A stretch of DNA of 64,000 nucleotides from Bacilli bacterium (GTDB lineage: Bacteria > Bacillota_I > Bacilli_A > RF39 > UBA660). Numbering within the stretch: position 1 is the first letter of the stretch; the number at the start of each line of letters is the position of its first letter. The position numbers and the translations under genes were made by a program. The notes beneath the pieces were generated by a model. The model made no database searches. It was not told the origin of the DNA and worked only from the letters and a program-made list of their open reading frames with translations. The DNA lies in the NCBI GenBank assembly GCA_017441845.1, contig JAFRVB010000008.1, positions 46,143 to 110,142 of the forward strand, read 5' to 3'. Below are positions 1-64,000 of this stretch, piece by piece.

Positions 1-126
1 GGCTCTAGTAATAAGATAAATAATCAATAATACACTAACTGCAAAAACAAGAGATACTTTTAAAAATCTCTTTTTATAAGTAAAGTATTTAATATTATTA
101 ATTTTACTCTTAATACTTTCTACCAT
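1..126 (-). CDS. N-terminal fragment of a membrane-anchored hypothetical protein (runs off the left edge)
   Basis: Reverse-strand ATG at 124-126 opens a frame with no stop to position 1 (MVESIKSKINNIKYFTYKKRFLKVSLVFAVSVLLIIYLITRA...). It has a hydrophobic anchor and starts 10 nt after the stop of the 198-aa gene, so it is probably in the same operon. Not in the ORF track because it is truncated. Confidence 0.3.
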   Translation of the reverse strand, partial: MVESIKSKINNIKYFTYKKRFLKVSLVFAVSVLLIIYLITRA

Positions 127-135
127 CAAACCACA

Positions 136-732
136 CTACCCTGTATAAGCTGTAATTGTTTCTCCGCCGTATTGAGTTGCTTTGAATTCAACTTCTAAGA
201 ATTGACTATTATCAAAATTACCACTAGGATCATCTGTAACATTATCGTTGTTAACCCAAGATAAATCTAAAGCAATATTAACTAGTGTAGTATCAATATC
301 ATCAACATCAACAACAGCTGTATATTTACTAACTCCTGTACGTACTAATGTAACATCAGTAGTATCGATATTTGTTAGAGTTAATATTTTATTTGAATCA
401 ACATTCTTATCAATAATCTCTAGATCAAATCTAACTGCTACATCTGTACCAGAAAAATCCAGTTTAATATTAAAAGTTCCTGTAGCACCGGGAGATAATT
501 TCCCAGTTCTAGTATGAGATGCATTCCAAACAACATCATCAATATCAACTATTTTATCGACTTCATTTGAAACAACAACATCATTAACTTTAATATTCCA
601 ACCGGCTATATTACCAGTAACGTCACCCTTAGTATTTGATTCATAAGAAGAATATGTAAGTTTAGTAACTAAAAATATGGAACAAATTAATATTATGCAT
701 ACAATAATTATCTTCTTAATTCTATTTTTCAT
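136..732 (-). CDS. Small secreted protein with a SipW-type (TasA/camelysin-like) leader
   Basis: The N-terminal hydrophobic segment is followed by LTYSSYES..GDVTGNIAGWNIKV, which resembles the TxAxFxD...G-T-L-D-L junction of TasA/CalY. Size is 198 aa, similar to camelysin. It lies in a cluster with a SipW homologue. Family call is by eye only. Confidence 0.45.
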   Translation of the reverse strand: MKNRIKKIIIVCIILICSIFLVTKLTYSSYESNTKGDVTGNIAGWNIKVNDVVVSNEVDKIVDIDDVVWNASHTRTGKLSPGATGTFNIKLDFSGTDVAVRFDLEIIDKNVDSNKILTLTNIDTTDVTLVRTGVSKYTAVVDVDDIDTTLVNIALDLSWVNNDNVTDDPSGNFDNSQFLEVEFKATQYGGETITAYTG

Positions 733-793
733 ACAAATTCTCCTATACTAAAATTATAACATAATAATCAAGTTTTTAATAGAAAAAAACTAA

Positions 794-837
794 TAAAAAA
801 GAGTAAAAATATCAATATTTTTTCATATTTTTACTCT
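794..837 (-). terminator. Rho-independent terminator after the class C sortase gene
   Basis: 12-bp arms gagtaaaaatat (801-812) / atatttttactc (825-836), with an A-run at 795-800 on plus giving a T-run on minus. Confidence 0.6.
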
Positions 838-858
838 TCTTTTAAATTTACCTATTTT

Positions 859-1764
859 TTAGATAACATCTTCATCATCTTTAATAGATTTTTTAGTATC
901 TAAAACTTCTACTTTTTTCTTTATTTTTTGGATATTTTTAGTCTTCTTTTTCCTAGGTTTTATCTTTTTCTTTCTCTTTTTCATCATCAAATAAATAAAT
1001 ATAGATAAAAGTATTAAAGATATAACTACTGAAGTATAAAATACTAAATCTACATGAGAAATAACTTTTTTATCAACTCTACCATTACCAGTTAAAGGAA
1101 TTCTCTCACCTCTAACTAATAATCTATGAGTATTGATAGAATATGGTGTACAAGTAACTAAAGTAACATAATCTTTATCTTTATATAACTTAATATCCTT
1201 AGTATCAGTAGGTTTAACAGTCTTTATTTTATCTACTTCATAAGCAACTTTCTTATTCAAAACATGGATATAGAAGACATCACCTTTTCTTAATAATCCT
1301 AAATCAGTAAATAACTTAGAACTAGGTAATCCTCTATGAGCTGCAATCACCGCATGAGTACCTTTTCCACCTATTGGGAAAGATGTACCTGCTTGATGAC
1401 CAGCACCCTTCTCCATAACATCACTATTAGTAGTATGATATATTGGTAATTTTACTCCAATCTTAGGTATTTCAATGTATCCCATCATACCATCTTTATC
1501 TAAATTTAATATTTTTAGATAACTATCATCTACTTTAAAATTCTCATCAATAAAAGAATCAACTACATCTAAATTAGTTAATTTTTTATTATAATCTTCT
1601 GCTTCCTTCAATAAATATGAATTATCTACACTATTATTTTTATAATTCTGAATAGCTTTATCAATCTCTTTACTATTCTTATTATTCATATATGAAGGAA
1701 CAAACATTAATAATAATCCACATATAAATAATATTACAAATATAAATATATATTTTTTCTTCAT
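859..1764 (-). CDS. srtC: Class C (pilin-type) sortase
   Basis: AHRGLP...GDVFYIHV...YVTLVTCTPYSINTHRLLVRGERI matches the class C TLVTCTPYGINTHRLLVRG signature. Both N- and C-terminal TM segments are present. Confidence 0.85.
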   Translation of the reverse strand: MKKKYIFIFVILFICGLLLMFVPSYMNNKNSKEIDKAIQNYKNNSVDNSYLLKEAEDYNKKLTNLDVVDSFIDENFKVDDSYLKILNLDKDGMMGYIEIPKIGVKLPIYHTTNSDVMEKGAGHQAGTSFPIGGKGTHAVIAAHRGLPSSKLFTDLGLLRKGDVFYIHVLNKKVAYEVDKIKTVKPTDTKDIKLYKDKDYVTLVTCTPYSINTHRLLVRGERIPLTGNGRVDKKVISHVDLVFYTSVVISLILLSIFIYLMMKKRKKKIKPRKKKTKNIQKIKKKVEVLDTKKSIKDDEDVI

Positions 1765-1787
1765 ACAATTATCATAACATATTATTA

Positions 1788-3869
1788 TTAAATAATCTCT
1801 AGTTCCTCTTCTACATTTTTCTCATTTTTATAATTAAGTATAAATAATACAAAACCAATTACTACTATAATTAAACCACTAAGTACATAAGGATAAATTC
1901 CAATACCACCTGCGACAGGTAACATATTTACTTTCTTATTACTTAATTTAACAGAATAAGTATTTTTATCTAAAGCCACTTTATGATTATCTATTCTCAT
2001 GATACCATTTCGATCAATTTTAACTTTTAATACTTCACTATTTCTCATAAAACCATCAGGATTATCAACTTGTTTAACATAATAAGTCTTATCTGGTAAT
2101 AATTCTTTAAAATATAATCCTTCATCTATTGGTGTAGTTAATAAATCACTATCATATAATTCATATTTACTACCAGATACTTCTCTATCTCTAGAATCAA
2201 CATCTTTCACAGCAAAATCAATATTAGAAGTATCAAAACTAGCCTTAGTCTTATAATCAACTCTATCATTTAGATAATAATTATTATTCGCAATTCCACC
2301 AATAATCTCTATTTCATTAACAGTATTCTTACTAAGTTCATTATTAGCTTTATATTTACCATAAACATTAATATATTTATATGGATCAATATTACTAATC
2401 TTAACAGTATTATTATTTAATACTTCATAATTATCATTCTTAACAAACTTAAATCCATTCAATTTACTCTTAATCATAATATCATTAATATTAAAATAAT
2501 CATTATTCTTAACAGTCACTACAAAATCTACTTCATCATTATTATGATAATAGTCTTTTTCATTAATAATTTGAGTTTTAATACTAGGAGTAAAATATCC
2601 ATATAATCTCATCCATTGTCCATAGATAATTACATTTTCTTTACCCATTTCAAACTCATTATCACTTAACCATCCTAAGAATTTATATCCTTTCGCATAA
2701 GGATATTTTTCTAATTTAACCTTATTTCCAGGAGAATAATACTTAGTTTCAGGTAATAATTCTAAGTAATTTTCTGGTATTACATCTCCTCTAAATCTAT
2801 AGCTAACACTATAAGTTTTCTTAACAAATTTACCAGTAACAGTAACATTACATTTAGGCATAGTAAACATATTATCACTGACTCTTATCTCTTCACATGT
2901 AGATGAAACACTCCATCCAGCAAAGACAAAGTCACCAATAACATCACCCTTCTTTAAACTATCTATCTTAACATCACTATCTGAATAATATTTCTTTTCA
3001 CTAGGAACAATATAACTATCTGGATTATCTCCAACTATTTCATATTTAACATTATATTTATCACTCTTAGTAAAACTACCAGTAAAAGTAACACTCTTAT
3101 CAGGCATTACAAAACTATTATTGATAATATCTACGTCACTACTCTTCCATCCACTGAATTCATAACCATCTACTTTAATATCACCAAGTACTTCAACAAT
3201 AGATCCTTCACTATAACCAAATCCTTGTGGTGGATTAGATAAATTAGCTGGTACATCTCCAGTATATTTATAACTAACTGCATGTAACGGAACATCTTTA
3301 CCTATAAAGACATGTTCTACATTAGTATATTTATAAACACTTTTCTCTTTAACACCAATAGTATTATAAAAATCCATTCTATTATTTTTAATCTCTCTAG
3401 CTGTTCTCGTTACAATACCAACAGTTAATCTACAACCTGCTTGTAGATTCTTTATTTTGAATGAAATCATTCTATTCTTAGGATTATATCTTAAACCATC
3501 TTTATTACCTACAACATATCCTTGACAACTAGTATTATCACTACGTTTAACAGCTCCTACAGAACCATCACTACTAGTAACAAATCTAACAAAATCTAGT
3601 CCTTTAGGTAATCTATCTTGAACATAAATATAATCAGAATAAACTTTAGAAGTTGCTCTATCAGAAGAGATTTTAACATCTTTATCAATACCATCATAAG
3701 TAATATCTAAATAGTAAACCAAATCAGTATTAGTCGCTATTCTAGTATCATTAGGTATTACTTCTGCTTTAGAACCTCTAGTTACTAAATATAATAACGA
3801 TCCAATTAATAGTAAAAAAACAAGCACTATTAAAAGAAAAAGTTTATTTCTAGAAATTCTTTTTTCCAT
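1788..3869 (-). CDS. Sortase-anchored surface protein / candidate pilin with Listeria-Bacteroides repeats
   Basis: The C-terminus carries LPVAGG, about 28 hydrophobic residues and an NYKNEKN tail. Three repeats of the GYxFxGW...MP..VT.TG.F type are present, plus a Cna-B/SpaA-like C-terminal segment. The start is moved to ATG 3867-3869 (MEKRIS), 8 nt after GGGAG. No YPKN pilin motif was seen. Confidence 0.7.
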   Translation of the reverse strand: MEKRISRNKLFLLIVLVFLLLIGSLLYLVTRGSKAEVIPNDTRIATNTDLVYYLDITYDGIDKDVKISSDRATSKVYSDYIYVQDRLPKGLDFVRFVTSSDGSVGAVKRSDNTSCQGYVVGNKDGLRYNPKNRMISFKIKNLQAGCRLTVGIVTRTAREIKNNRMDFYNTIGVKEKSVYKYTNVEHVFIGKDVPLHAVSYKYTGDVPANLSNPPQGFGYSEGSIVEVLGDIKVDGYEFSGWKSSDVDIINNSFVMPDKSVTFTGSFTKSDKYNVKYEIVGDNPDSYIVPSEKKYYSDSDVKIDSLKKGDVIGDFVFAGWSVSSTCEEIRVSDNMFTMPKCNVTVTGKFVKKTYSVSYRFRGDVIPENYLELLPETKYYSPGNKVKLEKYPYAKGYKFLGWLSDNEFEMGKENVIIYGQWMRLYGYFTPSIKTQIINEKDYYHNNDEVDFVVTVKNNDYFNINDIMIKSKLNGFKFVKNDNYEVLNNNTVKISNIDPYKYINVYGKYKANNELSKNTVNEIEIIGGIANNNYYLNDRVDYKTKASFDTSNIDFAVKDVDSRDREVSGSKYELYDSDLLTTPIDEGLYFKELLPDKTYYVKQVDNPDGFMRNSEVLKVKIDRNGIMRIDNHKVALDKNTYSVKLSNKKVNMLPVAGGIGIYPYVLSGLIIVVIGFVLFILNYKNEKNVEEELEII

Positions 3870-3888
3870 TAACAGCACTCCCTTTCTT

Positions 3889-6285
3889 TTATATTAATTT
3901 AATTAGATATGGATTGTCTTTAGTACCCATTCCATCAACAATCTTAACATTACCATTAAGAGATATAACTGGTTTAACTAAAGTACTATTATTACTTACA
4001 ATCTCTCCAGTTTTACCCTTAAATACATAACTATTACCATTATATTTATATGGACTCATCAAATAGAATTTGTCTCCATCAATAGCCCCAGAACTTAATA
4101 GATATTCATCGATACTTAACATTCCAATTGGATAAGTTAAAGCTCCATTACCTATCTTATTAGATACTGAGAAACTATCATTTTTCTTACAATCTAATGA
4201 TAAATTATTATTTTTAACTCTATCTAATGTCTCAAACTCTAAGTCTTCTGAAACACTTCTATCATTACAATAAGTAGTATCTTCAAGATAATTTCTATAT
4301 CTATATAGATTATTCTTATACCAATTATCTATATAGTATTTAATATAAGAATCATTAACATTATTAAAAGTATTATTAATTAACTCTTTAATATTCTTTT
4401 CTCCATCCAATGTTAAATAATAGATATAATTATCATCATAAGAAGTAATATAATATACTTTTTCACAATAATTATGATCATCTAAACAAGTATATTTTCT
4501 CTTAGAAGATATATCATAACTAGCATCATTAAGTTTATAAATACTATTATTATAACTAATACTACTACTATATTTATAATCATCTTTTGCAATTCTCTTA
4601 ATAACAGATTTCTTACCATACATATAAGATAAATCAGCTAATGAATTAGAATATTTATTAAAATTATATTTATTCATATAATAATCAGTAAATGTATTAA
4701 CACATTTATTATTACTTTGAACACCATTATAAATAATCTTAACTCCCTCAGTCTTAGTAGATCTAACTATTTGCCAACAATATCCAGCAAATACTAAGTT
4801 ATTATTGCTGTTACCTTTATAGTAGTAAATTGGTTTCTTAGTATTACCAAGACTATGAATACCATCACTATAAGAATCTTTTACTTCATTACTCTTTAAT
4901 AAATCATAGACACTCAAAGATTTATGAATAGTTCCTTCCATACTCAAACTAACTTTCATCTTAGACCAAGTACCTCTAATTACTACATTATTTTCTTTCA
5001 TAGTAAAGTAATCATCATTAATCTTTTTAACTTTACTACTAACTTCCCATCCTTTAAATTGATATCCATTACACTCTAATTCACTATCATCTATTTTTAC
5101 ATTTTCAAAAATAGAATAACTTTGAGTTTTGGGTACATGTTTTAATACACATTCCTTTGGAGCATTAGGATCATATATAACATCATAACTATTTTTAACT
5201 ATTGGAGTTAAATCACTCTTAAATTTCTCACTTAATTCACCAATTTTACTATTAACTTTAATATTTTTAGAGACATTATATATACCATCAATCTCTCTAT
5301 ATTTTTCCTTTAATTTAATATTAAAACTCATAGTCGCATCAAATCCAGATAATAATTTATTATCTAAATTCCAAGTAACTTTATTTTTATTAACACTAGT
5401 TTTACCTATACTACTTTGAATATCGCTATTAATTTCAAAATAATTATTATCAATGACTTCATCAATATTAAATTTCTCATATTTAATAGGTAACTTAGTA
5501 GTAACATTAATCATCTTCAAAATATTATTATTATCACTAATATAAGCAGTATCAGTAATATTATCTATTTCATCAATTAATTTATTACCTAAATCATATT
5601 GAAGACCAACTATATTAATATTTTTATAATTATCTTTAATATATTTATATTCAGTAACTTCTAAAGGGCTATTCAAAGTAGGATAAGAATTCATAATCAT
5701 TAAAACAACTACTTCTCTACTACCATCTCTAGTTCTTAATAAATTATCTACCTTACATAAAGCATCATAATAATTAGTACCTCTATGTATACTGATTCTA
5801 TTAATATTATTAACTAAAGTATCATAATTATCAGTAAAATTACTGATAAGAGTTGCTCTATTATTATAAGTAATTAAACTAACTCTATTATTATTCTTTA
5901 ATAGTTTTTTAACATTACCCTTCAAAGCATCTTTCAAACTATTATAACTATTTTTATTAACAAAATTACTATCATTCACAACTAATACTATATCTTTAGC
6001 TTTACCACTCTCATAAGCTACACTATCTACTTTAAAATTAACTTTAGCTTCACTTCTACTTAACCAAGTAACACTCTCAGTAATCTTAAATGATCCCCCT
6101 ACCTCATTAGTATAAGAAGATTTTTCACTTAAAAAATTAATTTCATTACTAGTTTTAACTTCTGCGAAAGTTTTTCTCACTAAAAGTATAAATAATAGAA
6201 GCACTATAAAAACAAACAGTCCTATTAAAACTCTTCTAACCGTTGAAATATCTAGTTTTAAATCACTTATAAAACTATTCATCAT
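3889..6285 (-). CDS. Large secreted/anchored protein with a vWA-like domain (degenerate MIDAS) and a C-terminal module paralogous to the next gene
   Basis: Leader ...FILLVRKTFA|EVKT. The vWA-like segment reads DIVLVVNDSNF..RVSLITYNNRA..GTNYYDAL..VVVLMIMNSYP. One repeat GYQFKGW..VVIRGTWSK is present. The C-terminal third shares CWQ, YIDNWY..LEDT.YCN.RS, LTYPIG and VKPVISL..DNPY with the 780-aa protein. No LPxTG. Confidence 0.6.
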   Translation of the reverse strand: MMNSFISDLKLDISTVRRVLIGLFVFIVLLLFILLVRKTFAEVKTSNEINFLSEKSSYTNEVGGSFKITESVTWLSRSEAKVNFKVDSVAYESGKAKDIVLVVNDSNFVNKNSYNSLKDALKGNVKKLLKNNNRVSLITYNNRATLISNFTDNYDTLVNNINRISIHRGTNYYDALCKVDNLLRTRDGSREVVVLMIMNSYPTLNSPLEVTEYKYIKDNYKNINIVGLQYDLGNKLIDEIDNITDTAYISDNNNILKMINVTTKLPIKYEKFNIDEVIDNNYFEINSDIQSSIGKTSVNKNKVTWNLDNKLLSGFDATMSFNIKLKEKYREIDGIYNVSKNIKVNSKIGELSEKFKSDLTPIVKNSYDVIYDPNAPKECVLKHVPKTQSYSIFENVKIDDSELECNGYQFKGWEVSSKVKKINDDYFTMKENNVVIRGTWSKMKVSLSMEGTIHKSLSVYDLLKSNEVKDSYSDGIHSLGNTKKPIYYYKGNSNNNLVFAGYCWQIVRSTKTEGVKIIYNGVQSNNKCVNTFTDYYMNKYNFNKYSNSLADLSYMYGKKSVIKRIAKDDYKYSSSISYNNSIYKLNDASYDISSKRKYTCLDDHNYCEKVYYITSYDDNYIYYLTLDGEKNIKELINNTFNNVNDSYIKYYIDNWYKNNLYRYRNYLEDTTYCNDRSVSEDLEFETLDRVKNNNLSLDCKKNDSFSVSNKIGNGALTYPIGMLSIDEYLLSSGAIDGDKFYLMSPYKYNGNSYVFKGKTGEIVSNNSTLVKPVISLNGNVKIVDGMGTKDNPYLIKLI

Positions 6286-6334
6286 AATGCTCCATTATCA
6301 ATTTAATTTTATCATTTTTAAACTCTCTTTTCAA

Positions 6335-6369
6335 CAAAAAAAGAGATATAAAATTAACTTATATCTCTT
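6335..6369 (-). terminator. Rho-independent terminator after the 780-aa gene
   Basis: aagagatataa (6341-6351) / ttatatctctt (6359-6369), with an A-run on plus immediately upstream giving a T-run on minus. Confidence 0.6.
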
Positions 6370-8710
6370 ATCTAGATAAATCTCCATAAACTGTAATATC
6401 ATCAATATTCAACCAAAATTTATCATAATCTTTATGCCTAAAGGCAATATACAAAGTTGATTCATCATATTCACCAAGAGAATAATTATATTCTGTCCAA
6501 TCATCTGGTACTTGATGCAACCCAATAAGTGTTGTCATTTGAGAAGGATCAGGAGTAGGTCCATAAAGAACTTCCATACTATCTAGATAATTTACATCTT
6601 GAGAAACAGCCCAAAAATCAAGAGTAATATTTTCATAATTACTAAGTGATATAGCAGGAGTAATCAAATAATTATCTGCATTAATAGCAATAGCATTACT
6701 ACCATTACCATTATCAAAAGATTGACTGGATACTGCATAATTACCAGAATGAACTTTAACACTTCCACCTCCATCACCAGCTGCACCAATTAGTCCCCAA
6801 ACATGTTCATCACCATCAGCATCTAAATTTGTCCAATCATTAGAAAGACTACCAGATTCAAAATCTTCACTAAATAACATCAGATTCCTAGTACTTTCAA
6901 CAACATATGGATCATTCTTACTGCCTGTTCCTGAGGTATACTCTGTGCCTGGTTTTAGAGATACTGCTGGACGAACACCATATGTATTATGTACGCTACT
7001 GCTAGTAGAGTTGCCCGAATAATTGACATTACCCTCACTAGCAGCATAGTAGTAGAATAAAACAGGTGCACCGAGCCAATAATCTTGTCCTGTTTTTCTA
7101 AGATTATTATTATTTAATAATTCCATTTCTTTACGACTCGCCAAACCAATCGGATAAGTAAGTTTTGCTTTGTTGTTTGACACACTAAATTTATCTGTAT
7201 CATTTATGCAAATTAATGAATCATAGTTAAAGTACATATATGTAGTTATACCACCTCCATTTGGATTCCATTCATTTGCACTTGGATTTTTTTGACTTCT
7301 ATTATTACAAAAAATTGTATCTTCTAAATAAGATGTATAACTTATCATATTATTAGAATACCAATTATCTATATATGCTTTTATTGTAGAATTTGTTGTG
7401 TTTATATCATCATTATAAAGCATTTCATCTAACGCATTTTCTACACTTTTTCCACCAGTTAAATTTATATAGTAAATGTATTTTACATATTGAATACCTG
7501 AAGTAGAATATGGTTCAATTACATAGTATACATATGATAAAGTTTGACACTCACCCGTTCTATTAAAACATGTATAATGATGTGTAGCTAAATTAGTCTT
7601 ATCTGTATTTGTTATATTCCACGTTTGATATCTATCACTACTTAATGTATACTTATCAGTTCCACTATCATACGTGAAACCATTGGCATATATATAATTA
7701 TTTGTTAACAGTGATACATAATAATATCCGTTATATTTATCAGGATAAGTAATATATCTTAAGTCTGTACAACTTGCAGAATCATCGCCACAAGTATAAT
7801 AGGTTTCATATGTCGAGTAATTACTATACCAATCTGCTTTCTGTATTGTTATAGCATTGGTTAAAGTATATGTTCCGTTACTTTCAGTATAGCCAGTACC
7901 TAAAGTTAAATTAGTATTATAATAATTTAACATATGTCCGTTTTCCATTCTAAATCCAAACACAAAACCACTTTCCCCAGCTATGATATAATATACGGCC
8001 GAACAGGATGTTGCCCCTTGACTAGGACATGTATACAAGCCATTTACTGAAGAATATGAATTTTTCCATAATCCTTCTGTTGTACCAGTTAATGTATATT
8101 TACCAGTAGAGCTATCATAATTTACACCCGTTCCATAATAATATGATCCAGCCGTCATTACTACATTTGTTATAACCTTATCATAATTTTCTGATTTTGT
8201 ACCAGGAATATATCTTGTATTATACATATATCCCACATCGGCTAATGCCTCATAATTATTATTAAATGTTGATGTGCCTATTTGCTGTCCAGTTCCAGTC
8301 CTATTACATTTTCCATTAGAAGGAGTACCATTATATAGTAGTTTTACTCCTCCTGTATCCGTAGTTCTTATCATTTGCCAGCAGAATCCACCAAAAATAA
8401 CATTCCATTTATCTAATATTGTGTTGGCGTTTGTATCATTACTAGCATACCAATGGTATATGTTTTTCGTGGGTTCATCTGTAAATGAGTCATGATGAGT
8501 CCCTGTATATTCTTTCGCATATGTACCTAATCGTGCTTCTCTTTTTAAGACATCATACAGAAGTTTTGAATCATCATGTTCTTCATATTCTACATCTCCT
8601 GATACTGTTAAATTTTGATTTAAAGCACTAAAACCTACACTTATTAGTGTAGTTATACAAGTTAATATCGTAATAAATAAAGTTATACAAAACTTATAAT
8701 TGTTCTTCAT
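6368..8710 (-). CDS. Large secreted protein: conserved leader, Tyr/Gly/Thr-rich region, shared CWQ...VRPAVSL module, C-terminal choice-of-anchor-J / cleaved-adhesin-like domain
   Basis: The leader ...LISVGFSALNQNLTVSGDVEY is shared with the 708-aa BspA-like protein. The module FGGFCWQMIRTT..YIDNWYSNN..LEDTIFCNNRS..LTYPIGLA..YWLGAP..GVRPAVSLKPG..KNDPYVV is paralogous to the 798-aa protein. The last ~170 aa read FSEDFESG..DADGDEHVW..DNYLITP..LDFWA..IAFRH..LNIDDITVYG. Confidence 0.6.
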   Translation of the reverse strand: MKNNYKFCITLFITILTCITTLISVGFSALNQNLTVSGDVEYEEHDDSKLLYDVLKREARLGTYAKEYTGTHHDSFTDEPTKNIYHWYASNDTNANTILDKWNVIFGGFCWQMIRTTDTGGVKLLYNGTPSNGKCNRTGTGQQIGTSTFNNNYEALADVGYMYNTRYIPGTKSENYDKVITNVVMTAGSYYYGTGVNYDSSTGKYTLTGTTEGLWKNSYSSVNGLYTCPSQGATSCSAVYYIIAGESGFVFGFRMENGHMLNYYNTNLTLGTGYTESNGTYTLTNAITIQKADWYSNYSTYETYYTCGDDSASCTDLRYITYPDKYNGYYYVSLLTNNYIYANGFTYDSGTDKYTLSSDRYQTWNITNTDKTNLATHHYTCFNRTGECQTLSYVYYVIEPYSTSGIQYVKYIYYINLTGGKSVENALDEMLYNDDINTTNSTIKAYIDNWYSNNMISYTSYLEDTIFCNNRSQKNPSANEWNPNGGGITTYMYFNYDSLICINDTDKFSVSNNKAKLTYPIGLASRKEMELLNNNNLRKTGQDYWLGAPVLFYYYAASEGNVNYSGNSTSSSVHNTYGVRPAVSLKPGTEYTSGTGSKNDPYVVESTRNLMLFSEDFESGSLSNDWTNLDADGDEHVWGLIGAAGDGGGSVKVHSGNYAVSSQSFDNGNGSNAIAINADNYLITPAISLSNYENITLDFWAVSQDVNYLDSMEVLYGPTPDPSQMTTLIGLHQVPDDWTEYNYSLGEYDESTLYIAFRHKDYDKFWLNIDDITVYGDLSR

Positions 8711-8741
8711 ATTGCTTTATCCTTTATATATAAATTATAAC

Positions 8742-8770
8742 AAAAAAAGAAGTATATTTAAACACTTCTT
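8742..8770 (-). terminator. Rho-independent terminator after the 211-aa gene
   Basis: agaagt (8748-8753) / acttct (8764-8769), with an A-run at 8742-8748 on plus. The stem is short. Confidence 0.4.
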
Positions 8771-9406
8771 TTATAAAACATCTAGATCATCTTTCTTTTC
8801 TTCTACGACAGGTTTTTCTTCTTTTAATTCTTCAGGTTTAGACTCCTCTTTTTTAGGTGGAGTTTCGCCTCTCCTCTCATAGTTTAAGACTATAACAAAT
8901 TCATAAATTTGATATACAAATACTAATAGAATTGGTAGTAATACGAATAACAAGAATCCTATTCTAGTAACTAAGAATGACATTATTGAACCTAATCCTC
9001 CCATAGCATTAGCATACTTTCCTAGAGTTCTAGTTTGAGCAACATTCAACTTAGTTTTCTTATTTCCACTTACTAAAGTATCTATAGTATATAGTGAATT
9101 ATAATCATCTTTTTGAATATTCTCTACTATACCAGTTCTTATAACATATCTATCATTAACAGTAGCATAATAGTAAATTCTATCTCCTTTAACTATATCA
9201 GTACTACTCTTAACAATTAATAAATCTCCTGATTTAGTATTTTCTACATATTTAGCAGTTGTACCATCTATAGGAGAAATAGTATACTTACCAAATTGAG
9301 TAAAACCAAATTTATTTCTACATAATATACAAGAAGTTAAAAATATAACATAAACTATAATAATTACTTCTATAATATTCCATAATGTTTTTAAAATATT
9401 TTTCAT
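8771..9406 (-). CDS. SipW-like membrane protein lacking the catalytic residues (putative pseudo-peptidase)
   Basis: It aligns by eye with B. subtilis SipW and with the 431-aa neighbour: FGFTQFGKYTISPIDGT vs FGY....SGSMEPT; VKGDRIYYY..YVIRTGI vs KGDVITF..LVTHRII; LGKYANA + TM vs IGKYADI + TM. However SGSM, THR and KGDxN are all absent. The C-terminal tail is charged. Confidence 0.45.
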   Translation of the reverse strand: MKNILKTLWNIIEVIIIVYVIFLTSCILCRNKFGFTQFGKYTISPIDGTTAKYVENTKSGDLLIVKSSTDIVKGDRIYYYATVNDRYVIRTGIVENIQKDDYNSLYTIDTLVSGNKKTKLNVAQTRTLGKYANAMGGLGSIMSFLVTRIGFLLFVLLPILLVFVYQIYEFVIVLNYERRGETPPKKEESKPEELKEEKPVVEEKKDDLDVL

Positions 9407-9450
9407 ATCCTCACCAACTCCATATTATCATATTCATTATTCTTTTTCAA

Positions 9451-12400
9451 TTAACTACCACTCACTAGTTTTTTCTTTACAATTATCATTTCATAATCAC
9501 TATCTATTAAAGTATCACTGTCATATAACTTAAATGTTAATTTATAAGATCCAGATGTTAAACTACTTTGGAAATCCCAATCTATACTTATAGGTGAACT
9601 ACTTAAAGTAATCTGTTTTTCATATAAACTCTGTGGATGATTAGGACTACTTAGATTAACATCAAATAACGATGTTATATCAACTTCATTATATGTAGTA
9701 TCCTCACTATCATTAGTAGTTCTCTTATATAGAGATACTCTAATATTAGGATTATTTAATGTAGATGTATATTTAACAGTATAAGCATTATGATTATTAC
9801 CTAATTCATTTAAGGCTAATGCTCCATCTACAACTTTATTCTCATCGACACCATTAACAACAATTGAACTTGTCGTCGCGACTACAGTAACATTCTTATC
9901 TGTTACTACTGGATTAGCAGGTGCGTGCATACCATCAGATGAAGAGAATAAACTAAATCTAAATGTATAGTTTCCAGCTGGCAATAATTTATCTGTTTTA
10001 AAGACCATATTATTAGTCAAGTTAGAAACTTTACCCGCGAGTTTAATTCTAAAGATACCATCCGCATCTGCGAAGTAATCTTGATTACCTAAATGAATCG
10101 ACGTACCAGTAAGTAATGATGAACTTACTGTGTTACCACTATGATCGATTATTTCAAGGTTAATACCCATCGCATTACTTTCATAGTTAGTATCGATAAT
10201 AGATTCTCTACCATCAGTAACATTATATGTAACAGCTGTAGTTAAAGTTACATTATTATCAATATCTTGATATACAAATGAACCCATATTAACAGTTTCA
10301 GTTAATGTAGAGTTTGCTGAATCATATGTAGAATAAACCATATGTTCTTGACGAGGTGCTAATACATAATACATTGTTCTATCTTCGTTATTTCTTAGCT
10401 CAAATAAGAATGTATTACCTTTATTTTCACCTGTATTAGTACAATTCTTCAAATCTACTATGAACATAAATTCTTCTACTACTAAGTTATATGTAGAATT
10501 ATAGTAAATTTGATTCATAGTTTCATCATCATATGTATTTGTAGTTGTTGTTGAGTCCATTGCGATGAAGTCTGACAACAAGTACGTGACTTCATGATCA
10601 GTCTGTAATTGTTGAGTCTTCTGAGCGTAATTCGTCGCATCGACGGTGTAATAATACTCTTTCGGCTCACCATCGACCGAGGTATCAATCATCGTAATTT
10701 CAGCACCTACAGGTAATGCATAATCGCTTACAATCGCATGATAGTTATCTCCATCATCACCATAGAATTTCTTAAAACTTTCAGGTGAAGCAACCATTGA
10801 GAAATATGCACTAAATTGACTTCGATTAGTGATATTTACAGCAGTTGCTGAAGGCATATCATACTTCTTACCATAAGTAATTGAAGCATCGTAGGCATCA
10901 TCCATATCGAACTCTATCGCATCTAAATTGATTGTTATTGTAACTAATTGTTCATTAAATTCTATTGCATTTCTAGGAGTTAAGGCTTGTAGTGTTAAAA
11001 CTACTGTTCCTAAATCTCCTGTATATGTAATGTTTTTAGCATGGTAGAAATAGAACATCAATGAAGGTGCAATAGATTGAGTATCTGTTTTATACGTTTC
11101 TGTTCCCGTATAATCACCATTATTAACACTCAGCAACTTCGTCGTTCCATAACTTGTCCACTCTCTTGTCTCAGCTTTCATCGAAATACCGAAAGTTGAA
11201 TTAGCAGTTGTTGCATCATAAGCAACTTTAGGCACGTTATTTGAATCTACTAAACTGATTCCATCTTCTAAATCAGCAGCATCAAAGTCTAATACGTTGA
11301 ATGTTGTTGAACCTGTACCAAAGTCATCCATAACTAGGTTATATGTACCTAATGATGAATATTTAGAAGCAGAAAGATTAAATTCATAATTAATTGTATT
11401 AACACCTATTGACCAAATATAGTAATCTGCGCTATTTGGATGTGGTGTAATATACTGAGTCTTCAATTCAGTATAAGTATCATTAGCATTGACATTAGTA
11501 TAGAATCCATCTACTTCAATATCATGATCAGTAACATGAGCACCTTTTACGTAACTACCTGCGAAGATATAATTAGTTGATTCAGTAGTATCACCATAAT
11601 TATAACTATCTTCATAAACACCAAAGTTAGGGTTATGTCCAGTACCAGTATACATTCCGAAGAATGTCATACCCCAAACTTCACCAGGTACTGTAGCATC
11701 CTGTGAAGTAGCAACATTCAATGCTTTATTAGCTAACATGTATAGCCTATTATCAACAGTTCTAGTTACTGTTTTACTCTCATCATCAATATCAACGTCT
11801 GCTTTTACTTCTTGCCCATCTTCACCAACCATTGATTTAAATGTTTCCAAAAGGTTAGCATTCTCTCTAAGTAGTAACATAGTACCATTCTTAATAGTAA
11901 AGTCAGGTACCCTACTTATAGAATATTTATAAGTCTGATATTCATTAGTAGAATCGATAGCACCTGATAATTCTAAACAACTATTATCAATTACTACTTT
12001 ATTAGCTCTTTGAATAGAAACTGATTCATTGATATGATCTCTAGTTCCTAGATTTCTAATATAAATTGTACTTGTTGCAGTATCAGCAATAACTGAGTTG
12101 TTACCTGAACCAAAGAATGATCCATTTACAATAAAGTCATGACTATGTGTACCATAATCTTTACCATCTATAATAATTTGCGCATCATCTGTAACAGATA
12201 CAAATGAGAAGTCGTAAATATCACTACCAGAAGCGTTTGCTTCACCTCCGGCAAAGACTGTTCCGTAAATATGAAGATCAGCTTCAGTTAAAGTTACTCC
12301 ACTTGGCATAGCTTCAGTTCCTAGATATACATTAGTATTACCATAAACTACTGAGGTATTAGCTCCACCATAGACATTACCATAGATTGTTCCACCAGTA

Positions 12401-15400
12401 ATGTAGACGTTAGCTTTACTTGTAGCAGGACTAACTTCTCCAGTAGCAGCGGCATTTCCTGAACCAAAGACACTACCTGTTGCTGGTTTTCCAATCTCTT
12501 GGTCAGTACCAATTACTGAATCACCATCAATGTAAATTGATGAATTTCCTTTAACAACGGCAGTAGAACCATTACCTCCGGCATAAGCAGAACCATTAAT
12601 TTCCCCATTAGTTATACGAAGTACAGTATTACCAGTAACAACTCCTTGGTTACCTCCACCATAGACATTTCCAGTAATAGTTGAATCATCAATGTCTACT
12701 GAGGTATTACCATTAACTTGAGCTTGGTTACCTCCACCATAAAGTACTCCAATTTCAGATCCATGTTTAACTATAACAGTTGTTGTACCAGTATTGGCTT
12801 GATTACCTCCACCATATACAGCATTAACTGTAGCTTTATCTATAGTAACTTTAGGATTTGATGTAATTCCACCTTCGTTATTACCTCCATATACGCTACC
12901 AACATTAACAGTATTACTATTATTTCCAACTTGAACATCAGAATTAGTAACATTTCCTTGTTCGTTAGCACCACCATATACATCAGTAATATTTCCACCT
13001 AGTATCTTAACATTAGTATTAGTAACTCCTATTTTGTTACCTCCACCAAAGACACTACCAACATCTCCGGCATAAGTGAAGACATAAGAATCACCAACTG
13101 AACCATCTACATTATTACCACCATATACTTCATTGATATTAATATTTCCATTAGTACCAGTATTAACACCAATTACTACTCTGGTTTGATTAACTGTACC
13201 ATTACTATTTGATCCACCAAATACTTGGTCAGCAGTACCAGATAATACAGTAACATTAGTCCCAGAAGTAACACCAGCAGCGTATCCACCACCATAGACA
13301 TCATTTACTGTACCACTAGTGATTGTTACATTTGTAGTTGTACAACTAGCTTGGTTTCCTCCACCATAGATATCACCAGAAATAGTTGCACCATTGAAAT
13401 CAACATTAGTTGTTGTTACTGTACCTCCCAAGTTGTTTCCTCCATAGATGTTCGCAACAGAACCAGAAGTTGCAGTAACATGTGTAGTTGTAACATTACC
13501 ACTATTATTAGATCCTCCATATATGTTAGATGTTACAGTAGAACCTTGTAAATAAACATTAGTTGTAGTTTGACCAGTGTTATTTCCTCCACCATAAACA
13601 TTTCCAATAGTTCCACCTTTTAAGTAAACAACATCACCCTTAGCAGGAGAACCCATTTGATCATTTCCACCATATACAGCAGTAATATTACCACCATTTA
13701 TATTGACTGTAACATCACCCCAAACATTAGGAGTAAATGTTCTATTATTGTAAGTACCACCCTTAGCGCCTCCAAAGACACTTCCAGTTACAGTACCTTT
13801 ATTAACATTAACTGTCGTTGTGTAATTTGATGTTGAATTAGAATTATAGTTTCCATTTACAGTTCCAAATGCAGATCCACCATAAACATTCTCTCCAATT
13901 TTTAAACTAGTTGCGCTTGTAGTATTAGTAGCATCTCCGACATTTACTGTAACATTTCTAGTAACCGCTGTACCATTAGTTCGTCCAGTACCACTAGTTA
14001 CTCTACCTCCTTCACCACCACCATATACACTCTTAGTGACAGTTCCATTAACTAAATTGATATTAACATTTCCATAAATTGTACCTTTGGCATTACTACC
14101 ACCATAGATAGAATCAGAAACAGTACAATCACCATCCATAGTGATATTAATATTAGAAACTACTGAGGAATCACCAGCACCATTGTTATTACCTCCACCA
14201 TAGACACTACCTTTAACATCACCAGATTTTAAAATTATTTTGGTATTAGTAGTACCACTAGCATTTAATCCAACAGCTCCAAAGTTACCTCCACCATAGA
14301 CATCACCATTGATAGTACCACCATCAATGAGTACTGTAGAGTTTAAAGCTGTACCAATGTCATCTCTTGAATTGTTACCATTACCAATACCAAAGACATT
14401 ACCAATTCCTTGACCAAATGCAGTCGAAGTTCCAGTAACACCAACAGTCGCTGTACCACCAACATAGACAAATGTTGAACCATTCAAGATACCTGTTTCA
14501 GAACTATAGCCACTAATCGCGTATCCATTTGATCCTCCAAAGACACTTGATCTTACTGTCGAACCAGTTAGGTTAATAATACGATTACCATAAGTCTCGG
14601 CAGAACCAGCTCCACCAAAGACAACATCAATAATTCCACCTTTTAAGTTCATAAAAGTATCATTTTGGTTAGTTCTTGTACTACTAGTACCAAGCCCTCC
14701 AACCAAAACGTAGATATCTCCACCTTCAACTACAATTGTACGAGTAGCATATACAGTACCACCACGTCCACCAACATAGATTCCAGTGAATGGGTCGTAT
14801 TTACTGGTACCAAATTTACCACTCTTAACATAAATCGTATAAAGGTTTCCTTGCTCACTAGAAGAACGTAAAGTACCTCCAGCAGCACCTTGTACAGAAT
14901 AATAAACATCTAAGTTTGTATTATTAGCATTTGTAATTCTATCATAATCACAACCTAAAATTAGTTGCCCATCTAAGTATAAATTACCAGAATATTGTTT
15001 AGTTTCAGTACCATAGATATTACTATATCTACCACTCTCAACAATAGTTGTATATCTTTCTGGAGCTGATGATGAACCAACAGTTGTTGTAATACCTCCA
15101 GCACTTCCTCCAAAGACAGAAGTTGCTGCTACATAACGTGCATCAGTAATACCTCTACCTATTTTTAAGTTATGATAATTTGCAATAATTGCTACAGTAT
15201 TATTAGAAAGACCAGAGTTAGTCAACTGAGTAGACCTAGCTGTTCTATTGTAAAAATACATATACTCAATTCTAGCATCTTCATTTAACATCAAATAGTT
15301 ATTAGAGTTTGTAATTCTACGATTACTATAAAGTGTACCATTATCCATACCAGTAACAGTACATGGCTTAGATATAGTAAACGCTGTAGTATCAGAAGTA

Positions 15401-17499
15401 ATAAGCATGATATTAGTATCTCTAGTAACTAAGTAATAATATTGTTCATCTCCAGAAGCTAAAGTAGTATTAAGATCTTGTACTAAATCATAAACTTCAC
15501 AAGTACCAGAACATGTTCCAGATAATTGAGATCCAATACTATTGTAATAACCAACTTGAGATTGTCCATTACTTAAACTTTTCTTTTCAAAGTATCCCGC
15601 AACACTATCTCCAATATTAATTAAGTATGAATAGTTATAACTTACAGGTTGAGGAAGAGTACCATTATATACTTGTGGATTACCATTATTACGTAACGTA
15701 TAAACAGTTTCAGTAGTATATTCATATACTCTCAAATAATATGTACAATCTTGAGCAACCCATCCTTGACGTCTATCCCAATAAGGTGTACATGAACTAT
15801 TCTCTAAACTTTGTCTATTTTGGTTAACTGCTCCAGCAGGATAAGGAACACCACTTTGATTAGTAGTAGAATTTATAGTTCTTCTAACATAAACTTCTGG
15901 GAAAGTAATTCCAGGAGCATAAACTGGTGTTTTATTAGTAATAGGAACCATACCTCTACTCTTTAAACTACTTTGATTATTACCAGTTACTTTAGTAGCT
16001 TCAGTCCATGAAGCTTGAACATTAATATTTACTACATCTCCATCATAATTACTAGCAATAGGTACTTTCAAATATCTAACATAAACATCAGTATCTAGTG
16101 TAATTGTCGCATTAGGATAATTAGTAACCCATCCATTAAATGCTTTATCATTAGGTCTATCTGCATAAGGACTATCAATTAATGGAATCTCAATATATTT
16201 ATTACTTCCACTACCTTGAATAGGATAATATTTATAATAAATAAACTTAGATACTTGTTCATCTAAAGATACATATCCTACAGCACTACTATCATTAATA
16301 TCTTCTCCATCATAAGAAATATAAACTTTAGCTAAATTAGTATTAGTATAAAGATTCAAATTAGTACCATCAGGTATAACTCCATCAGTTTTACCTGTAT
16401 AATTACGACCCATAAAGTCATTATAGTCACTTTCTAAATCATTAACATATAAAGTATCTCCTGATCTACCACTATCATGTAGTGTAATAGTTCTAGGATT
16501 AAATCCAAAAGATGTAGGTTTATTAACAGGTTTCTTGTCTTCTACTCCAACATAGAATAAATTCTCACTATCATATTTCCATACTAAGTCTTTTAAATCT
16601 CTATTAAATAAATCTAAAGCAGTAGTTACACTATACTCTTCATCTTCATATACTAGTTTGTTTTCTCCACTCATTTTAATTACATATTCACTAGTAATAC
16701 CTTCTTCAATATAATTGAATTCTTCTAACTCTAAACTAGTATCAACTCTATAAACAACATTAGTAATATTAGTAATAAGATTACTACTTACTATAGCAAC
16801 ATTAGTATTATATTTAGAACTAATCTTACCATCTACAAAGATATTTTTAATACTTTTAATCTCATCAATACTACCAGTTAATAAACCTATACCACTACCA
16901 GCAATACTCTTAGTATTAGCAAGATTAATAGTAACTCTAGATACACTAACGTTATAAATATCACTATCTCCAGTAATAAATCCTGCTAGTCCACCTACAA
17001 ATAACATCTTACTATTTTGAACAGGTTCTATGTTAAAGTTACTAATATTTAAATTCTTAATTGAAGCATCTTCTAAATTAGAAAATAATCCATAGCATTC
17101 AGAATTATCAATATCATAACTACTAGTCATATTGATATTAGAAATGAAATTTCCATTACCATCTAAATGTCCTTTAAAAGTGGCAAAAGGAGTAATATAG
17201 TGATTATCCAAGTCTATATTAGCTCCTAATTTATAGTATTTATCTACATATTCTTCATCTTGTTCTTCCAAGACTTTCTTAAAGTACATCAACTGATTTC
17301 CATCATTGATGACATACGGATTAGCCTCAGTACCATTACCCGAAGCAAAATCTGTACCAACGGTAATACCATCCCATTTTGTATAAGTAATCTCTGCTAA
17401 AGAACCATTAGAAAAAAAAGAAACAATACTAAAAGAAAAAACTAATAGTACAAACATAGCAAAAGTAATATACATTAATTTATTCTTTGTATTGTTCAT
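9451..17499 (-). CDS. Giant (2682 aa) secreted adhesin-like protein: GLUG-type N-terminal region, ~1000-aa Gly-rich beta-helix repeat core, Ig-like C-terminal region
   Basis: Single uninterrupted 8-kb ORF. Leader ...FFSNGSLA|EITY. The N-terminus reads GTEANPYVI..FKGHLDGNGNFISNINM..YGLFSNL..FVGGLAGFI (GLUG-like). The core repeats [VI][YF]GG[GSN]N..G.V..T.V every ~25 aa. No LPxTG or other recognisable wall anchor. Confidence 0.8.
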   Translation of the reverse strand: MNNTKNKLMYITFAMFVLLVFSFSIVSFFSNGSLAEITYTKWDGITVGTDFASGNGTEANPYVINDGNQLMYFKKVLEEQDEEYVDKYYKLGANIDLDNHYITPFATFKGHLDGNGNFISNINMTSSYDIDNSECYGLFSNLEDASIKNLNISNFNIEPVQNSKMLFVGGLAGFITGDSDIYNVSVSRVTINLANTKSIAGSGIGLLTGSIDEIKSIKNIFVDGKISSKYNTNVAIVSSNLITNITNVVYRVDTSLELEEFNYIEEGITSEYVIKMSGENKLVYEDEEYSVTTALDLFNRDLKDLVWKYDSENLFYVGVEDKKPVNKPTSFGFNPRTITLHDSGRSGDTLYVNDLESDYNDFMGRNYTGKTDGVIPDGTNLNLYTNTNLAKVYISYDGEDINDSSAVGYVSLDEQVSKFIYYKYYPIQGSGSNKYIEIPLIDSPYADRPNDKAFNGWVTNYPNATITLDTDVYVRYLKVPIASNYDGDVVNINVQASWTEATKVTGNNQSSLKSRGMVPITNKTPVYAPGITFPEVYVRRTINSTTNQSGVPYPAGAVNQNRQSLENSSCTPYWDRRQGWVAQDCTYYLRVYEYTTETVYTLRNNGNPQVYNGTLPQPVSYNYSYLINIGDSVAGYFEKKSLSNGQSQVGYYNSIGSQLSGTCSGTCEVYDLVQDLNTTLASGDEQYYYLVTRDTNIMLITSDTTAFTISKPCTVTGMDNGTLYSNRRITNSNNYLMLNEDARIEYMYFYNRTARSTQLTNSGLSNNTVAIIANYHNLKIGRGITDARYVAATSVFGGSAGGITTTVGSSSAPERYTTIVESGRYSNIYGTETKQYSGNLYLDGQLILGCDYDRITNANNTNLDVYYSVQGAAGGTLRSSSEQGNLYTIYVKSGKFGTSKYDPFTGIYVGGRGGTVYATRTIVVEGGDIYVLVGGLGTSSTRTNQNDTFMNLKGGIIDVVFGGAGSAETYGNRIINLTGSTVRSSVFGGSNGYAISGYSSETGILNGSTFVYVGGTATVGVTGTSTAFGQGIGNVFGIGNGNNSRDDIGTALNSTVLIDGGTINGDVYGGGNFGAVGLNASGTTNTKIILKSGDVKGSVYGGGNNNGAGDSSVVSNINITMDGDCTVSDSIYGGSNAKGTIYGNVNINLVNGTVTKSVYGGGEGGRVTSGTGRTNGTAVTRNVTVNVGDATNTTSATSLKIGENVYGGSAFGTVNGNYNSNSTSNYTTTVNVNKGTVTGSVFGGAKGGTYNNRTFTPNVWGDVTVNINGGNITAVYGGNDQMGSPAKGDVVYLKGGTIGNVYGGGNNTGQTTTNVYLQGSTVTSNIYGGSNNSGNVTTTHVTATSGSVANIYGGNNLGGTVTTTNVDFNGATISGDIYGGGNQASCTTTNVTITSGTVNDVYGGGYAAGVTSGTNVTVLSGTADQVFGGSNSNGTVNQTRVVIGVNTGTNGNININEVYGGNNVDGSVGDSYVFTYAGDVGSVFGGGNKIGVTNTNVKILGGNITDVYGGANEQGNVTNSDVQVGNNSNTVNVGSVYGGNNEGGITSNPKVTIDKATVNAVYGGGNQANTGTTTVIVKHGSEIGVLYGGGNQAQVNGNTSVDIDDSTITGNVYGGGNQGVVTGNTVLRITNGEINGSAYAGGNGSTAVVKGNSSIYIDGDSVIGTDQEIGKPATGSVFGSGNAAATGEVSPATSKANVYITGGTIYGNVYGGANTSVVYGNTNVYLGTEAMPSGVTLTEADLHIYGTVFAGGEANASGSDIYDFSFVSVTDDAQIIIDGKDYGTHSHDFIVNGSFFGSGNNSVIADTATSTIYIRNLGTRDHINESVSIQRANKVVIDNSCLELSGAIDSTNEYQTYKYSISRVPDFTIKNGTMLLLRENANLLETFKSMVGEDGQEVKADVDIDDESKTVTRTVDNRLYMLANKALNVATSQDATVPGEVWGMTFFGMYTGTGHNPNFGVYEDSYNYGDTTESTNYIFAGSYVKGAHVTDHDIEVDGFYTNVNANDTYTELKTQYITPHPNSADYYIWSIGVNTINYEFNLSASKYSSLGTYNLVMDDFGTGSTTFNVLDFDAADLEDGISLVDSNNVPKVAYDATTANSTFGISMKAETREWTSYGTTKLLSVNNGDYTGTETYKTDTQSIAPSLMFYFYHAKNITYTGDLGTVVLTLQALTPRNAIEFNEQLVTITINLDAIEFDMDDAYDASITYGKKYDMPSATAVNITNRSQFSAYFSMVASPESFKKFYGDDGDNYHAIVSDYALPVGAEITMIDTSVDGEPKEYYYTVDATNYAQKTQQLQTDHEVTYLLSDFIAMDSTTTTNTYDDETMNQIYYNSTYNLVVEEFMFIVDLKNCTNTGENKGNTFLFELRNNEDRTMYYVLAPRQEHMVYSTYDSANSTLTETVNMGSFVYQDIDNNVTLTTAVTYNVTDGRESIIDTNYESNAMGINLEIIDHSGNTVSSSLLTGTSIHLGNQDYFADADGIFRIKLAGKVSNLTNNMVFKTDKLLPAGNYTFRFSLFSSSDGMHAPANPVVTDKNVTVVATTSSIVVNGVDENKVVDGALALNELGNNHNAYTVKYTSTLNNPNIRVSLYKRTTNDSEDTTYNEVDITSLFDVNLSSPNHPQSLYEKQITLSSSPISIDWDFQSSLTSGSYKLTFKLYDSDTLIDSDYEMIIVKKKLVSGS
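12060..15130 (-). repeat. In-frame degenerate ~75-nt (about 25-aa) beta-helix repeat array inside the giant gene
   Basis: Runs such as VYGGGNNTGQTTTNVYLQGSTVTSN / IYGGSNNSGNVTTTHVTATSGSVAN / IYGGNNLGGTVTTTNVDFNGATISGD / IYGGGNQASCTTTNVTITSGTVND. Boundaries are read from GITDARYVAATSVFGGSAGG (~15120) to FFGSGNNSVIAD (~12100). Confidence 0.7.
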
Positions 17500-17525
17500 A
17501 AGTCCTCCCCAAAAATTATGTTAGA

Positions 17526-18821
17526 TTATTCATTTACATAATTTTTAATTTTAGCTAGTCTTTCAATCTTATCTAATTCAAATATGTCATTATTATCATA
17601 TTTCTTAGATATCTTCTTCATAAAGCTCATAATATTTTTAATCTGTTTCTTAGAGTAACCATCACCCTTTTTAATAACTCTGAAATGATCTTCTTTATCA
17701 ATCATGATCTTATATTTCATAATTTTAAATATTCCATCAAAGAATGCTTCATCATTGTAGATGATTGCTAAGACTAAGATTCTTAAGAATACATATATCG
17801 GCATCTCATATATTTTATTTCTAAGATTTTCATATAAACCTATCTTTTCTAAATCATAATCATAAATCTCTTTAAATGATGGATGTTCTACATTTTCAAA
17901 TAAACTCTTAGTATCTCCAAGATAAATAATATTAGCTAACTTATAGATGTATTGATATTTAGTTAACCATTTCTTATTGATTCTAGAAGTATCTATAGAA
18001 TTATTTTTAACTCTCAATAGATTATTAATCTGTTCAATAAGTTCTATTTCTTTATCTCTTTGACTATTCGTAATAGTAACAATGTTATTAGATTCAATAT
18101 CAAGAACCTCTTCTTCTTGAAGTACTTCTATACCATCGTTATCTAAAACTTCTACTTCTTGTATTTTCTTTATATCTTCTATTTCCTTCAAAGGAATAGT
18201 TATTGTTAAACCACTATGTTCATAATTCTTTCTATCTTTAGGTGAACTAAATACATCTTGTGGTAATACTTCTTTATCAAAATCATGAACTACTTTCTCT
18301 TCTCCCTCTTTGACAATATATTTCTTAAAAATTTTATCGAAGTTAAGAAGAGCAACACCAATTACGATGATCAACAGTACAGCGATAAACTCAAGTATCG
18401 TCTTTGGCGAGATGATTCCAACTACTTTACCAATAACACTGTTTCTAGTAATCGCATCATCTTGAGTATTATTCGCATCTCCCTTAGTAATTATTCTGTT
18501 TCCACTAGTTTGAATAATTCTGTGAGTGATAATATCTCCGTTTTTATTTTTATATGAAATAATGTCATTGTTTTTAACATTATCTGTTAAACGTACAAAA
18601 ATTATGTCATTCACTTCAATAGTTCCACTCATTGATCCAGTCGCAACTACGAAGTAAGAATAACCAAAAATATTAACATAATCTTTCTTCATAATATCTG
18701 TTACTACAAAGGTATAAACAGACAACATAATTAGCAACACTAAAAAGCCATAAGCAACATACTTAATATTCGCTTTAATGATGCCTAAAATTTCCATAAT
18801 TTTATCTCTCACACTATTCAT
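17526..18821 (-). CDS. sipW: SipW-type (archaeal/ER-type, S26B) signal peptidase I with a ~270-aa C-terminal extension
   Basis: FGYSYFVVATGSMSGTI..NDIISYKNKNGDIITHRII..ITKGDANNTQDD..VIGKV, followed by a TM segment, tracks B. subtilis SipW motif for motif (SGSMEPT, THRI, TKGDNN). About 270 further residues follow the second TM segment. Confidence 0.85.
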   Translation of the reverse strand: MNSVRDKIMEILGIIKANIKYVAYGFLVLLIMLSVYTFVVTDIMKKDYVNIFGYSYFVVATGSMSGTIEVNDIIFVRLTDNVKNNDIISYKNKNGDIITHRIIQTSGNRIITKGDANNTQDDAITRNSVIGKVVGIISPKTILEFIAVLLIIVIGVALLNFDKIFKKYIVKEGEEKVVHDFDKEVLPQDVFSSPKDRKNYEHSGLTITIPLKEIEDIKKIQEVEVLDNDGIEVLQEEEVLDIESNNIVTITNSQRDKEIELIEQINNLLRVKNNSIDTSRINKKWLTKYQYIYKLANIIYLGDTKSLFENVEHPSFKEIYDYDLEKIGLYENLRNKIYEMPIYVFLRILVLAIIYNDEAFFDGIFKIMKYKIMIDKEDHFRVIKKGDGYSKKQIKNIMSFMKKISKKYDNNDIFELDKIERLAKIKNYVNE

Positions 18822-18847
18822 ATAAACACTCCAATTATTCTTATTTT

Positions 18848-18856
18848 ATTATATCA
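18848..18856 (-). promoter_or_regulatory. Extended -10 promoter (TGaTATAAT) upstream of sipW and the giant-gene operon
   Basis: The reverse complement of attatatca is tgatataat, with a weak -35 (TTTGGT/TTGGTT). GGAG RBS before the ATG at 18821. Confidence 0.4.
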
Positions 18857-18994
18857 TATTTAGCATTAAAACCAAAGGATTATTACAAAAAAAATAACAT
18901 AAAATTTTAGCGTAAATTTTATGTAAAATATAAGGTATTTTATTTCTAAAAAATGTCTATTAATGTATAATTATAAGTGTAAAAGGAGGATTAA

Positions 18995-19753
18995 ATGTTT
19001 AATTTAAAAGGAAGAGTTGCTGCTATAACTGGAGCATCTAGTGGTTTAGGCAAACAAATGGCTCATGCCTTTGCTGAACAAGGTGCTGATTTAGTATTAA
19101 TGGCAAGAAGAGTGGAAAGACTTGAAGAATTAAAAGAAGAGTTAGAAAAAAAAGGAGTAAAAGTATTACCAATTAAGTGTGATGTTACTGATCCTGCTAA
19201 CGTAAATGAAGCTGCAAAAACAGCTGAAAAAGAGTTTGGAAAAGTAGATATTTTAGTAAACTGTGCTGGTTCTGCTAAAAATGCTGGAGTACTTGAAATG
19301 ACTGATGAAGATTGGGAATTCACAATCAAAACAGACATGGATTCAGTATTCTATGTAACAAGAGCTTTTGGTAATATTATGAAGAAAAATCATTATGGAA
19401 GAATTATAAATATTGCTTCTATGTATGGTTTAGTTGGTAATATGGCTATGGGAACAATTGCTTATCATACTTCTAAAGGAGGAGTTGTTAACTTCACTAG
19501 AGCTGCAGCCTCAGAATTAGCTAAAGAAGGAATCACAGTTAATGCTATCTGTCCTGGATACTTTGATACAGAATTGACTCATGATACATTAGTAACTGAA
19601 GATTTCACAGCTTACATGAAAGCTACAGTTCCACTGGGAAGATATGGACATGAAGGAGAATTAAATGCTGGAGCTATCTTCTTAGCAAGTGATGAAGCAA
19701 GTTATGTTACTGGATTAATTCTACCAATAGATGGTGGATATACTTGTGTATAA
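18995..19753 (+). CDS. SDR-family oxidoreductase (3-oxoacyl-ACP reductase / gluconate 5-dehydrogenase-like)
   Basis: TGASSGLG cofactor motif, NCAG, catalytic YHTSKGG, PGYFDT. AAGGAGGA RBS at 18982-18989. Confidence 0.85.
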   Translation: MFNLKGRVAAITGASSGLGKQMAHAFAEQGADLVLMARRVERLEELKEELEKKGVKVLPIKCDVTDPANVNEAAKTAEKEFGKVDILVNCAGSAKNAGVLEMTDEDWEFTIKTDMDSVFYVTRAFGNIMKKNHYGRIINIASMYGLVGNMAMGTIAYHTSKGGVVNFTRAAASELAKEGITVNAICPGYFDTELTHDTLVTEDFTAYMKATVPLGRYGHEGELNAGAIFLASDEASYVTGLILPIDGGYTCV

Positions 19754-19778
19754 AAAGCATTGAAAAATGCTTTTTTTA
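19754..19778 (+). terminator. Terminator of the SDR gene
   Basis: aaagcatt-gaaa-aatgcttt followed by T7. Confidence 0.75.
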
Positions 19779-19782
19779 TTTA

Positions 19783-19809
19783 CAAAAAAAACAACTCTTT
19801 CGAGTTGTT
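19783..19809 (-). terminator. Terminator of the 554-aa gene
   Basis: aacaactc-tttc-gagttgtt, with an A-run at 19784-19790 on plus giving T7 on minus. It overlaps the stop codon. Confidence 0.7.
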
Positions 19810-21472
19810 ATATTGTTTCTACTTCTTCCTCTTCTTCTACTTTGATAGGCTCTATAGTATCAGCTTTAACTATAAAGTTCATATCTTCTAAACTTAAATC
19901 AGAAGTTGAAATATTTTGAATAACATTGATATAGCTAATAGTACTCATAGTATCATCTAATTGAGCTTTAGATATATCAGTAGAATTAATATTTAATCCT
20001 AATAATTTATATTTCTCTGAAATAATATCTTCTATTTTAGTTTGACTAAAACAAGGTAATTTTCTTAAGAATTCATTACTTGGATTAAATATAAATCTAA
20101 AGAATAAACCTATTTCTTTATCTAAATCAAATTCATTATCTTCTTCTTTACTACAGATAGTCTTCAATTGTTTAACTAAATAATCAAAAGAAGATGCCGC
20201 AGTCATAAATAAATCATACATAGAAGAAGATTCATTAATAAATTTATCTAAATTAATACTTATATCATAAGCAGTCTTTTTATTATATAATTCACTATAT
20301 TTTTTAACTTCATCATTAATTTTAACTTTATTTGTTTTAATATCAGTAGGATTATATTTAGCTAAGAATCCTACTCCATTAGCTTTAAGATAACTGTTAT
20401 AAATTTTAATTCTATTCTTATTAGAAGTATCTAATTCTTTATCATTAGCTTTAGCTTCAGTAATATCTTTATCTTTTTCAGCATATTTCTTTAATAAATC
20501 AGTAACTATAGGCATATATCTATAGTATTTTTTTAATAAGACTAAAGTAGTATAAAGATCTCTACAAGCATCATTAAACTTAGTCTTATCACTATCAGAT
20601 AATTCATTATAATTACCATTACAATAAGTATTATAGTTTTTCTCTCTAACTTCACTACCCTCTAAGTAATCATCAATGATACGAGTACCATCCATAAATT
20701 TACTTAGATTATAGTATGGATCACAAGCTTTAGCTCTACCTAATTTAGTTCTTTCTTCAATATATTTATTAACTATAGTATTCTCATCACACTCAAAAGA
20801 ATGTAATAATCTAGTAGTATCATTAGTTAAATAAGCATTTATTTCTTTCTTATATTTATCTAAAAGATCTAATAAATTTAATCTTAATTGATAACTAAGA
20901 TTAGGACATTCCCAATAAATAGAATCGAATGCTCTTCTCATACTATTAGAGAAATCTTCATCATTAGTTTTTACTGCTTTAAAGTATTCATCCATATACT
21001 TTTTAGTAAACATAGTATAATTAAAATCTTCTAATGTTAGATTAATACCCATAGCACTAAACTTAGCTATGCATTCTTTTAAACAATCATTTAATACATT
21101 TAAAGATATTCCATCTTCTATTTTTTCAATTATATTAGAAAATCCTAATTTAAAAGCATCATCTAAATATTTATTAGATTTTATTACAGCATCATAAAGA
21201 GATGAAACTTGCTCTTTATCTGTTTCATAATCTTTAGTTTTATCTGCAGGCATCAAAGCTTTTGCTTTGTCTTTCATAATACTTAAAACACTATTTCTAT
21301 ATTGAGTAAAGACTTTTATTTGTTTAATACAATAGTCATTTCTATCATTTACTGCTTTCTGATGATACTGTTCCATTACTTTTTTAGTACCAGATTCAGC
21401 TTCCATAGGAAATTCAGTAATATGAGTTTTATCTATTTCTATTAACTTACTGATTTTGTCCATCTTGCTCAC
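19808..21472 (-). CDS. Hypothetical cytoplasmic helical protein (554 aa), acidic C-terminus
   Basis: Long ORF with no signal peptide or TM segment and no motif I recognise. The track start is GTG at 21472; an alternative ATG lies at 21463. Confidence 0.5.
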   Translation of the reverse strand: MSKMDKISKLIEIDKTHITEFPMEAESGTKKVMEQYHQKAVNDRNDYCIKQIKVFTQYRNSVLSIMKDKAKALMPADKTKDYETDKEQVSSLYDAVIKSNKYLDDAFKLGFSNIIEKIEDGISLNVLNDCLKECIAKFSAMGINLTLEDFNYTMFTKKYMDEYFKAVKTNDEDFSNSMRRAFDSIYWECPNLSYQLRLNLLDLLDKYKKEINAYLTNDTTRLLHSFECDENTIVNKYIEERTKLGRAKACDPYYNLSKFMDGTRIIDDYLEGSEVREKNYNTYCNGNYNELSDSDKTKFNDACRDLYTTLVLLKKYYRYMPIVTDLLKKYAEKDKDITEAKANDKELDTSNKNRIKIYNSYLKANGVGFLAKYNPTDIKTNKVKINDEVKKYSELYNKKTAYDISINLDKFINESSSMYDLFMTAASSFDYLVKQLKTICSKEEDNEFDLDKEIGLFFRFIFNPSNEFLRKLPCFSQTKIEDIISEKYKLLGLNINSTDISKAQLDDTMSTISYINVIQNISTSDLSLEDMNFIVKADTIEPIKVEEEEEVETI

Positions 21473-21593
21473 CGTCTTCTTCTTTAATAATGGATTCGTT
21501 TAAGTATTTGATATGTTCTTCTATTAGAGCATAAACCTCTAATATTTCTTTAGCAGATAAATTTTTAATTTGTTCCAAAACCTCTTTATCCAT
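21447..21593 (-). CDS. Small acidic helical protein (48 aa), translationally coupled to the 554-aa ORF
   Basis: ATG at 21591-21593 is preceded by AGGAGA (taggagattattATG). Product is MDKEVLEQIKNLSAKEILEVYALIEEHIKYLNESIIKEEDGEQDGQNQ. Its stop overlaps the start of the next ORF. It is below the ORF-track size cutoff. Confidence 0.45.
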   Translation of the reverse strand: MDKEVLEQIKNLSAKEILEVYALIEEHIKYLNESIIKEEDGEQDGQNQ

Positions 21594-21603
21594 AATAATC
21601 TCC

Positions 21604-21632
21604 TAAAAATTAAAGGGTCTTGTAAGACCCTT
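21604..21632 (-). terminator. Terminator after the 368-aa gene
   Basis: GC-rich stem aagggtct-tgta-agaccctt, followed on minus by TAATTTTT. Confidence 0.75.
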
Positions 21633-21636
21633 ATTA

Positions 21637-22743
21637 TTAAACTTCATCAAGTAAACTGAATTGCATATCATAAGATAATGATTGTCCAGATGCATTGTTT
21701 TCACAGTCTACATCTTGACCTTCAATCCATAAATAGAATCTTACTTTAGTTATACCAGCTGATAATTTAAACCAAGTTTGTCCATTACCAACACCAGTTT
21801 CTTGTGTTGAGAATAATCCAGTAACTGATCCAAAGTAAGAAGAATTTGTACTATTTAAAGGTACACCTGTTGAAATTGCAGCTTTAATTCCATTATAAGC
21901 TAACACAGTTGGTGAGTTTGAAGTTACAGTAGTTGATGTATATATAGCGGCATGAGAAATTCCTGACGCACTGTGAGTATTACTATTTGGTTCCCAAACA
22001 ATAACATTTCCAGTAGTGTTTCCTTTACCACTTGATGTAGTACCACTTGCAGATTGTGCTTGAACTGTAGATAATGCAGTTCCGATTGGACTATTACCTT
22101 CTCTTAACCAAGCAACACGTGCAGAGTTTTGTAATCCTTTATCTGTTTCTTCTGAAGTAGTTGTAGTATTATCTCCATCACTCCATACAGTAACAGCAGA
22201 GTTTCTAGTTAAATATACTTGAGACTCTTGAGTAACTTGGAAGAACAAGTCAAAAGCAACTAAACTTCCTTCTTGACCTTTAGCCTCTGTCATAGCAGTA
22301 GCAGTTAATAATTCAGTACCTGTAGCATCTGAATCAACACTACCAATGAAATATTTTAACTTACCAGATACAGCAGTATCAGCAGTAGTTGAAACTGGAA
22401 CTATAGAAGCACTTGGAGTTGATCCATCACCTCTAAATGGAAGCATATTAGTATTTCCAGGATATAAAGTACTTGATCCTAAAGTTGCTAATAAGTCTTC
22501 ATTAGTAATTACAGTTTTCCAACTAGTACCATCAGTAGATATTTGTAAACCGTTTTGAGCAGCTACGTTAACATCTATAGTTTGTACTGTAACTGTTTGG
22601 TTTGCAGTAAACCATGCATATGTACTTGCAGTCAATATAATTCCTACAAATAATATCATTAAAATTGATAAAAATATTTTTCTCTTTCTTTTCTTTTCAT
22701 ATGTTTGAGTATCCATAATTTCCTCCCATTTCTCACTCGACAT
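21637..22743 (-). CDS. Secreted Thr/Ser/Gly/Ala-rich protein with a SipW-type leader (candidate major fibre subunit)
   Basis: The N-terminal TM segment is followed by ASTYAWFTANQTVTVQTIDVNV (TxAxFT signature of TasA-class leaders). The C-terminus FYLWIEGQDVDCENN is paralogous to the upstream 232-aa protein. Codon use is visibly shifted to GGT/ACT/GCT/TCT. Confidence 0.55.
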   Translation of the reverse strand: MSSEKWEEIMDTQTYEKKRKRKIFLSILMILFVGIILTASTYAWFTANQTVTVQTIDVNVAAQNGLQISTDGTSWKTVITNEDLLATLGSSTLYPGNTNMLPFRGDGSTPSASIVPVSTTADTAVSGKLKYFIGSVDSDATGTELLTATAMTEAKGQEGSLVAFDLFFQVTQESQVYLTRNSAVTVWSDGDNTTTTSEETDKGLQNSARVAWLREGNSPIGTALSTVQAQSASGTTSSGKGNTTGNVIVWEPNSNTHSASGISHAAIYTSTTVTSNSPTVLAYNGIKAAISTGVPLNSTNSSYFGSVTGLFSTQETGVGNGQTWFKLSAGITKVRFYLWIEGQDVDCENNASGQSLSYDMQFSLLDEV

Positions 22744-23431
22744 GTTCTTCAGTTAAGTCCATGTGCATTTTTATTTCTCCACCTAATAAATCGTTTTTAC
22801 ACTCAGGGTCATCACCCTCTAGCCAAATTACGATAGTGAATTTATCTTTTTGTTTAGGTTTAAAATTTTTAACCTGTTTTAGCACAGCAACAGAGTCTGA
22901 TTTAAAAGCTGTAGTATTAGGTTCAGGCTGTTTCGTAACTCGATTACGTTTGGCATATACTGTTCTATCACCATTATGATAGATCATTACTCTTATAGCA
23001 TCATCAACCCTTTTAATTGAATCATCTATATCTAATTCATACCAATAATGAACTTTTTCTTTACCAGCATTAATTAAATAAAAACTATAAGCAATATAAT
23101 TATCTCCATTATGACTACCAGTACCATTATTTAAATTACCCGGTAACCAATGAATAGAAATATTATCCATGTAATCAATCGTGTCAGCAGATAACTTAAC
23201 CGTTTTATTTTTCAGTTTGCCATCTTCTGATAAATAAATATTTTTACGGTTAGATAAGTTTTTATCTAAACTAACAGTAAACCTTCCACCATCATAGACA
23301 ATATATAAAAATAAATAAATAACTGAAACTAAAATGATTAATAACAATAACATGATTTTGATGATTCTAATGAATAATTTTCTTTTATAAACACTTTTAG
23401 CATCAACTTCTACATTTCCCATTTCAATCAC
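22733..23431 (-). CDS. N-terminally anchored protein paralogous to the 368-aa protein (W-L-E-G-D-D-P-E-C motif)
   Basis: TM segment LLLLIILVSVIYLFLYIV. The C-terminus FTIVIWLEGDDPECKNDLLGGEIKMHMDL aligns with VRFYLWIEGQDVDCENNASGQSLSYDMQF. The start is GTG 23431 or ATG 23422. Confidence 0.5.
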   Translation of the reverse strand: MIEMGNVEVDAKSVYKRKLFIRIIKIMLLLLIILVSVIYLFLYIVYDGGRFTVSLDKNLSNRKNIYLSEDGKLKNKTVKLSADTIDYMDNISIHWLPGNLNNGTGSHNGDNYIAYSFYLINAGKEKVHYWYELDIDDSIKRVDDAIRVMIYHNGDRTVYAKRNRVTKQPEPNTTAFKSDSVAVLKQVKNFKPKQKDKFTIVIWLEGDDPECKNDLLGGEIKMHMDLTEEHVE

Positions 23432-23499
23432 CCACTATTATTAATATATAAATCTACATAGCTAAAATCAAAGCCACCTTCCCTACTATGTCTACTATC

Positions 23500-23528
23500 A
23501 TTATAGACCAAAAAAACACGCCTGACAA
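23500..23528 (-). promoter_or_regulatory. Near-consensus sigma-A promoter of the 232/368-aa operon
   Basis: On minus: TTGTCA (23523-23528), a 17-nt spacer, then TATAAT (23500-23505). The 5' UTR is about 75 nt. Confidence 0.6.
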
Positions 23529-23583
23529 TATTTTTTTACACTTTTTTGTCTAATATGTAAACATTTTTTAAACAAATTTACTA

Positions 23584-23612
23584 TTGACAATAACCAAAAA
23601 ATAGAGTACATT
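23584..23612 (+). promoter_or_regulatory. Candidate plus-strand promoter inside the 1-kb intergenic region
   Basis: TTGACA (23584-23589), 17 nt, then TACATT (23607-23612). There is no plus-strand ORF downstream. Confidence 0.3.
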
Positions 23613-24004
23613 ATAATTGTATTTTGATCTATTAGATATCGCAATACATAATATATGATTTTCAATTATTAATTTATAATTTCAATTTACTTGATTTTAT
23701 TTATTAATAGAAATGAAATATATGACCTGTATTGAAAGATGGGGATTGTGAAATAACAATCTTAAATAATAACTTATCGTAGTCAAAATACTGTAACCGT
23801 GCAAGAGAAAGAAAACTCAATAAAGATAGGATTAATTTACTAACCTCATACTGATAATGTGAACTATGTAAATTAATATTACAAACTCGGTTTTATAATG
23901 TTTTGCTAAATTTAAATTTTTATTTGATTATATTAATAGCAATATTAATATTTGAAAATTTTAATTTTATTTTAGTATAGTTATAAAATTTGTTTTACTG
24001 TTTG

Positions 24005-24062
24005 GAAATGAAACTTTTATTTTAGTAGCGATATTAATTTAATTGTTTCATTTCTTTTTTTT
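24005..24062 (+). terminator. Plus-strand hairpin + T8 with no upstream plus-strand gene
   Basis: gaaatgaaac (24005-24014) / gtttcatttc (24045-24054), followed by T8. The AT-rich loop is 30 nt. Confidence 0.4.
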
Positions 24063-24075
24063 GTAAAAAAGACAT

Positions 24076-24350
24076 AAAAAAAGCAGTTATTATGACCTAA
24101 CTGCCTCCAAAAAGATTACTTCTCTTTTGTCAACTAAAGTAATACTGATAATATAACTTTAGCCCGGTTAGAATGGGAGCTGAATATTCTTAGTCATATT
24201 TAACCCAGCCACTCATCGTATCAACATTTTCCTTTGCAATGTAACTCCTAGTACATGAACAAGATAAGTCTGAAAACAATAAATAATTAAAAGTACAAAT
24301 ATAACTAAATAAATAATAATAACATCATTATAATTTAATTATAATTGTAT
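24076..24350 (-). ncRNA. Candidate ~275-nt minus-strand small RNA (unknown family)
   Basis: Extended -10 TGtTATAAT on minus (plus attataaca at 24358-24366). Terminator gcagtta-N8-taactgc + T7 at 24076-24104. Only micro-ORFs of 8 codons or fewer. A GC-richer core (24160-24225) has nested stems ggtta/taacc and agaat/attct. No Rfam family recognised by eye. Confidence 0.25.
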
Positions 24351-24434
24351 GAATTCAATTATAACATGTAATCATAATTTTAATTCATATACTAACAACT
24401 ACATTAAAGCATATTTTTTTATTTTAGTCAACAT

Positions 24435-24456
24435 CAAAAAAGAGTATATTTACTCC
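24435..24456 (-). terminator. Weak terminator overlapping the stop of the 250-aa gene
   Basis: On minus: GGAGTA-AATA-TACTCT (one G.U pair) followed by T6. Confidence 0.4.
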
Positions 24457-25202
24457 TTTTCACTGCTTACAAATTTTAGATCTTTATCAAATTTCCACAA
24501 TATCTTATATGTTTCAGAAACTTCATCACTCTCATCACCATTAAGAATATCTACTTGTCTATGAACATAATAATAATTATCATCTAAATCATAATTTGTC
24601 TTTTTAACTTCTGGATATAATGGTGAAGTTCCTCCACATCTAGAGAATAAATATATTCTGTTTTTTTGTTTATCCATTCCCCAAGGTGTAGGACATCCAA
24701 AATCTAAATCTTTTACTTCATAAGATGCATCTTCATCAAATAATTCTTTATATGTTGTATTAAAATCAGACATCTTCATTATCTTTACAGGTTCATTATT
24801 CATATCACTTTTATCAATATTAGCACTCATATCCGCAATATCATCTTTTGTCAAAATATACTCTTTTTGATCATATATATTCTTCTCTTCAATTACAGCA
24901 TTATAAGTCATTATTAATTTAGTTTTAGTATCTAAAGAATCTATTCCTTTAGCGAACATTTCTAAAGTAGAAGTAGATGTATCAACACTATTATATCTAG
25001 ATGCTACATTTACCCATCTTTCTAATTTAGTTTTAACTTCAGAACTAACCTTCTCTTTTAAAACATTATTCTCAGTAGTCTTAGTATTCAAAGAAGTCCA
25101 TTCAAATACTCCATATCCTACCACAACTACAATAATTAATAATACTACTATCACTAACCAAGATTTACTATTTTTCTCTTCCATCACAAATTCTCCTATC
25201 AT
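24450..25202 (-). CDS. N-terminally anchored hypothetical extracytoplasmic protein (250 aa)
   Basis: Single TM segment WLVIVVLLIIVVVVGYGVF. No recognised motifs. Confidence 0.5.
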   Translation of the reverse strand: MIGEFVMEEKNSKSWLVIVVLLIIVVVVGYGVFEWTSLNTKTTENNVLKEKVSSEVKTKLERWVNVASRYNSVDTSTSTLEMFAKGIDSLDTKTKLIMTYNAVIEEKNIYDQKEYILTKDDIADMSANIDKSDMNNEPVKIMKMSDFNTTYKELFDEDASYEVKDLDFGCPTPWGMDKQKNRIYLFSRCGGTSPLYPEVKKTNYDLDDNYYYVHRQVDILNGDESDEVSETYKILWKFDKDLKFVSSEKE

Positions 25203-25221
25203 CTATAATATATCATAAATA

Positions 25222-25248
25222 ATAAAAAAGAGTAATAAAATTACTCTT
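25222..25248 (-). terminator. Terminator of nrdDG
   Basis: aagagtaat-aaa-attactctt, with an A-run at 25223-25229 on plus. It overlaps the nrdG stop. Confidence 0.65.
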
Positions 25249-25732
25249 TATAATTAACTATCTTTTTACTTTTTAATGATTTTTGTACATCGATTACTCT
25301 TTGATTAGAAGAACCTCTCCAATCAAGTGTGGGATCATGTAATTCATCAATGTACTGTCCATCTACTAAGATATCTATATACTTCATAATTTCTTTATCT
25401 TTTAAATCTTCAAATAAGAATCCACTCCAAGACCAAATAGTTTTAAGAGGATATTTTTCTTTAAATAATTTAGCTAATTTAGTAGATCCTTCAATATTAG
25501 TAGGATGCATTGGTTCTCCTCCTAATAAAGATAAACCTGTAATATGAGAATTATTACATAAATCTAGGATATGATTAATAGTCTCATCATTAAACTCTTC
25601 TCCAGTATCAAAACTCCAAGTTTCTGGATTAAAACAGTTTTTACAATGAAAACTACATCCTTGAAAGAAAACACTAACTCTAATACCAGGTCCATTAGAA
25701 ATATCCATTTTTCTTATCTTATTGTATCTCAT
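25241..25732 (-). CDS. nrdG: Anaerobic ribonucleoside-triphosphate reductase activating protein (radical SAM)
   Basis: GPGIRVSVFFQGCSFHCKNCFNPETW (CxxxCxxC). It overlaps the nrdD stop by 4 nt. Confidence 0.9.
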   Translation of the reverse strand: MRYNKIRKMDISNGPGIRVSVFFQGCSFHCKNCFNPETWSFDTGEEFNDETINHILDLCNNSHITGLSLLGGEPMHPTNIEGSTKLAKLFKEKYPLKTIWSWSGFLFEDLKDKEIMKYIDILVDGQYIDELHDPTLDWRGSSNQRVIDVQKSLKSKKIVNYKE

Positions 25733-27921
25733 TTGTCATCCTTATTATCGATATGAAGTACTCTCTCTTTTATCTCTTGAGTTCTACCTTTATTCCAGAA
25801 ATTAGCTCCAATATAACCGCAGGTTCTACGAGCAACATTTAGTTTAGAATGATCTCTATTACCACAATTAGGACAATACCATTCTAGATCATCATCTATT
25901 AATATTTCTCCAGTATAACCACATTCTTGACAATAATCACTCTTAGTATTTAATTCAGCATACATGATATTATCATAAATAAATTTAATAGTTTCTAAAA
26001 CTACTGGAATATTATTTTCTAGATTAGGTGTTTCAATATAGGAGATTGCTCCACCTGGAGATAATTTTTGAAATTCACTTTCTAATTCTAACTTAGTAAA
26101 AGCATCAATCTCTTCAAATACAGGTACATGATAAGAATTAGTAATATAATCTCTGTCAGTAATTCCTTTAATTTTACCAAATCTATCTCTTAAACATTGA
26201 GCAAACTTATAAGTAGTAGATTCAATAGGAGTACCATAAACAGAATAATCAATATCTTCCTCTTCTTTCCACTTCTTACAAGCATCATTCATATGTTGCA
26301 TTACCTGTAGTCCAAATTCTTTACCTACTCCATTATCAGTATGAGAGTGGCCTGTCATATATTTAACACATTCATAAAGACCAGCATAACCTAAAGATAT
26401 AGTTGAATATCCATGATGAAGTAACTCATGAATAGATTCACCTTTTTCTAATCTAGCTAAAGCTCCATGTTGCCACAAGATAGGTGCACAATCACTAGTA
26501 ACTTTAGATAAACGTTTATGTCTAATTTGAAGTGCTCTATGACAAAGTTCTAATCTATCATCAAATGTCTTCCAGAATAAATCCATATCTTTACTAGAAG
26601 TTAAAGCTATATCAGGTAAGTTGATAGTAACTACTCCTTGATTAAATCTACCATAATATTTTCCTTTACCTGGAACATAATTTTTAGCTTTCGCAATATT
26701 ACCTAAACTTATACTTCTATCTGGTGTTAAGAATGATCTACAACCCATACATGGATAGCATTCTCCTTCACCAAATTCATTTTTCTTTAACTTTAACATC
26801 ATCTTTTCAGAAATATAGTCAGGCACCATTCTTTTAGCTGTACATTTCGCAGCTAACTTTGTTAAATAATAATATTTACTATCAGGATGAATATTATCTT
26901 CTTCTAAAACATATAATAGTTTAGGAAAAGCAGGAGTTATATAAACACCTTTTTCATTCTTCATACCTAATATTCTTTGATTAAGTACTTCTTCAATAAT
27001 CATAGCTAATTCATCTTTATACTCTTCAGTTTCTCCTAAATACATATTAACTGATAAGAAAGGAGCCTGACCATTAGTATTAGTCATTGAATTAACTTGA
27101 TATTGGAATGTTTGTACTCCATCTTCTATTTCTTTACGAAGATCTTCTTCTACAAACTTATCTATTTGTTCTTTAGTTAATTTTCTGTTTTTATATTTCT
27201 TTTCATATCTTTTTTTACTATCTCTTACAAAAGGAGCTAAATGAGTTAGAGAAATAGTTGCCCCTCCATATTGAGAAGAAGTAACTGCTAAAATGATTTG
27301 TGTCGCAATAGTCATAGCAGTTAAAAATTTATGAGGCTTTTCTATCATTACTCCATTCATATTAGTACCATTTTGAAGCATATCTTCTAAATTAATTAAA
27401 TCACAGTTATGAAGTGAGTTTTGAGCAAAATAATCAGCATCATGGAAATGAATTATACCATCATCATGAGCTTGTACTATATCTTCTGGTAATAAAAACC
27501 TTCTAGTAATATCAGTACTAGTAATACCAGCTAAATAATCTCTTTGAGTAGTAACTACTCTAGCATTCTTATTAGAATTTTCTGTATTCCAATATTCATT
27601 TTCTCCGTCTATCAATTCTTTTATTGATCTATCAGTAGTATTACTACGTCTAACAAGTTCCCTAGTATAACGATAAGTAATATACTCTTTAGCTAAAGCA
27701 TATTTACCTAAAGCCATAAGCCTCTCTTCAATAACATCTTGAATGTCTTCGACTAACATTCTTTTCTTTTTTAATCCTTCAATATATTTAATAATATTTT
27801 TTATTTGAACATCGGATACTCTATCTTCTTCAGCTACTTCGGCATTAGCTTTCTGAAGAGCACCCTCAATCTTGTCTGGACAATAATCAACTATATGTCC
27901 ATCCCTTTTTACTACTTTCAT
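25729..27921 (-). CDS. nrdD: Anaerobic ribonucleoside-triphosphate reductase (class III)
   Basis: N-terminal ATP-cone, CxxC...CPNC zinc ribbon and the glycyl-radical motif RRTCGYIG near the C-terminus. Confidence 0.95.
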   Translation of the reverse strand: MKVVKRDGHIVDYCPDKIEGALQKANAEVAEEDRVSDVQIKNIIKYIEGLKKKRMLVEDIQDVIEERLMALGKYALAKEYITYRYTRELVRRSNTTDRSIKELIDGENEYWNTENSNKNARVVTTQRDYLAGITSTDITRRFLLPEDIVQAHDDGIIHFHDADYFAQNSLHNCDLINLEDMLQNGTNMNGVMIEKPHKFLTAMTIATQIILAVTSSQYGGATISLTHLAPFVRDSKKRYEKKYKNRKLTKEQIDKFVEEDLRKEIEDGVQTFQYQVNSMTNTNGQAPFLSVNMYLGETEEYKDELAMIIEEVLNQRILGMKNEKGVYITPAFPKLLYVLEEDNIHPDSKYYYLTKLAAKCTAKRMVPDYISEKMMLKLKKNEFGEGECYPCMGCRSFLTPDRSISLGNIAKAKNYVPGKGKYYGRFNQGVVTINLPDIALTSSKDMDLFWKTFDDRLELCHRALQIRHKRLSKVTSDCAPILWQHGALARLEKGESIHELLHHGYSTISLGYAGLYECVKYMTGHSHTDNGVGKEFGLQVMQHMNDACKKWKEEEDIDYSVYGTPIESTTYKFAQCLRDRFGKIKGITDRDYITNSYHVPVFEEIDAFTKLELESEFQKLSPGGAISYIETPNLENNIPVVLETIKFIYDNIMYAELNTKSDYCQECGYTGEILIDDDLEWYCPNCGNRDHSKLNVARRTCGYIGANFWNKGRTQEIKERVLHIDNKDDK

Positions 27922-27972
27922 TACCTATTCTCCTCCTCACAATTAAATTTTATCACTCTAAAGAAAAAACAT

Positions 27973-27992
27973 AGTGTTGCACTTGCAACACT
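27973..27992. promoter_or_regulatory. Perfect 9-bp inverted repeat AGTGTTGCA-CT-TGCAACACT between nrdD and the Crp/Fnr gene
   Basis: Read directly from the sequence. It is the only strong palindrome in the 100-nt divergent intergenic region. Confidence 0.4.
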
Positions 27993-28032
27993 TTACATTA
28001 TTTGATAAAATTTTTTTGAAGGGGTGATATTA

Positions 28033-28674
28033 ATGCCAAATGCTTTTCATAATATATCAACAAATAATAAGAAAAAACTACTTTCTTTATTAGAATCAAA
28101 AGTAGAATACTTTACAAAAAACGAGTCAATTTTAAATAATTATACAAATGAAAATATTGTAGGTATCATTGAAGAAGGTTTAATTCAAGTTGTTAAAATA
28201 TCTAATAATGGTAATACTAATATCATCCAAGAATTATCTACTAATGAAGTATTTACTACTGATGTTAATACATTCTTTAGTAATACGGATATTATAGCTT
28301 TAGAAGATTCTAAAATAATAATTATAGATTATGATTACATAATAGAAAATCTAGATAATAATAAAGATTATTTTAATCAATTTATTAAAAACTTATTTGT
28401 AATAATGAATGAAAAAATATTAGAAAAGAATGAAAGAATTCAAATCTTAACTAAAAAAACTATTCGTAATAAATTCTTAGAATATTTAAATTTACAAAGT
28501 AGAAGTAAAGGATCTAGAAATATCTATCTACCCTATAGTTATAAAGATCTAGCTGATTATTTAGCTGTAGATAGAAGCGCTTTAGCTAGAGAAATATCAT
28601 CTTTAAGACAAGAAGGTTTTATTGAAACTAAAGGTAGAAAGATTACTATATTATTTGATAATAAACAAAAATAG
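28033..28674 (+). CDS. Crp/Fnr-family transcriptional regulator
   Basis: N-terminal cNMP-binding-like fold region and C-terminal HTH (SYKDLADYLAVDRSALAREISSLRQEGFI). The start is moved to ATG 28033, 9 nt after GAAGGGG. No Fnr-type N-terminal Cys cluster. Confidence 0.8.
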   Translation: MPNAFHNISTNNKKKLLSLLESKVEYFTKNESILNNYTNENIVGIIEEGLIQVVKISNNGNTNIIQELSTNEVFTTDVNTFFSNTDIIALEDSKIIIIDYDYIIENLDNNKDYFNQFIKNLFVIMNEKILEKNERIQILTKKTIRNKFLEYLNLQSRSKGSRNIYLPYSYKDLADYLAVDRSALAREISSLRQEGFIETKGRKITILFDNKQK

Positions 28675-28694
28675 ACTTTTCAGTCTATTTTTTA
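28671..28694. terminator. Bidirectional terminator between convergent genes
   Basis: atagact-tttc-agtctat, flanked by an A-run and T6. Confidence 0.6.
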
Positions 28695-29251
28695 TTATCA
28701 TCTTCTCTTTCTCTAGTTAATAGATATAACATTCCTAAAATATACGCTAGTCCTATAACCATCTTTATAATACTAAGTGATATTACGCATAGAAGTGAAG
28801 CTAATATTCCAGCATATACACCTTTCTTATCAGCTTTCTTCAAAGCGATACAAGCATATCCAAATAATATCAAACTCGCAAGATTAATACCTATATCATA
28901 ACCATTACTATTTCTAAAATTAAGTAAATATAGAGCACAAGTAGCTATCATAATAATAGTAACTTTAGAAGCATTAATACATCTAACTCTAAAATCTTCA
29001 TCATCTTTAACTTTATCTTTATTAAAGAATATTCCAAAAAGTCCAGTAGCTTTTTTCTCTAATTCATTAGTTAACTCTTCTTTATTAGCTTTATTTTCTT
29101 CAATAGAATCTTTCTTTTCATAATAATTAATCATATTTTGTTGAAAATCAGTATTCTTATCTTCTATATTTTTACCACTATCAGTATATAATCTACTTTC
29201 CCCTTCTTCCATATTAACTTTAATACTTCCAGGATCTAAATTATTATTCAT
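28685..29251 (-). CDS. Hypothetical membrane protein (188 aa, 3 C-terminal TM segments)
   Basis: ORF track. Acidic N-terminal half and hydrophobic C-terminal half. Confidence 0.45.
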   Translation of the reverse strand: MNNNLDPGSIKVNMEEGESRLYTDSGKNIEDKNTDFQQNMINYYEKKDSIEENKANKEELTNELEKKATGLFGIFFNKDKVKDDEDFRVRCINASKVTIIMIATCALYLLNFRNSNGYDIGINLASLILFGYACIALKKADKKGVYAGILASLLCVISLSIIKMVIGLAYILGMLYLLTREREDDNKK

Positions 29252-29272
29252 ATTATCACCTACTATATTATA

Positions 29273-29998
29273 TCATACTTTATATGCATGAACTACTAGT
29301 CTATATCCATCTACAATAGTACATGTAGACAGTGTTAATATCTGATTAACTTTAGATAAATCATCTCCAAAATCATGAATACTTCTATTGTTAATTCTAT
29401 TAATAAAAGTTTTAAAACTATTATCATCAAAACTAGTATTAATATAATACTCCTCTTCTTTTATTTTATATACAGAAAATATCTTATATTCAGTTGTTTT
29501 ATTCTTATCAATTAATCTAACTATTAAATTATCTTTATTAGAACACCATTTCTCATCTAATGTTTTATTTAATGTACCAAACATAATACCATCTAATCTA
29601 TTATGACCATAGATAACTATATTCTTATCAGTACCATCAAATTGATTATTATAATCCATAAATACCCATCCAGCTTCACTCTTATTTTTATAAAAATCAT
29701 GATCTAAATAGAATTTATTATCAGTAGTTTTAACTACAGGATATTCTATATTAGTGTTATTTACTAAAAGATAAGCTATAGTATCTGAATTAATATTAGA
29801 TAATTCATCAAAATCAACTTCAAATATACCTTCATCTACATTAATATTAATATTTTCATTAATCTCTTTATTTATATCTTTAGTTTTACGATTCTCATCT
29901 AACCATCCAAATATATTAAATAATGCATAAATAAATATTAATGAAAAGATTAATAATAGAAATTTTAATATGCTTTTTTTTAATTTAAATTTCTTCAT
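29273..29998 (-). CDS. srtB: Class B sortase
   Basis: IAYLLVNNTNIEYPVV..DNKFYL..GWVFMDY..KNIVIYGHNRLDGIMFGTL..ILTLSTCT. Signal anchor at the N-terminus. Confidence 0.85.
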   Translation of the reverse strand: MKKFKLKKSILKFLLLIFSLIFIYALFNIFGWLDENRKTKDINKEINENININVDEGIFEVDFDELSNINSDTIAYLLVNNTNIEYPVVKTTDNKFYLDHDFYKNKSEAGWVFMDYNNQFDGTDKNIVIYGHNRLDGIMFGTLNKTLDEKWCSNKDNLIVRLIDKNKTTEYKIFSVYKIKEEEYYINTSFDDNSFKTFINRINNRSIHDFGDDLSKVNQILTLSTCTIVDGYRLVVHAYKV

Positions 29999-30010
29999 CT
30001 TATCACCACA

Positions 30011-30037
30011 TAAAAATCAGTACCTTAGTACTGATTT
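30011..30037 (-). terminator. Terminator after the 490-aa surface protein gene
   Basis: aatcagtac-ctta-gtactgatt, followed on minus by TTTT. Confidence 0.55.
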
Positions 30038-30053
30038 AATAATAACTTTTTTA

Positions 30054-31508
30054 TTAACGATTAGCAAGTTTTTTTGATGTTACAGTTATACCAGCTAATC
30101 CAAATACCATTAATAATACAAATAATAGTATTGTATCCCCTGTACCAGGATTAGCTCCTGTAGTTGGAACTGTTTCACTATCATCTTCTCTATTTTGAGT
30201 ACTATCAGTATCTCTATAAGTTACTGCATATGTAGAGAATTCACTTGATAGAGTTGAAATTGTTCCATCTCCATTATCATCTGCTTGTAATCCTTCAGCA
30301 ACACCATTATGTACTTTAATAACTTCAAATTCTCTTACCATTCCTTCAGGCACATCTGGTAAATCAGATACATCTAAAGTAACTTCTACTTCTTCACCAG
30401 TTGAAGTTAATTGTTCTACTCTAGCATTATTATCATTAGGATTAACTAACCATGCTGTTACATCGAATGTCTTAGCTAATTGGAATCCATCAGACATAGC
30501 TTCATTTATTAATGCTAAATCTGCTTGACTAGCATCACTTAATACTGGGAATGTTTTAATTACTAATACATCTCTAGGTACAACAACAGCATTTCCTTCA
30601 TTATTAGTATATTGAGCTGAATCATTATCAACAAATGGTGCTACAGAGTTTGCACTATCACTATAAGAACCACCAATTAGTGTTAATGAAGCATTAGCAC
30701 TTGAAGCTGTATCATTTTCAATAGCACTACCATTAGTAGATTCAAATGAACCATTTTCAATTACAGTAGTTCCTAAATTATAAATAGTAACAGCTCCTTG
30801 ACCAGTAGTAGTAAATGTACCCCTACTTATTGTTGTAGTTCCTGTTGGATCTGTATAAATAGCTGCTCCGAATCCACCTGCTGATTCATTACCTTCAGAA
30901 GTAAATGTTCCTCCATTGATTTCAGCAATACCAGAGTTCATTACAGTTCCATCTCCCCAATCATCAGTACCAGTTGTTTTAAATGTTCCTCCATTAATAG
31001 TAAGTTTACCGTTAAGATTATATAAACCAGCAAAGTTATTTACAACACAATATGGTGCTGTAAAAGTTCCATCATTGAATATCATTTCTCCAGCAAACAA
31101 ACCAAACATATAATCATCAGCTGTTTGAGTAAATGTTCCTCCGTTAACAATTAATTTTGGAGATCCACTACCAGCAGTAGCGAAACCATCATAATCAGCT
31201 ACAATAACTGTTCCTTCGCCATTAATAGTTAATTGGTTAAATACAACAACTGTATAATTGCCACTATTGGCTGCTAAAGTTAATTTATGTCCATTTAAAT
31301 TTAATGTAGTATCTGCCTTAATATAGAGTGACGCAACTAAAGTAATATCTTCAGTTAATGCCAATTCTGTTCCTGTATAATTCAACACATTCCCTGATAC
31401 ATTGTTAGCCTTTAACTCATTAAAAGATGTTACAGTAACGTCTTGTGCTTTAACTACAAATGGAAAAAGCATAACAAGTAGTAAGGTAAACAATATTTTC
31501 TTTTTCAT
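30054..31508 (-). CDS. Cell-wall-anchored beta-helix-like surface protein, probable SrtB substrate
   Basis: Signal peptide ending VKA|QDV. Repeated [IV]NGGTF[TK] units. The C-terminus reads VPTTGANPGTGDT + LLFVLLMVFGLAGITV + SKKLANR. The start is moved to ATG 31508 (GGAGG 9 nt upstream). Confidence 0.75.
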   Translation of the reverse strand: MKKKILFTLLLVMLFPFVVKAQDVTVTSFNELKANNVSGNVLNYTGTELALTEDITLVASLYIKADTTLNLNGHKLTLAANSGNYTVVVFNQLTINGEGTVIVADYDGFATAGSGSPKLIVNGGTFTQTADDYMFGLFAGEMIFNDGTFTAPYCVVNNFAGLYNLNGKLTINGGTFKTTGTDDWGDGTVMNSGIAEINGGTFTSEGNESAGGFGAAIYTDPTGTTTISRGTFTTTGQGAVTIYNLGTTVIENGSFESTNGSAIENDTASSANASLTLIGGSYSDSANSVAPFVDNDSAQYTNNEGNAVVVPRDVLVIKTFPVLSDASQADLALINEAMSDGFQLAKTFDVTAWLVNPNDNNARVEQLTSTGEEVEVTLDVSDLPDVPEGMVREFEVIKVHNGVAEGLQADDNGDGTISTLSSEFSTYAVTYRDTDSTQNREDDSETVPTTGANPGTGDTILLFVLLMVFGLAGITVTSKKLANR

Positions 31509-31664
31509 AAGTATTTTCCTCCCCAATCTACTTACAATATCTTACCTATATTATAAATTGACAAAAAACAGCAGTAAATAGAATATCTATTTTTTACATT
31601 TTTTATAGGTTAAATGTAGTAAATTTACTAAATTTAACATTTTGTTTTACAGCACTATTAACAC

Positions 31665-31693
31665 TTGTTTAAAAACCTATATTTTGATATAAT
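31665..31693 (+). promoter_or_regulatory. Promoter of tRNA-Leu
   Basis: TTGTTT (31665-31670), 17 nt, then TATAAT (31688-31693), with the TG extension at 31685-31686. Confidence 0.6.
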
Positions 31694-31710
31694 ATGTAAG
31701 AGAAAGAAAT

Positions 31711-31794
31711 GCTCGCGTGGCGGAACTGGTAGACGCGCACGACTCAAAATCGTGTAACTTTGTTGTAAGGGTTCGAGTCCCTTGGCGAGCACCA
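31711..31794 (+). tRNA. tRNA-Leu (anticodon CAA), class II, CCA encoded
   Basis: Acceptor GCTCGCG/..GCGAGC-A-CCA (one 7-66 mismatch). The D arm contains GG. Anticodon stem CACGA/TCGTG with loop CTCAAAA. Long variable arm. T arm AAGGG-TTCGAGT-CCCTT. Confidence 0.9.
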
Positions 31795-31804
31795 TATTAA
31801 AATA

Positions 31805-31829
31805 AACGAACTTATAGTTCGTTTTTTTT
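31805..31829 (+). terminator. Terminator after tRNA-Leu
   Basis: aacgaact-tat-agttcgtt followed by T8. Confidence 0.8.
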
Positions 31830-31839
31830 GATAAATTAA

Positions 31840-31868
31840 TTGACGTACATAAAAATGTACGTTATAAT
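31840..31868 (+). promoter_or_regulatory. Consensus promoter of yefM-yoeB with an embedded palindromic operator
   Basis: TTGACG, 17 nt, then TATAAT. The spacer holds the perfect inverted repeat ACGTACAT-AAAA-ATGTACGT (31843-31862). Confidence 0.75.
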
Positions 31869-31887
31869 ATACCAAAGAGGTGATAAT

Positions 31888-32148
31888 ATGACTACGATTA
31901 ATATTACAAACGCAAGACAAAATCTTTTTAAATTAGTTAGTGATGTAAATTTAGGCTTTGATCCTATAACAATCGTAAATAATAAAGGCAAAAATGCTGT
32001 GTTGATTTCAGAAGACGAATGGAAAAATATAGAAGAAACACTATATTTAACTAGTATTCCGGGTTTTGTAGAAAAAATCAAACAAATAGACAAAGAAGAA
32101 AATTGGCAAGTAGCAGAGGAATATGAACCATATGGCGAATGGAAATAA
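31888..32148 (+). CDS. yefM: Type II antitoxin, Phd/YefM family
   Basis: MTTINITNARQNLFKLVSDV..AVLISEDEWKNIEETLYL matches the YefM N-terminal pattern. AGAGGTG RBS. The start is moved to 31888. Confidence 0.85.
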   Translation: MTTINITNARQNLFKLVSDVNLGFDPITIVNNKGKNAVLISEDEWKNIEETLYLTSIPGFVEKIKQIDKEENWQVAEEYEPYGEWK

Positions 32149-32413
32149 TAAGTACAAATTATTGTTCTCAAAAACGGCCATCAAAGACAAAACTAAACTT
32201 AAAAATTCTGGTCTAGAGAATAATTGTAGAAAAATACTTGATATAATGATTGACGATCCTTTTAAATACCCACCATCTTATGAAAAATTAGTAGGGGAAT
32301 TATCTGGGTTTTATTCTAAAAGAATTAATCGTCAACATAGAATTGTTTATAAAATAAATGAAAAAAAGTGTGAAATATATATCTACAGAATGTGGACTCA
32401 TTATGATGACTAA
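32132..32413 (+). CDS. yoeB: Type II toxin, YoeB/Txe family (ribosome-dependent mRNA interferase)
   Basis: KL.FS..A..D...L....L......I.....DPF..PPSYEKLVGELSGFYSKRINRQHRIVYKI....I.I.RMWTHY. It overlaps the yefM stop. ATG 32132 is preferred over 32123 on RBS spacing. Confidence 0.85.
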   Translation: MANGNNKYKLLFSKTAIKDKTKLKNSGLENNCRKILDIMIDDPFKYPPSYEKLVGELSGFYSKRINRQHRIVYKINEKKCEIYIYRMWTHYDD

Positions 32414-32438
32414 AAAAGAGGATTAATATCCTCTTTTT
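32412..32438. terminator. Bidirectional terminator between yoeB and the pilin-like gene
   Basis: aagaggat-taat-atcctctt, flanked by A6 and T4. Confidence 0.7.
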
Positions 32439-32439
32439 A

Positions 32440-34536
32440 TTACCATTGTAATTGGAATGCTTTTATATACGACCATTGGCAAGTAGTAGCCGCATGATCA
32501 TGTCCATATGCATAACGACAACCATTACCTACACCTGTTAAATAAAACCAAGCACCACTATCCTTGTCGGTCGCTGCATAGTTACCATTAATAGCCCAAC
32601 CACCATTCCAATAAAAGTATTTTCCTTCTTTTATACATGTTATATCATTTTTCTTTGGATGAGCATCTTCAAGTGGACCAGATCTTTCTACAACATTTCT
32701 ATTATTTGCGCTATTACAAGTTTTAGCATAAACTCTAAATTTACTATAATCATAAAGATAAGCCGGATTAGGAGTAATAATAGAATAGTATGTTGCACTT
32801 TGTTTTACTGAAAGATTTCCATATACACCTGTTCCCGCATTTGGATCTGTATTCCATCCTTGAACAATTAAAAGACTACTATAAGAACTTCCACAACCAC
32901 TAACAGCTGTAGCTGGTAAATTAGATATTCCTGGAGCTGACACAGTACAAGCTTCATTATCAAAAGCTGAACAAGATAAAGTTCTATTAGCGCCATTAAA
33001 GTAAGCATGATATCCTTGATATACAAAATTAATATTATATGTATTATATACTTTCCAATTAGCATATAGAGTTATATTACAGTCCTCATATTCTTTATTA
33101 CAGAAGGCCTTATAATTATATTGTTGAGTCTGATTATAACTAGTTCCAGTTCCATTTGCTTTTGTATTCCATTCATATCCTGTTTTTATTGAATATCCCG
33201 TCTTATACATATTTAATGCTGAAGGATTATTCCAATTTAATAGTCCTTCACTTGTTAATGATTCCCATTCTTTCATAACATAAACCACAGGATTTCCATT
33301 ATATAAAATATTATCATTACTATCTATAGTGTAATTACTTGTAGTAGTTGTTGTTGTACTACCACCTGAACTACCGCCTGTATTTTTACACATACTTGGG
33401 TCACGTTTGCATATTCTTATACATCGTGAACTTGATGGTTTTTTAGAACATAATGCTTTAAAATATGTTCTACATGATGAACTTGTTGAATAATTACCAC
33501 ATTTACTATTCCAATATGATTCACATTGTGAAGATAATGGATTATTTTCACATAATTGTTTAAGATATGATTCACAGCCAGCAGTCGTTGGGTTTCTTTT
33601 ACATCTTTTTTCTCTCATACATTCAGAACTATTTGGTCTTTTATCACATACTGAACTTGTAGATGTTCCAACACTACTTCCGCCACTTCCACTACTTGTT
33701 GCTTTAATTTTTCCACCATTAGCTTTAAGTTTTATTGTTACTTTTCCTACAAAGTATTTTATTGTTAATTCCTTATTTACCACTGTTTTATTATTATTAA
33801 TATCTTCTACAGTTCCAGTTACAACTAATTTATAAATAGTAGTTTCATTTATTGCACTCATATTAGGTACATTAGGAATAGTTCTTTCGATTGAAGGATC
33901 ATAGTTTTTATTTTTAAAGTAAAGCGTTGATGCTCCAACCGATTCTCCTTCTTTAAACCATTCATATTTTAACTTTTGATCTGCTTTTAATCCTACACCT
34001 GCATCTGATATAGCCATTCTAATTTTAGGATCTTGTCCTTTCTTATAAGCAGGATTATCTTTATAAGGACTAGTATCTTTTAAGATAGCATCTGGTCCTT
34101 GTCCATCTTCAATTTTACACATATCTTCGAAATCAACAGGCTTTGATTCACCATATATTATTTTACTATTTTTTCTACAAGCAATATGAGGTTCATAATG
34201 ATAATTAAGATTTTTACTTCTTCGTACAATTATATATGTATCTTCACTTCCACAATTAACTTTTTTGATTTGAATATCTTCAATAAAATCTTTTTCTTCT
34301 AAATCAGCATATCTGATAATTGCACAACCAGTATTATTTATACCAAACAAATCTTCATTATAACTATCTGTATATGCTTTTCCAGCACTAGTTAATGCCT
34401 TTTCATAAGCAACAAATTTAGCATCTCTATTATTATCTTGAATATATCTAATAGAAGGAATTGCTATTATTGTAATAACTCCAAGTATCGCAATAGCAAC
34501 TACTAATTCTATTAATGTAAAACCTTTATTTTTCAT
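32440..34536 (-). CDS. Very large protein with a type IV prepilin N-terminus (cleavage/methylation motif), Cys-ladder repeats and Listeria-Bacteroides repeats
   Basis: MKNKG|FTLIELVVAIAILGVITIIAIPS is a canonical class III signal (G-1, F+1, E+5). The start is set to ATG 34536, 7 nt after AGGTGG. Mid-protein Cys-rich repeats are flanked by G/S/T linkers. C-terminal region has GYEWNTKANGTGTSY..ITLYANW and VQGWNTDPNAGTG. Confidence 0.75.
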   Translation of the reverse strand: MKNKGFTLIELVVAIAILGVITIIAIPSIRYIQDNNRDAKFVAYEKALTSAGKAYTDSYNEDLFGINNTGCAIIRYADLEEKDFIEDIQIKKVNCGSEDTYIIVRRSKNLNYHYEPHIACRKNSKIIYGESKPVDFEDMCKIEDGQGPDAILKDTSPYKDNPAYKKGQDPKIRMAISDAGVGLKADQKLKYEWFKEGESVGASTLYFKNKNYDPSIERTIPNVPNMSAINETTIYKLVVTGTVEDINNNKTVVNKELTIKYFVGKVTIKLKANGGKIKATSSGSGGSSVGTSTSSVCDKRPNSSECMREKRCKRNPTTAGCESYLKQLCENNPLSSQCESYWNSKCGNYSTSSSCRTYFKALCSKKPSSSRCIRICKRDPSMCKNTGGSSGGSTTTTTTSNYTIDSNDNILYNGNPVVYVMKEWESLTSEGLLNWNNPSALNMYKTGYSIKTGYEWNTKANGTGTSYNQTQQYNYKAFCNKEYEDCNITLYANWKVYNTYNINFVYQGYHAYFNGANRTLSCSAFDNEACTVSAPGISNLPATAVSGCGSSYSSLLIVQGWNTDPNAGTGVYGNLSVKQSATYYSIITPNPAYLYDYSKFRVYAKTCNSANNRNVVERSGPLEDAHPKKNDITCIKEGKYFYWNGGWAINGNYAATDKDSGAWFYLTGVGNGCRYAYGHDHAATTCQWSYIKAFQLQW
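33340..33720 (-). repeat. In-frame cysteine-ladder repeat (alternating C-x8-C / C-x7-C, 4-5 units of 17-18 aa)
   Basis: CDKRPNSSEC-MREKR-CKRNPTTAGC-ESYLKQL-CENNPLSSQC-ESYWNSK-CGNYSTSSSC-RTYFKAL-CSKKPSSSRC-IRI-CKRDPSMC, bracketed by SSGSGGSSVGTSTSS and GGSSGGSTTTTTTS. Confidence 0.7.
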
Positions 34537-34583
34537 AAACATCCACCTATTATAATTATATTATAAATAATAAAAAAGAACAT

Positions 34584-34608
34584 GAAAAAAAAGAACTATA
34601 TAGTTCTT
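34584..34608 (-). terminator. Terminator after the tRNA-like gene
   Basis: aagaact-atat-agttctt, with an A-run at 34584-34592 on plus giving T8 on minus. Confidence 0.7.
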
Positions 34609-34624
34609 TTTACGTAAACAAAAA

Positions 34625-34700
34625 TGGTGCCGAAGAGATGGACTCACACCACTAACCTGCTACAAACAATGTAGCTGCTCTAAAATTGAGCTACTCCGGC
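34625..34700 (-). tRNA. Non-canonical tRNA-Thr(UGU)-like gene (or pseudogene), CCA encoded
   Basis: Minus-strand read: GCCGGAG-TA-GCTC-AATTTTA-GAGC-A-GCTAC-ATTGTTT-GTAGC-AGGTT-AGTGG-TGTGAGT-CCATC-T-CTTCGGC-A-CCA. The acceptor, D and anticodon stems are intact. The D loop lacks GG, the T loop is TGTGAGT instead of TTCRANT, position 37 is U, and there is one extra nt before the 3' acceptor strand. Confidence 0.55.
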
Positions 34701-34712
34701 ATCTGTAAGTAA

Positions 34713-34721
34713 ATTATACCA
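34713..34721 (-). promoter_or_regulatory. Extended -10 promoter (TGgTATAAT) immediately upstream of the tRNA-like gene
   Basis: The reverse complement of attatacca (34713-34721) is tggtataat. The predicted TSS lies a few nt before the tRNA 5' end. Confidence 0.45.
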
Positions 34722-34746
34722 AATTAAATCAAAAAAATCTATATAA

Positions 34747-35316
34747 TTATAGATTTTCTTCATCTTCTTTAGTATATAGATCTAATTCTTCATCTTTTAC
34801 TTCTTCACTTTGTTCAATAAATTTATTCATATCAGGCAAATCTTCTATTGAAGATAAACCAAAATAATCTAAGAATTCATTAGTAGTTTCATAAAGAATA
34901 GGTCTTCCTGGTAAATCACTTCTACCACTCTCTTTAACAAAACCTTTCGCAACTAACTTTCTAATTAATTGAGAAGAACTAACTCCTCTTAAATTATCTA
35001 CTTTAATTCTAGTTATAGGTTCATTATAAGCTATTATCGCTAAAGTTTCTAAAGCTGCTTGAGATAATTTATTAGTAATAGGATTCTCTATTAATTTCTT
35101 ATAATACTCTTTATGTTCTTCTTTAGTAGTTAGTTTAAATCTATTACCTAAAAAATCTATTCTAATACCACGATTATCATCTTCATAATCTTTTTTTAAT
35201 TCAGTTACTAATTCTTTAGCTTCATCATTACTTATTTCTAATACTTCTTCTATTTGTTCAAGAGTTAATCCATCTTCACCCATCACAAATAATAGTCCTT
35301 CTAATACTGCTTTCAT
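34747..35316 (-). CDS. scpB: Segregation and condensation protein B
   Basis: LEGLLFVMGEDGLT..LETLAIIAYNEPITR..RGVSS...IRKLV.KGFV. It overlaps scpA. Confidence 0.9.
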   Translation of the reverse strand: MKAVLEGLLFVMGEDGLTLEQIEEVLEISNDEAKELVTELKKDYEDDNRGIRIDFLGNRFKLTTKEEHKEYYKKLIENPITNKLSQAALETLAIIAYNEPITRIKVDNLRGVSSSQLIRKLVAKGFVKESGRSDLPGRPILYETTNEFLDYFGLSSIEDLPDMNKFIEQSEEVKDEELDLYTKEDEENL

Positions 35317-36035
35317 TTAACACTCTCCACAATAATATCTTCAAAATTATTATCTTGTTTTATCTTTAATTCTTTATTTTTACACATCTCTAATATAGCA
35401 AGAAAAGTCGCTACAATATACTCTTTAGTATCTACAGAGAATAATTCAAAGAAAGATACTTTTTTCTTCTTCTTTAAGACACTTCTAATCTCTAAACATC
35501 TACTACTAACACTAATCTCCTTAACAGTTACTCTAGTTTTTAGAGGTTTACTTTTACTTTTTCTATCTAAAAACAACTTAAAAGCATTAATTAAATCTTC
35601 TATTTCACCTTCATTAGTAATATCTATATCTTCTACATAATTATTAATATTCTCAGGTAACTTAGTATAGATTAAACTTCTATTTTCTCCTTTTTCTTCT
35701 AATACATAACTAAGTTTTTTATAAGCTTCATATTCTAATAAACTTTGAATTAATTCTTCTCTAGGATCAATCTCTTCTTCATCTTCATCCATTTTCTCAT
35801 TAGGAAGTAACATCTTAGATTTAATCTCTATTAACTCTGAAGCCATTACTAAGTATTCAGAAGCTATCTCTATATTTAATTTTTCTTGTGACTCTAAATA
35901 TTCTACATATTGTTTAGTAATCTCTTCTATTTGAATATCCATTATATCCATTTCATTTATTTTAATTAAATGAAGTAATAAGTCTAATGGACCTTCAAAT
36001 TCATTAATCTTAAAGTCATAATTCATAGTAATCAC
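35313..36035 (-). CDS. scpA: Segregation and condensation protein A
   Basis: FEGPLDLLLHLIK..E.DI.DI.I..IT.QY..YL is the kleisin N-terminus. Sits immediately upstream of scpB. Confidence 0.9.
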   Translation of the reverse strand: MITMNYDFKINEFEGPLDLLLHLIKINEMDIMDIQIEEITKQYVEYLESQEKLNIEIASEYLVMASELIEIKSKMLLPNEKMDEDEEEIDPREELIQSLLEYEAYKKLSYVLEEKGENRSLIYTKLPENINNYVEDIDITNEGEIEDLINAFKLFLDRKSKSKPLKTRVTVKEISVSSRCLEIRSVLKKKKKVSFFELFSVDTKEYIVATFLAILEMCKNKELKIKQDNNFEDIIVESVK

Positions 36036-36094
36036 TCCAACTATATAGATTATAACATAAAAAGATATATGATATAATATATTTGGTGATTTAT

Positions 36095-36397
36095 ATGAAA
36101 AAATTCAGTAAAAATGATGATGAATTTATATGTGAAAATTGTGGTAAACAAGTATCTAAATTAAACTATACTTCTCGTGATCATTGTCCTTATTGTTTAT
36201 ATTCTAAACATGTAGATATTAATCCAGGAGATAGAAAAAACACTTGTTTAGGACTATTAAAACCTATTGATATAGAGAAGTTTAAAGATACTTATAAAAT
36301 TATATATAAATGTGAAAAATGTAAAGAAATTCATAAGAATATTATAGCTAATGATGATGATTATAATGAGATATTAAATATAATGAAAAACAAGTAA
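36095..36397 (+). CDS. RNHCP-domain zinc-ribbon protein
   Basis: FICENCGK..SRDHCPYCLYSKHVD..PGD matches the RNHCP signature. A second CxxC (KCEKCKE) is present. The start is moved to ATG 36095. Extended -10 TGaTATAAT at 36070-36078. Confidence 0.7.
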   Translation: MKKFSKNDDEFICENCGKQVSKLNYTSRDHCPYCLYSKHVDINPGDRKNTCLGLLKPIDIEKFKDTYKIIYKCEKCKEIHKNIIANDDDYNEILNIMKNK

Positions 36398-36414
36398 TTA
36401 ATTACTTGTTTTTA
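36386..36414. terminator. Bidirectional terminator between convergent genes
   Basis: Palindrome acaagtaat-ta-attacttgt, flanked by A5 and T5. Confidence 0.65.
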
Positions 36415-36908
36415 TTAATAATTCTAAACATATTTTTATATGTTCTCAGTATAACTTTACTATTTCTTTTATATGGTCTTCTGAAATGACCTAATTGATA
36501 ATAAACTAGTTTTTGTTCATCTTCTATTAATAATTTAACAATTCTAGTAGGTTTATCATCTATATAACGATTATCACTAGTATATCCAAATACTATAGCT
36601 GTTTTTTCAACTCCCTTATATTTTAAAATAATCATTCTAATAACTGGTTTTAAGAAATCTATAAAGAATATTAAACCGATAATACCAAATACACTGAAAA
36701 ATATTAACATAATCGCAAATATCTCTAATAAGCCAGTAGATACTTTACCTATATTATTTGATGCATTTAAGAAACATATTACTGGAGAAATAAAACCAAA
36801 GAACATAAAGACAAGCCCTAGTCCAAGTTCAATAATCTCTCCTGTACCTATACTTGCTTCTATGCACTCTAAAACAGGATAATTTAATTCTTTTTTAGTT
36901 TTACGCAT
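36402..36908 (-). CDS. Hypothetical membrane protein (168 aa)
   Basis: Three TM segments followed by a basic soluble tail. No recognised motif. Confidence 0.45.
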   Translation of the reverse strand: MRKTKKELNYPVLECIEASIGTGEIIELGLGLVFMFFGFISPVICFLNASNNIGKVSTGLLEIFAIMLIFFSVFGIIGLIFFIDFLKPVIRMIILKYKGVEKTAIVFGYTSDNRYIDDKPTRIVKLLIEDEQKLVYYQLGHFRRPYKRNSKVILRTYKNMFRIINKNK

Positions 36909-36930
36909 AGTATCACCAACTACATTATAT

Positions 36931-36960
36931 CAAAAAACATTCATTTATTCATGAATGTTT
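36931..36960 (-). terminator. Terminator after the desulfoferrodoxin gene
   Basis: aacattcat-ttattc-atgaatgtt, with an A-run at 36932-36937 on plus. Confidence 0.6.
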
Positions 36961-36972
36961 TATTATTTTACA

Positions 36973-37344
36973 TTATTTATCAGTCCAAAGACCATGTTTA
37001 TTACAATAAGCATATGTTGTATATAACTCTTCATCTTCATCTAATATAAATCTAGTTTCAGGTTCACTTCCTGGACTTAATTTATTAATTTCAATACCAC
37101 AATTAGTCTCTATAGCGATAAAAGGAATATAATGTTCTTTTTCCATAGGATGAGAAACTTCTCCTACTTTAATATCTACTATATTTTCATCAATAAATAT
37201 CTTAGGAACATGTTTTTCTACAGCAGCATCAACTGCTCTTGGGATAAGTTCCATCATCTTTTCTCCACAACAAGCTAATTCACTACTTTTATCATCAACT
37301 AACGCAACTACGTTACCACATTTATTACATTTAAAAAATCTCAT
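36973..37344 (-). CDS. dfx: Desulfoferrodoxin (2Fe superoxide reductase)
   Basis: N-terminal desulforedoxin site FKCNKCGN..ACCGE. SOR site EKHVP..HPMEKEHYI..CNKHGLW. The start is set to ATG 37344, after AGGAGGG; the longer track start would overlap dut. Confidence 0.9.
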   Translation of the reverse strand: MRFFKCNKCGNVVALVDDKSSELACCGEKMMELIPRAVDAAVEKHVPKIFIDENIVDIKVGEVSHPMEKEHYIPFIAIETNCGIEINKLSPGSEPETRFILDEDEELYTTYAYCNKHGLWTDK

Positions 37345-37363
37345 ACGATCCCTCCTATAAATA

Positions 37364-37825
37364 TTATAACTTATCTGTGGAACCAAATCCACCCATTCTA
37401 TTTCCAGAAGCTTTATCATTATCAGTAATTAAGTATTTCATAAATACTCCTTGTCCAATAGCTTCACCCTTCTTAATAGTAATATCTTCATCTTTAACGT
37501 TATAGAAAGCAAACATAATATGACCGTCATTATCAGGATTACCATAATAATCTTTATCAATTACTCCTACTGAGTTAGCTAAAACAAGTCCCTTTTTCTT
37601 AGGATTAGAACTTCTATTATATAAATATAATACTTCATCTTCTCCCATATAAGCTTTAATACCAGTAGGTATAAATGTAGGAGTATTACTCTTACAAGGA
37701 ACTATTGTATCTTCAGCACACTCTATATCATATCCTGCTGAAAACTTAGTTTTTCTAACTGGTAAATTGATATCTTTATCTTCATAACCTTTACATATTT
37801 CAAATCCACGTACTTTTAATTTCAT
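37364..37825 (-). CDS. dut: dUTP diphosphatase
   Basis: SAGYDI, NSVGVIDKDYYG, RMGGFGST motifs. The start is set to ATG 37825, after GGAGG. Confidence 0.85.
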   Translation of the reverse strand: MKLKVRGFEICKGYEDKDINLPVRKTKFSAGYDIECAEDTIVPCKSNTPTFIPTGIKAYMGEDEVLYLYNRSSNPKKKGLVLANSVGVIDKDYYGNPDNDGHIMFAFYNVKDEDITIKKGEAIGQGVFMKYLITDNDKASGNRMGGFGSTDKL

Positions 37826-37872
37826 AATTACCTCCATAATTATTATATCAAAAAAAAGGAGATATTACACTC

Positions 37873-38484
37873 CTAATAACCATACCTTAAAACTTCATAT
37901 TTGATACTACTTACTCCATATTTATAAGCTTCAGCTTCACTACCAACAAGCACATCAAACATGAATCTTCTACCAGAACCAATATTTCCTCCTCTATCTA
38001 ATACTACTCCTGTAAAAGTACCTAGAGGTGTACCACTAATTCTGATGATAGTACCATAAGAAAACTCTCTTCCCGCAGCTAAAGCACGTACATAACCAAA
38101 TTTAGGGTCATTATAATAAGATCCTTTTAAAGTTTTACCCGCTCCTACTCTACCAGAGCATCCTGCACAATTAAGCCCATAATAAGATACTCTACCAGAA
38201 CCACTTCTTAAAGTTTTCGCATTAACTTTTTTACTCTCTAACTTAAGATTAGATTCAGACGCTATTCTTGCTTGAATCTTCTTTTGTTCTGCTCTTTTTT
38301 TAGCTAATCTTCTCTTTTCTATCTCTTTCTTTATACTAACTGTATTAACAGTGTTACTCTTTAAAGACTTAGTAGTAAGAGAAGTATTTACTTTTTTCAT
38401 ATTATAATCTGGTGTAATTAAAAATAATCCAGATCCAATCATAATAAGAGAAATTATTAACATATAATAAGTATATTTCTTCAT
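37873..38484 (-). CDS. Membrane-anchored 3D-domain / double-psi beta-barrel (MltA/RlpA-like) cell-wall protein
   Basis: GRVSYYG..CAGCSG..GTIIRI..VVLDRGGNIGSGRRFMFDVLVGSEAEAYKYG. The start is set to ATG 38484 (MKKYTYY), after GAGGAG. Confidence 0.6.
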   Translation of the reverse strand: MKKYTYYMLIISLIMIGSGLFLITPDYNMKKVNTSLTTKSLKSNTVNTVSIKKEIEKRRLAKKRAEQKKIQARIASESNLKLESKKVNAKTLRSGSGRVSYYGLNCAGCSGRVGAGKTLKGSYYNDPKFGYVRALAAGREFSYGTIIRISGTPLGTFTGVVLDRGGNIGSGRRFMFDVLVGSEAEAYKYGVSSIKYEVLRYGY

Positions 38485-38540
38485 ATAAAAACTCCTCAAA
38501 GATATACTATCATATCTTTGAGAAGCAATCAAGTTTACTA

Positions 38541-41111
38541 TTAATCTCTAAATTTCTTTCTTAGGAATGGTTTCATAAATTCATATATAAAGAATGAAAA
38601 TACATTGAATAATAATACCATTAATACATTAGTAATAGTTAATGTAGAAATACTAATAATAGAACCTACAGGTGTTAAGAAGAATACTAATTCTACCAAT
38701 AATAATATTACTAAACTTATATTCATTACTTTATTAGAGAAGAATCCTTGATTAATAATTGGACTCTTTAAATTACGACAAGTAACCGCATAAACTAATT
38801 CTTGGATAACTAATGATAATAGAGCTACTTCCATCGCAATAGATGGATTAATACTTAAGGTATAGAAGTATACAAATAATACCATTATTGTTTCAACAAT
38901 TGCTGAAGTAATAAGACAAGCTAATATAAATGGAGTAAATATAGGTTTATTAACACTATTAGGTTTTTCATTCATAATACCAGTAGCTGCCCCTTCAAAT
39001 GATAAGGCAATAGAAGGAATAGAATCAGTTATTAAATCGATAAATAATATATGTATTGGTAATAAGATAATATTTCCAGTAAACATACCAGTAATAACAA
39101 TTAATAATTCCGCAATATTAGAAGATAGTGAGTAAACAACATTATTCCTAATATTAGCAAATATTCTTCTACCTTCTTTTATAGCAACTACTATAGTTGA
39201 AAAACTTTCTTCTAAAAGTACAACATCACTTACATTTTTAGTAACATCAGTACCAGTAATACCCATACCTATACCAACATTAGCATCTTTAATAGCAGGA
39301 GCATCATTAACTCCATCCCCTGTCATCGCAACTATCAAATCTTGTTTTTGTAAAGCATGAATAATTCTCAATTTATGAATAGGATTAACTCTCGCATAAA
39401 CATTATATTTATTAACAACTTCTACTAATTCTTCATCACTATACTTATCTAATTCAGAACCTAAAATACCTTCAGAATCATCCTTAATAATACCTACTTC
39501 TTTCGCAATAGCACAAGCAGTAATTAATGAGTCTCCTGTAATCATAATAGGTCTAATTGAGGCTTTCTTACACTGTTTAACGCTTTCTTTAACACTCTTT
39601 CTAGGTGGATCAATAATACCTACTACACCACAAAGAATTAAATCAGATTCCTCTTCTAAAACAGCTTTACTACTCTTAGGAGTATTATCTAACTCTTTAT
39701 AAGCATAACTCATAACTCTTAAAGCATCTTTAGCCATATTATTAGCCATATCAGTTATTTCTTTCTTCTTAGAATCACTTAATTTAGTCTTTTTATCACC
39801 AATATAACTACATTTATTTAAGACATTAGAGAAAGACCCTTTAACAAACAAATAACTCTTACCATCAATAAAATTAACAGTACTCATCATTTTCCTATCT
39901 GAATCAAACGGAGCAGAAATAATCCTCTTATGATTAATTCTCATATCCATTACATCTATATTTTTCTCTTGTAGATAATCATATAGACAACTCTCAGTAG
40001 GATCTCCAACTAACTTATCATCTTCAATTAACGTATCATTACATAAACCAAAGACATAATTTAACATTTCTTGATTATAAACTACGTCTTTAACAACATG
40101 CATCTTATTTTGCGTAATAGTACCAGTCTTATCAGAACATATTACATTGATTGAACCAAGAGTTTCAACCGCACTCATCTGACGAACTACAGCTTTCCTT
40201 TTTAATAAAGCACTTGTTCCATTAGATAGAGTTATTGTGATAACAGCAGGTAATCCTTCTGGTATCGCAGCAACCGCTAGTGATGCACACAACATAATAG
40301 CTTCCATCAAAGTACTATTAGTAAATACACTATAGAAAAAGATAAATATTAAGATTAAGAATATTAATTTAGTAATAGTTTTACTAATTTCACTTATCTT
40401 TCTCTCTAGAGGTGTTTCAACTCTATATGGAGTATTCAAAGATGTAGCTATTTTACCTAATTCAGTATTCATACCAGTAGCTGTAACAATAGCTTCACAT
40501 CTACCACTAGTAACATTACTAGATGAGAAAATCATATTAAATTGATCTTGTATCTGATTACCCTCTTTAATAACATGAGAAACTTTTTCTATCGGAACAC
40601 TTTCTCCAGTTAAAGCAGATTCATCTACAAAGAAATTATCAGCTTCAATAATTCTAGCATCAGCAGCTACTCTATCTCCTGCTTGTAAAACAATGATATC
40701 TCCTACTACTATATCTTTAGAATCAATTAATTCTAATTTACCATCTCTTTTAACTAAAGATTTTTTTACTATATAACTCTTTAATCCTTCTAAAGTAACT
40801 TCTGCTTTTACTTCTTGTAAAAAACCCATTATCGCATTTAAAAATACAACTACAAAAATAACAATAGGATCAGTAAAATTATGATCTACTAAGAATCCAT
40901 AAATAGTCATAACTATACCTACTATTATTAAGATAACAATCATCATATCTTTAAATTGCTCTAAAAAGATACTAAATTTAGATCTACTCTTCTTCTCAAT
41001 TAACTCATTATATCCATCTTTTTCTAATCTCTTAGAAGCTTCAGAAGAAGATAATCCCTCTTTAGAACTATTTAATAATTTGTATATTTCATCTATCTTT
41101 TTATTATACAT
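38541..41111 (-). CDS. P-type Ca2+-transporting ATPase (YloB/PMCA-SERCA-like)
   Basis: TGES, CSDKTGTITQNKM, MITGDS, GDGVNDAPAIK, and about 10 TM segments. Confidence 0.9.
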   Translation of the reverse strand: MYNKKIDEIYKLLNSSKEGLSSSEASKRLEKDGYNELIEKKSRSKFSIFLEQFKDMMIVILIIVGIVMTIYGFLVDHNFTDPIVIFVVVFLNAIMGFLQEVKAEVTLEGLKSYIVKKSLVKRDGKLELIDSKDIVVGDIIVLQAGDRVAADARIIEADNFFVDESALTGESVPIEKVSHVIKEGNQIQDQFNMIFSSSNVTSGRCEAIVTATGMNTELGKIATSLNTPYRVETPLERKISEISKTITKLIFLILIFIFFYSVFTNSTLMEAIMLCASLAVAAIPEGLPAVITITLSNGTSALLKRKAVVRQMSAVETLGSINVICSDKTGTITQNKMHVVKDVVYNQEMLNYVFGLCNDTLIEDDKLVGDPTESCLYDYLQEKNIDVMDMRINHKRIISAPFDSDRKMMSTVNFIDGKSYLFVKGSFSNVLNKCSYIGDKKTKLSDSKKKEITDMANNMAKDALRVMSYAYKELDNTPKSSKAVLEEESDLILCGVVGIIDPPRKSVKESVKQCKKASIRPIMITGDSLITACAIAKEVGIIKDDSEGILGSELDKYSDEELVEVVNKYNVYARVNPIHKLRIIHALQKQDLIVAMTGDGVNDAPAIKDANVGIGMGITGTDVTKNVSDVVLLEESFSTIVVAIKEGRRIFANIRNNVVYSLSSNIAELLIVITGMFTGNIILLPIHILFIDLITDSIPSIALSFEGAATGIMNEKPNSVNKPIFTPFILACLITSAIVETIMVLFVYFYTLSINPSIAMEVALLSLVIQELVYAVTCRNLKSPIINQGFFSNKVMNISLVILLLVELVFFLTPVGSIISISTLTITNVLMVLLFNVFSFFIYEFMKPFLRKKFRD

Positions 41112-41164
41112 ATAATCACCATACCATCTTAATTATATTATTAAAAAACATAATTTTCAATAAA

Positions 41165-41190
41165 AGAAAAAATCAGTTTTCACTGATTTT
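41165..41190 (-). terminator. Terminator after the 265-aa gene
   Basis: aaatcagt-tttc-actgattt, with an A-run on plus upstream. Confidence 0.65.
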
Positions 41191-41986
41191 AAGGCATCTT
41201 TTCACATTTATATCCAGCACTTTGTACTTTACTCTGTACTGTATCAACATTCTCTCCAGCACTGAATTCTGGATATGTTCCTCCTGCTTCTGCAAAAGCA
41301 GCCTTCATACTTGCCATATCCATTGTATCTAAATTAAATTCTTGAACAACAGTAGCATTAGTAGAAGTAATTGAACATGTAATAGTAAGTCCTACAACAC
41401 TACTAGTCTTTTGATCTAAATCTCTACAAGCATGATCAATAGCTTCTAATTCTTTAGTATCTTGAGTAGAACCAGTAGAAGATTCTTCATATTTATAATT
41501 AATTATTCTACTATTAGCAAATTTAAAGTTTTGACTATACTCTACTTTCAAAGTATCAGTATTTTTAGTCATACTACATCTTAAATGTCCGTTAATTAAA
41601 GCTTCATTATCTTTTTGATTTTTCCATTCACTTAATTTCTCAGAAATAGTAGGTAAAAAGATAGCAAAAGCTAATAATAATATTACTAAAAGGAATCCAA
41701 AAAATCTTTTTACTCCAGCATGAGGATCCTCAGTAAATGTTTTTACTTCTTTTTCTTTTTTCTCTTTACTCTTCTCATAAGCCGCTAAATTAATTTGAGG
41801 ATTAGCTTTTTGATCTTGAATCATTCTAGTATGTAGTGCTATATCTTCATTATTTTGATTATTATTAGTATTCACACTATTATCAGGTTGTATCTCTGGT
41901 TGAACAGTATTATTAACTTGAACATTCTCGTCCATTGGTTGTAATACAGGTTCATTATTGTTTTGATTATTATCCATAACAATCAC
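41189..41986 (-). CDS. Membrane-anchored hypothetical protein with an N/Q-rich cytoplasmic N-terminus
   Basis: A low-complexity N/Q head, a single TM segment (FFGFLLVILLLAFAIFL) and an extracytoplasmic domain of about 150 aa. Confidence 0.45.
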   Translation of the reverse strand: MIVMDNNQNNNEPVLQPMDENVQVNNTVQPEIQPDNSVNTNNNQNNEDIALHTRMIQDQKANPQINLAAYEKSKEKKEKEVKTFTEDPHAGVKRFFGFLLVILLLAFAIFLPTISEKLSEWKNQKDNEALINGHLRCSMTKNTDTLKVEYSQNFKFANSRIINYKYEESSTGSTQDTKELEAIDHACRDLDQKTSSVVGLTITCSITSTNATVVQEFNLDTMDMASMKAAFAEAGGTYPEFSAGENVDTVQSKVQSAGYKCEKMP

Positions 41987-42012
41987 CCCTTATCATACAC
42001 ATTATAACAAAT

Positions 42013-42651
42013 TTATCTCAAACTATCTATATTTTTTTGATAATTATCCCCTTCTAAAATATAACTACCAGCAGTGACCATATCACAGTCTCTACAGTAT
42101 TTAATAGTATCATCATTTACTCCACCATCTATATTAATAACTATGTCATTAAGATTATATTCTTCAAATAATTTTCTAATCTCTTTAACCTTCTCTTCAG
42201 ATGAAGTAATAAATGTTTGTCCTCCCTCTCCAGGTTCAACACTCATCACAAGTATTAAATCTATATAAGGAAGATATGGAATAATATCCCTAATATTAGT
42301 ATTAGGTTTAATAGATAAACCCACTTTAATAGAATAAGATTTTATTAACTTAATTAATTTATTAATATCTTCATTAATCTCTACATGAATAGTAATATAC
42401 TCAGTATTTAAACTAGCATATTTATGAATATACTTTTCTGGATCAGCACACATCAAATGAACATCTAATCTTTTATCAGTATATTTATAAATATTTTTCA
42501 TCTCACTGAAAGGCATAGTTTTATTCTTAACAAACTTACCATCCATAACATCAACATGTATATAATCACAATCTGTTTCATTTAGTAATTTTAAATCACG
42601 TGGAGCATTATCACTAGTTAAAAAAGATACACTAACTTTCATTATAATCAT
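42013..42651 (-). CDS. rpe: Ribulose-phosphate 3-epimerase
   Basis: S.L..D......L......D.IHVDVMDGKFV..VHLM..P..Y......VEPG.GGQ.F. Conserved position after rsgA. Confidence 0.85.
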   Translation of the reverse strand: MIIMKVSVSFLTSDNAPRDLKLLNETDCDYIHVDVMDGKFVKNKTMPFSEMKNIYKYTDKRLDVHLMCADPEKYIHKYASLNTEYITIHVEINEDINKLIKLIKSYSIKVGLSIKPNTNIRDIIPYLPYIDLILVMSVEPGEGGQTFITSSEEKVKEIRKLFEEYNLNDIVINIDGGVNDDTIKYCRDCDMVTAGSYILEGDNYQKNIDSLR

Positions 42652-43465
42652 CTCCTATAAATTTTAGATAATTAATATATCTACTCTTTAATATATTATT
42701 ATCTAAAACAGCTTCATATACACCACAATTATCTGTATTTTTATGCATACAATCTCTATATTCACAATTATAGTTCTTAAATTCAATGAAGGCATCTCTA
42801 ATCTCTTCTTTAGAATAATCACCTAAATCTAAAGCAGAAAATCCAGGAGTATCAATACATAAACCACCACATAACTCATACATTGAAGTCTCTCTAGTAG
42901 TATGACGTCCTCTACCTAACGCAAGACTCACTTCTCCAACTTCAATATCATATGTAGAATCAAGTTTATTAATTAATGTAGATTTACCTGCTCCAGTTTG
43001 ACCTGTAAATACAGATACTTTATCTTTCAATAACTTACTAATTTCATCTAACTCAGTATTAAATAATACTTTATATCCTATTTTTTTATAATATTCTAAA
43101 TCTTCATCAAATTTATTCATATCATCAACTAAATCACCTTTAGTAATAATAATTATTGGTTCTACATGATTTAATTCCATATGAATAATAAATTTATCTA
43201 ATAAATTTAAACTAAAATCAGGAACAACTAAACTAGTAATAATAAATGCTTGATCTATATTACTAACTTTAGGTCTTTTAAAACAATTTTTTCTAGGTTC
43301 TATTCTATCTATAACTAATTTTTCTGTATCAAAAAGAACATAATCACCCACTAAGGGTAGAATATGTTCATGTCTCATATAACCTCTACATTTACAAGGA
43401 TAAACTGAATTTTCATATTTTACATAGTGTAAGTCACTAACTATTTTAACAATTTGTCCTTTCAT
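42632..43465 (-). CDS. rsgA: Ribosome small-subunit-dependent GTPase A
   Basis: Circularly permuted GTPase: ITKGDL .. GQTGAGKSTLIN .. RGRHTTR .. DTPGF. C-terminal Zn cluster C.YRDC.H....C. Confidence 0.9.
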   Translation of the reverse strand: MKGQIVKIVSDLHYVKYENSVYPCKCRGYMRHEHILPLVGDYVLFDTEKLVIDRIEPRKNCFKRPKVSNIDQAFIITSLVVPDFSLNLLDKFIIHMELNHVEPIIIITKGDLVDDMNKFDEDLEYYKKIGYKVLFNTELDEISKLLKDKVSVFTGQTGAGKSTLINKLDSTYDIEVGEVSLALGRGRHTTRETSMYELCGGLCIDTPGFSALDLGDYSKEEIRDAFIEFKNYNCEYRDCMHKNTDNCGVYEAVLDNNILKSRYINYLKFIGDDYNES

Positions 43466-43473
43466 TTATCCTC

Positions 43474-45228
43474 CTATTCAGATGGTTCTGGTGTTGGTGT
43501 CGTTGTAGGTTTAGGTGTTTCTTTAGGTTTAACTGCAACAGTAATAGTCAATGTTGAACCTTTAATTATAGTACTTCCTGCGCTCAATGATTGACCTATT
43601 ACAGTATCTTCAGCATTAATTGCAGACTCCTCAGACTTCTCTTTACAAGTTAAACCATATTGCTTACAGAAAGCATATACTTCATCTTTATGTTTACCAT
43701 AGAAATTAGGCATAGTCTCTAAAACATTAGGTACAAACAGTGTAATACTATCTCCTGCTTTAACCTTAGTACCTTTAGGTAAACTTTGTTCAATGATTAA
43801 TTCAGAATCTTCAACAGGTTTACTAACGTCTTTTTTCTCAATAGTTACTTTCAATCCATAATCAGATTCTAATTTATTCTTAACTTCTGCATAATTCTTA
43901 CCAGTATAATCTTCTAATTCAAAAGTTTCTTCTCCTTTTGATTTATAAATAGTAACCTTAGTACCATATTTAACACTACGTCCTGCTTCAGGATTAGTTT
44001 TAACTACTCGATCTTCTTTAACATCAGTAGAATATACTTTCTTAATAGTAGGATTTACTTCAAATCCTAAAGCTTGTAATTTCTTCTCACAAGTTTCTAC
44101 TTTATATCCTTCACAGTTAGGAATCTCTACATTATCTTTCTTAGAGAATAATGGGAATACTCCAAAAACTAATATTAGAGCTAATATAGCTACTCCTAAG
44201 ATTGATGATAAAGCTATAATTAATTTTTTATTTCTTTTATCTTCTTTATCGTCCTCGATCTTTTCAGCTATTTCAGCAGTATCTTCAACATCCTCTTCTT
44301 CATCTTTCTTAGCTTCTTCTTTAGCTTTAGCAGCTTCAGCTTTCTTCTTTTCACTCATTTCATGTTCAGGATATTTAAATTTAATTTTTTCTTCATTCAT
44401 ACGACTCTCATCTAAAGCAGTTAATAAATCTTCATGCATTTCACGAGAATCTTCATATCTATTTTTAGGATTCTTAGCTGTTGCTTTTAAAATTATATTT
44501 TCAATACTTTGAGGTATCTCAGGATTATCCTTTCTAATACTTGGAAGAGGATCCCTCATTTGTTTAAGAGCTATCTCAACAGCATTTTCTCCTTTAAATG
44601 GTAATTTACCAGTTAATAATTCATAAAAGATAATTCCCATTGAATAAATATCGCTTTTAACAGTTGCTCCCTTACCAGAAGCTTGTTCTGGAGGTAGATA
44701 ATGAACTGATCCCATTACTGAATTAGTTTGTGTTAATTGTGTACTATTAAGTGCCATCGCAATACCAAAATCAGTAATTTTAATTTGTCCATCATCTTTA
44801 ATCATTATATTTTGAGGCTTTAAGTCTCTATGAATAATATATGAATCATGGGCATGACTCATACCATCAGTTAATTGAGACATAATGTCTAATGTTTCTG
44901 ATAGAGTCAAACTTCCACGTTTCTTTAATAATTGTTTTAAAGTTATACCATCAATAAACTCCATGACGATATAGTATAGACCATCATCTTCTCCTACATC
45001 ATACATCTCAACAATATTAGGATGAGCTAATGATGAAGCAGATAATGCTTCTCTTTGGAATCTTCTAACAAATTTCTCATCATTAGATAAATCTCCACGT
45101 AATACTTTAATCGCTACATTTCTATCTAAGATAGTATCGTATCCTAGATAAACATTAGCCATACCACCTTCACCAATAGATCTTATGACTTCATAACGAT
45201 CATTAATTTTTTGCCCCTTTGCTATCAT
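43474..45228 (-). CDS. prkC: Ser/Thr protein kinase with three PASTA domains
   Basis: GEGGMANVY, HRDLKPQN, DFGIA, a TM segment, then three PASTA-like units. Confidence 0.9.
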   Translation of the reverse strand: MIAKGQKINDRYEVIRSIGEGGMANVYLGYDTILDRNVAIKVLRGDLSNDEKFVRRFQREALSASSLAHPNIVEMYDVGEDDGLYYIVMEFIDGITLKQLLKKRGSLTLSETLDIMSQLTDGMSHAHDSYIIHRDLKPQNIMIKDDGQIKITDFGIAMALNSTQLTQTNSVMGSVHYLPPEQASGKGATVKSDIYSMGIIFYELLTGKLPFKGENAVEIALKQMRDPLPSIRKDNPEIPQSIENIILKATAKNPKNRYEDSREMHEDLLTALDESRMNEEKIKFKYPEHEMSEKKKAEAAKAKEEAKKDEEEDVEDTAEIAEKIEDDKEDKRNKKLIIALSSILGVAILALILVFGVFPLFSKKDNVEIPNCEGYKVETCEKKLQALGFEVNPTIKKVYSTDVKEDRVVKTNPEAGRSVKYGTKVTIYKSKGEETFELEDYTGKNYAEVKNKLESDYGLKVTIEKKDVSKPVEDSELIIEQSLPKGTKVKAGDSITLFVPNVLETMPNFYGKHKDEVYAFCKQYGLTCKEKSEESAINAEDTVIGQSLSAGSTIIKGSTLTITVAVKPKETPKPTTTPTPEPSE

Positions 45229-45968
45229 TTTGAACTCACTTCCTCACGAACTAAGTACGCAACCGAAATGTTATCTGTTCCACCCCTATTATTAGCTTTA
45301 CTAATAAGCTTATTAACCTTTTCTTCTACAGTATCATCTTTATTTAATAATACTTTGCATATTTGATCTTTATCTAACATATTAGTTAATCCATCGCTTG
45401 ATAAAAGTATCTCTGATATATCCATATTACAATCAAAGATATCAACATCAACTTTACTACTAGCACCCAATGCTTTCATAAGTACATTCTTTTTAGGATG
45501 ATGAGTAGCTTCTTCTTTAGTTAACTCTCCTGCACTAACTAATAAATTTACTAACGTATGATCATAAGTAACTTTATGTAGTACGTTATCTTTCATAACA
45601 AAACCACTTGAATCTCCAACATTACCAAATAATAGATAATCTTTAGTTAATATAGCCATAACTAAAGTAGTACCCATTCCCTTACTTTCAGGATTATTTT
45701 TTTCATGTTGAAAAATCAAATTATTAATCTCTTCAAAAGCACTTCTTATCCATTTAACCGCATCTACCTTACTCATATTAACAAATGATTCTTTAAAATG
45801 CGTTGCTAAATAATTAATCGCAATACTTGATGCAACCTCACCAGCACGATGACCTCCCATTCCATCAGCTATTGCCATTAATTGTACTCCCTTACTTTCA
45901 ACTATAACTACACTGTCTTCATTATGATCTCTAACTTTTCCTGCATCTGTTAAATAAAAGGATTTCAT
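45225..45968 (-). CDS. stp: PP2C-family Ser/Thr phosphatase
   Basis: TD.G..R..NED, ADGMGGH, GTT, DGL, DN.S motifs. It overlaps prkC. Confidence 0.9.
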   Translation of the reverse strand: MKSFYLTDAGKVRDHNEDSVVIVESKGVQLMAIADGMGGHRAGEVASSIAINYLATHFKESFVNMSKVDAVKWIRSAFEEINNLIFQHEKNNPESKGMGTTLVMAILTKDYLLFGNVGDSSGFVMKDNVLHKVTYDHTLVNLLVSAGELTKEEATHHPKKNVLMKALGASSKVDVDIFDCNMDISEILLSSDGLTNMLDKDQICKVLLNKDDTVEEKVNKLISKANNRGGTDNISVAYLVREEVSSK

Positions 45969-46984
45969 ATATCTTCCTCCTTACTTCTAAGTTGTCCACA
46001 AGCAGCACTTATATTGCCACCAAATTCCCTCCTGATTGTCACATTAATTCCATTCTTCTTAAGTATATCATAAAAACTACTAATTTGTCTCATTTTACTT
46101 CGTTTAAATTGAATATTTTTAGTTTCATTATAAGGAATCAAATTAACATAGCAATTTCTTCCCTTTAATAACTCACTTAATAGAGTTGCACTACTATCAC
46201 TATCATTAACTCCATCTATCATAATATACTCAATCGTAAGACGTCTATTAGTCTTAGCATAATACTCATCCAATGAAGCCATTAAGTCATCAATAGGATA
46301 AATTTTATTAATAGGCATTATCTTATTTCTAATCTCATCATTAGGTCCATGTAGACTAATTGCTAAATTAACTTGTAAGTCTAAATTACTAAATTCTTTT
46401 ATTTTAGGAATAATACCACAAGTACTAACAGTAATATGTCTAGCTCCAATACTCAATCCATAATTAGAATTAATAATCTTAATAAAACTAATTAAATTAT
46501 CATAATTATCAAAAGGTTCTCCAATGCCCATCACAACAACATGACTAATACGTTCACCTAAACTATTCTCAATCAATAATATCTGTTCAACCATCTCATA
46601 TGCTTCAAGATTTCTTACTTTTTTACGTCTTCCCGACTCACAAAAAGCACATCCCATATTACAACCAACTTGAGATGAAACACATACACTTCTACCATAA
46701 TCGTGCATCATTAAAACAGCTTCAACATGTTCACCATCACTTAACTCAAATAAATATTTAGAAGTATCTTCACTTTTCTCTATCTTAACAATCTTAATCA
46801 TATCCATAGAGAAATCTTCTTTTAACTTACTTATAACCTCTTTTTTCAAATCAGTTATCTCGTCAAAAGAATTAATCTTCTTATCATACAACCATCTAAA
46901 TATCTGTTTAGCATGAAATTTCTTTTCACCAATTTCTTCTAAATATTTTTCTAAGTTTTCTAAATCTATTCCATATATATTCAT
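45965..46984 (-). CDS. rlmN: 23S rRNA/tRNA (adenine-C2)-methyltransferase, radical SAM
   Basis: KKFHAKQIFRWLY, CNMGCAFCESG, GMGEP, C-terminal CGQL. The start is set to ATG 46984 (MNIYGIDL); the track start is TTG 47002. Confidence 0.9.
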   Translation of the reverse strand: MNIYGIDLENLEKYLEEIGEKKFHAKQIFRWLYDKKINSFDEITDLKKEVISKLKEDFSMDMIKIVKIEKSEDTSKYLFELSDGEHVEAVLMMHDYGRSVCVSSQVGCNMGCAFCESGRRKKVRNLEAYEMVEQILLIENSLGERISHVVVMGIGEPFDNYDNLISFIKIINSNYGLSIGARHITVSTCGIIPKIKEFSNLDLQVNLAISLHGPNDEIRNKIMPINKIYPIDDLMASLDEYYAKTNRRLTIEYIMIDGVNDSDSSATLLSELLKGRNCYVNLIPYNETKNIQFKRSKMRQISSFYDILKKNGINVTIRREFGGNISAACGQLRSKEEDI

Positions 46985-46995
46985 ACTTAAATTAT

Positions 46996-47023
46996 AAAAC
47001 AAAAACTAGCATATTGCTAGTTT
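46996..47023 (-). terminator. Terminator closing the HEPN-like/242-aa unit
   Basis: aaactagca-tat-tgctagttt, with an A-rich run on plus upstream giving a T-run on minus. It abuts the stop at 47022. Confidence 0.6.
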
Positions 47024-47750
47024 ATTGTAATGGATTATCTATCTTTTCAACTTTACCTATATCATAGTATTTTAAATGAATATTTAAGTTCTTTTTACAT
47101 AGCTTCATAGTAGTACAATAACTACTTAAATCATAACTAATAGTACTTATAACACCAGCTTCATCATAAGAAATACTAATCTTAACAGGATCATCGCTAT
47201 AATCAGTAGTTTTATCATCAATTATTTTATTAATATTATTAATACTTATTAATAAGAATAATTCTACTCTACCATCGTTATAAGTAATATTATGATCTAA
47301 TGTAGCTTCTTCTAATATTTTGTCTATATAAGCTAAATTATAAAACTTATAGAATTTACTACATTCATCACTTTCAATCCATTTTAGATTTTCATATTTA
47401 AAAAGACCATCTTTATTACGAAAATATTTATTAGTAATTTTTCCATTACTACAAGTAAATTCTTCTCTATCTTCATTAATTTTTCCATTTATTTTTATAA
47501 CAGTATTATCATGAATAACACCATAATTATAAGCATAATTAAATTTTAATAAATCTACTATATTAGCACCATTATCTTTATTATTAGCATTTCTAATATC
47601 TTCTAATTGTTTTTCTAAAGGATAATGAGCAGAAGTTCTAGCAATAACCATTAAAATTAGCAACAATAAAGCAAAACCTATAAAAAACCATATAGCTTTT
47701 CCTCTTTTACTATCACTAGTTTTTTTTATGAAATCAATTGCTTCTTTCAT
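47022..47750 (-). CDS. N-terminally anchored hypothetical protein (242 aa), co-transcribed with the dual-RNxxxH protein
   Basis: TM segment AIWFFIGFALLLLILMVIA followed by about 190 extracytoplasmic residues. There is a 30-nt gap to the upstream ORF with no terminator between them. Confidence 0.45.
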   Translation of the reverse strand: MKEAIDFIKKTSDSKRGKAIWFFIGFALLLLILMVIARTSAHYPLEKQLEDIRNANNKDNGANIVDLLKFNYAYNYGVIHDNTVIKINGKINEDREEFTCSNGKITNKYFRNKDGLFKYENLKWIESDECSKFYKFYNLAYIDKILEEATLDHNITYNDGRVELFLLISINNINKIIDDKTTDYSDDPVKISISYDEAGVISTISYDLSSYCTTMKLCKKNLNIHLKYYDIGKVEKIDNPLQ

Positions 47751-47780
47751 TATAACTCCTTATCATAACAATTATATTAC

Positions 47781-50561
47781 TTATCTAGTATGTTGTCTAC
47801 TTCCTATATCTTTAGTTTCCAAATTCAATTCAATTTGATGAGTAAGTTCAACCAATTTATTAATATCCATAATAATATTAAAATTATTATGTTGATCGCG
47901 ATCAGCTTTATCATACAAATAAACTTTATCTTCTACTATATTACCATCTTCATCTTTAACAGGTTTAAATCTAAAATGACATATAGAATTTCTCATCTTA
48001 TCTAAAATATTATTTTTTAATGATTCATCAGTTCTTTCAGTACCTGTTCCATCTAAAGTAAATTGTCTTAAATAAGTTGTGTCATCCATATCTACATCAG
48101 TAATATTATTTTTATATTTCATTGTATCTCTAACGCAAGAAAGTATTATTTGTAATGGAGTTTCGTCAATAAGATCATAATCAGCATTTTCTTTTTGATA
48201 GTTTTTTAATACACTATCACAATAAACTAATGTAGCAATTAATTTTGGATTATTAATACCAAATATACTTTTAGCAAGATTTTCATTATAATTTTTATAC
48301 ATTTCATCTACTAATGCAGAATCACACTCAAAGAATTCTTTAGGTAATTTTTTCAAACGTTCATAATCATCATCAACCAAATCCAACAAATAATTTATTC
48401 TATCAACTAAATCATCATCAACATAATGACCCCTTTCACCACATTTTTCCAAATAAACGTCATAAGAAAATTGATTTACATCTATCCCATTATTAAAAAG
48501 AGTTGAAACTAAATCTGGTAAGTAAAAAAAACCACTATCTAACTTATAAATATCTATCCCTTGATCAGACAAGTAAATTGTCTTTTCAGAATTTGCTAGA
48601 GCTTCTTTAGGGAGATTATAAATATTAATTTTTTTATGTTTTAAATCAATAATTTTATCTGCATAAAGCAAGGAATCATATGGAATTTGACAAAAATCTA
48701 TTCCTTCTTTTATTAATTGTATAGCTTCTTGGGGATGCTCAAAAGCACCAAAAGGTAAATTATAAATATTTATACCTTGGTTAAATAATTCTAAAGCAGA
48801 TTCAGAATTATAAAACGCTTCTTTAGAAATACTATAAATATCTATTCCAGCATCTCGTAATTTTAAAACTTCATCAGGATATTCAAAGGCAATATCAGGT
48901 AAATTATAAATATCTATTCCATTTTCAAATAATTCGATAGTAGATTTTGAATGTGCAAATGCTTTATTGGGAATATTATATATATCTATTCCGAGCTCAA
49001 ATAATCTAATAACTTCTTTAGCAAAGTAAAAAGCATTATATGATAATTTATAAACATCTATTTTTTTATCATGCATATCAATAACATCTTGTACATTGAT
49101 AAACGCAGTATCCTTCAACCTATATATATCAAAACCTTTATTTTTTAATAATACGACATTTTCAGGAAATTCAAAAGCACCAAACTCGATATTAGTAATA
49201 TCTATACCATTATCCTGCAAAAAAAGTGTTCCTTCTCCTTTTACATATGCAATATATGGTAATTGAGACAATTCATTAATTTTTATACCTCTTGCTAACA
49301 ATTTTGCTGTTAATTTAGGATATTCAAATGCTTCAAAACATAAATCGTTCATGTTAATATTCAATTCATTAAATAACAAGGTGGCTTGAGGAAAATAAAA
49401 AGCACATTCCGGTAATTCCATCAAGTTAAGACCTTTATCAAAAAATAGTAGTGTTGTATCAATATTTTTAAAAACACTAGAAGGTAATCCCTTAATATCA
49501 ATCTCTTTCTTAATTAATTTTTTAGTTCCATCATAATTATCATATACAGTACTAGGTAAATTACTTATATCGACTCCTTTTTCATACAAATCAACAGCAC
49601 ATTCTGGATTTTTAAACACTGATATATTTAGACTATTTATATCCTCCAAGCTAATACCATGTTCAAACAAATATCTAAAACCTTCTTCATTATTAAAAAT
49701 ATTTATATTTAACTCATATAGTTTATCATAATCATAATCCAACAATTCAAGTAAATAGTTTAAATAACATGGTTCAACATTATAGAAAAAACTTTCTACT
49801 TTTTTTACATCGTAACCAAGTTCTTTTAATATTGAAGATGATATAGTGCTAGTTTTTTCTACTAATATTTTATCTTCCTCGTAAGCTATTATCCTTCCAT
49901 TAGTTAATCCATTTACGTATTCAATTGGTATTTTCACACTAAAGCCATTTTCATTTATAAACATTTCATTATTTATATCAGCAGTGCCATGTTGGATAGC
50001 ATTTCTTAATTTATGGATTATATTAATAGATTGTTTTAATACGTTTACAGCTTCTAACTTTTCTATCTCATCATTAGAATTTTCTAGCTTTACCCAATCA
50101 ATTTTACTATAAATTTCTATCGCTTCTTTATAGTTTCTTAACAACTCTCTTTTTGCATTAACTTGAACCTTAAATGCAGCTTTTTCTTCTTCAATTTTCA
50201 AATGTTCTTCAGTATTAGTTGCAGCATCGTGTTTACTTGCAATTCTATTAAGTTCATCTTTCATATCATTTAATTCTTTAAGAAATTTATCATACTCTTG
50301 ATATAAAGTATCATTCTCTTTTATATATTCACCCAAAAAAATAATATTCCAAATATCATTATAATTATTTAAATCAAAGATTAAGTTGCTTCCTTCTTTT
50401 CTAATAATAAGTTCTTTTCTTTTTATAAAGCGCGAAATAACACTCTTAAAATACGGATCTCCACTACTAAACATTCCATCCCTTCCGAATAAAATGTTTT
50501 CAGTTTCTTCCATGCCGTTAGCTGATATTACATTTTTAGCAACTTCATATAATCTTGACAT
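47781..50561 (-). CDS. Cytoplasmic 926-aa protein: HEPN-like RNxxxH motif - ~17 x 24-aa solenoid repeats - HEPN-like RNxxxH motif
   Basis: KLRNAIQHG (R186/H191) and KMRNSICHF (R857/H862). Central units resemble GIDIYNLPDIAFEYPDEVLKLRDA. No signal peptide or TM segment. Family unknown to me. Confidence 0.5.
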   Translation of the reverse strand: MSRLYEVAKNVISANGMEETENILFGRDGMFSSGDPYFKSVISRFIKRKELIIRKEGSNLIFDLNNYNDIWNIIFLGEYIKENDTLYQEYDKFLKELNDMKDELNRIASKHDAATNTEEHLKIEEEKAAFKVQVNAKRELLRNYKEAIEIYSKIDWVKLENSNDEIEKLEAVNVLKQSINIIHKLRNAIQHGTADINNEMFINENGFSVKIPIEYVNGLTNGRIIAYEEDKILVEKTSTISSSILKELGYDVKKVESFFYNVEPCYLNYLLELLDYDYDKLYELNINIFNNEEGFRYLFEHGISLEDINSLNISVFKNPECAVDLYEKGVDISNLPSTVYDNYDGTKKLIKKEIDIKGLPSSVFKNIDTTLLFFDKGLNLMELPECAFYFPQATLLFNELNINMNDLCFEAFEYPKLTAKLLARGIKINELSQLPYIAYVKGEGTLFLQDNGIDITNIEFGAFEFPENVVLLKNKGFDIYRLKDTAFINVQDVIDMHDKKIDVYKLSYNAFYFAKEVIRLFELGIDIYNIPNKAFAHSKSTIELFENGIDIYNLPDIAFEYPDEVLKLRDAGIDIYSISKEAFYNSESALELFNQGINIYNLPFGAFEHPQEAIQLIKEGIDFCQIPYDSLLYADKIIDLKHKKINIYNLPKEALANSEKTIYLSDQGIDIYKLDSGFFYLPDLVSTLFNNGIDVNQFSYDVYLEKCGERGHYVDDDLVDRINYLLDLVDDDYERLKKLPKEFFECDSALVDEMYKNYNENLAKSIFGINNPKLIATLVYCDSVLKNYQKENADYDLIDETPLQIILSCVRDTMKYKNNITDVDMDDTTYLRQFTLDGTGTERTDESLKNNILDKMRNSICHFRFKPVKDEDGNIVEDKVYLYDKADRDQHNNFNIIMDINKLVELTHQIELNLETKDIGSRQHTR
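48460..49700 (-). repeat. In-frame 72-nt (24-aa) tandem repeat array, about 17 diverged units
   Basis: GIDIYNIPNKAFAHSKSTIELFEN / GIDIYNLPDIAFEYPDEVLKLRDA / GIDIYSISKEAFYNSESALELFNQ / GINIYNLPFGAFEHPQEAIQLIKE / ... read from the translation. Confidence 0.75.
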
Positions 50562-50582
50562 ATTATCACTTACCTTAAATTA

Positions 50583-50591
50583 ATTATAACA
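50583..50591 (-). promoter_or_regulatory. Extended -10 promoter (TGtTATAAT) of the HEPN-like gene
   Basis: The reverse complement of attataaca (50583-50591). It lies between the fmt terminator hairpin and the ATG at 50561. Confidence 0.45.
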
Positions 50592-50598
50592 TACATAA

Positions 50599-50640
50599 TA
50601 AAAAGATAGTTAACATTCAAACTAACTATCTCTTTTTTTA
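50599..50640. terminator. Hairpin terminator after fmt
   Basis: agatagtta (50604-50612) / taactatct (50623-50631). T4 follows on minus and T7 on plus. Confidence 0.55.
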
Positions 50641-50648
50641 CAATTAAA

Positions 50649-51578
50649 CTAATCATTTAATTCTTTATCTAATAATTCCTCTTTTTTAATACCATTTAAA
50701 TAACTAGAAACTAACATTTTCTTTTTACCAAACGGTTGTATCTCTTCTAAGATTATTTCTCCATCCTTACAAGATATACCTATACCATCTTTATATATTT
50801 TATTAATTACTCCAATATTATTATATTTTTCAGTACCTATTCTAGTTTTAAATACTTTGCATCTATTACCATCCATCATAAAATAAGCACCTATCATAGG
50901 AGATAATCCTCTAACTAAGTTATTTATTTCTTCTGATGTTTTATTAAAATCAATATGTTCTTCTTCAGGCTTAATATTATAAGCATAAGTCACTTCATTC
51001 TCATCTTGTTTAATAGATTCATTAGTACCTTCAATTATACTAGGTAAAGTTTTTAATAATAAGTCTCTACCTAATACACTTAATTTATTAGATACTGTCT
51101 CTAAATTATCATTTTCTTCTATACTAATTTTCTCTTGAGAAATAATATTACCAGTATCCATACCTTTATCCATATACATAATAGTAATACCAGTCTCTTT
51201 ATCACCATTAATAATAGATCTATGTATTGGAGCCCCACCTCTATATTTAGGTAGTAATGATGCATGTACATTAATACATCCATATTTAGGATAATCTAAT
51301 ATTTCTTCTGGTATTATTTGTCCATAAGCACAAGTTACTATTAAATCAGGTTTTAATTCTAATACTTCTTGGTATTCTTTCCTAATTTTTATAGGTTGAA
51401 TAACTTTAATATTATTTTTTAAACCTATTTCTTTAGTAGGAGTAGCAGTTAATACTTTTTTTCTTCCTACTTCTTTATCTGGTTGACTAACTATCCCTAC
51501 AACATCATAATTCTCTATTAAACCATTAAGTACATTACAAGAAAATACCGGTGTTCCCATAAATACTACTCTCATCAA
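50649..51578 (-). CDS. fmt: Methionyl-tRNA formyltransferase
   Basis: VVFMGTP.F.......L, INVHASLLPKYRGGAPI, C-terminal beta-barrel domain. Confidence 0.9.
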   Translation of the reverse strand: MMRVVFMGTPVFSCNVLNGLIENYDVVGIVSQPDKEVGRKKVLTATPTKEIGLKNNIKVIQPIKIRKEYQEVLELKPDLIVTCAYGQIIPEEILDYPKYGCINVHASLLPKYRGGAPIHRSIINGDKETGITIMYMDKGMDTGNIISQEKISIEENDNLETVSNKLSVLGRDLLLKTLPSIIEGTNESIKQDENEVTYAYNIKPEEEHIDFNKTSEEINNLVRGLSPMIGAYFMMDGNRCKVFKTRIGTEKYNNIGVINKIYKDGIGISCKDGEIILEEIQPFGKKKMLVSSYLNGIKKEELLDKELND

Positions 51579-51587
51579 ATCACCTTC

Positions 51588-52655
51588 TCATAAAAATAAT
51601 ATTAAAGTTACAACAACCCCTAATGTTATTAATATTGATCCAGCAATTATAAATGTAGATACTACACCTTCACTATTAATCTTTATCTCTTCAGGTGTTT
51701 CCTCTATCTTTTCTTTTAAATTATCAATATTTAAAAACTCTATATCTTTAGAATCAATATCTTTATTACATATAACATTATTATAATTATTATTAATTAA
51801 TCTATCTAAAATAATAAAATAATCTTCTTCTTTAAATTCATCAATAAATTTATCTAAATCTAATTTATTATTATCAATAACTTTTCTTTTAACTAGAATA
51901 AAACTACTATTATTATAATTATCATTATTTAATAATTTCCATTCTCTATTAAACACATCTATAATTTTATTACTATCTTCTAAAGAAATATTTAATTTCT
52001 TAATAACTTTATTAATATTATCTAAACAACTCTTATAATCTTTCTTAACATAGCAATCTTTATCATTAAGATGTTCATCTCCACATATTAAATCATAAAA
52101 GTACATAGGGCTTCTTAATGAATAAAAATAAGCTAATTCCATACTATCAGTAAATACTACTTCATCTAAAGTAAAATCTTTATTAATATAGTTATCTTTA
52201 TATTTATTAAGTATCTCTTTTAACATAATAAAATCATTATATAAATTAGTATACTTATTAATCTTAAATCCATTATTTTTAATACTCTCAGTATATATAG
52301 GACTATAAGCATGTATAAAATAACCATTCTCTATATATTTTAAATATACATATCTAATAAATTCTTCTTTATCAGTAATATTAACTTTATTTACTAAGAT
52401 CATACTAAGTAATTTATTAATACCATCTTTAATACTAAATTCTTTTTCTATTCTTCTAAATAATAAATCTAATTCTACTAAATAATTTTCATAATAACCT
52501 ATATTATCAATTATTAAACTAAATTTATATATTGCATCATAAAAGATTCCAATTAAATCATAATTAGAATACTCTCTTCCTTTATATATTTCATAGGTAT
52601 AAAGTTTATCTATGAATTCTTTTGTGTCATCTCTCTCTAGTAATTCTTTAAACAT
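51588..52655 (-). CDS. Tail-anchored hypothetical protein (355 aa)
   Basis: Soluble N/K/Y-rich body with a single C-terminal TM segment (VVSTFIIAGSILITLGVVVTLILFL). It occupies the slot where def usually lies. Confidence 0.45.
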   Translation of the reverse strand: MFKELLERDDTKEFIDKLYTYEIYKGREYSNYDLIGIFYDAIYKFSLIIDNIGYYENYLVELDLLFRRIEKEFSIKDGINKLLSMILVNKVNITDKEEFIRYVYLKYIENGYFIHAYSPIYTESIKNNGFKINKYTNLYNDFIMLKEILNKYKDNYINKDFTLDEVVFTDSMELAYFYSLRSPMYFYDLICGDEHLNDKDCYVKKDYKSCLDNINKVIKKLNISLEDSNKIIDVFNREWKLLNNDNYNNSSFILVKRKVIDNNKLDLDKFIDEFKEEDYFIILDRLINNNYNNVICNKDIDSKDIEFLNIDNLKEKIEETPEEIKINSEGVVSTFIIAGSILITLGVVVTLILFL

Positions 52656-52936
52656 TAACCAGTACCTCTCATAATAATAAATACTGTTCCAACTATAATA
52701 ATAATCGCTAGAACTAATAGTATTAATCTTACTAATGGATCTTTTTTATCATAATAATCACTCTTCTTAGATCCAGATTCATCCATAAGTTTTTGATAAT
52801 ATTCTTGATTTTTCTTATTAGCTTCTACTTCTTGTCCATCATTTTCAAAAACTATATCTTCTTGTTCACTATTATAATTAGATCCCTTATTATCAAAAAA
52901 TTGCATAGACACACCTCTATTCTCTAATATAAACAT
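52655..52936 (-). CDS. Small tail-anchored hypothetical protein (93 aa)
   Basis: Acidic N-terminus and C-terminal TM segment LVRLILLVLAIIIIVGTVFII. Its stop overlaps the next start. Confidence 0.4.
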   Translation of the reverse strand: MFILENRGVSMQFFDNKGSNYNSEQEDIVFENDGQEVEANKKNQEYYQKLMDESGSKKSDYYDKKDPLVRLILLVLAIIIIVGTVFIIMRGTG

Positions 52937-52967
52937 AACATATTTTCAAGTTATTTAAAATAGATAA

Positions 52968-55133
52968 CTATAATATGTGTAAAGGATTAAAGTCAATATC
53001 TATTTTAATATCTTTATTATTTTTATAATGATTATTTATTTTAATTAAGATATCTTTAATATCATTAATATCTTTATATTTAATAATAATAGAATATCTA
53101 TATACATTATTAATCTTATATAGAATAGATGGACTAGGTCCTAGAATAATAGAATTAATATTACGTTCTAAACTTCTTTTAATTTTATTAGCTTCAGTAT
53201 TAGTAATAATATTATCTTTACCACTAATTCTTATATAACAAAGATAATAATATGGAGGATATTTAAGTATTCTTCTAATTTTCATTTCTTCGTTATAGAA
53301 ATCTAAATAATTATTAAGAGAAGCATACTTAATCGCATAATGATCTTTATTAAATGTTTGAATATAAACAGTACCTGATTTTTCAGAGCGACCTGCTCTA
53401 CCACTAACTTGATTTAGTAAAGAGAAAGTATTAAATGATGAATTATAATCAGGTATATTTAATGAAGTATCTGCATTAATTACTCCTACTAATGTAACAA
53501 GTGGAAAATCTAATCCTTTAGAGACCATCTGAGTACCTAATAAAATGTCATATTCATGATTTTTAAATGAATTAATCATCTTCTCATGAGATCCTTTCCT
53601 ACTAGTAGTATCATAATCCATTCTAAGTACTTTTGCATCTACTAATTTTTCTAATTCTTCTTCAATCCTCTGAGTACCTACACCCAAATCATTAATAGAA
53701 GTTTCTCCACATGAAGGACACTTACTAGGTTTAGAATCACCATATCCACAATAATGACATCTCATAGTATTACTACTCTTATGATAAGTTAAACTAATAT
53801 CACAATTAGGACATTTAAATGTATAACCACAATTCTTACAAGTTACAAAGGAAGCATATCCTCTTCTATTTAGTAAAAGGATAACTTGTTCTCCTAAAGA
53901 TACCTTTTCTCTAATCGTATTAATTAACTCTAAAGAGAAATGTCCACTAGCTCTTCTGATTTCTTTATTCATATCAATTATCTTTACTTCAGGTAGACTT
54001 CTTCCATTAACTCTTTCCATTAATTCAAGTAAATGAAATACACCTTTTTTAGCACGAGCCATAGCTTCTAAGGAAGGAGTAGCAGAACCAAATACTACTT
54101 TCGCATTATGATACTCTGATCGAATAAGAGCTACTTCTTTAGCGTTATATCGAGGATTAGATTCACTCTGTTTATAAGAGTCTGAATGTTCTTCATCTAC
54201 TATTATTACTCCAATATCTTTAAGTGGTGCAAATACAGCACTTCTTGCTCCTATCACAATAGATACTTCACCCTTCATAATTCTTCTGTATTCATCATAT
54301 CTTTCACCATCAGATAAAGCTGAATGAAGAGCTGCGATTCTTTTACCAAAACGAGCTACAAATCTATTGATTAATTGCGTAGTTAAACTAATTTCAGGAA
54401 CCAACATTAAAGCAGTTTTACCCTTCTTTAAGTAATAATCAATTAATTCCATATATATTTCAGTCTTACCACTACCAGTAACACCATATATTAAAGATGG
54501 TTTTAAATCCTTATAATTAATTATCTCATCATAAATATCTTTTTGTTTAGGAGTTAATTTATGTATAACTCTCTCAGTATCAGAATAATTTAATCTATAA
54601 GCTTCTCTTTTATCTTCAATTAATACACCTTTATTTAATAAAGTATTTAAACTACTAATACTGATATCTTTTAATTTATCTCTTTTAACAAAATCATTCT
54701 TACATAAATCTATTATTAATTTCTGTTTATCATTAAATTTATAAGTACTTAAATCTATATCATTAACTTTATAATAATATTCATATTTCTTATTAATATT
54801 AGAATTAACTTTAGCTTTTAAAGCTTTAGGTAACATTACTTGATAACAAGATATTAAAGTAGATAAAGTTTTATCTTGTACTACTTTACCTAACTCTAAT
54901 AATTCATCTGTTAAAACAATATCTTTATCTATAATATTACTAATATCTTTTAAATTATCTAATTCACTTGTGTTTTTAACAGCCAAAACAAATCCATTGA
55001 CTATTCTTCTACCAAATGGAACTTCTACTCTAATACCAACTTTTATATCATTAATAAATTTACTTGGTACATTATAATCAAAAGTTTTATCAACGTTACT
55101 ATTACTAATTTCAACTAAAACTTCCGCAATCAT
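52968..55133 (-). CDS. priA: Primosomal protein N' (replication restart helicase)
   Basis: GVTGSGKTEIY, DEEH, zinc-binding CKNCG..CPNC..C.YCG..CPSCG, GTQM..KG.DF. Confidence 0.95.
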   Translation of the reverse strand: MIAEVLVEISNSNVDKTFDYNVPSKFINDIKVGIRVEVPFGRRIVNGFVLAVKNTSELDNLKDISNIIDKDIVLTDELLELGKVVQDKTLSTLISCYQVMLPKALKAKVNSNINKKYEYYYKVNDIDLSTYKFNDKQKLIIDLCKNDFVKRDKLKDISISSLNTLLNKGVLIEDKREAYRLNYSDTERVIHKLTPKQKDIYDEIINYKDLKPSLIYGVTGSGKTEIYMELIDYYLKKGKTALMLVPEISLTTQLINRFVARFGKRIAALHSALSDGERYDEYRRIMKGEVSIVIGARSAVFAPLKDIGVIIVDEEHSDSYKQSESNPRYNAKEVALIRSEYHNAKVVFGSATPSLEAMARAKKGVFHLLELMERVNGRSLPEVKIIDMNKEIRRASGHFSLELINTIREKVSLGEQVILLLNRRGYASFVTCKNCGYTFKCPNCDISLTYHKSSNTMRCHYCGYGDSKPSKCPSCGETSINDLGVGTQRIEEELEKLVDAKVLRMDYDTTSRKGSHEKMINSFKNHEYDILLGTQMVSKGLDFPLVTLVGVINADTSLNIPDYNSSFNTFSLLNQVSGRAGRSEKSGTVYIQTFNKDHYAIKYASLNNYLDFYNEEMKIRRILKYPPYYYLCYIRISGKDNIITNTEANKIKRSLERNINSIILGPSPSILYKINNVYRYSIIIKYKDINDIKDILIKINNHYKNNKDIKIDIDFNPLHIL

Positions 55134-55193
55134 AAGAACCCTCCATATAAAAAGATGTATTACTACATCTTATTATAATAAAATTTCTCTAAA

Positions 55194-56186
55194 TTATCTA
55201 TTAGTAACACCAATTAATTTCGCATGAACTACTTTTCTACCTTTATTATCATCAGTACAAGTAGATAATGTAATTATTTGATCACTACCATTAACATTAA
55301 CATTATATTTCTGTTTACTCTTATTTTTTAATCTTTTCACAAAGACATCAAACTCTGTATTATCATTAAATGATACTTGTAAATAATCTACTATAGGAGG
55401 ACTATAATAATTAGAAAATATCTCATAAATATATTTCTTGTTATCCATCAAAACAATAATCATATGATTACTACTATTATACCATTTCTTAGTAAATACT
55501 CTCGCTATAGTACCAAAAGAAGTACCATTAAGTAAATTATGTCCATAGAAAATAGTATTCTTATCATTTAGATTATGATTTCGATAATCCATAAATACCC
55601 ATCCATTCCTATTATAAGTTCTATTAAATGAATGGTTTAAATAATAATCATTATTACTACTCTTAACTACAGGATAATTAATATTAGTACCATCAACAGC
55701 TATCCAAGCTACTGTATTAGAATTAACTTTTCTTAAATTATTAAAATTAACATCACTTAATCTAGTAGCCCCAAACTTATAAAAAGAATAATTACCTAAT
55801 ACACTATCATATTTATCTTCTTTCTTAATACGATCATTATTCTCTTTCTTATCTTCTTTTTCTTCTTCATCTGTTTTATCATTCTTTTCAATTGAAGTAG
55901 TACCCTCATCTAATTTAACAGTATTACTAGGAGAATAAATAATACCAAAAATAGTAGTAAAACTAAATATATAAATTACTATTAAAAATAATGTTTCTGG
56001 TTTTCCCCTCTTATATAGATTATCTATAGTTTTATCAAATTTATTTCTAAATATTTTATTAAAAATTTTCACAATAAAAATACTAATACTATAAAAACCA
56101 TTACTAATAGTATTAACTATGAATAAAAATCCATTAATTGTAGTCTCAAATATATAAGAAAAAAATCTTTTCATCTTATTCACCAT
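55194..56186 (-). CDS. srtB: Class B sortase with an extended N-terminal region
   Basis: VAWIAVDGTNINYPVV..NNDYYLNHSF..GWVFMDYRN..NTIFYGHNLLNGTSFGTI..IITLSTCT. Confidence 0.8.
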   Translation of the reverse strand: MVNKMKRFFSYIFETTINGFLFIVNTISNGFYSISIFIVKIFNKIFRNKFDKTIDNLYKRGKPETLFLIVIYIFSFTTIFGIIYSPSNTVKLDEGTTSIEKNDKTDEEEKEDKKENNDRIKKEDKYDSVLGNYSFYKFGATRLSDVNFNNLRKVNSNTVAWIAVDGTNINYPVVKSSNNDYYLNHSFNRTYNRNGWVFMDYRNHNLNDKNTIFYGHNLLNGTSFGTIARVFTKKWYNSSNHMIIVLMDNKKYIYEIFSNYYSPPIVDYLQVSFNDNTEFDVFVKRLKNKSKQKYNVNVNGSDQIITLSTCTDDNKGRKVVHAKLIGVTNR

Positions 56187-56490
56187 CTTTATTATTAATA
56201 TTTCCTTCTAAAGGAATAGTCTTAATAATAGTAGGTAAGTCTGATTCTATTTCCATAACTTTAGGAATATTAATACTAGAGATAGTCTTTCCTTCTAGTA
56301 TCTCCTCTTCACTAATAATAACTTTACTTAAAGCTTTATTAACTTCTGCTTCATACTGTGCATCTATTTCTTTTTTGTCTTCTTTTTTCTTTTTACCATT
56401 CTTAATATCTATTATATTTATAATAATACCCGTAATAAAAGAAAGAATAACAATGATAACTAATATAATTAATTCAATCTTAATTAACAT
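56176..56490 (-). CDS. Small N-terminally anchored protein (104 aa)
   Basis: TM segment at the N-terminus. It overlaps the sortase start by 11 nt. Confidence 0.4.
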   Translation of the reverse strand: MLIKIELIILVIIVILSFITGIIINIIDIKNGKKKKEDKKEIDAQYEAEVNKALSKVIISEEEILEGKTISSINIPKVMEIESDLPTIIKTIPLEGNINNKDGE

Positions 56491-56585
56491 AATACTCCTC
56501 CTTTTATCCTATACATAATCATTATACAACAGGTATACATTATTTTAAAGATTTGAGACATATCAAAGTGTAAAGAAAAGAAGGA

Positions 56586-58712
56586 TTAAACTAAAGTTAA
56601 ATATCCTCCTTGAGTTGTTGGCTTAGCCATACTTACATCAACAATACTTGAATTAAAGTTAGGTAAGTTACCACAATTATAAAACATTCTAGAAGAAGCG
56701 GTAACATTACTAACATCCCATAAATTTGATATTTTAATCTGTCTTACTTTACTACATCCATCAAACATAAATGCCATATCTGTTACATTAGATGTATCAA
56801 AACTACTTAAATCTAAACTAAGTAATTCCATATCCTTTACATATCCAGTAGTATTATTAGGAGCACCAAACATAGATCTCATATCTGTTACATTGGATGT
56901 ATTAAAACTAGACACATTAAGAGTTTTTAATTCAGTACAATATTCAAACATACTCTCCATCGTAGTTACATTAGATGTATCAAAGTTATCTACTTTTAAA
57001 GTTGTTAAACTGCTACAACCACAAAACATATCTGACATATCAGTTACATTACCTGTATTAAAACTATTTAAATTCAAAGATGTTAAACTGTTACAATGAT
57101 AAAACATATCTGACATATCAGTTACTCTGCTTGTATTAAAGTTTCTTATATCGAGACTTATTAAACTACTACAATTACGAAACATATCTGACATATTGGT
57201 TACACTACTTGTATTAAAGTTGGTTACATCTAAACTTGTTAAACTACTACAGCCATTAAACATATAATTCATTTTTGTTACATTACTTGTATTAAAGTTG
57301 GTTACATCTAGACTAATTAAGTTCCTACAATTATAAAACATATCTTGCATATTTGTTACATTACTTGTACTAAAGTTTGTCAAATTGAGACTTGTTAAAC
57401 TACTGCAACTATCAAACATATATGACATATCTGTTACATTATCTGTATTAAAGTTGGTTACATCTATACTTGATAGACTACTACAATTATAAAACATATG
57501 TGACATATTTGTTACATTATCTGTATTAAAGTTGGTTACATCTAAACTTGTTAAACTTCTACAACCATTAAACATAGACGACATATTGGTTACATTGTTT
57601 GTATTAAAGTTGGTTACATCTAAACTTGTTAAACTTCTACAACCATTAAACATAGACGACATATTGGTTACATTGTCTGTATTAAAATTTGTTACATCAA
57701 GACTAATTAAGTTCCTACAATTATAAAACATATTTGACATATTTGTTACATTGTCTGTATTAAAGTTCGTTACATTTAGACTTGATAGACTACTACAATT
57801 ATAAAACATATAATCCGTCCTTATAGTATTACTGATATTAAAATTAGTTATATCTAAGCTTGTTAAACTACTACAATTTAAAAACAAAGATGACATAGAA
57901 GTCGCATTAATAGTATTAAAGTTAGATACATTAAGACTAGTTAATCCACTACAATTAGAAAAAACTGATGACATATTTGATACGCTAATTGTATTAAAGT
58001 TTGAAAGATCAAGATTTGTTAAGTTTTCACAACTAGAAAACATATATAACATGCTTGTTACTTGACTTGTATTAAATGATAATAAATTCAAATTTGTTAA
58101 ACTACTGCAATAATAAAACATTCTATCCATTTCTGTGACTTTTGATGTATCAAAGTATTCTAAACCATTTATAGAAGCTAGTTTTGATGTTTTACCAGAT
58201 TTATAACTAAAAAACATAGAATCCATACTAGTTACTTTTGATGTATCAAAATTATTATTAAAGTTTATTTCTTCACATTCCATAAATTGATTAAACATAT
58301 AACTTGAATTAGTATTTCCTACTACATCTCCGTCTGATCCTATGTAAAGTTTATAGAAACCACTATTACTCGGATCATCTATTATCCATGCCATAACTTT
58401 TCCAGTATTTGGATTTATTGATACATCCCATGTCTCCACTGCATTTTCCGGTATGTTCTTATTATCTAAAAAATCTACTGATTTAATTTTATCTTTATAT
58501 GTTGAATTATGAAAATCGTCAGAAGAAGTAGAAGACCATCTCATTATCATATTACCAGGATCTTGTACATACTCAACATCTCCAGCAATATTCAAATTTT
58601 GATTTAAAGCACCAAAACCTACACTTACTAGTGTAGTTAAAAAGCATAGTATCGATATAGATACTGTTATATAGAATTTATAACTATTTATATATTTTTG
58701 TAATTGTTTCAT
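56586..58712 (-). CDS. BspA-type / 26-residue-repeat (DUF285-like) leucine-rich repeat surface protein
   Basis: About 18 units of the form FxxCxSLTSLDVTNFNTxNVTNMSxM. The leader ...LVSVGFGALNQNLNIAGDVEY is shared with the 780-aa protein. No sorting signal. Confidence 0.8.
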   Translation of the reverse strand: MKQLQKYINSYKFYITVSISILCFLTTLVSVGFGALNQNLNIAGDVEYVQDPGNMIMRWSSTSSDDFHNSTYKDKIKSVDFLDNKNIPENAVETWDVSINPNTGKVMAWIIDDPSNSGFYKLYIGSDGDVVGNTNSSYMFNQFMECEEINFNNNFDTSKVTSMDSMFFSYKSGKTSKLASINGLEYFDTSKVTEMDRMFYYCSSLTNLNLLSFNTSQVTSMLYMFSSCENLTNLDLSNFNTISVSNMSSVFSNCSGLTSLNVSNFNTINATSMSSLFLNCSSLTSLDITNFNISNTIRTDYMFYNCSSLSSLNVTNFNTDNVTNMSNMFYNCRNLISLDVTNFNTDNVTNMSSMFNGCRSLTSLDVTNFNTNNVTNMSSMFNGCRSLTSLDVTNFNTDNVTNMSHMFYNCSSLSSIDVTNFNTDNVTDMSYMFDSCSSLTSLNLTNFSTSNVTNMQDMFYNCRNLISLDVTNFNTSNVTKMNYMFNGCSSLTSLDVTNFNTSSVTNMSDMFRNCSSLISLDIRNFNTSRVTDMSDMFYHCNSLTSLNLNSFNTGNVTDMSDMFCGCSSLTTLKVDNFDTSNVTTMESMFEYCTELKTLNVSSFNTSNVTDMRSMFGAPNNTTGYVKDMELLSLDLSSFDTSNVTDMAFMFDGCSKVRQIKISNLWDVSNVTASSRMFYNCGNLPNFNSSIVDVSMAKPTTQGGYLTLV
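57531..57686 (-). repeat. Two tandem 78-nt units differing at 1 nt, inside the LRR array
   Basis: 57531-57608 and 57609-57686 are identical except for cattgtttgt vs cattgtctgt. Each encodes one 26-aa LRR unit. Confidence 0.9.
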
Positions 58713-58791
58713 AGTTATAATCTCCTAGTTTAATTATAATACAGAGTGTTGGTTTTTTATATAAATACACTAATATTAGTTTTTTACTTTA

Positions 58792-58815
58792 CAAAAAAAG
58801 ATGCATAAGCACCTT
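58792..58815 (-). terminator. Terminator after rseP
   Basis: agatgc-ataa-gcacct (one G.U pair), with A7 on plus upstream. Confidence 0.5.
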
Positions 58816-59871
58816 TTAAAATAACTTAATAACATCACTTACTGTAATGACGAGCATTAATAGAAGTAATAGCATCATACCTATCATATGAATTTTAGCT
58901 TCTATTTCTGGAGGTACTGGTTTACCACCTCTTAGTACTTCAATGATTATGAATACTATATGTCCTCCATCAAATGCTGGTAAAGGAAGTAAATTAATAA
59001 ATCCTACATTTATACTTAAGAAAGCAACCAAGTATAATAGATTTTGAATACCTGATTCTTTTTGTTGTCCTACTATTGAGTATATTCCTACTGGACCAGA
59101 TAATTGTTTTAAACTTATATGACCTGTGAATAAGTATTTAACTGTAATACCCATTTGTCTACATAAACTTATTCCTTTTTCTACCATGTATTTAGCACTA
59201 GCTATAATACCATGTGTTTCTTCTTGTTGCATTGTTATACCATAAATATAAACTTCATTTCCATTCATTTTAGTCTTTTTAGGCATAACTCTATATGTTG
59301 CTTTTTCTCCAGATTTTTTAATAACATCTATTTCTGTTTTTTTCTTATGATCAGATACTGCTAGATAGATAGAAATATCATCACTAGTTTTAATTTTATG
59401 ACTATCTATATAAGTAATTTTATCTCCTGCAGTAATACCTGCTGCTTGAGCAGCACCACCATCTAATACATCTGTAACTACTGGCTTTAGAGTAGTTCCT
59501 CCCCAGATTAAAGCAATTAAGAATAAAAGTAAGAATGCTGAAATAAAGTTATTACCTGCTCCAAAGAACATTATTAAGAATCTTTGGAATGGTGTTTTTG
59601 ATTGTAATCGTTTCTTTTTAGGTACTTTCTTTAATTCATCACCTTCGACATCTTCTCCAGCCATAGCACAGAATCCACCTATTGGTATAGCTCTTAAAGA
59701 ATATTCTGTTTCTTTACCCTTTTTAGACCATAATTTAGGACCCATACCAAGCGCAAATTCATAAACATATACTCCACATATCTTAGCCCAAGTAAAATGT
59801 CCTAATTCATGTACAAATACTATAAATCCTAATATTAAAATAAACAGTAATATATTAACAAGTATCTCCAT
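58816..59871 (-). CDS. rseP: RIP zinc metalloprotease (site-2 protease, M50) with a PDZ domain
   Basis: HELGHF near the N-terminus, a central PDZ-like segment, and LLPLPAFDGGH near the C-terminus. Confidence 0.9.
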   Translation of the reverse strand: MEILVNILLFILILGFIVFVHELGHFTWAKICGVYVYEFALGMGPKLWSKKGKETEYSLRAIPIGGFCAMAGEDVEGDELKKVPKKKRLQSKTPFQRFLIMFFGAGNNFISAFLLLFLIALIWGGTTLKPVVTDVLDGGAAQAAGITAGDKITYIDSHKIKTSDDISIYLAVSDHKKKTEIDVIKKSGEKATYRVMPKKTKMNGNEVYIYGITMQQEETHGIIASAKYMVEKGISLCRQMGITVKYLFTGHISLKQLSGPVGIYSIVGQQKESGIQNLLYLVAFLSINVGFINLLPLPAFDGGHIVFIIIEVLRGGKPVPPEIEAKIHMIGMMLLLLLMLVITVSDVIKLF

Positions 59872-59884
59872 GTAAGTTCACCCC

Positions 59885-60685
59885 TTATATCAAATCAATC
59901 AATAATACATATGCGATAACAACAAATAAGAAACTATCAAGTCTATCTAATACTCCTCCATGTCCAGGTATTAAATTACCAAAATCTTTTTGATCAAAAT
60001 ATCTCTTAATATTAGAGAATACTAAGTCTCCACATTGACCAATTATTGATAATAATAAAGTAACTAAAATTATATAAATAATATTAATACTACTATTAAT
60101 AACAGTTATATAGAATGCTACTCCTACAAAAGTTCCCATTAAAGAACCACCAACACTTCCCTCAATAGTCTTTTTTGGACTAATAGCAGGACATAATTTA
60201 TGCTTACCTATTAATGCTCCAGTAAATAAAGCAAATGTATCAGTAACAATAGTAATTGCTAATAAATATAATAAATAATTAATATCTTGATTTCTAGTTA
60301 GAATAATCATATTGAAACTTAATCCAATAAACATAACTGCTCCAACTAAATATAAAGCATCCATAATACTATATCTATCGTTATCATTAAAGAAAATTAC
60401 AGGTAACATAAACATAAACATCATAATAGCAATCATCTGATAACTAATTATATGATTAGAACTAAATAACATAGTATTATTCAAACATAAAGTAATAACA
60501 CATAAATAAGATAATATCTTCATAATAAGAGGATATCTATTCTTTTTATCTTTAATATGAATCATCTCATATAAAGCTAAAACTCCTAATATAGAGAAAA
60601 AAACTCTAAAAGGAACTCCTCCTAAATATAAGAATGGTATAAATACAATAGCGATTAATATCGCACTAATAATTCTAGTCTTCAT
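59885..60685 (-). CDS. cdsA: Phosphatidate cytidylyltransferase
   Basis: Polytopic membrane protein with S..KR....KD.G.LIPGHGG.LDR.DS. Confidence 0.9.
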   Translation of the reverse strand: MKTRIISAILIAIVFIPFLYLGGVPFRVFFSILGVLALYEMIHIKDKKNRYPLIMKILSYLCVITLCLNNTMLFSSNHIISYQMIAIMMFMFMLPVIFFNDNDRYSIMDALYLVGAVMFIGLSFNMIILTRNQDINYLLYLLAITIVTDTFALFTGALIGKHKLCPAISPKKTIEGSVGGSLMGTFVGVAFYITVINSSINIIYIILVTLLLSIIGQCGDLVFSNIKRYFDQKDFGNLIPGHGGVLDRLDSFLFVVIAYVLLIDLI

Positions 60686-61389
60686 TAGTTTCCTCCAAAT
60701 CTTCTATTTCTATCATTAAAATCATCTATAGCTTTATCAAATTCATCACTATGAAAATCAGGGAAATAAGTCCTTGTAAAATAAAACTCTGCATAACTTA
60801 ACTGATATAACATAAAATTACTAAGTCTTAATTCTCCACTAGTTCTAATTAAGAAATCTACATCTGGTAAATCATTATATAAATTTTTTCTTATTAATTC
60901 TTCATCTATATCATCTAAACTAATTTTATTATCTTTGTATAATTCAGATATTTTTTTAGTCATATCAACTATCTCACTACGAGAACCATAATTTAAACAT
61001 ACATTTAAGACTAATCCAGTATTATCCTTAGACTCTTCTTCTATACCTCTCATAGCTTTTAAAACTTTGTCTGATAGTGGTTTTTCTCTACCAGAAAAGA
61101 CTATTCTAATATTATTTTTTAATATTTGATCAAATTCATTATTAAACATTTCAATAAATAAATTCATTAGAAAATCTACTTCAGTTTTAGTTCTTTTAAA
61201 ATTTTCAGTAGAAAAAGCATATACTGAAGCATATTTTATACCTAAATCATTCATATGAAGTGCTAATTCTTTTAAAGTATTAGCTCCCTCTCTATGTCCA
61301 TCAGTTCTAGGTCTTCCTTTTTCAGTAGCCCACCTACCATTTCCATCCATTATAATTCCAACATGAGTTGGTAGTTTTCTTTCTTCCAT
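60685..61389 (-). CDS. uppS: Isoprenyl transferase (undecaprenyl-diphosphate synthase)
   Basis: HVGIIMDGNGRWA, YAFSTENFKR, IRTSGE.RLSNF.LYQ..YAE. The start is set to ATG 61389, after GAGGA. Confidence 0.9.
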   Translation of the reverse strand: MEERKLPTHVGIIMDGNGRWATEKGRPRTDGHREGANTLKELALHMNDLGIKYASVYAFSTENFKRTKTEVDFLMNLFIEMFNNEFDQILKNNIRIVFSGREKPLSDKVLKAMRGIEEESKDNTGLVLNVCLNYGSRSEIVDMTKKISELYKDNKISLDDIDEELIRKNLYNDLPDVDFLIRTSGELRLSNFMLYQLSYAEFYFTRTYFPDFHSDEFDKAIDDFNDRNRRFGGN

Positions 61390-61456
61390 AATAACCATCC
61401 TCAAGATTTATTATACACTAATAAACAAGAAAAAGAAACAGACTTGACGCTTAGTA

Positions 61457-61481
61457 CAAAAAAAATACACTTAATGTGTAT
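61457..61481 (-). terminator. Terminator after the KH-domain gene
   Basis: atacac-ttaat-gtgtat, with A8-9 on plus upstream. Confidence 0.6.
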
Positions 61482-61482
61482 C

Positions 61483-61731
61483 TTAAAATTTATCAATATT
61501 TATCTTAACGTATTTATTATCTTGTAATGCTGAAGCAGCTTGTACTAAAGTTCTAATTGCATTAGCACTTCTTCCACTCTTACCAATAACTCTACCCATG
61601 TCTTCATCAGCAACCATCACTTGAATTAACATAGTTTTATCATCTTCTGAATCGAATTCTTTAACACTAACAGCATCCTCGTCGACAACAATACTTTTAA
61701 CTAAATATTCTGTTAACGCTATTAAATCCAT
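61483..61731 (-). CDS. KH-domain RNA-binding protein (YlqC/UPF0109)
   Basis: VA.EDMGRVIGKSGR.A.AIRT.V. Conserved position directly after rpsP. Confidence 0.85.
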   Translation of the reverse strand: MDLIALTEYLVKSIVVDEDAVSVKEFDSEDDKTMLIQVMVADEDMGRVIGKSGRSANAIRTLVQAASALQDNKYVKINIDKF

Positions 61732-61732
61732 A

Positions 61733-62008
61733 TTACTTATCCTTCTTTACTCTAGAATCAGCAAATTTCTTCATGATTCCATTTTTACTAAATAAATTTC
61801 TAACTGTATCAGTAGGAATTGCTCCTCTTTCTAACCATTTCAAAGCAACTTCTTCGTTGATTTTAACTTTACTATCATTAATTGGTTCATAAGTACCTAT
61901 TAATTCAATATATTCTCCATCTCTTTTTCTACGAGAATCAGTTGCTACGATTCTATAAAAAGGTCTTCCTTTAGCACCCATTCTAGTTAATCTTAATTTT
62001 ACTGCCAT
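61733..62008 (-). CDS. rpsP: 30S ribosomal protein S16
   Basis: [35 protein letters not shown]. Confidence 0.95.
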
Positions 62009-62035
62009 GTTCTCCCTCCTTCCAAATTCACATAT

Positions 62036-62064
62036 ATTATATTATACAATTAAATACATGTCAA
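62036..62064 (-). promoter_or_regulatory. Consensus sigma-A promoter of rpsP
   Basis: On minus: TTGACA (62059-62064), 17 nt, then TATAAT (62036-62041). A GGAAGGAGGGAG RBS follows. Confidence 0.75.
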
Positions 62065-62078
62065 CCATTTATTGTTAA

Positions 62079-62112
62079 CAAAAAAACAAGCTACATTTTA
62101 AGTACAGCTTGT
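62079..62112 (-). terminator. Terminator overlapping the end of the 280-aa gene
   Basis: acaagct (62086-62092) / agcttgt (62106-62112), with an A-run at 62079-62086 on plus. Confidence 0.5.
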
Positions 62113-62933
62113 CCTTGTTCTACTGATACATCAGCAGTATTTACCATATCTTGAGCATTTTCTCTAGCATTCATTCTTTCTCTAAGTTTTTCTGCTTTTA
62201 CTTTAGCTATCGCAATAGCTCTAGCTCCTTTAATAAATGACTTACCATCCATCTTATCTAATACTTCTCTACCTTTTTGAGCTTTGTGTCTATAATAAGA
62301 AACTCTTGCTTCTCTTACCTTCTCAACCATAGTAGAAACAATATTATCAGAGTTCTTAGAGGCATCTATTCTATCTTGAATAACCTCAGCTTTAGTCTCA
62401 TCTTCAGCAACTTTAGCTTGTTGTTTCATCATACCTCTACTCTTAAGTTTATCTAATCTATTCTTAGCTATAATGATAGATCTTTGTCTCTTACCAATCT
62501 TAAGACTCTTCTTATAAAGTTTTCTTAATTCTTGTTCTTTATATTGTATCTTAGATTGAATAATCATTCTTTCTGTAGAATCAGTAGTCTTTTTATATTC
62601 TTCTTCTAACTGTTGAACTTCTTGTCTTATCTCATCACTCTTCTCATCTATTTCAGATAATTTTTGACTATTATGAGTAGAAATAACACCATCCATATTT
62701 AAATCACTTAAATCTTTAGCTTTACTTACTTCAGCAATCTTTTGTTTTACACGTTCTAATTCCATAGTAAGTTCAGCTTTTCTATTCTCTACACTATTTA
62801 TAAATGATTTTTGTTTAGCAAGACCATTACTGATATACTCTAATTCATTAACTAAATCTTTAACATATCTATTTAAACTATCTAGATATATTCTTTGAGT
62901 AGTCTCAAAACCACTTTCAGTATTATCTAACAT
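62091..62933 (-). CDS. Coiled-coil hypothetical protein (280 aa)
   Basis: K/E/Q-rich heptad-like sequence throughout. No TM segment. Confidence 0.45.
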   Translation of the reverse strand: MLDNTESGFETTQRIYLDSLNRYVKDLVNELEYISNGLAKQKSFINSVENRKAELTMELERVKQKIAEVSKAKDLSDLNMDGVISTHNSQKLSEIDEKSDEIRQEVQQLEEEYKKTTDSTERMIIQSKIQYKEQELRKLYKKSLKIGKRQRSIIIAKNRLDKLKSRGMMKQQAKVAEDETKAEVIQDRIDASKNSDNIVSTMVEKVREARVSYYRHKAQKGREVLDKMDGKSFIKGARAIAIAKVKAEKLRERMNARENAQDMVNTADVSVEQGQAVLKM

Positions 62934-63223
62934 TAAGCCTCACCCAAACTTTCAAGATTTTCAGATATAGCCTTATTAACAGCATCCCATTCTGCTTGAT
63001 CACTAATCTCAACTAAATCAAAATCTTCCCCTGATTCAACTATCTTAGAAATATATACTCTCTCATTTTCAGCATCAACTGCTTCACCAAAAGAATACAT
63101 TATATAACTATTTTCACCGTATCCTTCTACTTGAAATATATCATATACTTCAGCTCTATATTTTTTACCCTCATCGTCAGTAACAACGATATGGTTATCA
63201 AACATTTCTTGATTATTATCCAT
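62933..63223 (-). CDS. DUF1292-family small acidic protein
   Basis: VVTDDEGKKYRAEVYDIF.VEG....YIMYSF......E.VYISKIVE.GEDF.L..I.D..EWD.V fits the DUF1292 pattern as I remember it. Confidence 0.6.
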   Translation of the reverse strand: MDNNQEMFDNHIVVTDDEGKKYRAEVYDIFQVEGYGENSYIMYSFGEAVDAENERVYISKIVESGEDFDLVEISDQAEWDAVNKAISENLESLGEA

Positions 63224-63270
63224 CTCTTAACCACCTACTATCCTATATAAATTATATAATGTCTCTTTCT

Positions 63271-63696
63271 TTAAGTCAATTGATTATCTTTCATCTTCTT
63301 ACTTTTAATAAACACCAAACCACCAATAACAAATCCAAATATTATCAATAAAAATCCAGGTAGTTTCTTCTTATAATTAATAACTCTATCTCTACTTAAA
63401 CCATCTAATTCCATATCTAAATTAGCCTTCTCAGCATTTAATCTATCTACTTTATAAGATATCTTTAAATACTGTTTACTTCTACCATTCTTATTATATT
63501 CAGCCGTCTGTTTAGTTTTTAAATCTTTTAAACTAGTATTAATCTCATTACTTCTCTTATTAATTTCATTAACTCTAACTTGATCTTTCTTAGTATAAAT
63601 CAATTCATTATTATTTTTAATCATATTAATACCAATAATCAAAGTAATAACAATAACACTAATACTAATAATATACCCTATCTTTTTAGTATTCAT
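63271..63696 (-). CDS. Bitopic hypothetical membrane protein (141 aa)
   Basis: N- and C-terminal TM segments flank a helical K/N-rich segment. Confidence 0.4.
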   Translation of the reverse strand: MNTKKIGYIISISVIVITLIIGINMIKNNNELIYTKKDQVRVNEINKRSNEINTSLKDLKTKQTAEYNKNGRSKQYLKISYKVDRLNAEKANLDMELDGLSRDRVINYKKKLPGFLLIIFGFVIGGLVFIKSKKMKDNQLT

Positions 63697-63736
63697 ATTA
63701 TCACCATAATTATTATATCACAATAAAATGAAAGTA

Positions 63737-63976
63737 TTAATTACTTTCATTTATTACTTTATCAAAATAATCATTTAATTCATCATTAACATAACTAATC
63801 ATATGATTAACTTCTTCTAAATATTTATTATAACTATTATATATAGGATACTCTTCTAATTTAGAGGTTTTCTCATCTAACTTCTTTTTAATATCAGTAC
63901 TATTAGTCTTAATATATTCTTTTTGTAAGGACTTAACTTCTTCAATTAAATCAGTTAACTCAGTATTTTCACTCAT
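63737..63976 (-). CDS. Small helical hypothetical protein (start uncertain)
   Basis: ORF track. The frame stays open upstream of the ATG to the window edge (..NTVKLKEQM), so the true start may lie outside the window. Confidence 0.35.
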   Translation of the reverse strand: MSENTELTDLIEEVKSLQKEYIKTNSTDIKKKLDEKTSKLEEYPIYNSYNKYLEEVNHMISYVNDELNDYFDKVINESN

Positions 63977-64000
63977 TTGTTCTTTTAATTTAACAGTATT

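Follow-up and report, generated by a model that had tools for sequence, protein, structure and literature searches.

The window analyzed here is a stretch of 64,000 nucleotides, and its host, an uncultured "Bacilli bacterium" of the gut or rumen, is represented by a genome from metagenome assembly only. The left part of the window holds eight complete open reading frames, all on the minus strand and all where the original prediction had placed them. L001, which is 100% identical to positions 1-10732 of the window, carries the locus on past the left edge. The genes fall into three groups. Module A encodes a SipW-type peptidase of 431 aa, a repeat-containing giant, and a SipW paralog that is catalytically dead. 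Cassette B encodes a VWA protein (798 aa), an LPVAG adhesin (696 aa), and the sortase SrtC, to which this species alone adds the 780-aa gene. Module C comprises the 198-, 204-, 304-, and 345-aa proteins, a 534-aa GTPase, a 366-aa McrC-like protein, a 229-aa SipW, and a 256-aa protein. Most of the backbone of the locus lies beyond the left edge of the window, with more at 19808-23431. The features, from right to left, are as follows.

22733..23431, minus strand: 232-aa membrane protein, forming a recurrent pair with the 368-aa gene in CoCoPALM-type loci; outside the right border of the locus as first reported
21637..22743, minus strand: 368-aa secreted protein with a SipW-type N-terminus (TASTYAWFTANQ); homologs in 35 of 80 loci
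19808..21472, minus strand: 554-aa cytoplasmic protein ending in EEEEEVETI; occasional member of the system
17526..18821, minus strand: 431-aa SipW-type signal peptidase of module A; Ser and His kept, C-terminal extension of ~290 aa
9451..17499, minus strand: 2682-aa secreted giant of module A; Gly-rich center of ~25-residue repeats, no sorting signal
8771..9406, minus strand: 211-aa catalytically dead SipW paralog; two transmembrane helices, acidic tail DDLDVL
8738..8775, minus strand: terminator-like hairpin after the 211-aa gene (-10.3 kcal/mol, z -4.8), then an extended -10 element (TGTTATAAT)
6368..8710, minus strand: 780-aa secreted protein; DUF6273-type module and C-terminal choice-of-anchor J / Cleaved_Adhesin domain
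6333..6368, minus strand: terminator-like hairpin after the 780-aa gene (-10.2 kcal/mol, z -5.5), then a promoter-like element
3889..6285, minus strand: 798-aa secreted protein of cassette B; VWA domain, InlB-type repeat, and a module in common with the 780-aa protein
1788..3878, minus strand: 696-aa LPVAG protein; Listeria-Bacteroides repeats, CnaB/SpaA domain, hydrophobic helix, acidic tail EEELEII
859..1764, minus strand: 301-aa class C sortase; C-terminal transmembrane helix, acidic tail DDEDVI
790..850, minus strand: terminator-like hairpin after the sortase gene (-18.8 kcal/mol, z -6.9), then an extended -10 element before the 198-aa gene
136..732, minus strand: 198-aa secreted beta-sandwich protein, first gene of module C; motif TYS↓SYES (TasA, TWA↓AFND)
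1..126, minus strand: first 42 codons of a 204-aa secreted paralog (signal or transmembrane helix), completed in L001
Beyond the left edge, from L001: remainder of module C, encoding proteins of 304 aa, 345 aa, 534 aa (McrB-like GTPase), 366 aa (McrC-like), 229 aa (SipW), 256 aa, and 922 aa

Database searches bore out the assignments made for cassette B. The 301-aa protein matched the class C sortase family NF033745 (260.9 bits, cut-off 160, E = 9.5e-78), and its best PDB matches were class C (SrtC) pilus sortases. It carries His, Cys, and Arg motifs (AAHRG, TLVTCTP, and VRGER, respectively) and a hydrophobic segment at residues 234-263. The LPVAG sorting signal of the 696-aa protein is, as predicted, the only one in the locus. 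Domain and BLASTP matches recovered the VWA domain of the 798-aa protein (VWA_2, 4e-10), the choice-of-anchor J domain at the very end of the 780-aa protein (choice_anchor_J, 1e-20), and the module common to both (BLASTP, 4e-21 and 9e-17). The 798-aa protein ends in ...PYLIKLI, with neither a sorting motif nor a C-terminal helix. A search for a shaft pilin gave no GramPos_pilinBB match in the locus. The ORF at the left edge, which had been described as anchored, turned out to be the start of the 204-aa secreted protein (window 1-126).

The three predicted internal terminators correspond to the hairpins at 8738-8775, 6333-6368, and 790-850 (z -4.8 to -6.9). All three end in U runs, and their AT-rich stems hid them from a consensus terminator scan. 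Cassette-free relatives show the same terminator and promoter layout at the junction between the 211- and 198-aa genes. The promoter-like element ahead of the 798-aa gene (TTGAAA...GATAAAAT) is also present in L018 and L020, and so is the arrangement of hairpin and -10 element at 790..850. The sortase genes, spanning 859-8710, are thus separate transcription units, and cassette B is predicted from these terminators and promoter-like elements to be transcribed on its own.

The 534-aa GTPase encoded beyond the left edge has an AAA_5 domain with Walker A (GTGKT) and Walker B (LDEMN) motifs in its sequence, and its sole sequence matches in the PDB are to E. coli McrB (3e-5). A transmembrane segment (residues 48-86) is followed by a charged helical stretch; this N-terminus gave no FtsB/DivIC match in Pfam even at E values up to 1. 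The signature GTINNDDS can be read as NxD plus a second D or as NxxD, and HMMER aligns it ungapped to the NTAD of McrB. The 366-aa McrC-like protein matches DUF2357 (1.7e-10), and the 229-aa SipW gene comes after it.

Distribution of these genes was analyzed in a census of 80 metagenome loci, 29 of which were related loci with enough upstream sequence. A genome scan with one protein as query had yielded only four loci, without upstream context; one metagenome scan yielded at least 499 relatives of the GTPase. In the census, the GTPase was present in 80 loci, the McrC-like protein in 74, SipW in 68, and the 304-, 256-, and 204-aa proteins in 56, 52, and 45, respectively. Lower counts were obtained for the 198-aa (44), 211-aa (40), and 368-aa (35) proteins, the giant (32), and the 232-aa protein (31), and the sortase was found in two. 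The trio of GTPase, McrC-like protein, and SipW was kept in 68-74 of the 80 loci, and the core gene order was kept in independent contigs. By its predicted architecture, the backbone matches the published CoCoPALM type (PMC11090510). Module C is its core, module A a common accessory, and the 232-, 368-, and 554-aa genes are also backbone. The original prediction could not have revealed the larger system, with a GTPase and an McrC-like protein, of which the SipW-type genes are part and which runs off the left edge.

The genes on the right recur in the same loci. Homologs of the 232-aa protein (41-53% identity), which has no Pfam or NCBIfam match, occur in 31 of 80 loci and invariably lie directly upstream of a 368-like gene. 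The N-terminal region of the 368-aa protein aligns to the 256-aa family (hhalign probability 95%). Homologs of the 554-aa protein (23-28% identity) occur in 15 of 80 loci, mostly after a 368-like gene.

In module A, the pairing of an active SipW-type peptidase with a SipW-like protein lacking catalytic residues was upheld. For the 431-aa protein the nearest family is SipW (NF046067, E = 4.6e-13), at 49.2 bits against a cut-off of 190, and it falls under every curated cut-off (TIGR02227, 30.3 against 47; Pfam S24, 22.5 against 23.3; Pfam S26, 18.8 against 22.9). The Ser of GSM and the His of HR are nevertheless kept in all seven catalytic-type SipW-like sequences, this one included, and it is predicted to be active. 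It has transmembrane segments at residues 21-45 and 133-166, resembles the second SipW of the locus (BLASTP, 5e-11), has orthologs of 48-55% identity in L007 and L010, and had no sequence match in the PDB. The predicted 2682-aa giant is present, with 24 [YF]GG motifs mostly ~25 residues apart and a Gly content of 17-22% over residues 800-1700. These repeats are compatible with the beta-helix that had been proposed, short of proof. The giant had no family or PDB match, and the LPVAG protein had no PDB sequence match either. Orthologs of the giant (42-53% identity) occur in L007, L010, and L016, and a gene for a giant lies upstream in 18 of 29 loci.

The 211-aa protein set aligned to the catalytic SipW-like set over 173 columns with an hhalign probability of 97.7% (E = 2e-12). 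All five members have lost the catalytic His, with T or S in its place, and the position of the catalytic Ser varies among S, A, and N. A 211-like gene lies directly upstream of a 198-like gene in 25 of 29 loci, and among loci with this pair the sortase occurs solely in the two close relatives. Since the 211-aa protein accompanies the 198-aa family in at least 23 sortase-free loci, it belongs to the non-sortase pathway, as part of the CoCoPALM-type system and not of the sortase cassette.

Cassette B sits between these two otherwise adjacent genes, at their terminator/promoter junction. The sortase was present in two of the 29 loci, both near-identical lineages, and in none of the 27 with a GTPase identity of ≤75%. 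What stood of the proposed hybrid locus is that both pathways are adjacent and co-oriented, an arrangement kept in several diverged relatives with a 198-aa protein 77-100% identical; what fell is the idea of one conserved system. In the diverged relatives, cassette proteins are 60-72% identical, compared with 77-90% for core proteins. The 780-aa gene is confined to this species, and in L018, L020, L026, and L027 the 798-aa gene comes immediately after the 211-aa gene. L016 has another, reverse-oriented gene at the junction of the 211- and 198-aa genes. A nonsense allele of the LPVAG gene occurs in one natural population. We also considered proteins of the 780/798 type as general CoCoPALM cargo and rejected this; in L032, housekeeping genes lie between the homolog and the system.

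The locus is a mosaic rather than a single conserved "hybrid" system. It is probably a surface-structure locus in which a lineage-specific sortase cassette has been inserted into a conserved CoCoPALM-type backbone, and its interest rests mainly on that backbone.

Among the small secreted proteins of the backbone, the 198-aa family forms 1217 clusters at 50% identity, and the 198-, 204-, and 256-aa families are paralogous (hhalign probability 96-97%, E = 6e-10 to 2e-9), with a strictly conserved mature N-terminus. An AF2 model of the 198-aa protein reached a pLDDT of 90.9 (an earlier run with 12 close sequences, pLDDT 54.8, was set aside). In Foldseek, the TasA fiber 8aur was the sole match at E ≤ 1e-3 for this model (probability 0.97), at TM-scores of just 0.24-0.28, and other donor-strand fibers are also in the list. 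The TYS↓SYES motif occupies residues 26-32, and TWA↓AFND occupies residues 25-31 of TasA, whose mature form starts at A28. The 198-family HMM matched TasA over the last strands (E = 3e-6), with the common motif F.ATQ[WY].G. Profile comparison of the 198-aa and related families with the TasA family gave hhalign probabilities of 16-31% (16-21% for the 198-aa protein), the 198-family profile had only chance matches in the PDB, the 198-aa protein had no Pfam or NCBIfam match, and 0 of 71 relatives matched Peptidase_M73 (PF12389). The TasA link at the sequence level is weak. The "TasA/camelysin-like" label given to the 198-aa protein would hold, judging from the model, only at the level of fold and motif, without family membership.

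By analogy, we infer fiber formation, and a role for the GTPase in it, in CoCoPALM systems. Small paralogous beta-sandwich proteins would be exported by the Sec pathway and cleaved by the SipW-type peptidases at the predicted site T-[YW]-[SA]↓[SA]-[YF]. The cleaved paralogs would form extracellular TasA-like donor-strand fibers of major and minor subunits. The dead SipW may serve as a membrane platform or chaperone, the giant as an adhesin, either fiber-associated or displayed separately, and the GTPase/McrC pair as a regulator or motor at the cytoplasmic face. Alternatively, the small proteins could be monomeric surface or spore-associated proteins that SipW processing merely releases; TasA itself was first described as a spore-coat-associated protein. 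The low TM-scores and the lack of TasA family membership would suit such monomers, but at least four paralogs with a strictly conserved mature N-terminus fit a set of major and minor donor-strand subunits, and donor-strand fibers recur in the Foldseek list. We regard monomers as highly improbable.

The ancestry of the GTPase suggests a different reading, in which the McrB/McrC-like pair has descended from type IV restriction and acts as a defense or conflict module. On this view, the small secreted proteins would not be fiber subunits but would serve the pair as effectors or sensors, and the sortase cassette and giant adhesin mere neighbors in a variable island. Besides its McrBC descent, the GTPase matches PADLOC PDC-M26A, a candidate defense family (1.6e-37), the McrC-like protein matches the DUF2357 N-terminal domain alone, and the junction takes foreign genes, such as the reverse-oriented gene of L016. 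Against this, the GTPase keeps strict synteny with SipW-type peptidases and secreted paralogs (68-74 of 80 loci) and is membrane-anchored, a domain search detected no nuclease domain, the secreted proteins match a fiber-type fold, and the authors of the published census themselves tied this clade to pilus assembly (PMC11090510). A defense module is, on balance, very unlikely.

TasA-type fibers are thought to form outside the cell without an energy source. The strict coupling of TasA-like subunits and SipW to a membrane GTPase of restriction-enzyme descent hints at an unrecognized control or assembly step. In a stronger version, which we consider quite unlikely, the GTPase/McrC pair would be the cytoplasmic engine or gate of nucleotide-dependent assembly of TasA-like donor-strand fibers, and SrtC and its sole substrate, the LPVAG adhesin, would in this lineage be recruited via their acidic tails, the adhesin being joined covalently to a fiber component rather than to a pilin shaft.

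The two pathways might also meet in one appendage, as the original prediction proposed. SrtC, lacking a shaft pilin, might link the LPVAG adhesin covalently to a SipW-processed component, through a lysine of a TasA-like subunit, of the giant, or of the VWA protein, and common acidic cytoplasmic tails would gather the sortase, its substrate, and the SipW paralogs at one site. Such tails are found on the 211-aa protein, the 229-aa SipW, SrtC, and the 696-aa substrate, compared with 6 of 494 unrelated ORFs, and the substrate tail EEELEII is acidic, whereas its classical orthologs end in basic tails. The cassette has also held its site through the divergence described above, with one sorting signal and no GramPos_pilinBB-type pilin in the locus. 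Other observations speak against a composite appendage: the sortase is absent from all 27 more distant loci, the cassette forms separate transcription units, the LPVAG gene has its natural nonsense allele, and no candidate acceptor lysine or pilin motif was found in the locus. The sortase tail, moreover, was inherited from a clade in ordinary pilus operons with no CoCoPALM system within 10 kb. We judge the composite appendage unlikely. The acidic tail was also considered as a mark of CoCoPALM systems and rejected; half of the nearest sortases carry it, some of them in ordinary pilus operons. Among SipW-like proteins in the 80 loci, just 15-21% have it.

Within the favored reading of an inserted cassette, cassette B most likely does no more than attach a single LPVAG adhesin to the envelope, one more adhesin in an adhesion island. 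This independence is challenged by the retention of the site across diverged relatives, the missing shaft pilin, and the acidic tail gained by the LPVAG substrate. Functional coupling of the sortase and SipW pathways is possible, with no direct sign of both acting on one structure.

CoCoPALM systems were named in 2024, in one paragraph with analysis deferred, and were described with an NxD GTPase signature that is followed by a second D and an FtsB-like transmembrane/coiled-coil region (PMC11090510). Our literature search found no later paper on them. The locus agrees with that description in its McrB-like GTPase, which starts with a transmembrane helix and a helical segment, in the DUF2357 McrC homolog beside it, which has no detectable nuclease domain, in its signal-peptidase-family proteins, and in its occurrence in Bacillota. 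The TasA-like paralogs, the dead SipW, the giant, and the 232/368 pair found here go beyond that paper (PMC11090510), and an embedded sortase cassette is not mentioned in it. The CoCoPALM-type system is common in gut and rumen Firmicutes, where its proteins are still annotated as hypothetical.

The placement of a SipW-type peptidase beside small secreted beta-sandwich proteins is shared with tapA-sipW-tasA of B. subtilis, sipW-tasA-calY of B. cereus, and sipW-bsaA of Clostridium perfringens (PMC7395162), and the T-[WY]-[AS]↓[AS]-[FY] motif is as far from the start as the cleavage site is in TasA. Unlike in the Bacillus operons, TasA and TapA are replaced by three or more families recognizable as paralogous (198, 204, and 256 aa), two SipW-type enzymes with the residues expected of active forms stand beside one dead paralog, the GTPase/McrC pair is obligatory, and the small proteins lie outside Peptidase_M73.

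The inactive SipW paralog also invites comparison with SipA of Streptococcus pyogenes. SipA is of the bacterial Ser/Lys (P-type) kind, whereas the 211-aa protein, with its two transmembrane helices, is of the SipW type. In common with SipA/LepA of the FCT islands, it is an inactive signal-peptidase homolog in a locus with a pilus sortase, and SipA is described, in the title of one study, as essential for pilus polymerization (PMC4049620).

The closest counterparts of cassette B, whose genes are orthologous to those of ordinary pilus operons, are the classical pilus operons of L024 and L025. These consist of a tip-like LPXTG protein, a minor pilin, a GramPos_pilinBB major pilin, SrtC, and a second sortase. 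The 227/228-aa unannotated genes of such operons were considered as SipW-like chaperones and rejected; their products are minor pilins bearing a VPNTxD signal. Along its full length, the 696-aa protein shares 42% identity with the LPNTG protein encoded by the first pilus gene, the 798-aa protein is 33-36% identical to the neighboring VWA protein (33%, 2e-83, for its N-terminal half), and SrtC shares 42-47% identity and the acidic tail with its counterparts. Unlike these operons, the cassette has no shaft pilin, base pilin, or second sortase, its motif is LPVAG or LPQAG rather than LPNTG, and its substrate tail is acidic rather than basic. The cassette descends from ordinary pilus operons with loss of the shaft and base pilins. 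Set against them, the insertion is a natural experiment, in which a pilus cassette was stripped of its shaft and rehoused in another fiber locus, and it gives a concrete, testable case of whether covalent (sortase) and non-covalent (donor-strand) assembly can be joined.

Within the AT-rich window (~27% G+C), positions 1-18821 encode eight complete ORFs on the minus strand, exactly where the original prediction placed them, plus a ninth beginning at 126 and leaving the window edge. That prediction, of a surface-fibre locus combining SipW-type processing with a class C sortase, was confirmed as an observation, apart from the left-edge ORF, which is not an anchored protein but the signal-bearing start of a secreted protein of 204 aa. 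The 301-aa sortase, SrtC, is indeed class C (NF033745, 260.9 bits against a cut-off of 160), and all its PDB neighbours are pilus sortases. The 696-aa protein has LPVAG followed by a hydrophobic helix, the sole sorting signal of the locus, and family searches found Listeria-Bacteroides repeats and a SpaA/CnaB domain in it. The vWA-like domain of the 798-aa protein was identified as VWA_2 by family search, and the 780-aa protein carries choice-of-anchor J/Cleaved_Adhesin at its extreme end, as proposed; the module that the two share is two-part (BLASTP, 4e-21 and 9e-17). The large proteins have (-3,-1) signal-peptidase sites of ordinary type (TFA|E, SKA|E, and SLA|E); any signal peptidase could release them.

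For the 431-aa protein, named earlier as a SipW-type peptidase, the nearest family is SipW (E 4.6e-13), but its scores lie under every cut-off of the curated SipW and signal-peptidase models; the Ser and His columns are kept. The 211-aa protein, described as SipW-like without catalytic residues, proved truly paralogous to the catalytic set (hhalign probability 97.7%, E 2e-12), with the same two-helix topology; its His is lost, and its Ser column is not conserved. The remainder of the locus was found on L001, a 110-kb metagenome contig 100% identical to window 1-10732. It encodes the following, among them a second catalytic SipW (BLASTP 5e-11 to the 431-aa protein).

Locus genes on contig L001
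After the 198-aa gene: 204-, 304-, and 345-aa proteins
534-aa AAA+ protein: one transmembrane segment (48-86); no PDB sequence relative other than E. coli McrB
366-aa protein: DUF2357 (McrC N-terminal domain)
15934-16623: 229-aa second catalytic SipW
After the 229-aa SipW: 256-aa secreted protein and 922-aa protein

At the other end, the order of the 232-, 368-, and 554-aa genes (19808-23431) is repeated in 31-35 of 80 related loci, indicating that the system also reaches past 18821. A divergent SDR oxidoreductase gene (18995-19753) lies between these genes and the 431-aa gene; the genes on either side of it form one system in other genomes.

Every protein of the locus was searched in 80 metagenome loci with a GTPase at 58-94% identity, out of at least 499 relatives.

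Matches among 80 related loci
GTPase, 80/80
McrC-like, 74/80
SipW (229 aa), 68/80
304 aa, 56/80
256 aa, 52/80
204 aa, 45/80
198 aa, 44/80
431-like, 42/80
211-like, 40/80
368 aa, 35/80
Giant (2682 aa), 32/80
232 aa, 31/80
780/798-like, 5/80
Sortase, 2/80
LPVAG protein, 2/80

Junctions were counted in the 29 informative loci, which reach 2.5 kb or more upstream of the 198-like gene. In 25 of them, that gene is immediately preceded by a 211-like gene. A sortase is present in two, both with a GTPase at ≥93% identity, and in none of the 27 informative loci with a GTPase at ≤75% identity. Some contigs have the 431-aa gene, giant, 211-like gene, and core (which starts with the 198-aa gene) without the sortase cassette (L007 and L010); another has the core, a 211-like gene, and a short SipW-type gene without giant or cassette (L012), and another the core alone (L022). 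The three predicted internal terminators are genuine, each a hairpin with a U run after it (-10.3, -10.2, and -18.8 kcal/mol; 0/200 shuffles fold as well) and with an extended -10 or a -35/-10 element 3' of it, and a terminator and promoter already stand at the 211-198 junction in cassette-free relatives. The rarity of the sortase, the cassette-free contigs, and these junction signals show that the sortase genes were inserted in this lineage at a break between operons that was already there. The proposed interpretation was partly supported: the two pathways are encoded next to each other, and the locus is a mosaic rather than one conserved hybrid system. In another lineage (L016, 9223-9816), the same junction holds a reverse-oriented gene for a 197-aa membrane/zinc-ribbon protein, so it behaves as an insertion hot spot. 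The 780-aa gene was added later still; in relatives whose 198-aa protein is 77-82% identical, the 211-aa gene is followed directly by the 798-aa gene, and the promoter-like element upstream of the latter now lies 3' of the 780-aa terminator in the window.

Outside the lineage, the closest sortases (42-50% identity) come from ordinary pilus operons (contigs L024 and L025) encoding a tip-like LPNTG protein, a minor pilin, a GramPos_pilinBB major pilin, SrtC, and a second sortase. The first gene product of the classical operon is 42% identical to the 696-aa protein over its full length, and a VWA protein beside one such operon, also without a sorting signal, shares 33% identity (2e-83) with the N-terminal half of the 798-aa protein. 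From this orthology, the cassette is a pilus operon that kept its sortase, tip-like adhesin, and VWA protein and lost its shaft and base pilins. DUF285 occurs on the VWA protein beside the L025 operon and, in the window, on a 708-aa BspA-type leucine-rich-repeat surface protein (56586-58712). The window also encodes a class B sortase (TIGR03064, 9e-48) adjoining a 490-aa protein (29273-31526), a pair unrelated to the locus; the latter has VPTTGANPGTGD, a hydrophobic helix, and a basic tail at its C terminus and is thus probably the sortase's own substrate. An N-terminal prepilin-type methylation motif (N_methyl, 1e-7) suggests that a 700-aa protein (32440-34542) is a large type IV pilin-like protein, and a 926-aa protein with a C-terminal HEPN (pEK499_p136) domain (47781-50561), encoded amid housekeeping genes, may act in defence or as a toxin.

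An acidic-hydrophobic C-terminal tail on the cytoplasmic side, with the pattern [DE][DE]x[DE][IVL][IVLF]-COOH, is shared by four of the membrane proteins that the locus encodes.

Proteins with acidic-hydrophobic tails
8771-9406, minus strand: 211-aa protein, DDLDVL
L001 15934-16623: 229-aa SipW, DEEVI
859-1764, minus strand: SrtC, DDEDVI
1788-3878, minus strand: LPVAG protein, EEELEII

The tail was found on none of ~40 other window ORFs and on 6 of 494 unrelated ORFs (1.2%) in the 80 loci, and it might function in docking or localisation. SrtC inherited its tail: of the 120 closest sortases in other taxa, 63 have it, some of them in ordinary operons. The substrate's tail is new, as classical orthologues of the LPVAG protein end in basic residues. 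This new tail and the missing shaft pilin would suit a composite appendage in which the covalent and SipW pathways are truly coupled in one structure. We consider such coupling unlikely, given the two sortases in 29 informative loci, the separate promoters, and an LPVAG gene with a nonsense allele. The allele is a single-base AAG-to-TAG change in one sample (L002 8283, ~2450 in the window), on a contig otherwise 99.9% identical, that truncates the protein before the CnaB domain and sorting signal; it reflects either a null allele occurring in nature or an error in sequencing.

The family of the 198-aa protein is large and unannotated (1217 clusters at 50% identity, E ≤1e-3, nearly all ~200 aa). 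The protein's AlphaFold model (71 diverse members) is a confident beta-sandwich (pLDDT 90.9) whose sole PDB match with E ≤1e-3 is the TasA fibre 8aur (probability 0.97, TM-scores low); three further donor-strand fibres are among the top 50 structural matches. B. subtilis TasA matches the family HMM (E 3e-6) across its final strands, where both have F.ATQ[WY].G. Profile-profile alignment of the two families was weak (probability 16%, P 0.0016; reversed control, P 0.45). Where the 198-aa protein has the strictly conserved TYS|SYES (residues 26-32), TasA has TWA|AFND, and the mature TasA N terminus is A28 in solved fibres. The predicted TasA/camelysin likeness is therefore one of probable fold and of motifs; the 198-aa protein matches no curated family, and a test of its family for Peptidase_M73 membership was negative. 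Deeper profiles from the 80 loci showed the 198-, 204-, and 256-aa families to be paralogous (probability 96-97%) and linked the 304-aa family to the 204-aa family (94%). With the structural match and motifs, this paralogy leads us to read the small proteins as a set of subunits, some major and some minor, that would build a TasA-like fibre, a resemblance in mode of action rather than Peptidase_M73 membership. The 198-type domain is also N-terminal in far longer metagenomic proteins (P0115, 3424 aa; P0166, 660; P0165, 407; P0035, 321), either subunit-adhesin fusions or gene-calling artefacts.

Beyond the gene content, synteny, paralogy, cassette origin, and separate transcription signals demonstrated here, we propose that the small proteins would be exported by Sec, cleaved by SipW-type peptidases, and assembled by donor-strand exchange. 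The 211-aa protein may serve as a platform or chaperone and the giant as an adhesin, with the GTPase/McrC pair acting from the cytoplasmic side; the sortase would anchor its only substrate in the envelope, adding a further adhesin. The backbone's architecture matches the description of CoCoPALM, to which Bell et al. (PMC11090510) devoted one paragraph, deferring analysis to later work; we found no later literature on it. The locus is a variant of a named, uncharacterised system type, and its CoCoPALM-type backbone holds the greater interest.

Follow-up and report, generated by a model that had tools for sequence, protein, structure and literature searches.

Structure of the tRNA-like gene

The window, meaning the whole 64-kb stretch of DNA that was analyzed, carries on its minus strand a 76-nt non-canonical tRNA-Thr(UGU) paralogue (34625..34700; hereafter the variant), which was recognized from its sequence, the cloverleaf of its minimum free energy (MFE) fold, the RF00005 model, ARAGORN at a lowered threshold, a covariance model of our own (R1), and its homologues. 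The gene runs from G1 at 34700 to A76 at 34625, with the anticodon UGU at 34668-34666 and an encoded CCA at 34627-34625 that is preceded by a discriminator A. The acceptor stem GCCGGAG/CUUCGGC comprises seven base pairs, including G5.U68, and is accompanied by the D stem GCUC/GAGC and by the anticodon stem GCUAC/GUAGC, which closes the loop AUUGUUU and so places uridines at positions 37 and 38. The D loop, AAUUUUA, is without GG and the T loop is UGUGAGU. The T stem GUGG/CCAU is formed from four base pairs, followed by two unpaired nucleotides before the acceptor strand; an alternative drawing with five base pairs and one bulged nucleotide is equally possible, the folding energies of the 4-bp and the bulged 5-bp drawings being -24.2 and -23.1 kcal/mol, respectively. 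The extra nucleotide, and indeed the whole T arm, is invariant across all versions of the gene with the same two pairings drawable, and it breaks the continuity that a 5-bp T stem stacking on the acceptor stem would otherwise have. An earlier note on this DNA had described intact acceptor, D, and anticodon stems with an encoded CCA, a D loop lacking G18-G19, a T loop that replaces UUCRANU, a pyrimidine at position 37, and a four-pair T stem with an extra nucleotide; the sequence bears out each of these, to which U38 and the equally valid bulged drawing of the T stem can be added.

In canonical tRNAs, the core tertiary contacts are formed by U8, A14, A21, A15/U48, G10-C25/G45, A9 with U12-A23, and G46 with G22-C13. 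All of these positions are kept in the variant, where the D-loop/T-loop elbow is the only tertiary contact that is missing.

Detection as a tRNA

The earlier note had proposed checking the gene with ARAGORN and Infernal, both of which were silent at their default settings and both of which recognized a tRNA once these were relaxed. By default, the tRNA-Leu described below was the only ARAGORN call in the window, and at 95% of the default threshold (-ps95) the program reported a tRNA-Thr(tgt) with ends identical to 34625-34700. RF00005 did not report the variant when searched with default filters against the 64 kb or against 500 nt (E ≤ 10), and scored it at 39.0 bits (E = 1.4e-7) with an 86-nt query, above the gathering score of 29. 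The default miss is a loss in the speed filters, and the model itself recognizes the variant. The MFE fold is a cloverleaf with z = -3.06. With R1, the window gene scored 105 bits as a single copy in the window, and the variants as a group scored 104-106 bits, compared with 65-69 for canonical tRNA-Thr(UGU) of the sister clades, 60 for Thr(CGU), and 38 for Thr(GGU), with no scores intermediate between the variant and canonical forms. Default ARAGORN and filtered Rfam searches skip the variant, and tRNAs of this kind are therefore probably under-annotated.

Promoter, terminator, and neighboring elements

An extended -10 promoter, TGgTATAAT, is located on the minus strand at 34713..34721 (reading from 34721 to 34713), 12 nt upstream of G1, and its position predicts a leader of ~5-6 nt for removal by RNase P. 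The TATAAT box is conserved across lineages, being found 12-13 nt upstream of G1 in seven of seven, and the full TGnTATAAT is present in 5 of the 10 contigs displayed; L107 and L104, which are without the TG, have TTGACA or TTGACT 17 nt upstream instead. On the other side of the gene, an intrinsic terminator (34585..34611, minus strand) consists of the hairpin AAAAAGAACU-AUAU-AGUUCUUUUU, which spans 34611-34588, and a T run extending to 34585. A hairpin and T run are found 5-20 nt past the CCA at every homologous locus, with a stem sequence that is specific to the lineage. Neither signal was listed by simple scans, the promoter because its -35 hexamer is weak and the AT-rich terminator because the scanning tool demands at least three G-C pairs. 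Both were accepted in place of the scans on their conservation across loci, where their position is conserved and their sequences are divergent between lineages. The extended -10 reported in the earlier note is thus confirmed by the sequence, and its claim that the gene has its own terminator also stands, although the coordinates it gave for the latter (34591-34608) cover the core of the hairpin only.

Upstream lies scpB (34747..35316, minus strand; Pfam PF04079, with ScpB relatives), a conserved neighbor that served as the anchor for retrieving orthologous loci. An AT-rich hairpin with a T run (34731..34757, minus strand), also found in L011 and L111, overlaps the scpB stop codon; judged by its sequence, it marks the end of the scpAB unit and sets the tRNA-like gene apart from that unit. 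The locus also has a conserved partner, a canonical tRNA-Leu(CAA) (31711..31794, plus strand; ARAGORN, RF00005 49 bits), which adjoins the variant in L011, L012, L015, L098, L100, L104, L105, L107, and L113-L115. The two are spaced by 50-200 nt in relatives and by ~2.8 kb of other genes in the window. The stretch between scpB and nrdD varies by lineage and contains surface proteins, a sortase, pilin-like proteins, and a toxin-antitoxin pair.

Several other assignments for the variant were considered and rejected. A cis-regulator of the downstream pilin-like gene is at odds with the variant's own terminator and with a downstream gene that is different in every lineage, and a remnant of an integrase att site with a gene that is full length, carries compensatory changes, and is not a 3' fragment. 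No copy of the variant was found in viral contigs, and it is therefore not a phage tRNA.

Conservation and covariation

Seven distinct versions of the variant were found, all from a single clade of Bacilli metagenome-assembled genomes (MAGs) of the gut and rumen, the carriers including CAMVLZ01, CADANC01, and CAZALI01. Three of the versions (window/L011, L012, and L015) were found independently of the DNA pattern, and all three have U37 and U38. Pairwise identity among the seven versions is 91%, compared with 64-67% for the 60-nt flanks, and 96.6% of the stem cells are paired. An alignment of orthologues for compensatory changes, as suggested in the earlier note, revealed both-sided changes at four pairs (5-68, 28-42, 29-41, and 30-40) among these seven related sequences, a small set for covariation statistics, with zero such pairs in slid controls. 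Apart from pair 27-43, which is G.A in five of the seven versions, all stem substitutions are compensatory. The remaining variable columns are D-loop positions 17-19 and positions 32, 44, and 57, whereas G1-C72, C2-G71, C3-G70, G4-C69, A73, CCA, and U34-G35-U36 are invariant.

Relative to the canonical gene, all versions share thirteen fixed differences, among them those at 55, 56, 37, and 38, the extra nucleotide of the T stem, and the deletion in the D loop. In place of G18G19 and a UUCRANY T loop, the seven versions have a D loop AAUNNNA and a T loop UGURAGU, and in place of a purine at 37 they all have U37 with U38. The odd features are thus invariant; the D loop is variable, with positions 17-19 changing freely and no compensating change in the T loop, but GG is never regained. 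The substitution pattern looks like a single burst of change followed by stasis, unlike decay. In place of the absence or random degradation in close relatives that the earlier note had considered, all sampled lineages but one have kept the gene together with both expression signals, in a clade within which ScpB has diverged to ~75% identity. By these comparisons, the locus evidently represents a genuine RNA gene that is transcribed independently and maintained by selection.

Origin and distribution

The carriers form a single clade on the ScpB tree, with the exception of L113, which is discordant. At the scpB locus, the sister clades have either tRNA-Leu(CAA) alone or tRNA-Leu(CAA) together with a canonical tRNA-Thr(UGU). 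The comparative evidence establishes the variant as a paralogue derived from the clade's own tRNA-Thr(UGU), and places its single origin at the base of this uncultured, low-GC group of gut and rumen Bacilli.

The one lineage without the gene is represented by L111 and L112, which have their synteny in common with the window, encode a ScpB 91% identical to that of the window, and are nested inside the carrier clade on the ScpB tree. The variant is absent from both loci even with search filters off, and its function is therefore non-essential. ACA has a frequency of 16.4 per 1000 codons whether or not the gene is present; since L111 and L112 use this codon at the same rate, the variant is unlikely to be the sole ACA decoder. 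No canonical tRNA-Thr was found in the 64-kb window by ARAGORN or R1. In the majority of the sister lineages, however, the vicinity of scpB is free of Thr genes, so that Thr(UGU) is normally encoded at another genomic site, and we infer that the carrier genomes also hold a canonical tRNA-Thr(UGU). The L111/L112 lineage provides a built-in control for locating a partner enzyme.

Threonine identity and a proposed mechanism

Decoding and factor binding in canonical tRNAs make use of a purine at position 37 with t6A, of the G18G19/Psi55C56 contacts, and of a continuous T stem. In tRNAs for ANN codons, A37 is the residue modified to t6A, and the elbow is also used by RNase P. Threonine identity, in turn, lies in acceptor-stem pairs and anticodon nucleotides (PMC9976931), and the first three T-stem pairs set the affinity of EF-Tu for the tRNA body (PMC7826273, PMC3239215). 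The variant has the same G1-C72, C2-G71, C3-G70, G4-C69, A73, and U34-G35-U36 as the canonical Thr(UGU) of its relatives. What has changed is not the threonine-identity positions but the elbow, the T stem, and position 37.

It is proposed that transcription would begin ~6 nt upstream of G1 and run to the variant's own terminator, and that trimming would yield a 76-nt cloverleaf with an encoded CCA end, possibly with inefficient processing by RNase P because the elbow is missing. Threonyl-tRNA synthetase (ThrRS) would then load the variant with threonine through the unchanged identity positions, a step that presupposes tolerance of U37/U38 and of the absent elbow. The product would be bound poorly by EF-Tu and the ribosome, having no G18G19/U55C56 lock, a broken acceptor/T-stem helix, U38, and U37, the last of which precludes t6A37. 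Given these changes in the elbow, in the T stem, and at 37/38, the charged variant would escape translation, and the threonyl-tRNA so spared could be set aside to supply threonine to an aminoacyl-tRNA-dependent transferase whose gene lies elsewhere in the genome. Fem-type cell-wall branching is the best precedent for such a transferase; one acting on a lipid, glycan, or peptide is equally possible. That the variant is charged by ThrRS, escapes translation, and is reserved as a threonine donor in this way is a proposition to which we give a little less than an even chance.

The search for a partner covered the window proteins, with Pfam applied to 30 of them, NCBIfam to 10 without a Pfam match, and precomputed Pfam assignments to the central 20 kb. 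Among the proteins examined, there were none of the FemAB, DUF2156/MprF, Acetyltransf_6, CDPS, LanB, or L/F-transferase types. The FemABX/MurM, MprF, and cyclodipeptide-synthase genes that the earlier note had proposed looking for, and aminoacyl-tRNA-dependent transferases in general, were absent from the 64-kb window and from ~100 related loci. The Fem-like family A2 from environmental bacteria (described below) likewise had no homologue in the window or at any scpB locus (tblastn and HMM). Comparison of the scpB-nrdD stretch across lineages produced no candidate partner, and the neighborhood gives no functional link. The suggestion that the gene is a specialized, non-ribosomal tRNA is thus upheld in part: the spared identity positions, the altered elbow, position 37, and T stem, the UGU in the T loop, and the loss in one nested lineage with ACA use unchanged speak for it, and the lack of a partner enzyme in the window and related loci speaks against it.

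Alternative explanations

The variant might instead be a tRNA-Thr(UGU) that functions in translation despite U37 and the missing elbow, as the sole or an auxiliary decoder of ACA/ACG. Decoding, too, would call for the strict conservation observed in the anticodon UGU, the CCA end, and the acceptor stem, and the RF00005 score above the gathering threshold is in keeping with this role. ACA accounts for ~30% of the Thr codons, so some UGU tRNA must exist, and the 64-kb window has no canonical one to offer. Most sister lineages, however, hold their Thr(UGU) away from scpB, and the L111/L112 lineage has lost the gene with ACA still at 16.4 per 1000 codons. The fixed changes, moreover, sit at the positions that canonical decoding and factor binding use, and D-loop positions 17-19 drift without a compensating change in the T loop. 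The oddity is confined to the variant gene; the neighboring tRNA-Leu(CAA) and the Thr tRNAs of the relatives are fully canonical, and the translation apparatus is therefore not degenerate. A role in translation is for these reasons a rather unlikely explanation. Far less probable still is the decaying pseudogene that the earlier note had offered as the other reading, namely a redundant tRNA-Thr(UGU) copy in the course of being lost. It would account for the silence of the default tRNA finders, the deletion in one lineage, and the G.A at 27-43 in five of the seven versions, but we reject it because all the other lineages sampled in the clade still have the gene along with its promoter and terminator, on an identity of 91% between lineages against ~65% in the flanks, and on stem changes that are compensatory where slid controls have no both-sided change. 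Its derived features are identical across lineages, unlike lineage-specific damage, and no intermediates link the canonical and variant forms. A very recent spread of one sequence by transfer is opposed by the lineage-specific flanks and, again, by the compensatory changes.

Conservation and covariation reveal a selected structure without specifying its purpose, and a tRNA-derived RNA might be kept for something other than donating an amino acid, for instance as a regulator of the ThrRS-binding or uncharged-tRNA type, as a decoy for a tRNA-targeting toxin or nuclease, or as another protein-binding small RNA in which the tRNA-Thr shape happens to persist. We consider this improbable, although a more serious contender than a translational role, as no partner enzyme lies nearby, the gene is dispensable in one lineage, and many surface-protein genes populate the variable region, where a YoeB/YefM module adjoins the gene in the window. 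The toxin-antitoxin neighbor is missing in other lineages, however, and T-box leaders and ribosome-dependent sensors use the tRNA elbow, which is absent here. In addition, the invariant set (pairs 1-72 to 4-69, A73, CCA, and U34-G35-U36) corresponds to the needs of an aminoacylation substrate (PMC9976931).

Comparison with known tRNAs

A close relative of the variant is the canonical tRNA-Thr(UGU) of the sister clades (L014, L031, L032, L054, L069, and others), with which it has in common the length of 76 nt, the D stem, the variable loop AGGUU, the first four acceptor pairs, A73-CCA, the anticodon, and the genomic neighborhood. The canonical gene follows tRNA-Leu(CAA) downstream of scpB, whereas the variant precedes tRNA-Leu or is convergent to it. 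Within the gene, the 7-66 pair is changed from A-U to G-C, with further changes at 27 and 31-39; the D loop is one nucleotide shorter and without GG; A37A38 has become U37U38 and U55C56 has become G55U56; and the T stem is AGUGG/CCAUCU, with one extra nucleotide, instead of ACGGG/CCUGU. Some mitochondrial and endosymbiont tRNAs without D-loop/T-loop contacts still work in translation and, like the variant, have lost G18G19/Psi55C56 with the cloverleaf helices kept. There, the entire complement of tRNAs and the translation factors are degenerate or co-adapted, whereas here a single gene departs.

A scan of metagenomes revealed an unrelated Fem/MprF-like GNAT family in surface-polysaccharide loci of environmental bacteria, the best structural matches of which are the aminoacyl-tRNA-dependent enzymes Sbb17/Sba18, FemX, and MprF. 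In every member examined with downstream sequence, comprising five distinct loci (L095, L097, L099, L110, and L117-L120 being the entries concerned), the gene for the Fem-like protein is followed by a tRNA-Thr gene of its own. These tRNAs resemble the variant in their Thr-like cloverleaf with G35U36 kept, in a 7-nt D loop that is often without GG, in a single-nucleotide irregularity (bulge) of the T stem, and in relaxed anticodon loops, with U37U38 in L095, L097, and L099 and C33 in L118. They differ from it in having a normal GUUCRAAU T loop, a bulge on the 5' strand, no encoded CCA, a discriminator U, and an anticodon that is either CGU or UGU, and in lying 45-125 nt downstream of a putative transferase gene, a neighbor that the window gene does not have. 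On their sequences, the two are not homologous in detail.

If the variant is indeed a reserved threonine donor, then together with the Fem-like/tRNA-Thr pairs it would make reserved tRNAs a recurrent bacterial solution for non-ribosomal chemistry, one marked by a recognizable sequence signature that standard tRNA finders filter out. It would also point to an unknown threonine-adding pathway in abundant uncultured gut and rumen bacteria. As a natural experiment in the exclusion of a tRNA from translation, with the elbow, purine 37, and the continuous T stem as the candidate features, it would be of use in tRNA engineering.

The one documented case of extra bacterial tRNAs that are withheld from translation in favor of another pathway is that of the non-proteogenic (NP) tRNA-Gly species NP1-NP3 of Staphylococcus aureus and Ia/Ib of Staphylococcus epidermidis, which are glycine donors for FmhB/FemA/FemB. 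In these, TTC of the T loop is replaced by TGC or TGT, position 19 is U/D, and the T stem includes weak pairs, and they bind neither EF-Tu-GTP nor ribosomes (PMC7826273). According to the same 2020 study, these two species were the only ones in which non-proteogenic tRNA had been found (PMC7826273). Like them, the variant is a lineage-restricted and probably extra paralogue of a normal isoacceptor in which G18G19 is not kept and UGU or UGC replaces the UUC of the T loop, so that there is no Psi55, and in which the T stem is predicted to be unfavorable for EF-Tu and the identity elements for the synthetase are retained. The variant differs from the staphylococcal tRNAs, which have Fem partners and a measured behavior toward EF-Tu and the ribosome, in being a tRNA-Thr, in its host, an uncultured clade of low-GC gut and rumen Bacilli, and in standing alone as one gene under a promoter of its own and closed by its own terminator, and it goes beyond them in its pyrimidine 37, its U38, its 7-nt D loop, and the extra nucleotide that interrupts the acceptor/T-stem helix. 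Literature searches found no description of a non-canonical tRNA-Thr or of a Thr-specific non-proteogenic tRNA. Somewhat more tentatively than the donor role itself, we suggest that the variant could be the first threonine-specific non-proteogenic tRNA, and the first of any kind from beyond Staphylococcus, chargeable by ThrRS, invisible to EF-Tu and the ribosome, and feeding a transferase that acts on the wall, a lipid, a glycan, or a peptide. As an independent case with a different amino acid, it would then extend the staphylococcal cell-wall tRNA-Gly to a general solution, and it may be the second known tRNA, after those glycine tRNAs, to be reserved for a job outside protein synthesis.

Sequence, Fold, and Transcription Signals of the Variant tRNA

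The minus strand of the window from 34700 (G1) to 34625 encodes a 76-nt non-canonical paralogue of tRNA-Thr(UGU), the variant, which reads GCCGGAG UA GCUC AAUUUUA GAGC A GCUAC AUUGUUU GUAGC AGGUU AGUGG UGUGAGU CCAUCU CUUCGGC ACCA and in which all of the sequence details listed in the earlier note were found. The acceptor stem comprises 7 bp, including G5.U68, the D and anticodon stems are intact, the anticodon is UGU, and CCA is encoded. The D loop consists of 7 nt without GG, the T loop is UGUGAGU, U is present at positions 37 and 38, and one surplus nucleotide lies between the T loop and the acceptor strand. Because of this extra nucleotide the T stem can be drawn in two ways, with either 4 bp and two unpaired nucleotides (-24.2 kcal/mol) or 5 bp and a bulge (-23.1 kcal/mol). 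The cloverleaf is the minimum-free-energy fold (z = -3.06). The core tertiary contacts of canonical tRNAs involve U8, A14, A21, A15/U48, A9 with U12-A23, and G46 with G22-C13, and all of these positions are kept in the variant; judged by sequence positions, the sole missing tertiary contact is the D-loop/T-loop elbow.

Neither ARAGORN at default settings nor Rfam at its gathering threshold reported the variant in the window, both calling only tRNA-Leu(CAA) (31711-31794), and a permissive Rfam search of 500 nt gave no tRNA match. The ARAGORN and Infernal scoring proposed in the earlier note did recover it. An 86-nt query, for which the Infernal filters are lax, scored 39.0 bits with RF00005 against a gathering score of 29 (E = 1.4e-7), and ARAGORN lowered to 95% of its default threshold returned tRNA-Thr(tgt) with exactly the ends of the variant. 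The variant is a tRNA by the full RF00005 model, and its oddness drops it through the default filters.

An extended -10 element (TGgTATAAT, 34721-34713, minus strand) lies 12 nt 5' of G1, and a terminator hairpin with a T run is found at 34611-34585 (minus strand). The upstream gene, scpB, ends in a separate AT-rich hairpin (34757-34731, minus strand), and the variant is therefore a separate transcription unit, with the promoter and terminator of its own that had been ascribed to it from the sequence. Both signals hold their positions across the lineages compared: a TATAAT box is located 12-13 nt 5' of the variant in every lineage, with either TG in front or (L107, L104) a consensus -35 hexamer as partner, and a hairpin and T run follow the CCA in all lineages, the stem sequence differing from lineage to lineage.

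Distribution and Evolution of the Variant

The source organism is uncultured (~27% G+C), and its kin are rumen and gut MAGs deposited as Bacilli, Erysipelotrichaceae, 'Tenericutes' or Mycoplasmatota. Loci for comparison (L-numbers) comprised 80 scpB loci from species-representative genomes, chosen independently of the variant sequence, further loci from protein look-ups, and metagenome contigs scanned with a pattern constrained in the D arm and UUGUUU alone and open in the T arm and in both the anticodon and acceptor stems. The variant was recovered in seven distinct versions (window/L011/L101/L113/L121; L105; L012/L098/L100/L125; L015; L091/L094/L107/L109; L104; and L114/L115/L124). With the exception of L113, the carriers form one clade on a neighbour-joining tree of ScpB, down to ~75% ScpB identity, and the variant is present in all clade members with enough downstream sequence, bar one lineage (L111/L112). 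The L113 locus has a type-A variant identical to that of the window and a very similar upstream spacer (L113:1319-2013), with a ScpB that reaches only 83% identity and falls outside the carrier clade, a discordance that may reflect recombination within scpB or weak resolution of the 190-residue tree.

In the sister clades, scpB is followed by canonical tRNA-Leu(CAA) alone or by Leu(CAA) and then a fully canonical tRNA-Thr(UGU). A covariance model trained on all seven versions scored the variants at 104-106 bits, canonical Thr(UGU) at 65-69, Thr(CGU) at 60 and Thr(GGU) at 38 bits, with no intermediates between variants and canonical genes.

All seven versions share a length of 76 nt and form a gap-free alignment in which 96.6% of stem cells are paired. 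The orthologous loci had been suggested as a place to look for compensatory change, and both-sided changes indeed occur at pairs 5-68 (A-U, G.U, G-C), 28-42, 29-41 and 30-40, with none in any of the slid controls. Pair 27-43 is G-C in two of the seven versions and G.A in the other five; the remaining variable columns are D-loop 17-19 and positions 32, 44 and 57. Mean pairwise identity is 91% in the variant versus 67% and 64% in the 60 nt flanking it on each side.

Thirteen fixed differences separate the variant from the canonical Thr(UGU) of the sister clades, including a compensatory A-U to G-C change at 7-66, a D loop one nucleotide shorter with GG gone, changes at positions 27 and 31-39, A37A38 to U37U38, an altered T stem with one added nucleotide, and U55C56 to G55U56. 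This pattern indicates that change came in a single burst at the root of the clade and was followed by stasis, which points to a new function and not to decay. The decaying pseudogene offered as the other reading in the earlier note is excluded by this pattern.

Retained and Lost Features

Identical to canonical tRNA-Thr(UGU) and invariant among the versions are G1-C72, C2-G71, C3-G70, G4-C69, A73-CCA, the D stem, the core-contact positions, and U34-G35-U36; threonine identity resides in acceptor-stem pairs and anticodon nucleotides (PMC9976931). The G18G19/Psi55C56 lock has been lost and never regained, and D-loop positions 17-19 are the fastest evolving of the variant with no compensating T-loop change, so no substitute elbow contact has evolved. 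Likewise lost and never regained are purine 37, where tRNAs reading ANN codons carry t6A, and the continuous acceptor/T-stem helix. The affinity of EF-Tu is set by the first three T-stem pairs (PMC7826273; PMC3239215). Given that the neighbouring tRNA-Leu and the tRNA-Thr of relatives are canonical, the translation system is normal and the oddity is confined to the variant.

Three lines of evidence argue that the variant is not the only UGU tRNA of the cell. In L111/L112, nested inside the carrier clade with the same gene order and a ScpB 91% identical to that of the window, ~165 nt of unrelated AT-rich DNA replaces the promoter-gene-terminator cassette between the scpB terminator and tRNA-Leu (L111:5745-5935 and the same region of L112, compared with L011:6570-6743), and no copy of the variant was found within 12-15 kb with filters off. 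ACA usage does not differ between carrier loci and L111/L112 (16.4 per 1000 codons in each) and is 19-20 in sister clades. Moreover, a Thr gene near scpB is missing from most sister lineages, which must therefore keep the essential Thr(UGU) at another place. Canonical copies of Thr(UGU) beside scpB occur scattered across at least four subclades, a distribution that fits a redundant second copy at the locus in the ancestor, and the variant is best seen as that copy given a new use.

Other Features of the Window and Compared Contigs

A 700-aa protein with a prepilin-type N-terminal methylation motif and a Cys/Ser-rich central repeat is encoded between the variant and tRNA-Leu(CAA) (32123-34542), adjoined by a YoeB/YefM toxin-antitoxin pair. 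It looks like a lineage-specific insertion, since the two tRNA genes are only ~50 nt apart in L011; in L105 two paralogues of this pilin-like protein occupy the corresponding site. A 2682-aa ORF without any Pfam match (9451-17499) lies within a cluster (136-18821) of sortases, VWA, SpaA and Cleaved_Adhesin surface proteins and an S24-like peptidase. Between fmt and rlmN, a position usually occupied by rsmB in related Firmicutes operons, is a 926-aa protein (47781-50561) whose sole match is a C-terminal HEPN (pEK499_p136), and between priA and fmt is a 355-aa protein without family match (51588-52655).

Among the compared contigs, L009 ends in an Illumina adapter (AGATCGGAAGAGCACACGTCTGAACTCCAGTCAC) joined after variant nucleotide 34 (L009:1176-1251), an assembly artefact in the public record. 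A window-type copy in L004 (1311-1386) has A in place of G71, which turns threonine identity pair 2-71 into a C2.A71 mismatch; the change reflects a sequencing error or a rare allele. The marine contig L092 contains a tight array of six tRNA genes (2162-2785), two of which ARAGORN calls as tRNA-Thr(UGU) with insertions of 52 nt and 30 nt 3' of the anticodon; these may be intron-containing or phage-type tRNAs. In L116, a close relative outside the carrier clade, SpoVAC, SpoVAD and SpoVAEB adjoin scpAB (2459-4238), and hence at least part of the 'Mollicutes-like' gut group appears to form spores.

A Transferase-like Family Accompanied by tRNA-Thr Genes

The metagenome pattern also caught unrelated tRNA-Thr genes on four environmental contigs (L095, L097, L099 and L110; 37-52% G+C). 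In L097 (9378-10504) and L099 (3585-4638) the tRNA lies ~45 nt 3' of the gene for a protein of 319-334 residues that neither Pfam nor NCBIfam assigns to a family; L110 (1-264) has the same junction as L097, its copy of the protein being cut, and L095 starts 47 nt 5' of the tRNA, which is alone on view (L095:48-119). The protein family is large (4176 matches at E<=1e-5; ~320-340 aa), and three more members picked at random, on four contigs (L117-L120), are each followed by a tRNA-Thr-like gene (L117:6001-7125, L118:6001-7110 and L119:6001-7181). Every member examined with downstream sequence has a tRNA-Thr(UGU or CGU) gene 45-125 nt 3' of it. The L117-L120 loci hold glycosyltransferases, Wzy, Wzz and Asn-synthase-like amidotransferases, and the tRNAs that accompany the family are located within surface-polysaccharide loci.

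An AlphaFold model of the family protein (mean pLDDT 71, most of the core 80-94) has aminoacyl-tRNA-dependent enzymes as its best PDB matches, namely the Sbb17/Sba18 peptide synthases (E = 8e-11), FemX (E = 4e-8) and the L-PGS, A-PGS and MprF transferase domains, with L/F-transferase lower in the list. The linked tRNAs keep G35U36, have one bulged T-stem nucleotide and a 7-nt D loop often without GG, and break decoding rules in the anticodon loop (U37U38, or C33); the UUGUUU loop common to the variant and the L095, L097, L099 and L110 tRNAs was imposed by the search pattern and is not independent evidence. This Fem/MprF-like family may transfer threonine in a tRNA-dependent manner, drawing on a tRNA dedicated to it, and the general idea that tRNA-Thr paralogues with such defects accompany putative aminoacyl-tRNA transferases is supported. 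As no homologue occurs in the window or the related loci of the variant, the family is not identified as its partner.

Proposed Function of the Variant

These comparisons show that the variant is an RNA gene with transcription signals of its own, derived from tRNA-Thr and under purifying selection for its cloverleaf, and that it retains both the threonine-identity positions and its deviant loops. The variant is very probably a functional, selected tRNA-Thr paralogue. It would be charged by ThrRS and, once charged, would supply threonine to an aminoacyl-tRNA-dependent transferase, a mechanism that, taken as a whole, is given slightly less than an even chance. L-Threonine is found in the peptidoglycan cross-bridges of several Gram-positive bacteria, and in Micrococcus roseus its incorporation is tRNA-dependent. 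Sortases, wall-anchored proteins, a PASTA kinase and UppS are among the products encoded in the window, and a cell wall is thus present. The specialised non-ribosomal tRNA suggested in the earlier note is upheld in part, as regards a selected paralogue that is no pseudogene; its proposed partners find no counterpart, there being no Fem, MprF, CDPS or similar gene in the window or related loci. A reserved, non-ribosomal tRNA is the best reading of the variant, an unproven one. L111/L112 constitute a natural knockout, useful for a partner-gene search by phylogenetic profiling, and together with the covariance model this lineage makes the partner enzyme findable.

The precedent for the variant is the staphylococcal set of non-proteogenic tRNA-Gly, in which TGC or TGT replaces the T-loop TTC, position 19 is U/D, and T-stem pairs are weak (PMC7826273). 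Unlike that set, the variant is for threonine, belongs to another lineage, and carries additional disabling features; if it is indeed a reserved tRNA, it would represent a second, independent case of a non-proteogenic tRNA.

Follow-up and report, generated by a model that had tools for sequence, protein, structure and literature searches.

Proteins of the HEPN superfamily are characterised by an Rx4-6H motif, a four-helix fold and metal-independent RNase activity. In Cas13, two HEPN domains form a composite RNase site, which is switched on by target recognition. A single-gene defence system, DARNA or PD-T7-3, joins a HEPN RNase to an all-helical, non-catalytic C-terminal domain. The protein, which has 456 aa and a single HEPN domain, dimerises to form a dodecamer; a phage product activates it, and its mode of action is abortive infection (bioRxiv 10.64898/2026.02.22.705581). 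Two further groups are relevant. In the passages of Anantharaman et al. (2013, PMC3710099) that deal with them, restriction-modification and Pgl operons are named as the setting of the pEK499_p136 family, whose known members share operons with restriction-modification, ART/Macro or Pgl genes, and LA2681-type HEPN proteins are described as fused to TPR repeats.

A 926-aa protein encoded in the window, the whole 64,000-nucleotide stretch of a Bacilli bacterium that was analysed here, resembles Cas13 in being one chain of about 900 aa with RNxxxH motifs in its N- and C-terminal domains, roughly as in Cas13b. Its centre, however, consists of regular acidic protein repeats and not of a crRNA-binding lobe, and a composite HEPN site gated by target recognition is a proposal for this protein. 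With DARNA it shares the single gene and the joining of HEPN to a helical part, with trigger and abortive role again as proposals, whereas it differs in having two motif domains and a hypervariable tandem array. Its C-terminal domain scores above the curated cut-off of the pEK499_p136 family and has RNxxxH at a helix end, and this family is tied to defence loci in the passages cited above. Here, however, the domain ends a long protein with a second Rx4H domain and an array, and has no conserved neighbour. LA2681-type proteins, as described in the same source, likewise fuse a HEPN domain to helical repeats, but in the present protein the repeats are 24-residue, non-TPR units and two Rx4H domains are present. 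The features of the locus are listed in Table 1.

Table 1. Coordinates of genes, motifs and signals between fmt and rlmN, counted from the first letter of the window.
Feature	Position	Strand	Basis or description
fmt (methionyl-tRNA formyltransferase)	50649..51578	-	Pfam Formyl_trans_N E 5.9e-40, Formyl_trans_C E 4.2e-24
Inserted segment, ~2.9 kb	47762..50657	-	blastn against close relative G004
Hairpin and T-run after fmt	~50600..50635	-	folding energy -12.8 kcal/mol, z = -3.78 against shuffles
Extended -10 motif TGTTATAAT upstream of 926-aa gene	50583..50591	-	direct sequence reading
926-aa gene	47781..50561	-	N-terminal Rx4H domain, 24-residue helical repeat array, C-terminal HEPN domain
First Rx4H motif, R186-N-A-I-Q-H191	49989..50006	-	R186 and H191 invariant in 20 homologues
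~17 tandem 24-residue two-helix repeats	48417..49649	-	repeat phasing; consensus GIDIYKLPxxAFxNPExTIxLxxx
Second Rx4H motif, R857-N-S-I-C-H862	47976..47993	-	inside C-terminal HEPN domain
Promoter-like TAGACA-17-TATAAT	47771..47799	-	11/12 match; spans last codons and stop of 926-aa gene, and spacer
242-aa membrane-protein gene	47022..47750	-	one N-terminal transmembrane segment, ~200-aa outside domain
Terminator-like hairpin	47003..47023	-	terminator scan; folding energy -11.4 kcal/mol, z = -4.1
rlmN	45965..46984	-	Pfam RlmN_N and Radical_SAM

The canonical gene order in Firmicutes is priA-def-fmt-rsmB-rlmN-prpC-prkC-rsgA-rpe. At the present locus priA, fmt, rlmN, prpC, prkC, rsgA and rpe keep the same sequence, but in the window's family def lies elsewhere in the genome, and two small genes and the 242-aa membrane-protein gene fill the places of def and rsmB. 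The string in the family comprises priA, two small genes, fmt, a fast-evolving membrane-protein gene, a terminator and rlmN. Members of this family are small-genome (~1 Mb), low-GC, uncultured Bacilli. In the window, two ORFs lie between fmt and rlmN, as an earlier note on this DNA had reported, and the minus-strand order is fmt, 926-aa ORF, 242-aa ORF, rlmN. The start of rlmN is probably the ATG at 46984, downstream of the terminator-like hairpin; orthologues start at equivalent residues. The interval had been regarded as the rsmB slot, and adjacency of fmt and rsmB as well as of rsmB and rlmN occurs in other families of the same class. Searches for rsmB gave 0 of 5 genomes of the genus and 1 of 15 other genomes of the family, so that the gene appears to be mostly missing from the window's family. 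Because it was found in none of the five genus genomes, the 926-aa insert did not displace rsmB, and the idea of a displacement fails.

The fmt gene is the resident gene upstream of the insert and shares 86% identity with its orthologue in the close relative G004. The blastn alignment with G004 runs up to position 50658 and picks up again at 47761, and the segment in between is missing from G004, where the stop codon of fmt overlaps the start codon of the membrane gene in the sequence GTGA. Both junctions of the insert are conserved in the metagenome locus L016. As shown by this genome comparison, the lineage comprising this genome and L016 carries a single inserted gene, placed precisely where fmt meets the membrane gene. 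A self-contained two-gene unit, as proposed earlier, was not recovered. The terminator-like hairpin ahead of rlmN was present as described, but it is not a unit's own, since both L016 and G004, the latter devoid of the 926-aa gene, have conserved it. It is best assigned to the resident fmt/membrane-gene operon and not to a cassette. The insert holds one ORF only and no transposase, integrase or other mobility gene. Its G+C content of 25.5% is host-like (26-28% in the neighbours), and its borders share only the 4-nt ATGA. An Rfam scan of positions 45500-52000 yielded no attC-like or other Rfam element. A classical mobile element (IS, integron cassette, prophage or island) was rejected, as there was no mobility gene, composition shift or convincing target duplication.

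The hairpin reported after fmt was confirmed. With too long a loop and too few G-C pairs, it was passed over by a simple terminator scan. The hairpin region is 85% conserved in L016, which carries the same insert, and absent from G004; it is plausibly an intrinsic terminator brought in with the insert. The extended -10 motif ahead of the 926-aa ORF was also present. Alone it proves little, because promoter-like matches are no commoner in this region than in shuffled sequence (47 found, 54.9 expected), but it gains weight from its conservation in L016, which has TGGTATAAT at the position matching TGTTATAAT. In agreement with the earlier note, a folding test revealed no stable hairpin in the 30-nt spacer between the two ORFs. 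The promoter-like element upstream of the membrane gene lies within a run of over 30 nt that L016 shares unchanged, even though the 926-aa proteins of the two loci are only 53% identical. Through this putative promoter, the membrane gene may have regained its expression. The insert brought the hairpin, the TGnTATAAT motif, and the promoter-like element and a ribosome-binding site ahead of the uncoupled membrane gene. The view of an accessory cassette within a conserved housekeeping operon holds for one accessory gene inserted with promoter- and terminator-like signals, but not for two genes.

The 926-aa gene is single-copy in this genome. In 20 homologues, which are 24-54% identical to the window protein, R857, N858, S859 and H862 of the second motif are invariant. 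Residues 844-910 match Pfam PF18736 (HEPN pEK499_p136) with E 3.3e-6 and 27.3 bits, a narrow margin over the curated cut-off of 26.6 bits. PF18736 matched 9 of 12 homologous C-terminal domains at E <= 1, and one of eight N-terminal domains weakly (E 0.036). When the N- and C-terminal domains were compared with hhalign, the motif helices aligned, over 12 columns only and with 46% probability. With the N- and C-terminal alignments as queries, PDB profile searches found only matches at chance level. The AF2 model of the full protein had a mean pLDDT of 81 and a pTM of 0.43, so that the relative placement of the two ends is not fixed; the N-terminal domain alone was modelled poorly (pLDDT 52). In Foldseek searches of the whole model, nearly half of which is repeat array, no match to HEPN or other structures was found in PDB and BFVD at E <= 0.001. 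The top-ranked PDB entry, at E 0.026, was a designed helical repeat peptide binder. Searches with the 926-aa, 242-aa and 355-aa products returned no family at E <= 0.1 in PADLOC-DB v2 (library dated 2023) and no match in NCBIfam, and the 242-aa protein matched no Pfam family either.

Neither the 784-kb assembly nor the 4-8 kb flanking seven homologues contained a detectable CRISPR array. Periodic repeats that were picked up by this check lie inside DUF285 coding genes. An identity as Cas13 or type VI CRISPR-Cas was rejected, based on the missing array and on the absence of a Cas13 match in Pfam, NCBIfam and PADLOC (PF18736 aside).

The central repeat array is acidic, and its repeats are helical in the AF2 model with pLDDT >90. 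No TPR or other Pfam repeat model matched them in the window protein. One homologue, P0015, matches PF03382 (DUF285), which may point to a link between these repeats and those of DUF285 proteins; AF2 renders the repeats as high-confidence helices. Among close relatives, the array is 38-45% identical and differs in length, while the protein ends are 83-99% identical. The DNA of close strains aligns at 89-92% on either side of the array, but not across it. Repeat number in the homologues ranges from about 10 to about 17 or more. The dN of the gene is 0.33, compared with 0.06-0.13 in neighbouring housekeeping genes, and a dN/dS of 0.37 indicates purifying selection.

The explanation favoured as a whole, a single-gene insert, established by comparison, that encodes a lone sensor-gated HEPN RNase, the function proposed from protein features, is rather probable. 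The 926-aa protein itself is likely a stand-alone, sensor-gated HEPN RNase involved in defence or conflict, as its domain content, patchy distribution and evolution suggest. The inserted gene would work alone. Its two Rx4H end domains would pair into one composite HEPN RNase site, as in Cas13, with the acidic hypervariable array as recognition module. The ligand of the array would be a particular foreign macromolecule, with a phage protein as the likeliest candidate; its binding would alter the array geometry, activate the RNase and arrest the infected cell. A pairing of the ends in fixed geometry is awkward because repeat number varies so widely. In a bolder version, the protein is a CRISPR-independent Cas13-like enzyme whose Rx4H domains cap the two ends of a hypervariable helical solenoid and build an active RNase site only once the repeats have clamped a specific invader molecule. 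This solenoid would be an exchangeable specificity cassette, swapped between strains with the catalytic ends kept constant, and the whole an innate immune receptor without an NTPase switch. This is conceivable, but on balance doubtful. A base-by-base reading of RNA by the repeats, like that of PUF or PPR proteins, is extremely improbable because the arrays are acidic.

The earlier note had suggested that the cytoplasmic 926-aa protein and the membrane protein form a functional two-component module (sensor/effector or toxin/partner), for which Cas13b with the membrane protein Csx28 may be compared. Such a module would account for the adjacency of both genes in four distinct contexts (the window, L016, L017 and L021), and both genes evolve much faster than their neighbours, with a dN/dS of 0.67 for the 242-aa gene against L016. 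The distribution of the genes argues against it. A membrane gene could be detected in 90 of the family's 201 genomes, against 2 of the order's 401 for the HEPN gene, and where both genes occur, either can come first. Ten contexts without the 926-aa gene (G001-G004, G008, G024 and L035-L038) have a membrane gene that overlaps the fmt stop or lies <=8 nt away; close relatives keep the 242-aa gene in the same place without the supposed partner. Judged from these contexts, the 242-aa gene is resident, normally coupled to fmt and its usual downstream neighbour in the family. Conversely, HEPN homologues occur at four distinct other places with no membrane gene within 4-8 kb; named lone sites are metG-tatD, next to alaS, and ppdK-nadD. 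The two genes showed no joint movement. The gap between the membrane gene and rlmN also takes unrelated cargo, namely DUF285 proteins and a 729-aa gene, and the adjacency of the 926-aa and 242-aa genes is explained by such a permissive slot. The two-component module appears largely refuted by this distribution and is very unlikely.

The patchy occurrence of the 926-aa gene also bears on two other readings. The family comprises only 102 clusters among 1.84 billion representatives, and the gene is missing from all four other genomes of its genus. This rarity, together with the hypervariable centre and high dN, would not be expected of a lineage-specific housekeeping RNase for rRNA/tRNA processing or quality control that is placed with translation genes. 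Three of five slot types do adjoin such genes (fmt/rlmN, metG/tatD/ksgA and alaS), in most contexts the homologue and the genes directly beside it share a strand, and the G+C content is host-like, but in genomes of ~1 Mb most neighbours are housekeeping genes anyway, and a housekeeping role is quite unlikely. Patchiness would also fit a selfish or addictive toxin, or with a decayed, non-catalytic repeat protein of no host benefit, in which the Rx4H motifs are remnants or serve binding only. The gene stands alone with no recognisable partner, and its HEPN fold had no structural match in Foldseek. Both motifs are strictly invariant in the 20 homologues, however, the long ORF is intact in every homologue examined, selection is purifying, and the identical protein was present on 15 contigs. 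No antitoxin-like neighbour is shared between contexts, and this reading is unlikely. More generally, no neighbour is common to the five slot types, and the small neighbouring ORFs match no family. A HEPN-MNT (HepT/MntA) or other two-gene toxin-antitoxin pair was rejected, as no adjacent antitoxin gene is conserved across these slot types. The gene tree clusters homologues by slot, indicating that movement between sites is rare, not frequent.

The apparent cassette consists of one inserted gene and one resident gene, which corrects the previous reading of the locus. The gaps beside fmt, rlmN, metG and tatD are recurrent landing places for accessory genes in these ~1-Mb genomes. The 926-aa gene belongs to a small unnamed family whose members combine two HEPN-type motifs with a regular repeat array, and the array varies like the specificity domain of an immune receptor. 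Should it prove to be a sensor-gated RNase, the protein would represent a compact single-protein system whose recognition part would be open to study, and perhaps to exchange, apart from the catalytic ends, and gut and rumen Bacilli known only from metagenomes would gain a candidate defence family.

The signals on which the earlier note had relied were all located in the window. The hairpin after fmt, the TGTTATAAT motif and the 47003-47023 hairpin were present, and the 30-nt spacer between the 926-aa and 242-aa ORFs showed no stable structure on folding. Promoter-like hexamer pairs were not enriched in this 27% G+C DNA, with 47 observed versus 54.9 expected, so the motifs by themselves carry little weight. 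The source genome was a metagenome-assembled genome of 784 kb on 11 contigs with 67.5% completeness. In the ORF list, rlmN starts with a TTG at 47002 that overlaps the terminator. Its orthologues start at ATG 46984, which renders the terminator intergenic.

Features of the fmt-rlmN region in the window
Feature	Position	Strand	Remark
priA	52968-55133	minus	
93-aa ORF and 355-aa ORF	51588-52936	minus	between priA and fmt
fmt	50649-51578	minus	
Hairpin and T-run	~50600-50635		after fmt; -12.8 kcal/mol, z = -3.8
TGTTATAAT motif	50583-50591		TGnTATAAT type, read in the sequence
926-aa ORF	47781-50561	minus	
TAGACA-17-TATAAT	47799-47771		inside the stretch identical to metagenome locus L016
AAGGAG ribosome-binding site	47756-47761		after TAGACA-17-TATAAT
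242-aa ORF	47022-47750	minus	
Terminator-like hairpin	47003-47023		
rlmN, prpC, prkC, rsgA, rpe		minus	in that order beyond the 242-aa ORF

The 926-aa and 242-aa genes had been described as a self-contained cassette, but their distributions did not agree with this. Among 40 relatives, none gave a match to the 926-aa protein. This set contained the remaining four genomes of the genus, and all four carried the 242-aa membrane protein, which also occurred in two further genera. Of 401 genomes in the order, 2 had a profile match to the 926-aa protein; for the membrane protein the count was 90 of 201 genomes in the family (89 of 200 genera). G004 is a close relative with flanking proteins at 85-96% identity to the window's. 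There, the membrane gene directly followed fmt, with reading frames overlapping in GTGA, and positions 47762-50657 of the window had no counterpart. A close fmt/membrane-gene junction lacking the 926-aa gene, in which the two genes overlapped by 1-14 nt or lay 8 nt apart, was found in ten contexts (genomes G001, G002, G003, G004, G008 and G024 and metagenome loci L035-L038). The terminator-like hairpin at 47003-47023 was present, but not as the end of a cassette. It was almost base-for-base conserved in insert-free G004 and therefore ends a resident operon of fmt and the membrane gene. Altogether, the 242-aa gene was assigned as resident and the 926-aa gene as the insert, and we consider the genomic conclusions of this analysis jointly very probable.

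Locus L016 carried the same arrangement as the window, with housekeeping flanks 79-92% identical to those of the window and a homologue of the 926-aa protein with 53% identity. The fmt/926-aa junction, holding the hairpin and the TGnTATAAT motif, was 85% conserved between both loci. The junction to the membrane gene was 90% conserved and included >30 consecutive identical nucleotides with TAGACA-17-TATAAT among them. The insertion would have broken the translational coupling of the membrane gene with fmt, and judging from the sequence this element would now drive it. The membrane protein itself was very fast-evolving (48% identity to L016, dN/dS 0.67), and most homologues share a cysteine pair. 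A surface protein exposed to diversifying selection is a possible reading.

The proposal that a cassette took the place of rsmB was not upheld. A search for RsmB-type methyltransferase domains gave none over the family cut-off, either in the incomplete genome of the window or in the remaining four of the genus. Of 15 further genomes searched in the family, a single one had the domain. It was present in 10 of 10 genomes searched from the order's and class's remaining families, two of which showed fmt-rsmB or rsmB-rlmN adjacency. This pattern suggests that rsmB was probably lost long before the insertion. Three genomes of the genus had def at another location. The gene was not found in the assembly of the window, which may be due to assembly incompleteness. 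The 93-aa and 355-aa ORFs kept their place in relatives with 26-80% identity.

Homologues of the 926-aa protein were identified by word-indexed and exhaustive protein searches. The family was small and unnamed. At 90% identity, 28 clusters were obtained. At 50% identity, 1.84 billion representatives yielded 102 clusters, of which 48 scored below E 1e-30. The gene was situated between fmt and the membrane gene in the window and L016. It was located between an fmt-membrane gene pair and rlmN in L017-L019, and in the same slot as a tandem pair in L021. Other slots were metG/tatD (L020 and L025), a 195-aa ORF/nucleotide kinase-alaS (L023) and ppdK-91-aa ORF/nadD (genome G324). No neighbour gene was common to the slot types among these contexts, and small ORFs adjoining the homologues gave no family match. 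In a tree of the conserved ends, homologues clustered by slot and the L021 pair appeared as a local duplication, which points to a small number of old insertion events, later inherited or lost, and not to frequent hopping. The L021 pair (2719-8775) encoded dual-Rx4H repeat paralogues of 1076 and 924 aa, sisters that had diverged after duplication.

The slots are repeatedly used by other cargo. In G024 and L038 the space between the membrane gene and rlmN was occupied by a DUF285 leucine-rich-repeat (LRR) surface protein, and in the same-genus genomes G001 and G002 by three unknown genes. The G002 cargo (L011, 3806-7199, ~3.4 kb) consisted of a 729-aa, a 136-aa and an opposite-strand 236-aa ORF, all without a Pfam match, and the G001 cargo (L012) was alike. 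Elsewhere in the genome of the window, on contig C3 (1809-3776), the gap between metG and tatD contained a 655-aa DUF285/BspA-like LRR surface protein. It was paralogous to the 708-aa product of the window gene at 56586-58712. Other lineages carried a homologue of the 926-aa gene there instead. Gaps between housekeeping genes seem to serve both DUF285 proteins and homologues of the 926-aa gene as landing places.

When 20 homologues with 24-54% identity to the window protein were aligned, three parts emerged: conserved N- and C-terminal domains and a length-variable centre. The C-terminal domain of ~210 residues held invariant R857, N858, S859 and H862 and matched Pfam HEPN pEK499_p136 narrowly over the curated cut-off. 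Of 12 homologues, 9 gave a match to this family at E <= 1. The N-terminal domain of ~295 residues had invariant R186 and H191. Its likeness to the C-terminal domain was limited to the surroundings of the motif helix, plus one weak Pfam match, and a second HEPN domain is probable but unproven. The centre comprised ~17 units of 24 residues, each predicted by AF2 as two short helices with pLDDT >90 (whole model: mean pLDDT 81, pTM 0.43). Scaffold positions 1-4, 7, 11, 12, 19 and 21 were conserved, and positions 9, 10, 13, 14, 16, 17, 20 and 22-24 were variable. The arrays were acidic, with net charges of -4 to -30, which argues against base-by-base reading of RNA or DNA and favours a protein as the putative ligand. 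The central region of one 1031-aa homologue (P0015) matched Pfam DUF285 with E 3.8e-6, hinting at a link or exchange between the helical repeats and surface-protein DUF285 repeats.

The array was hypervariable. In the metG-slot clade, the ends were 83-99% identical, and the arrays of three allele groups, with 366, 391 and 445-478 residues, shared 38-45% identity between groups. The hosts of L020 and L025 were close, with 95% identity in MetG and 92% in TatD. Their DNA aligned at 89-92% up to residue ~290 and again from residue ~680, with no alignment across the array. Between the window and L016, the 926-aa gene showed a dN of 0.33 versus 0.06-0.13 for neighbouring housekeeping genes, and a dN/dS of 0.37.

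Searches with defence, NCBIfam and Rfam models gave no match. Cas13 sets a precedent for two HEPN domains of one chain making one site. Identity with Cas13 was rejected, and neither the assembly nor the surroundings of seven homologues showed a CRISPR-like array. Because of its catalytic-looking conserved ends, its specificity-like variable centre and its rare, patchy and partnerless distribution, the chances are slightly better than even that the protein would be a HEPN RNase that works alone, is gated by a sensor and serves in conflicts with invaders such as phages, the same logic within a single gene as in DARNA/PD-T7-3.
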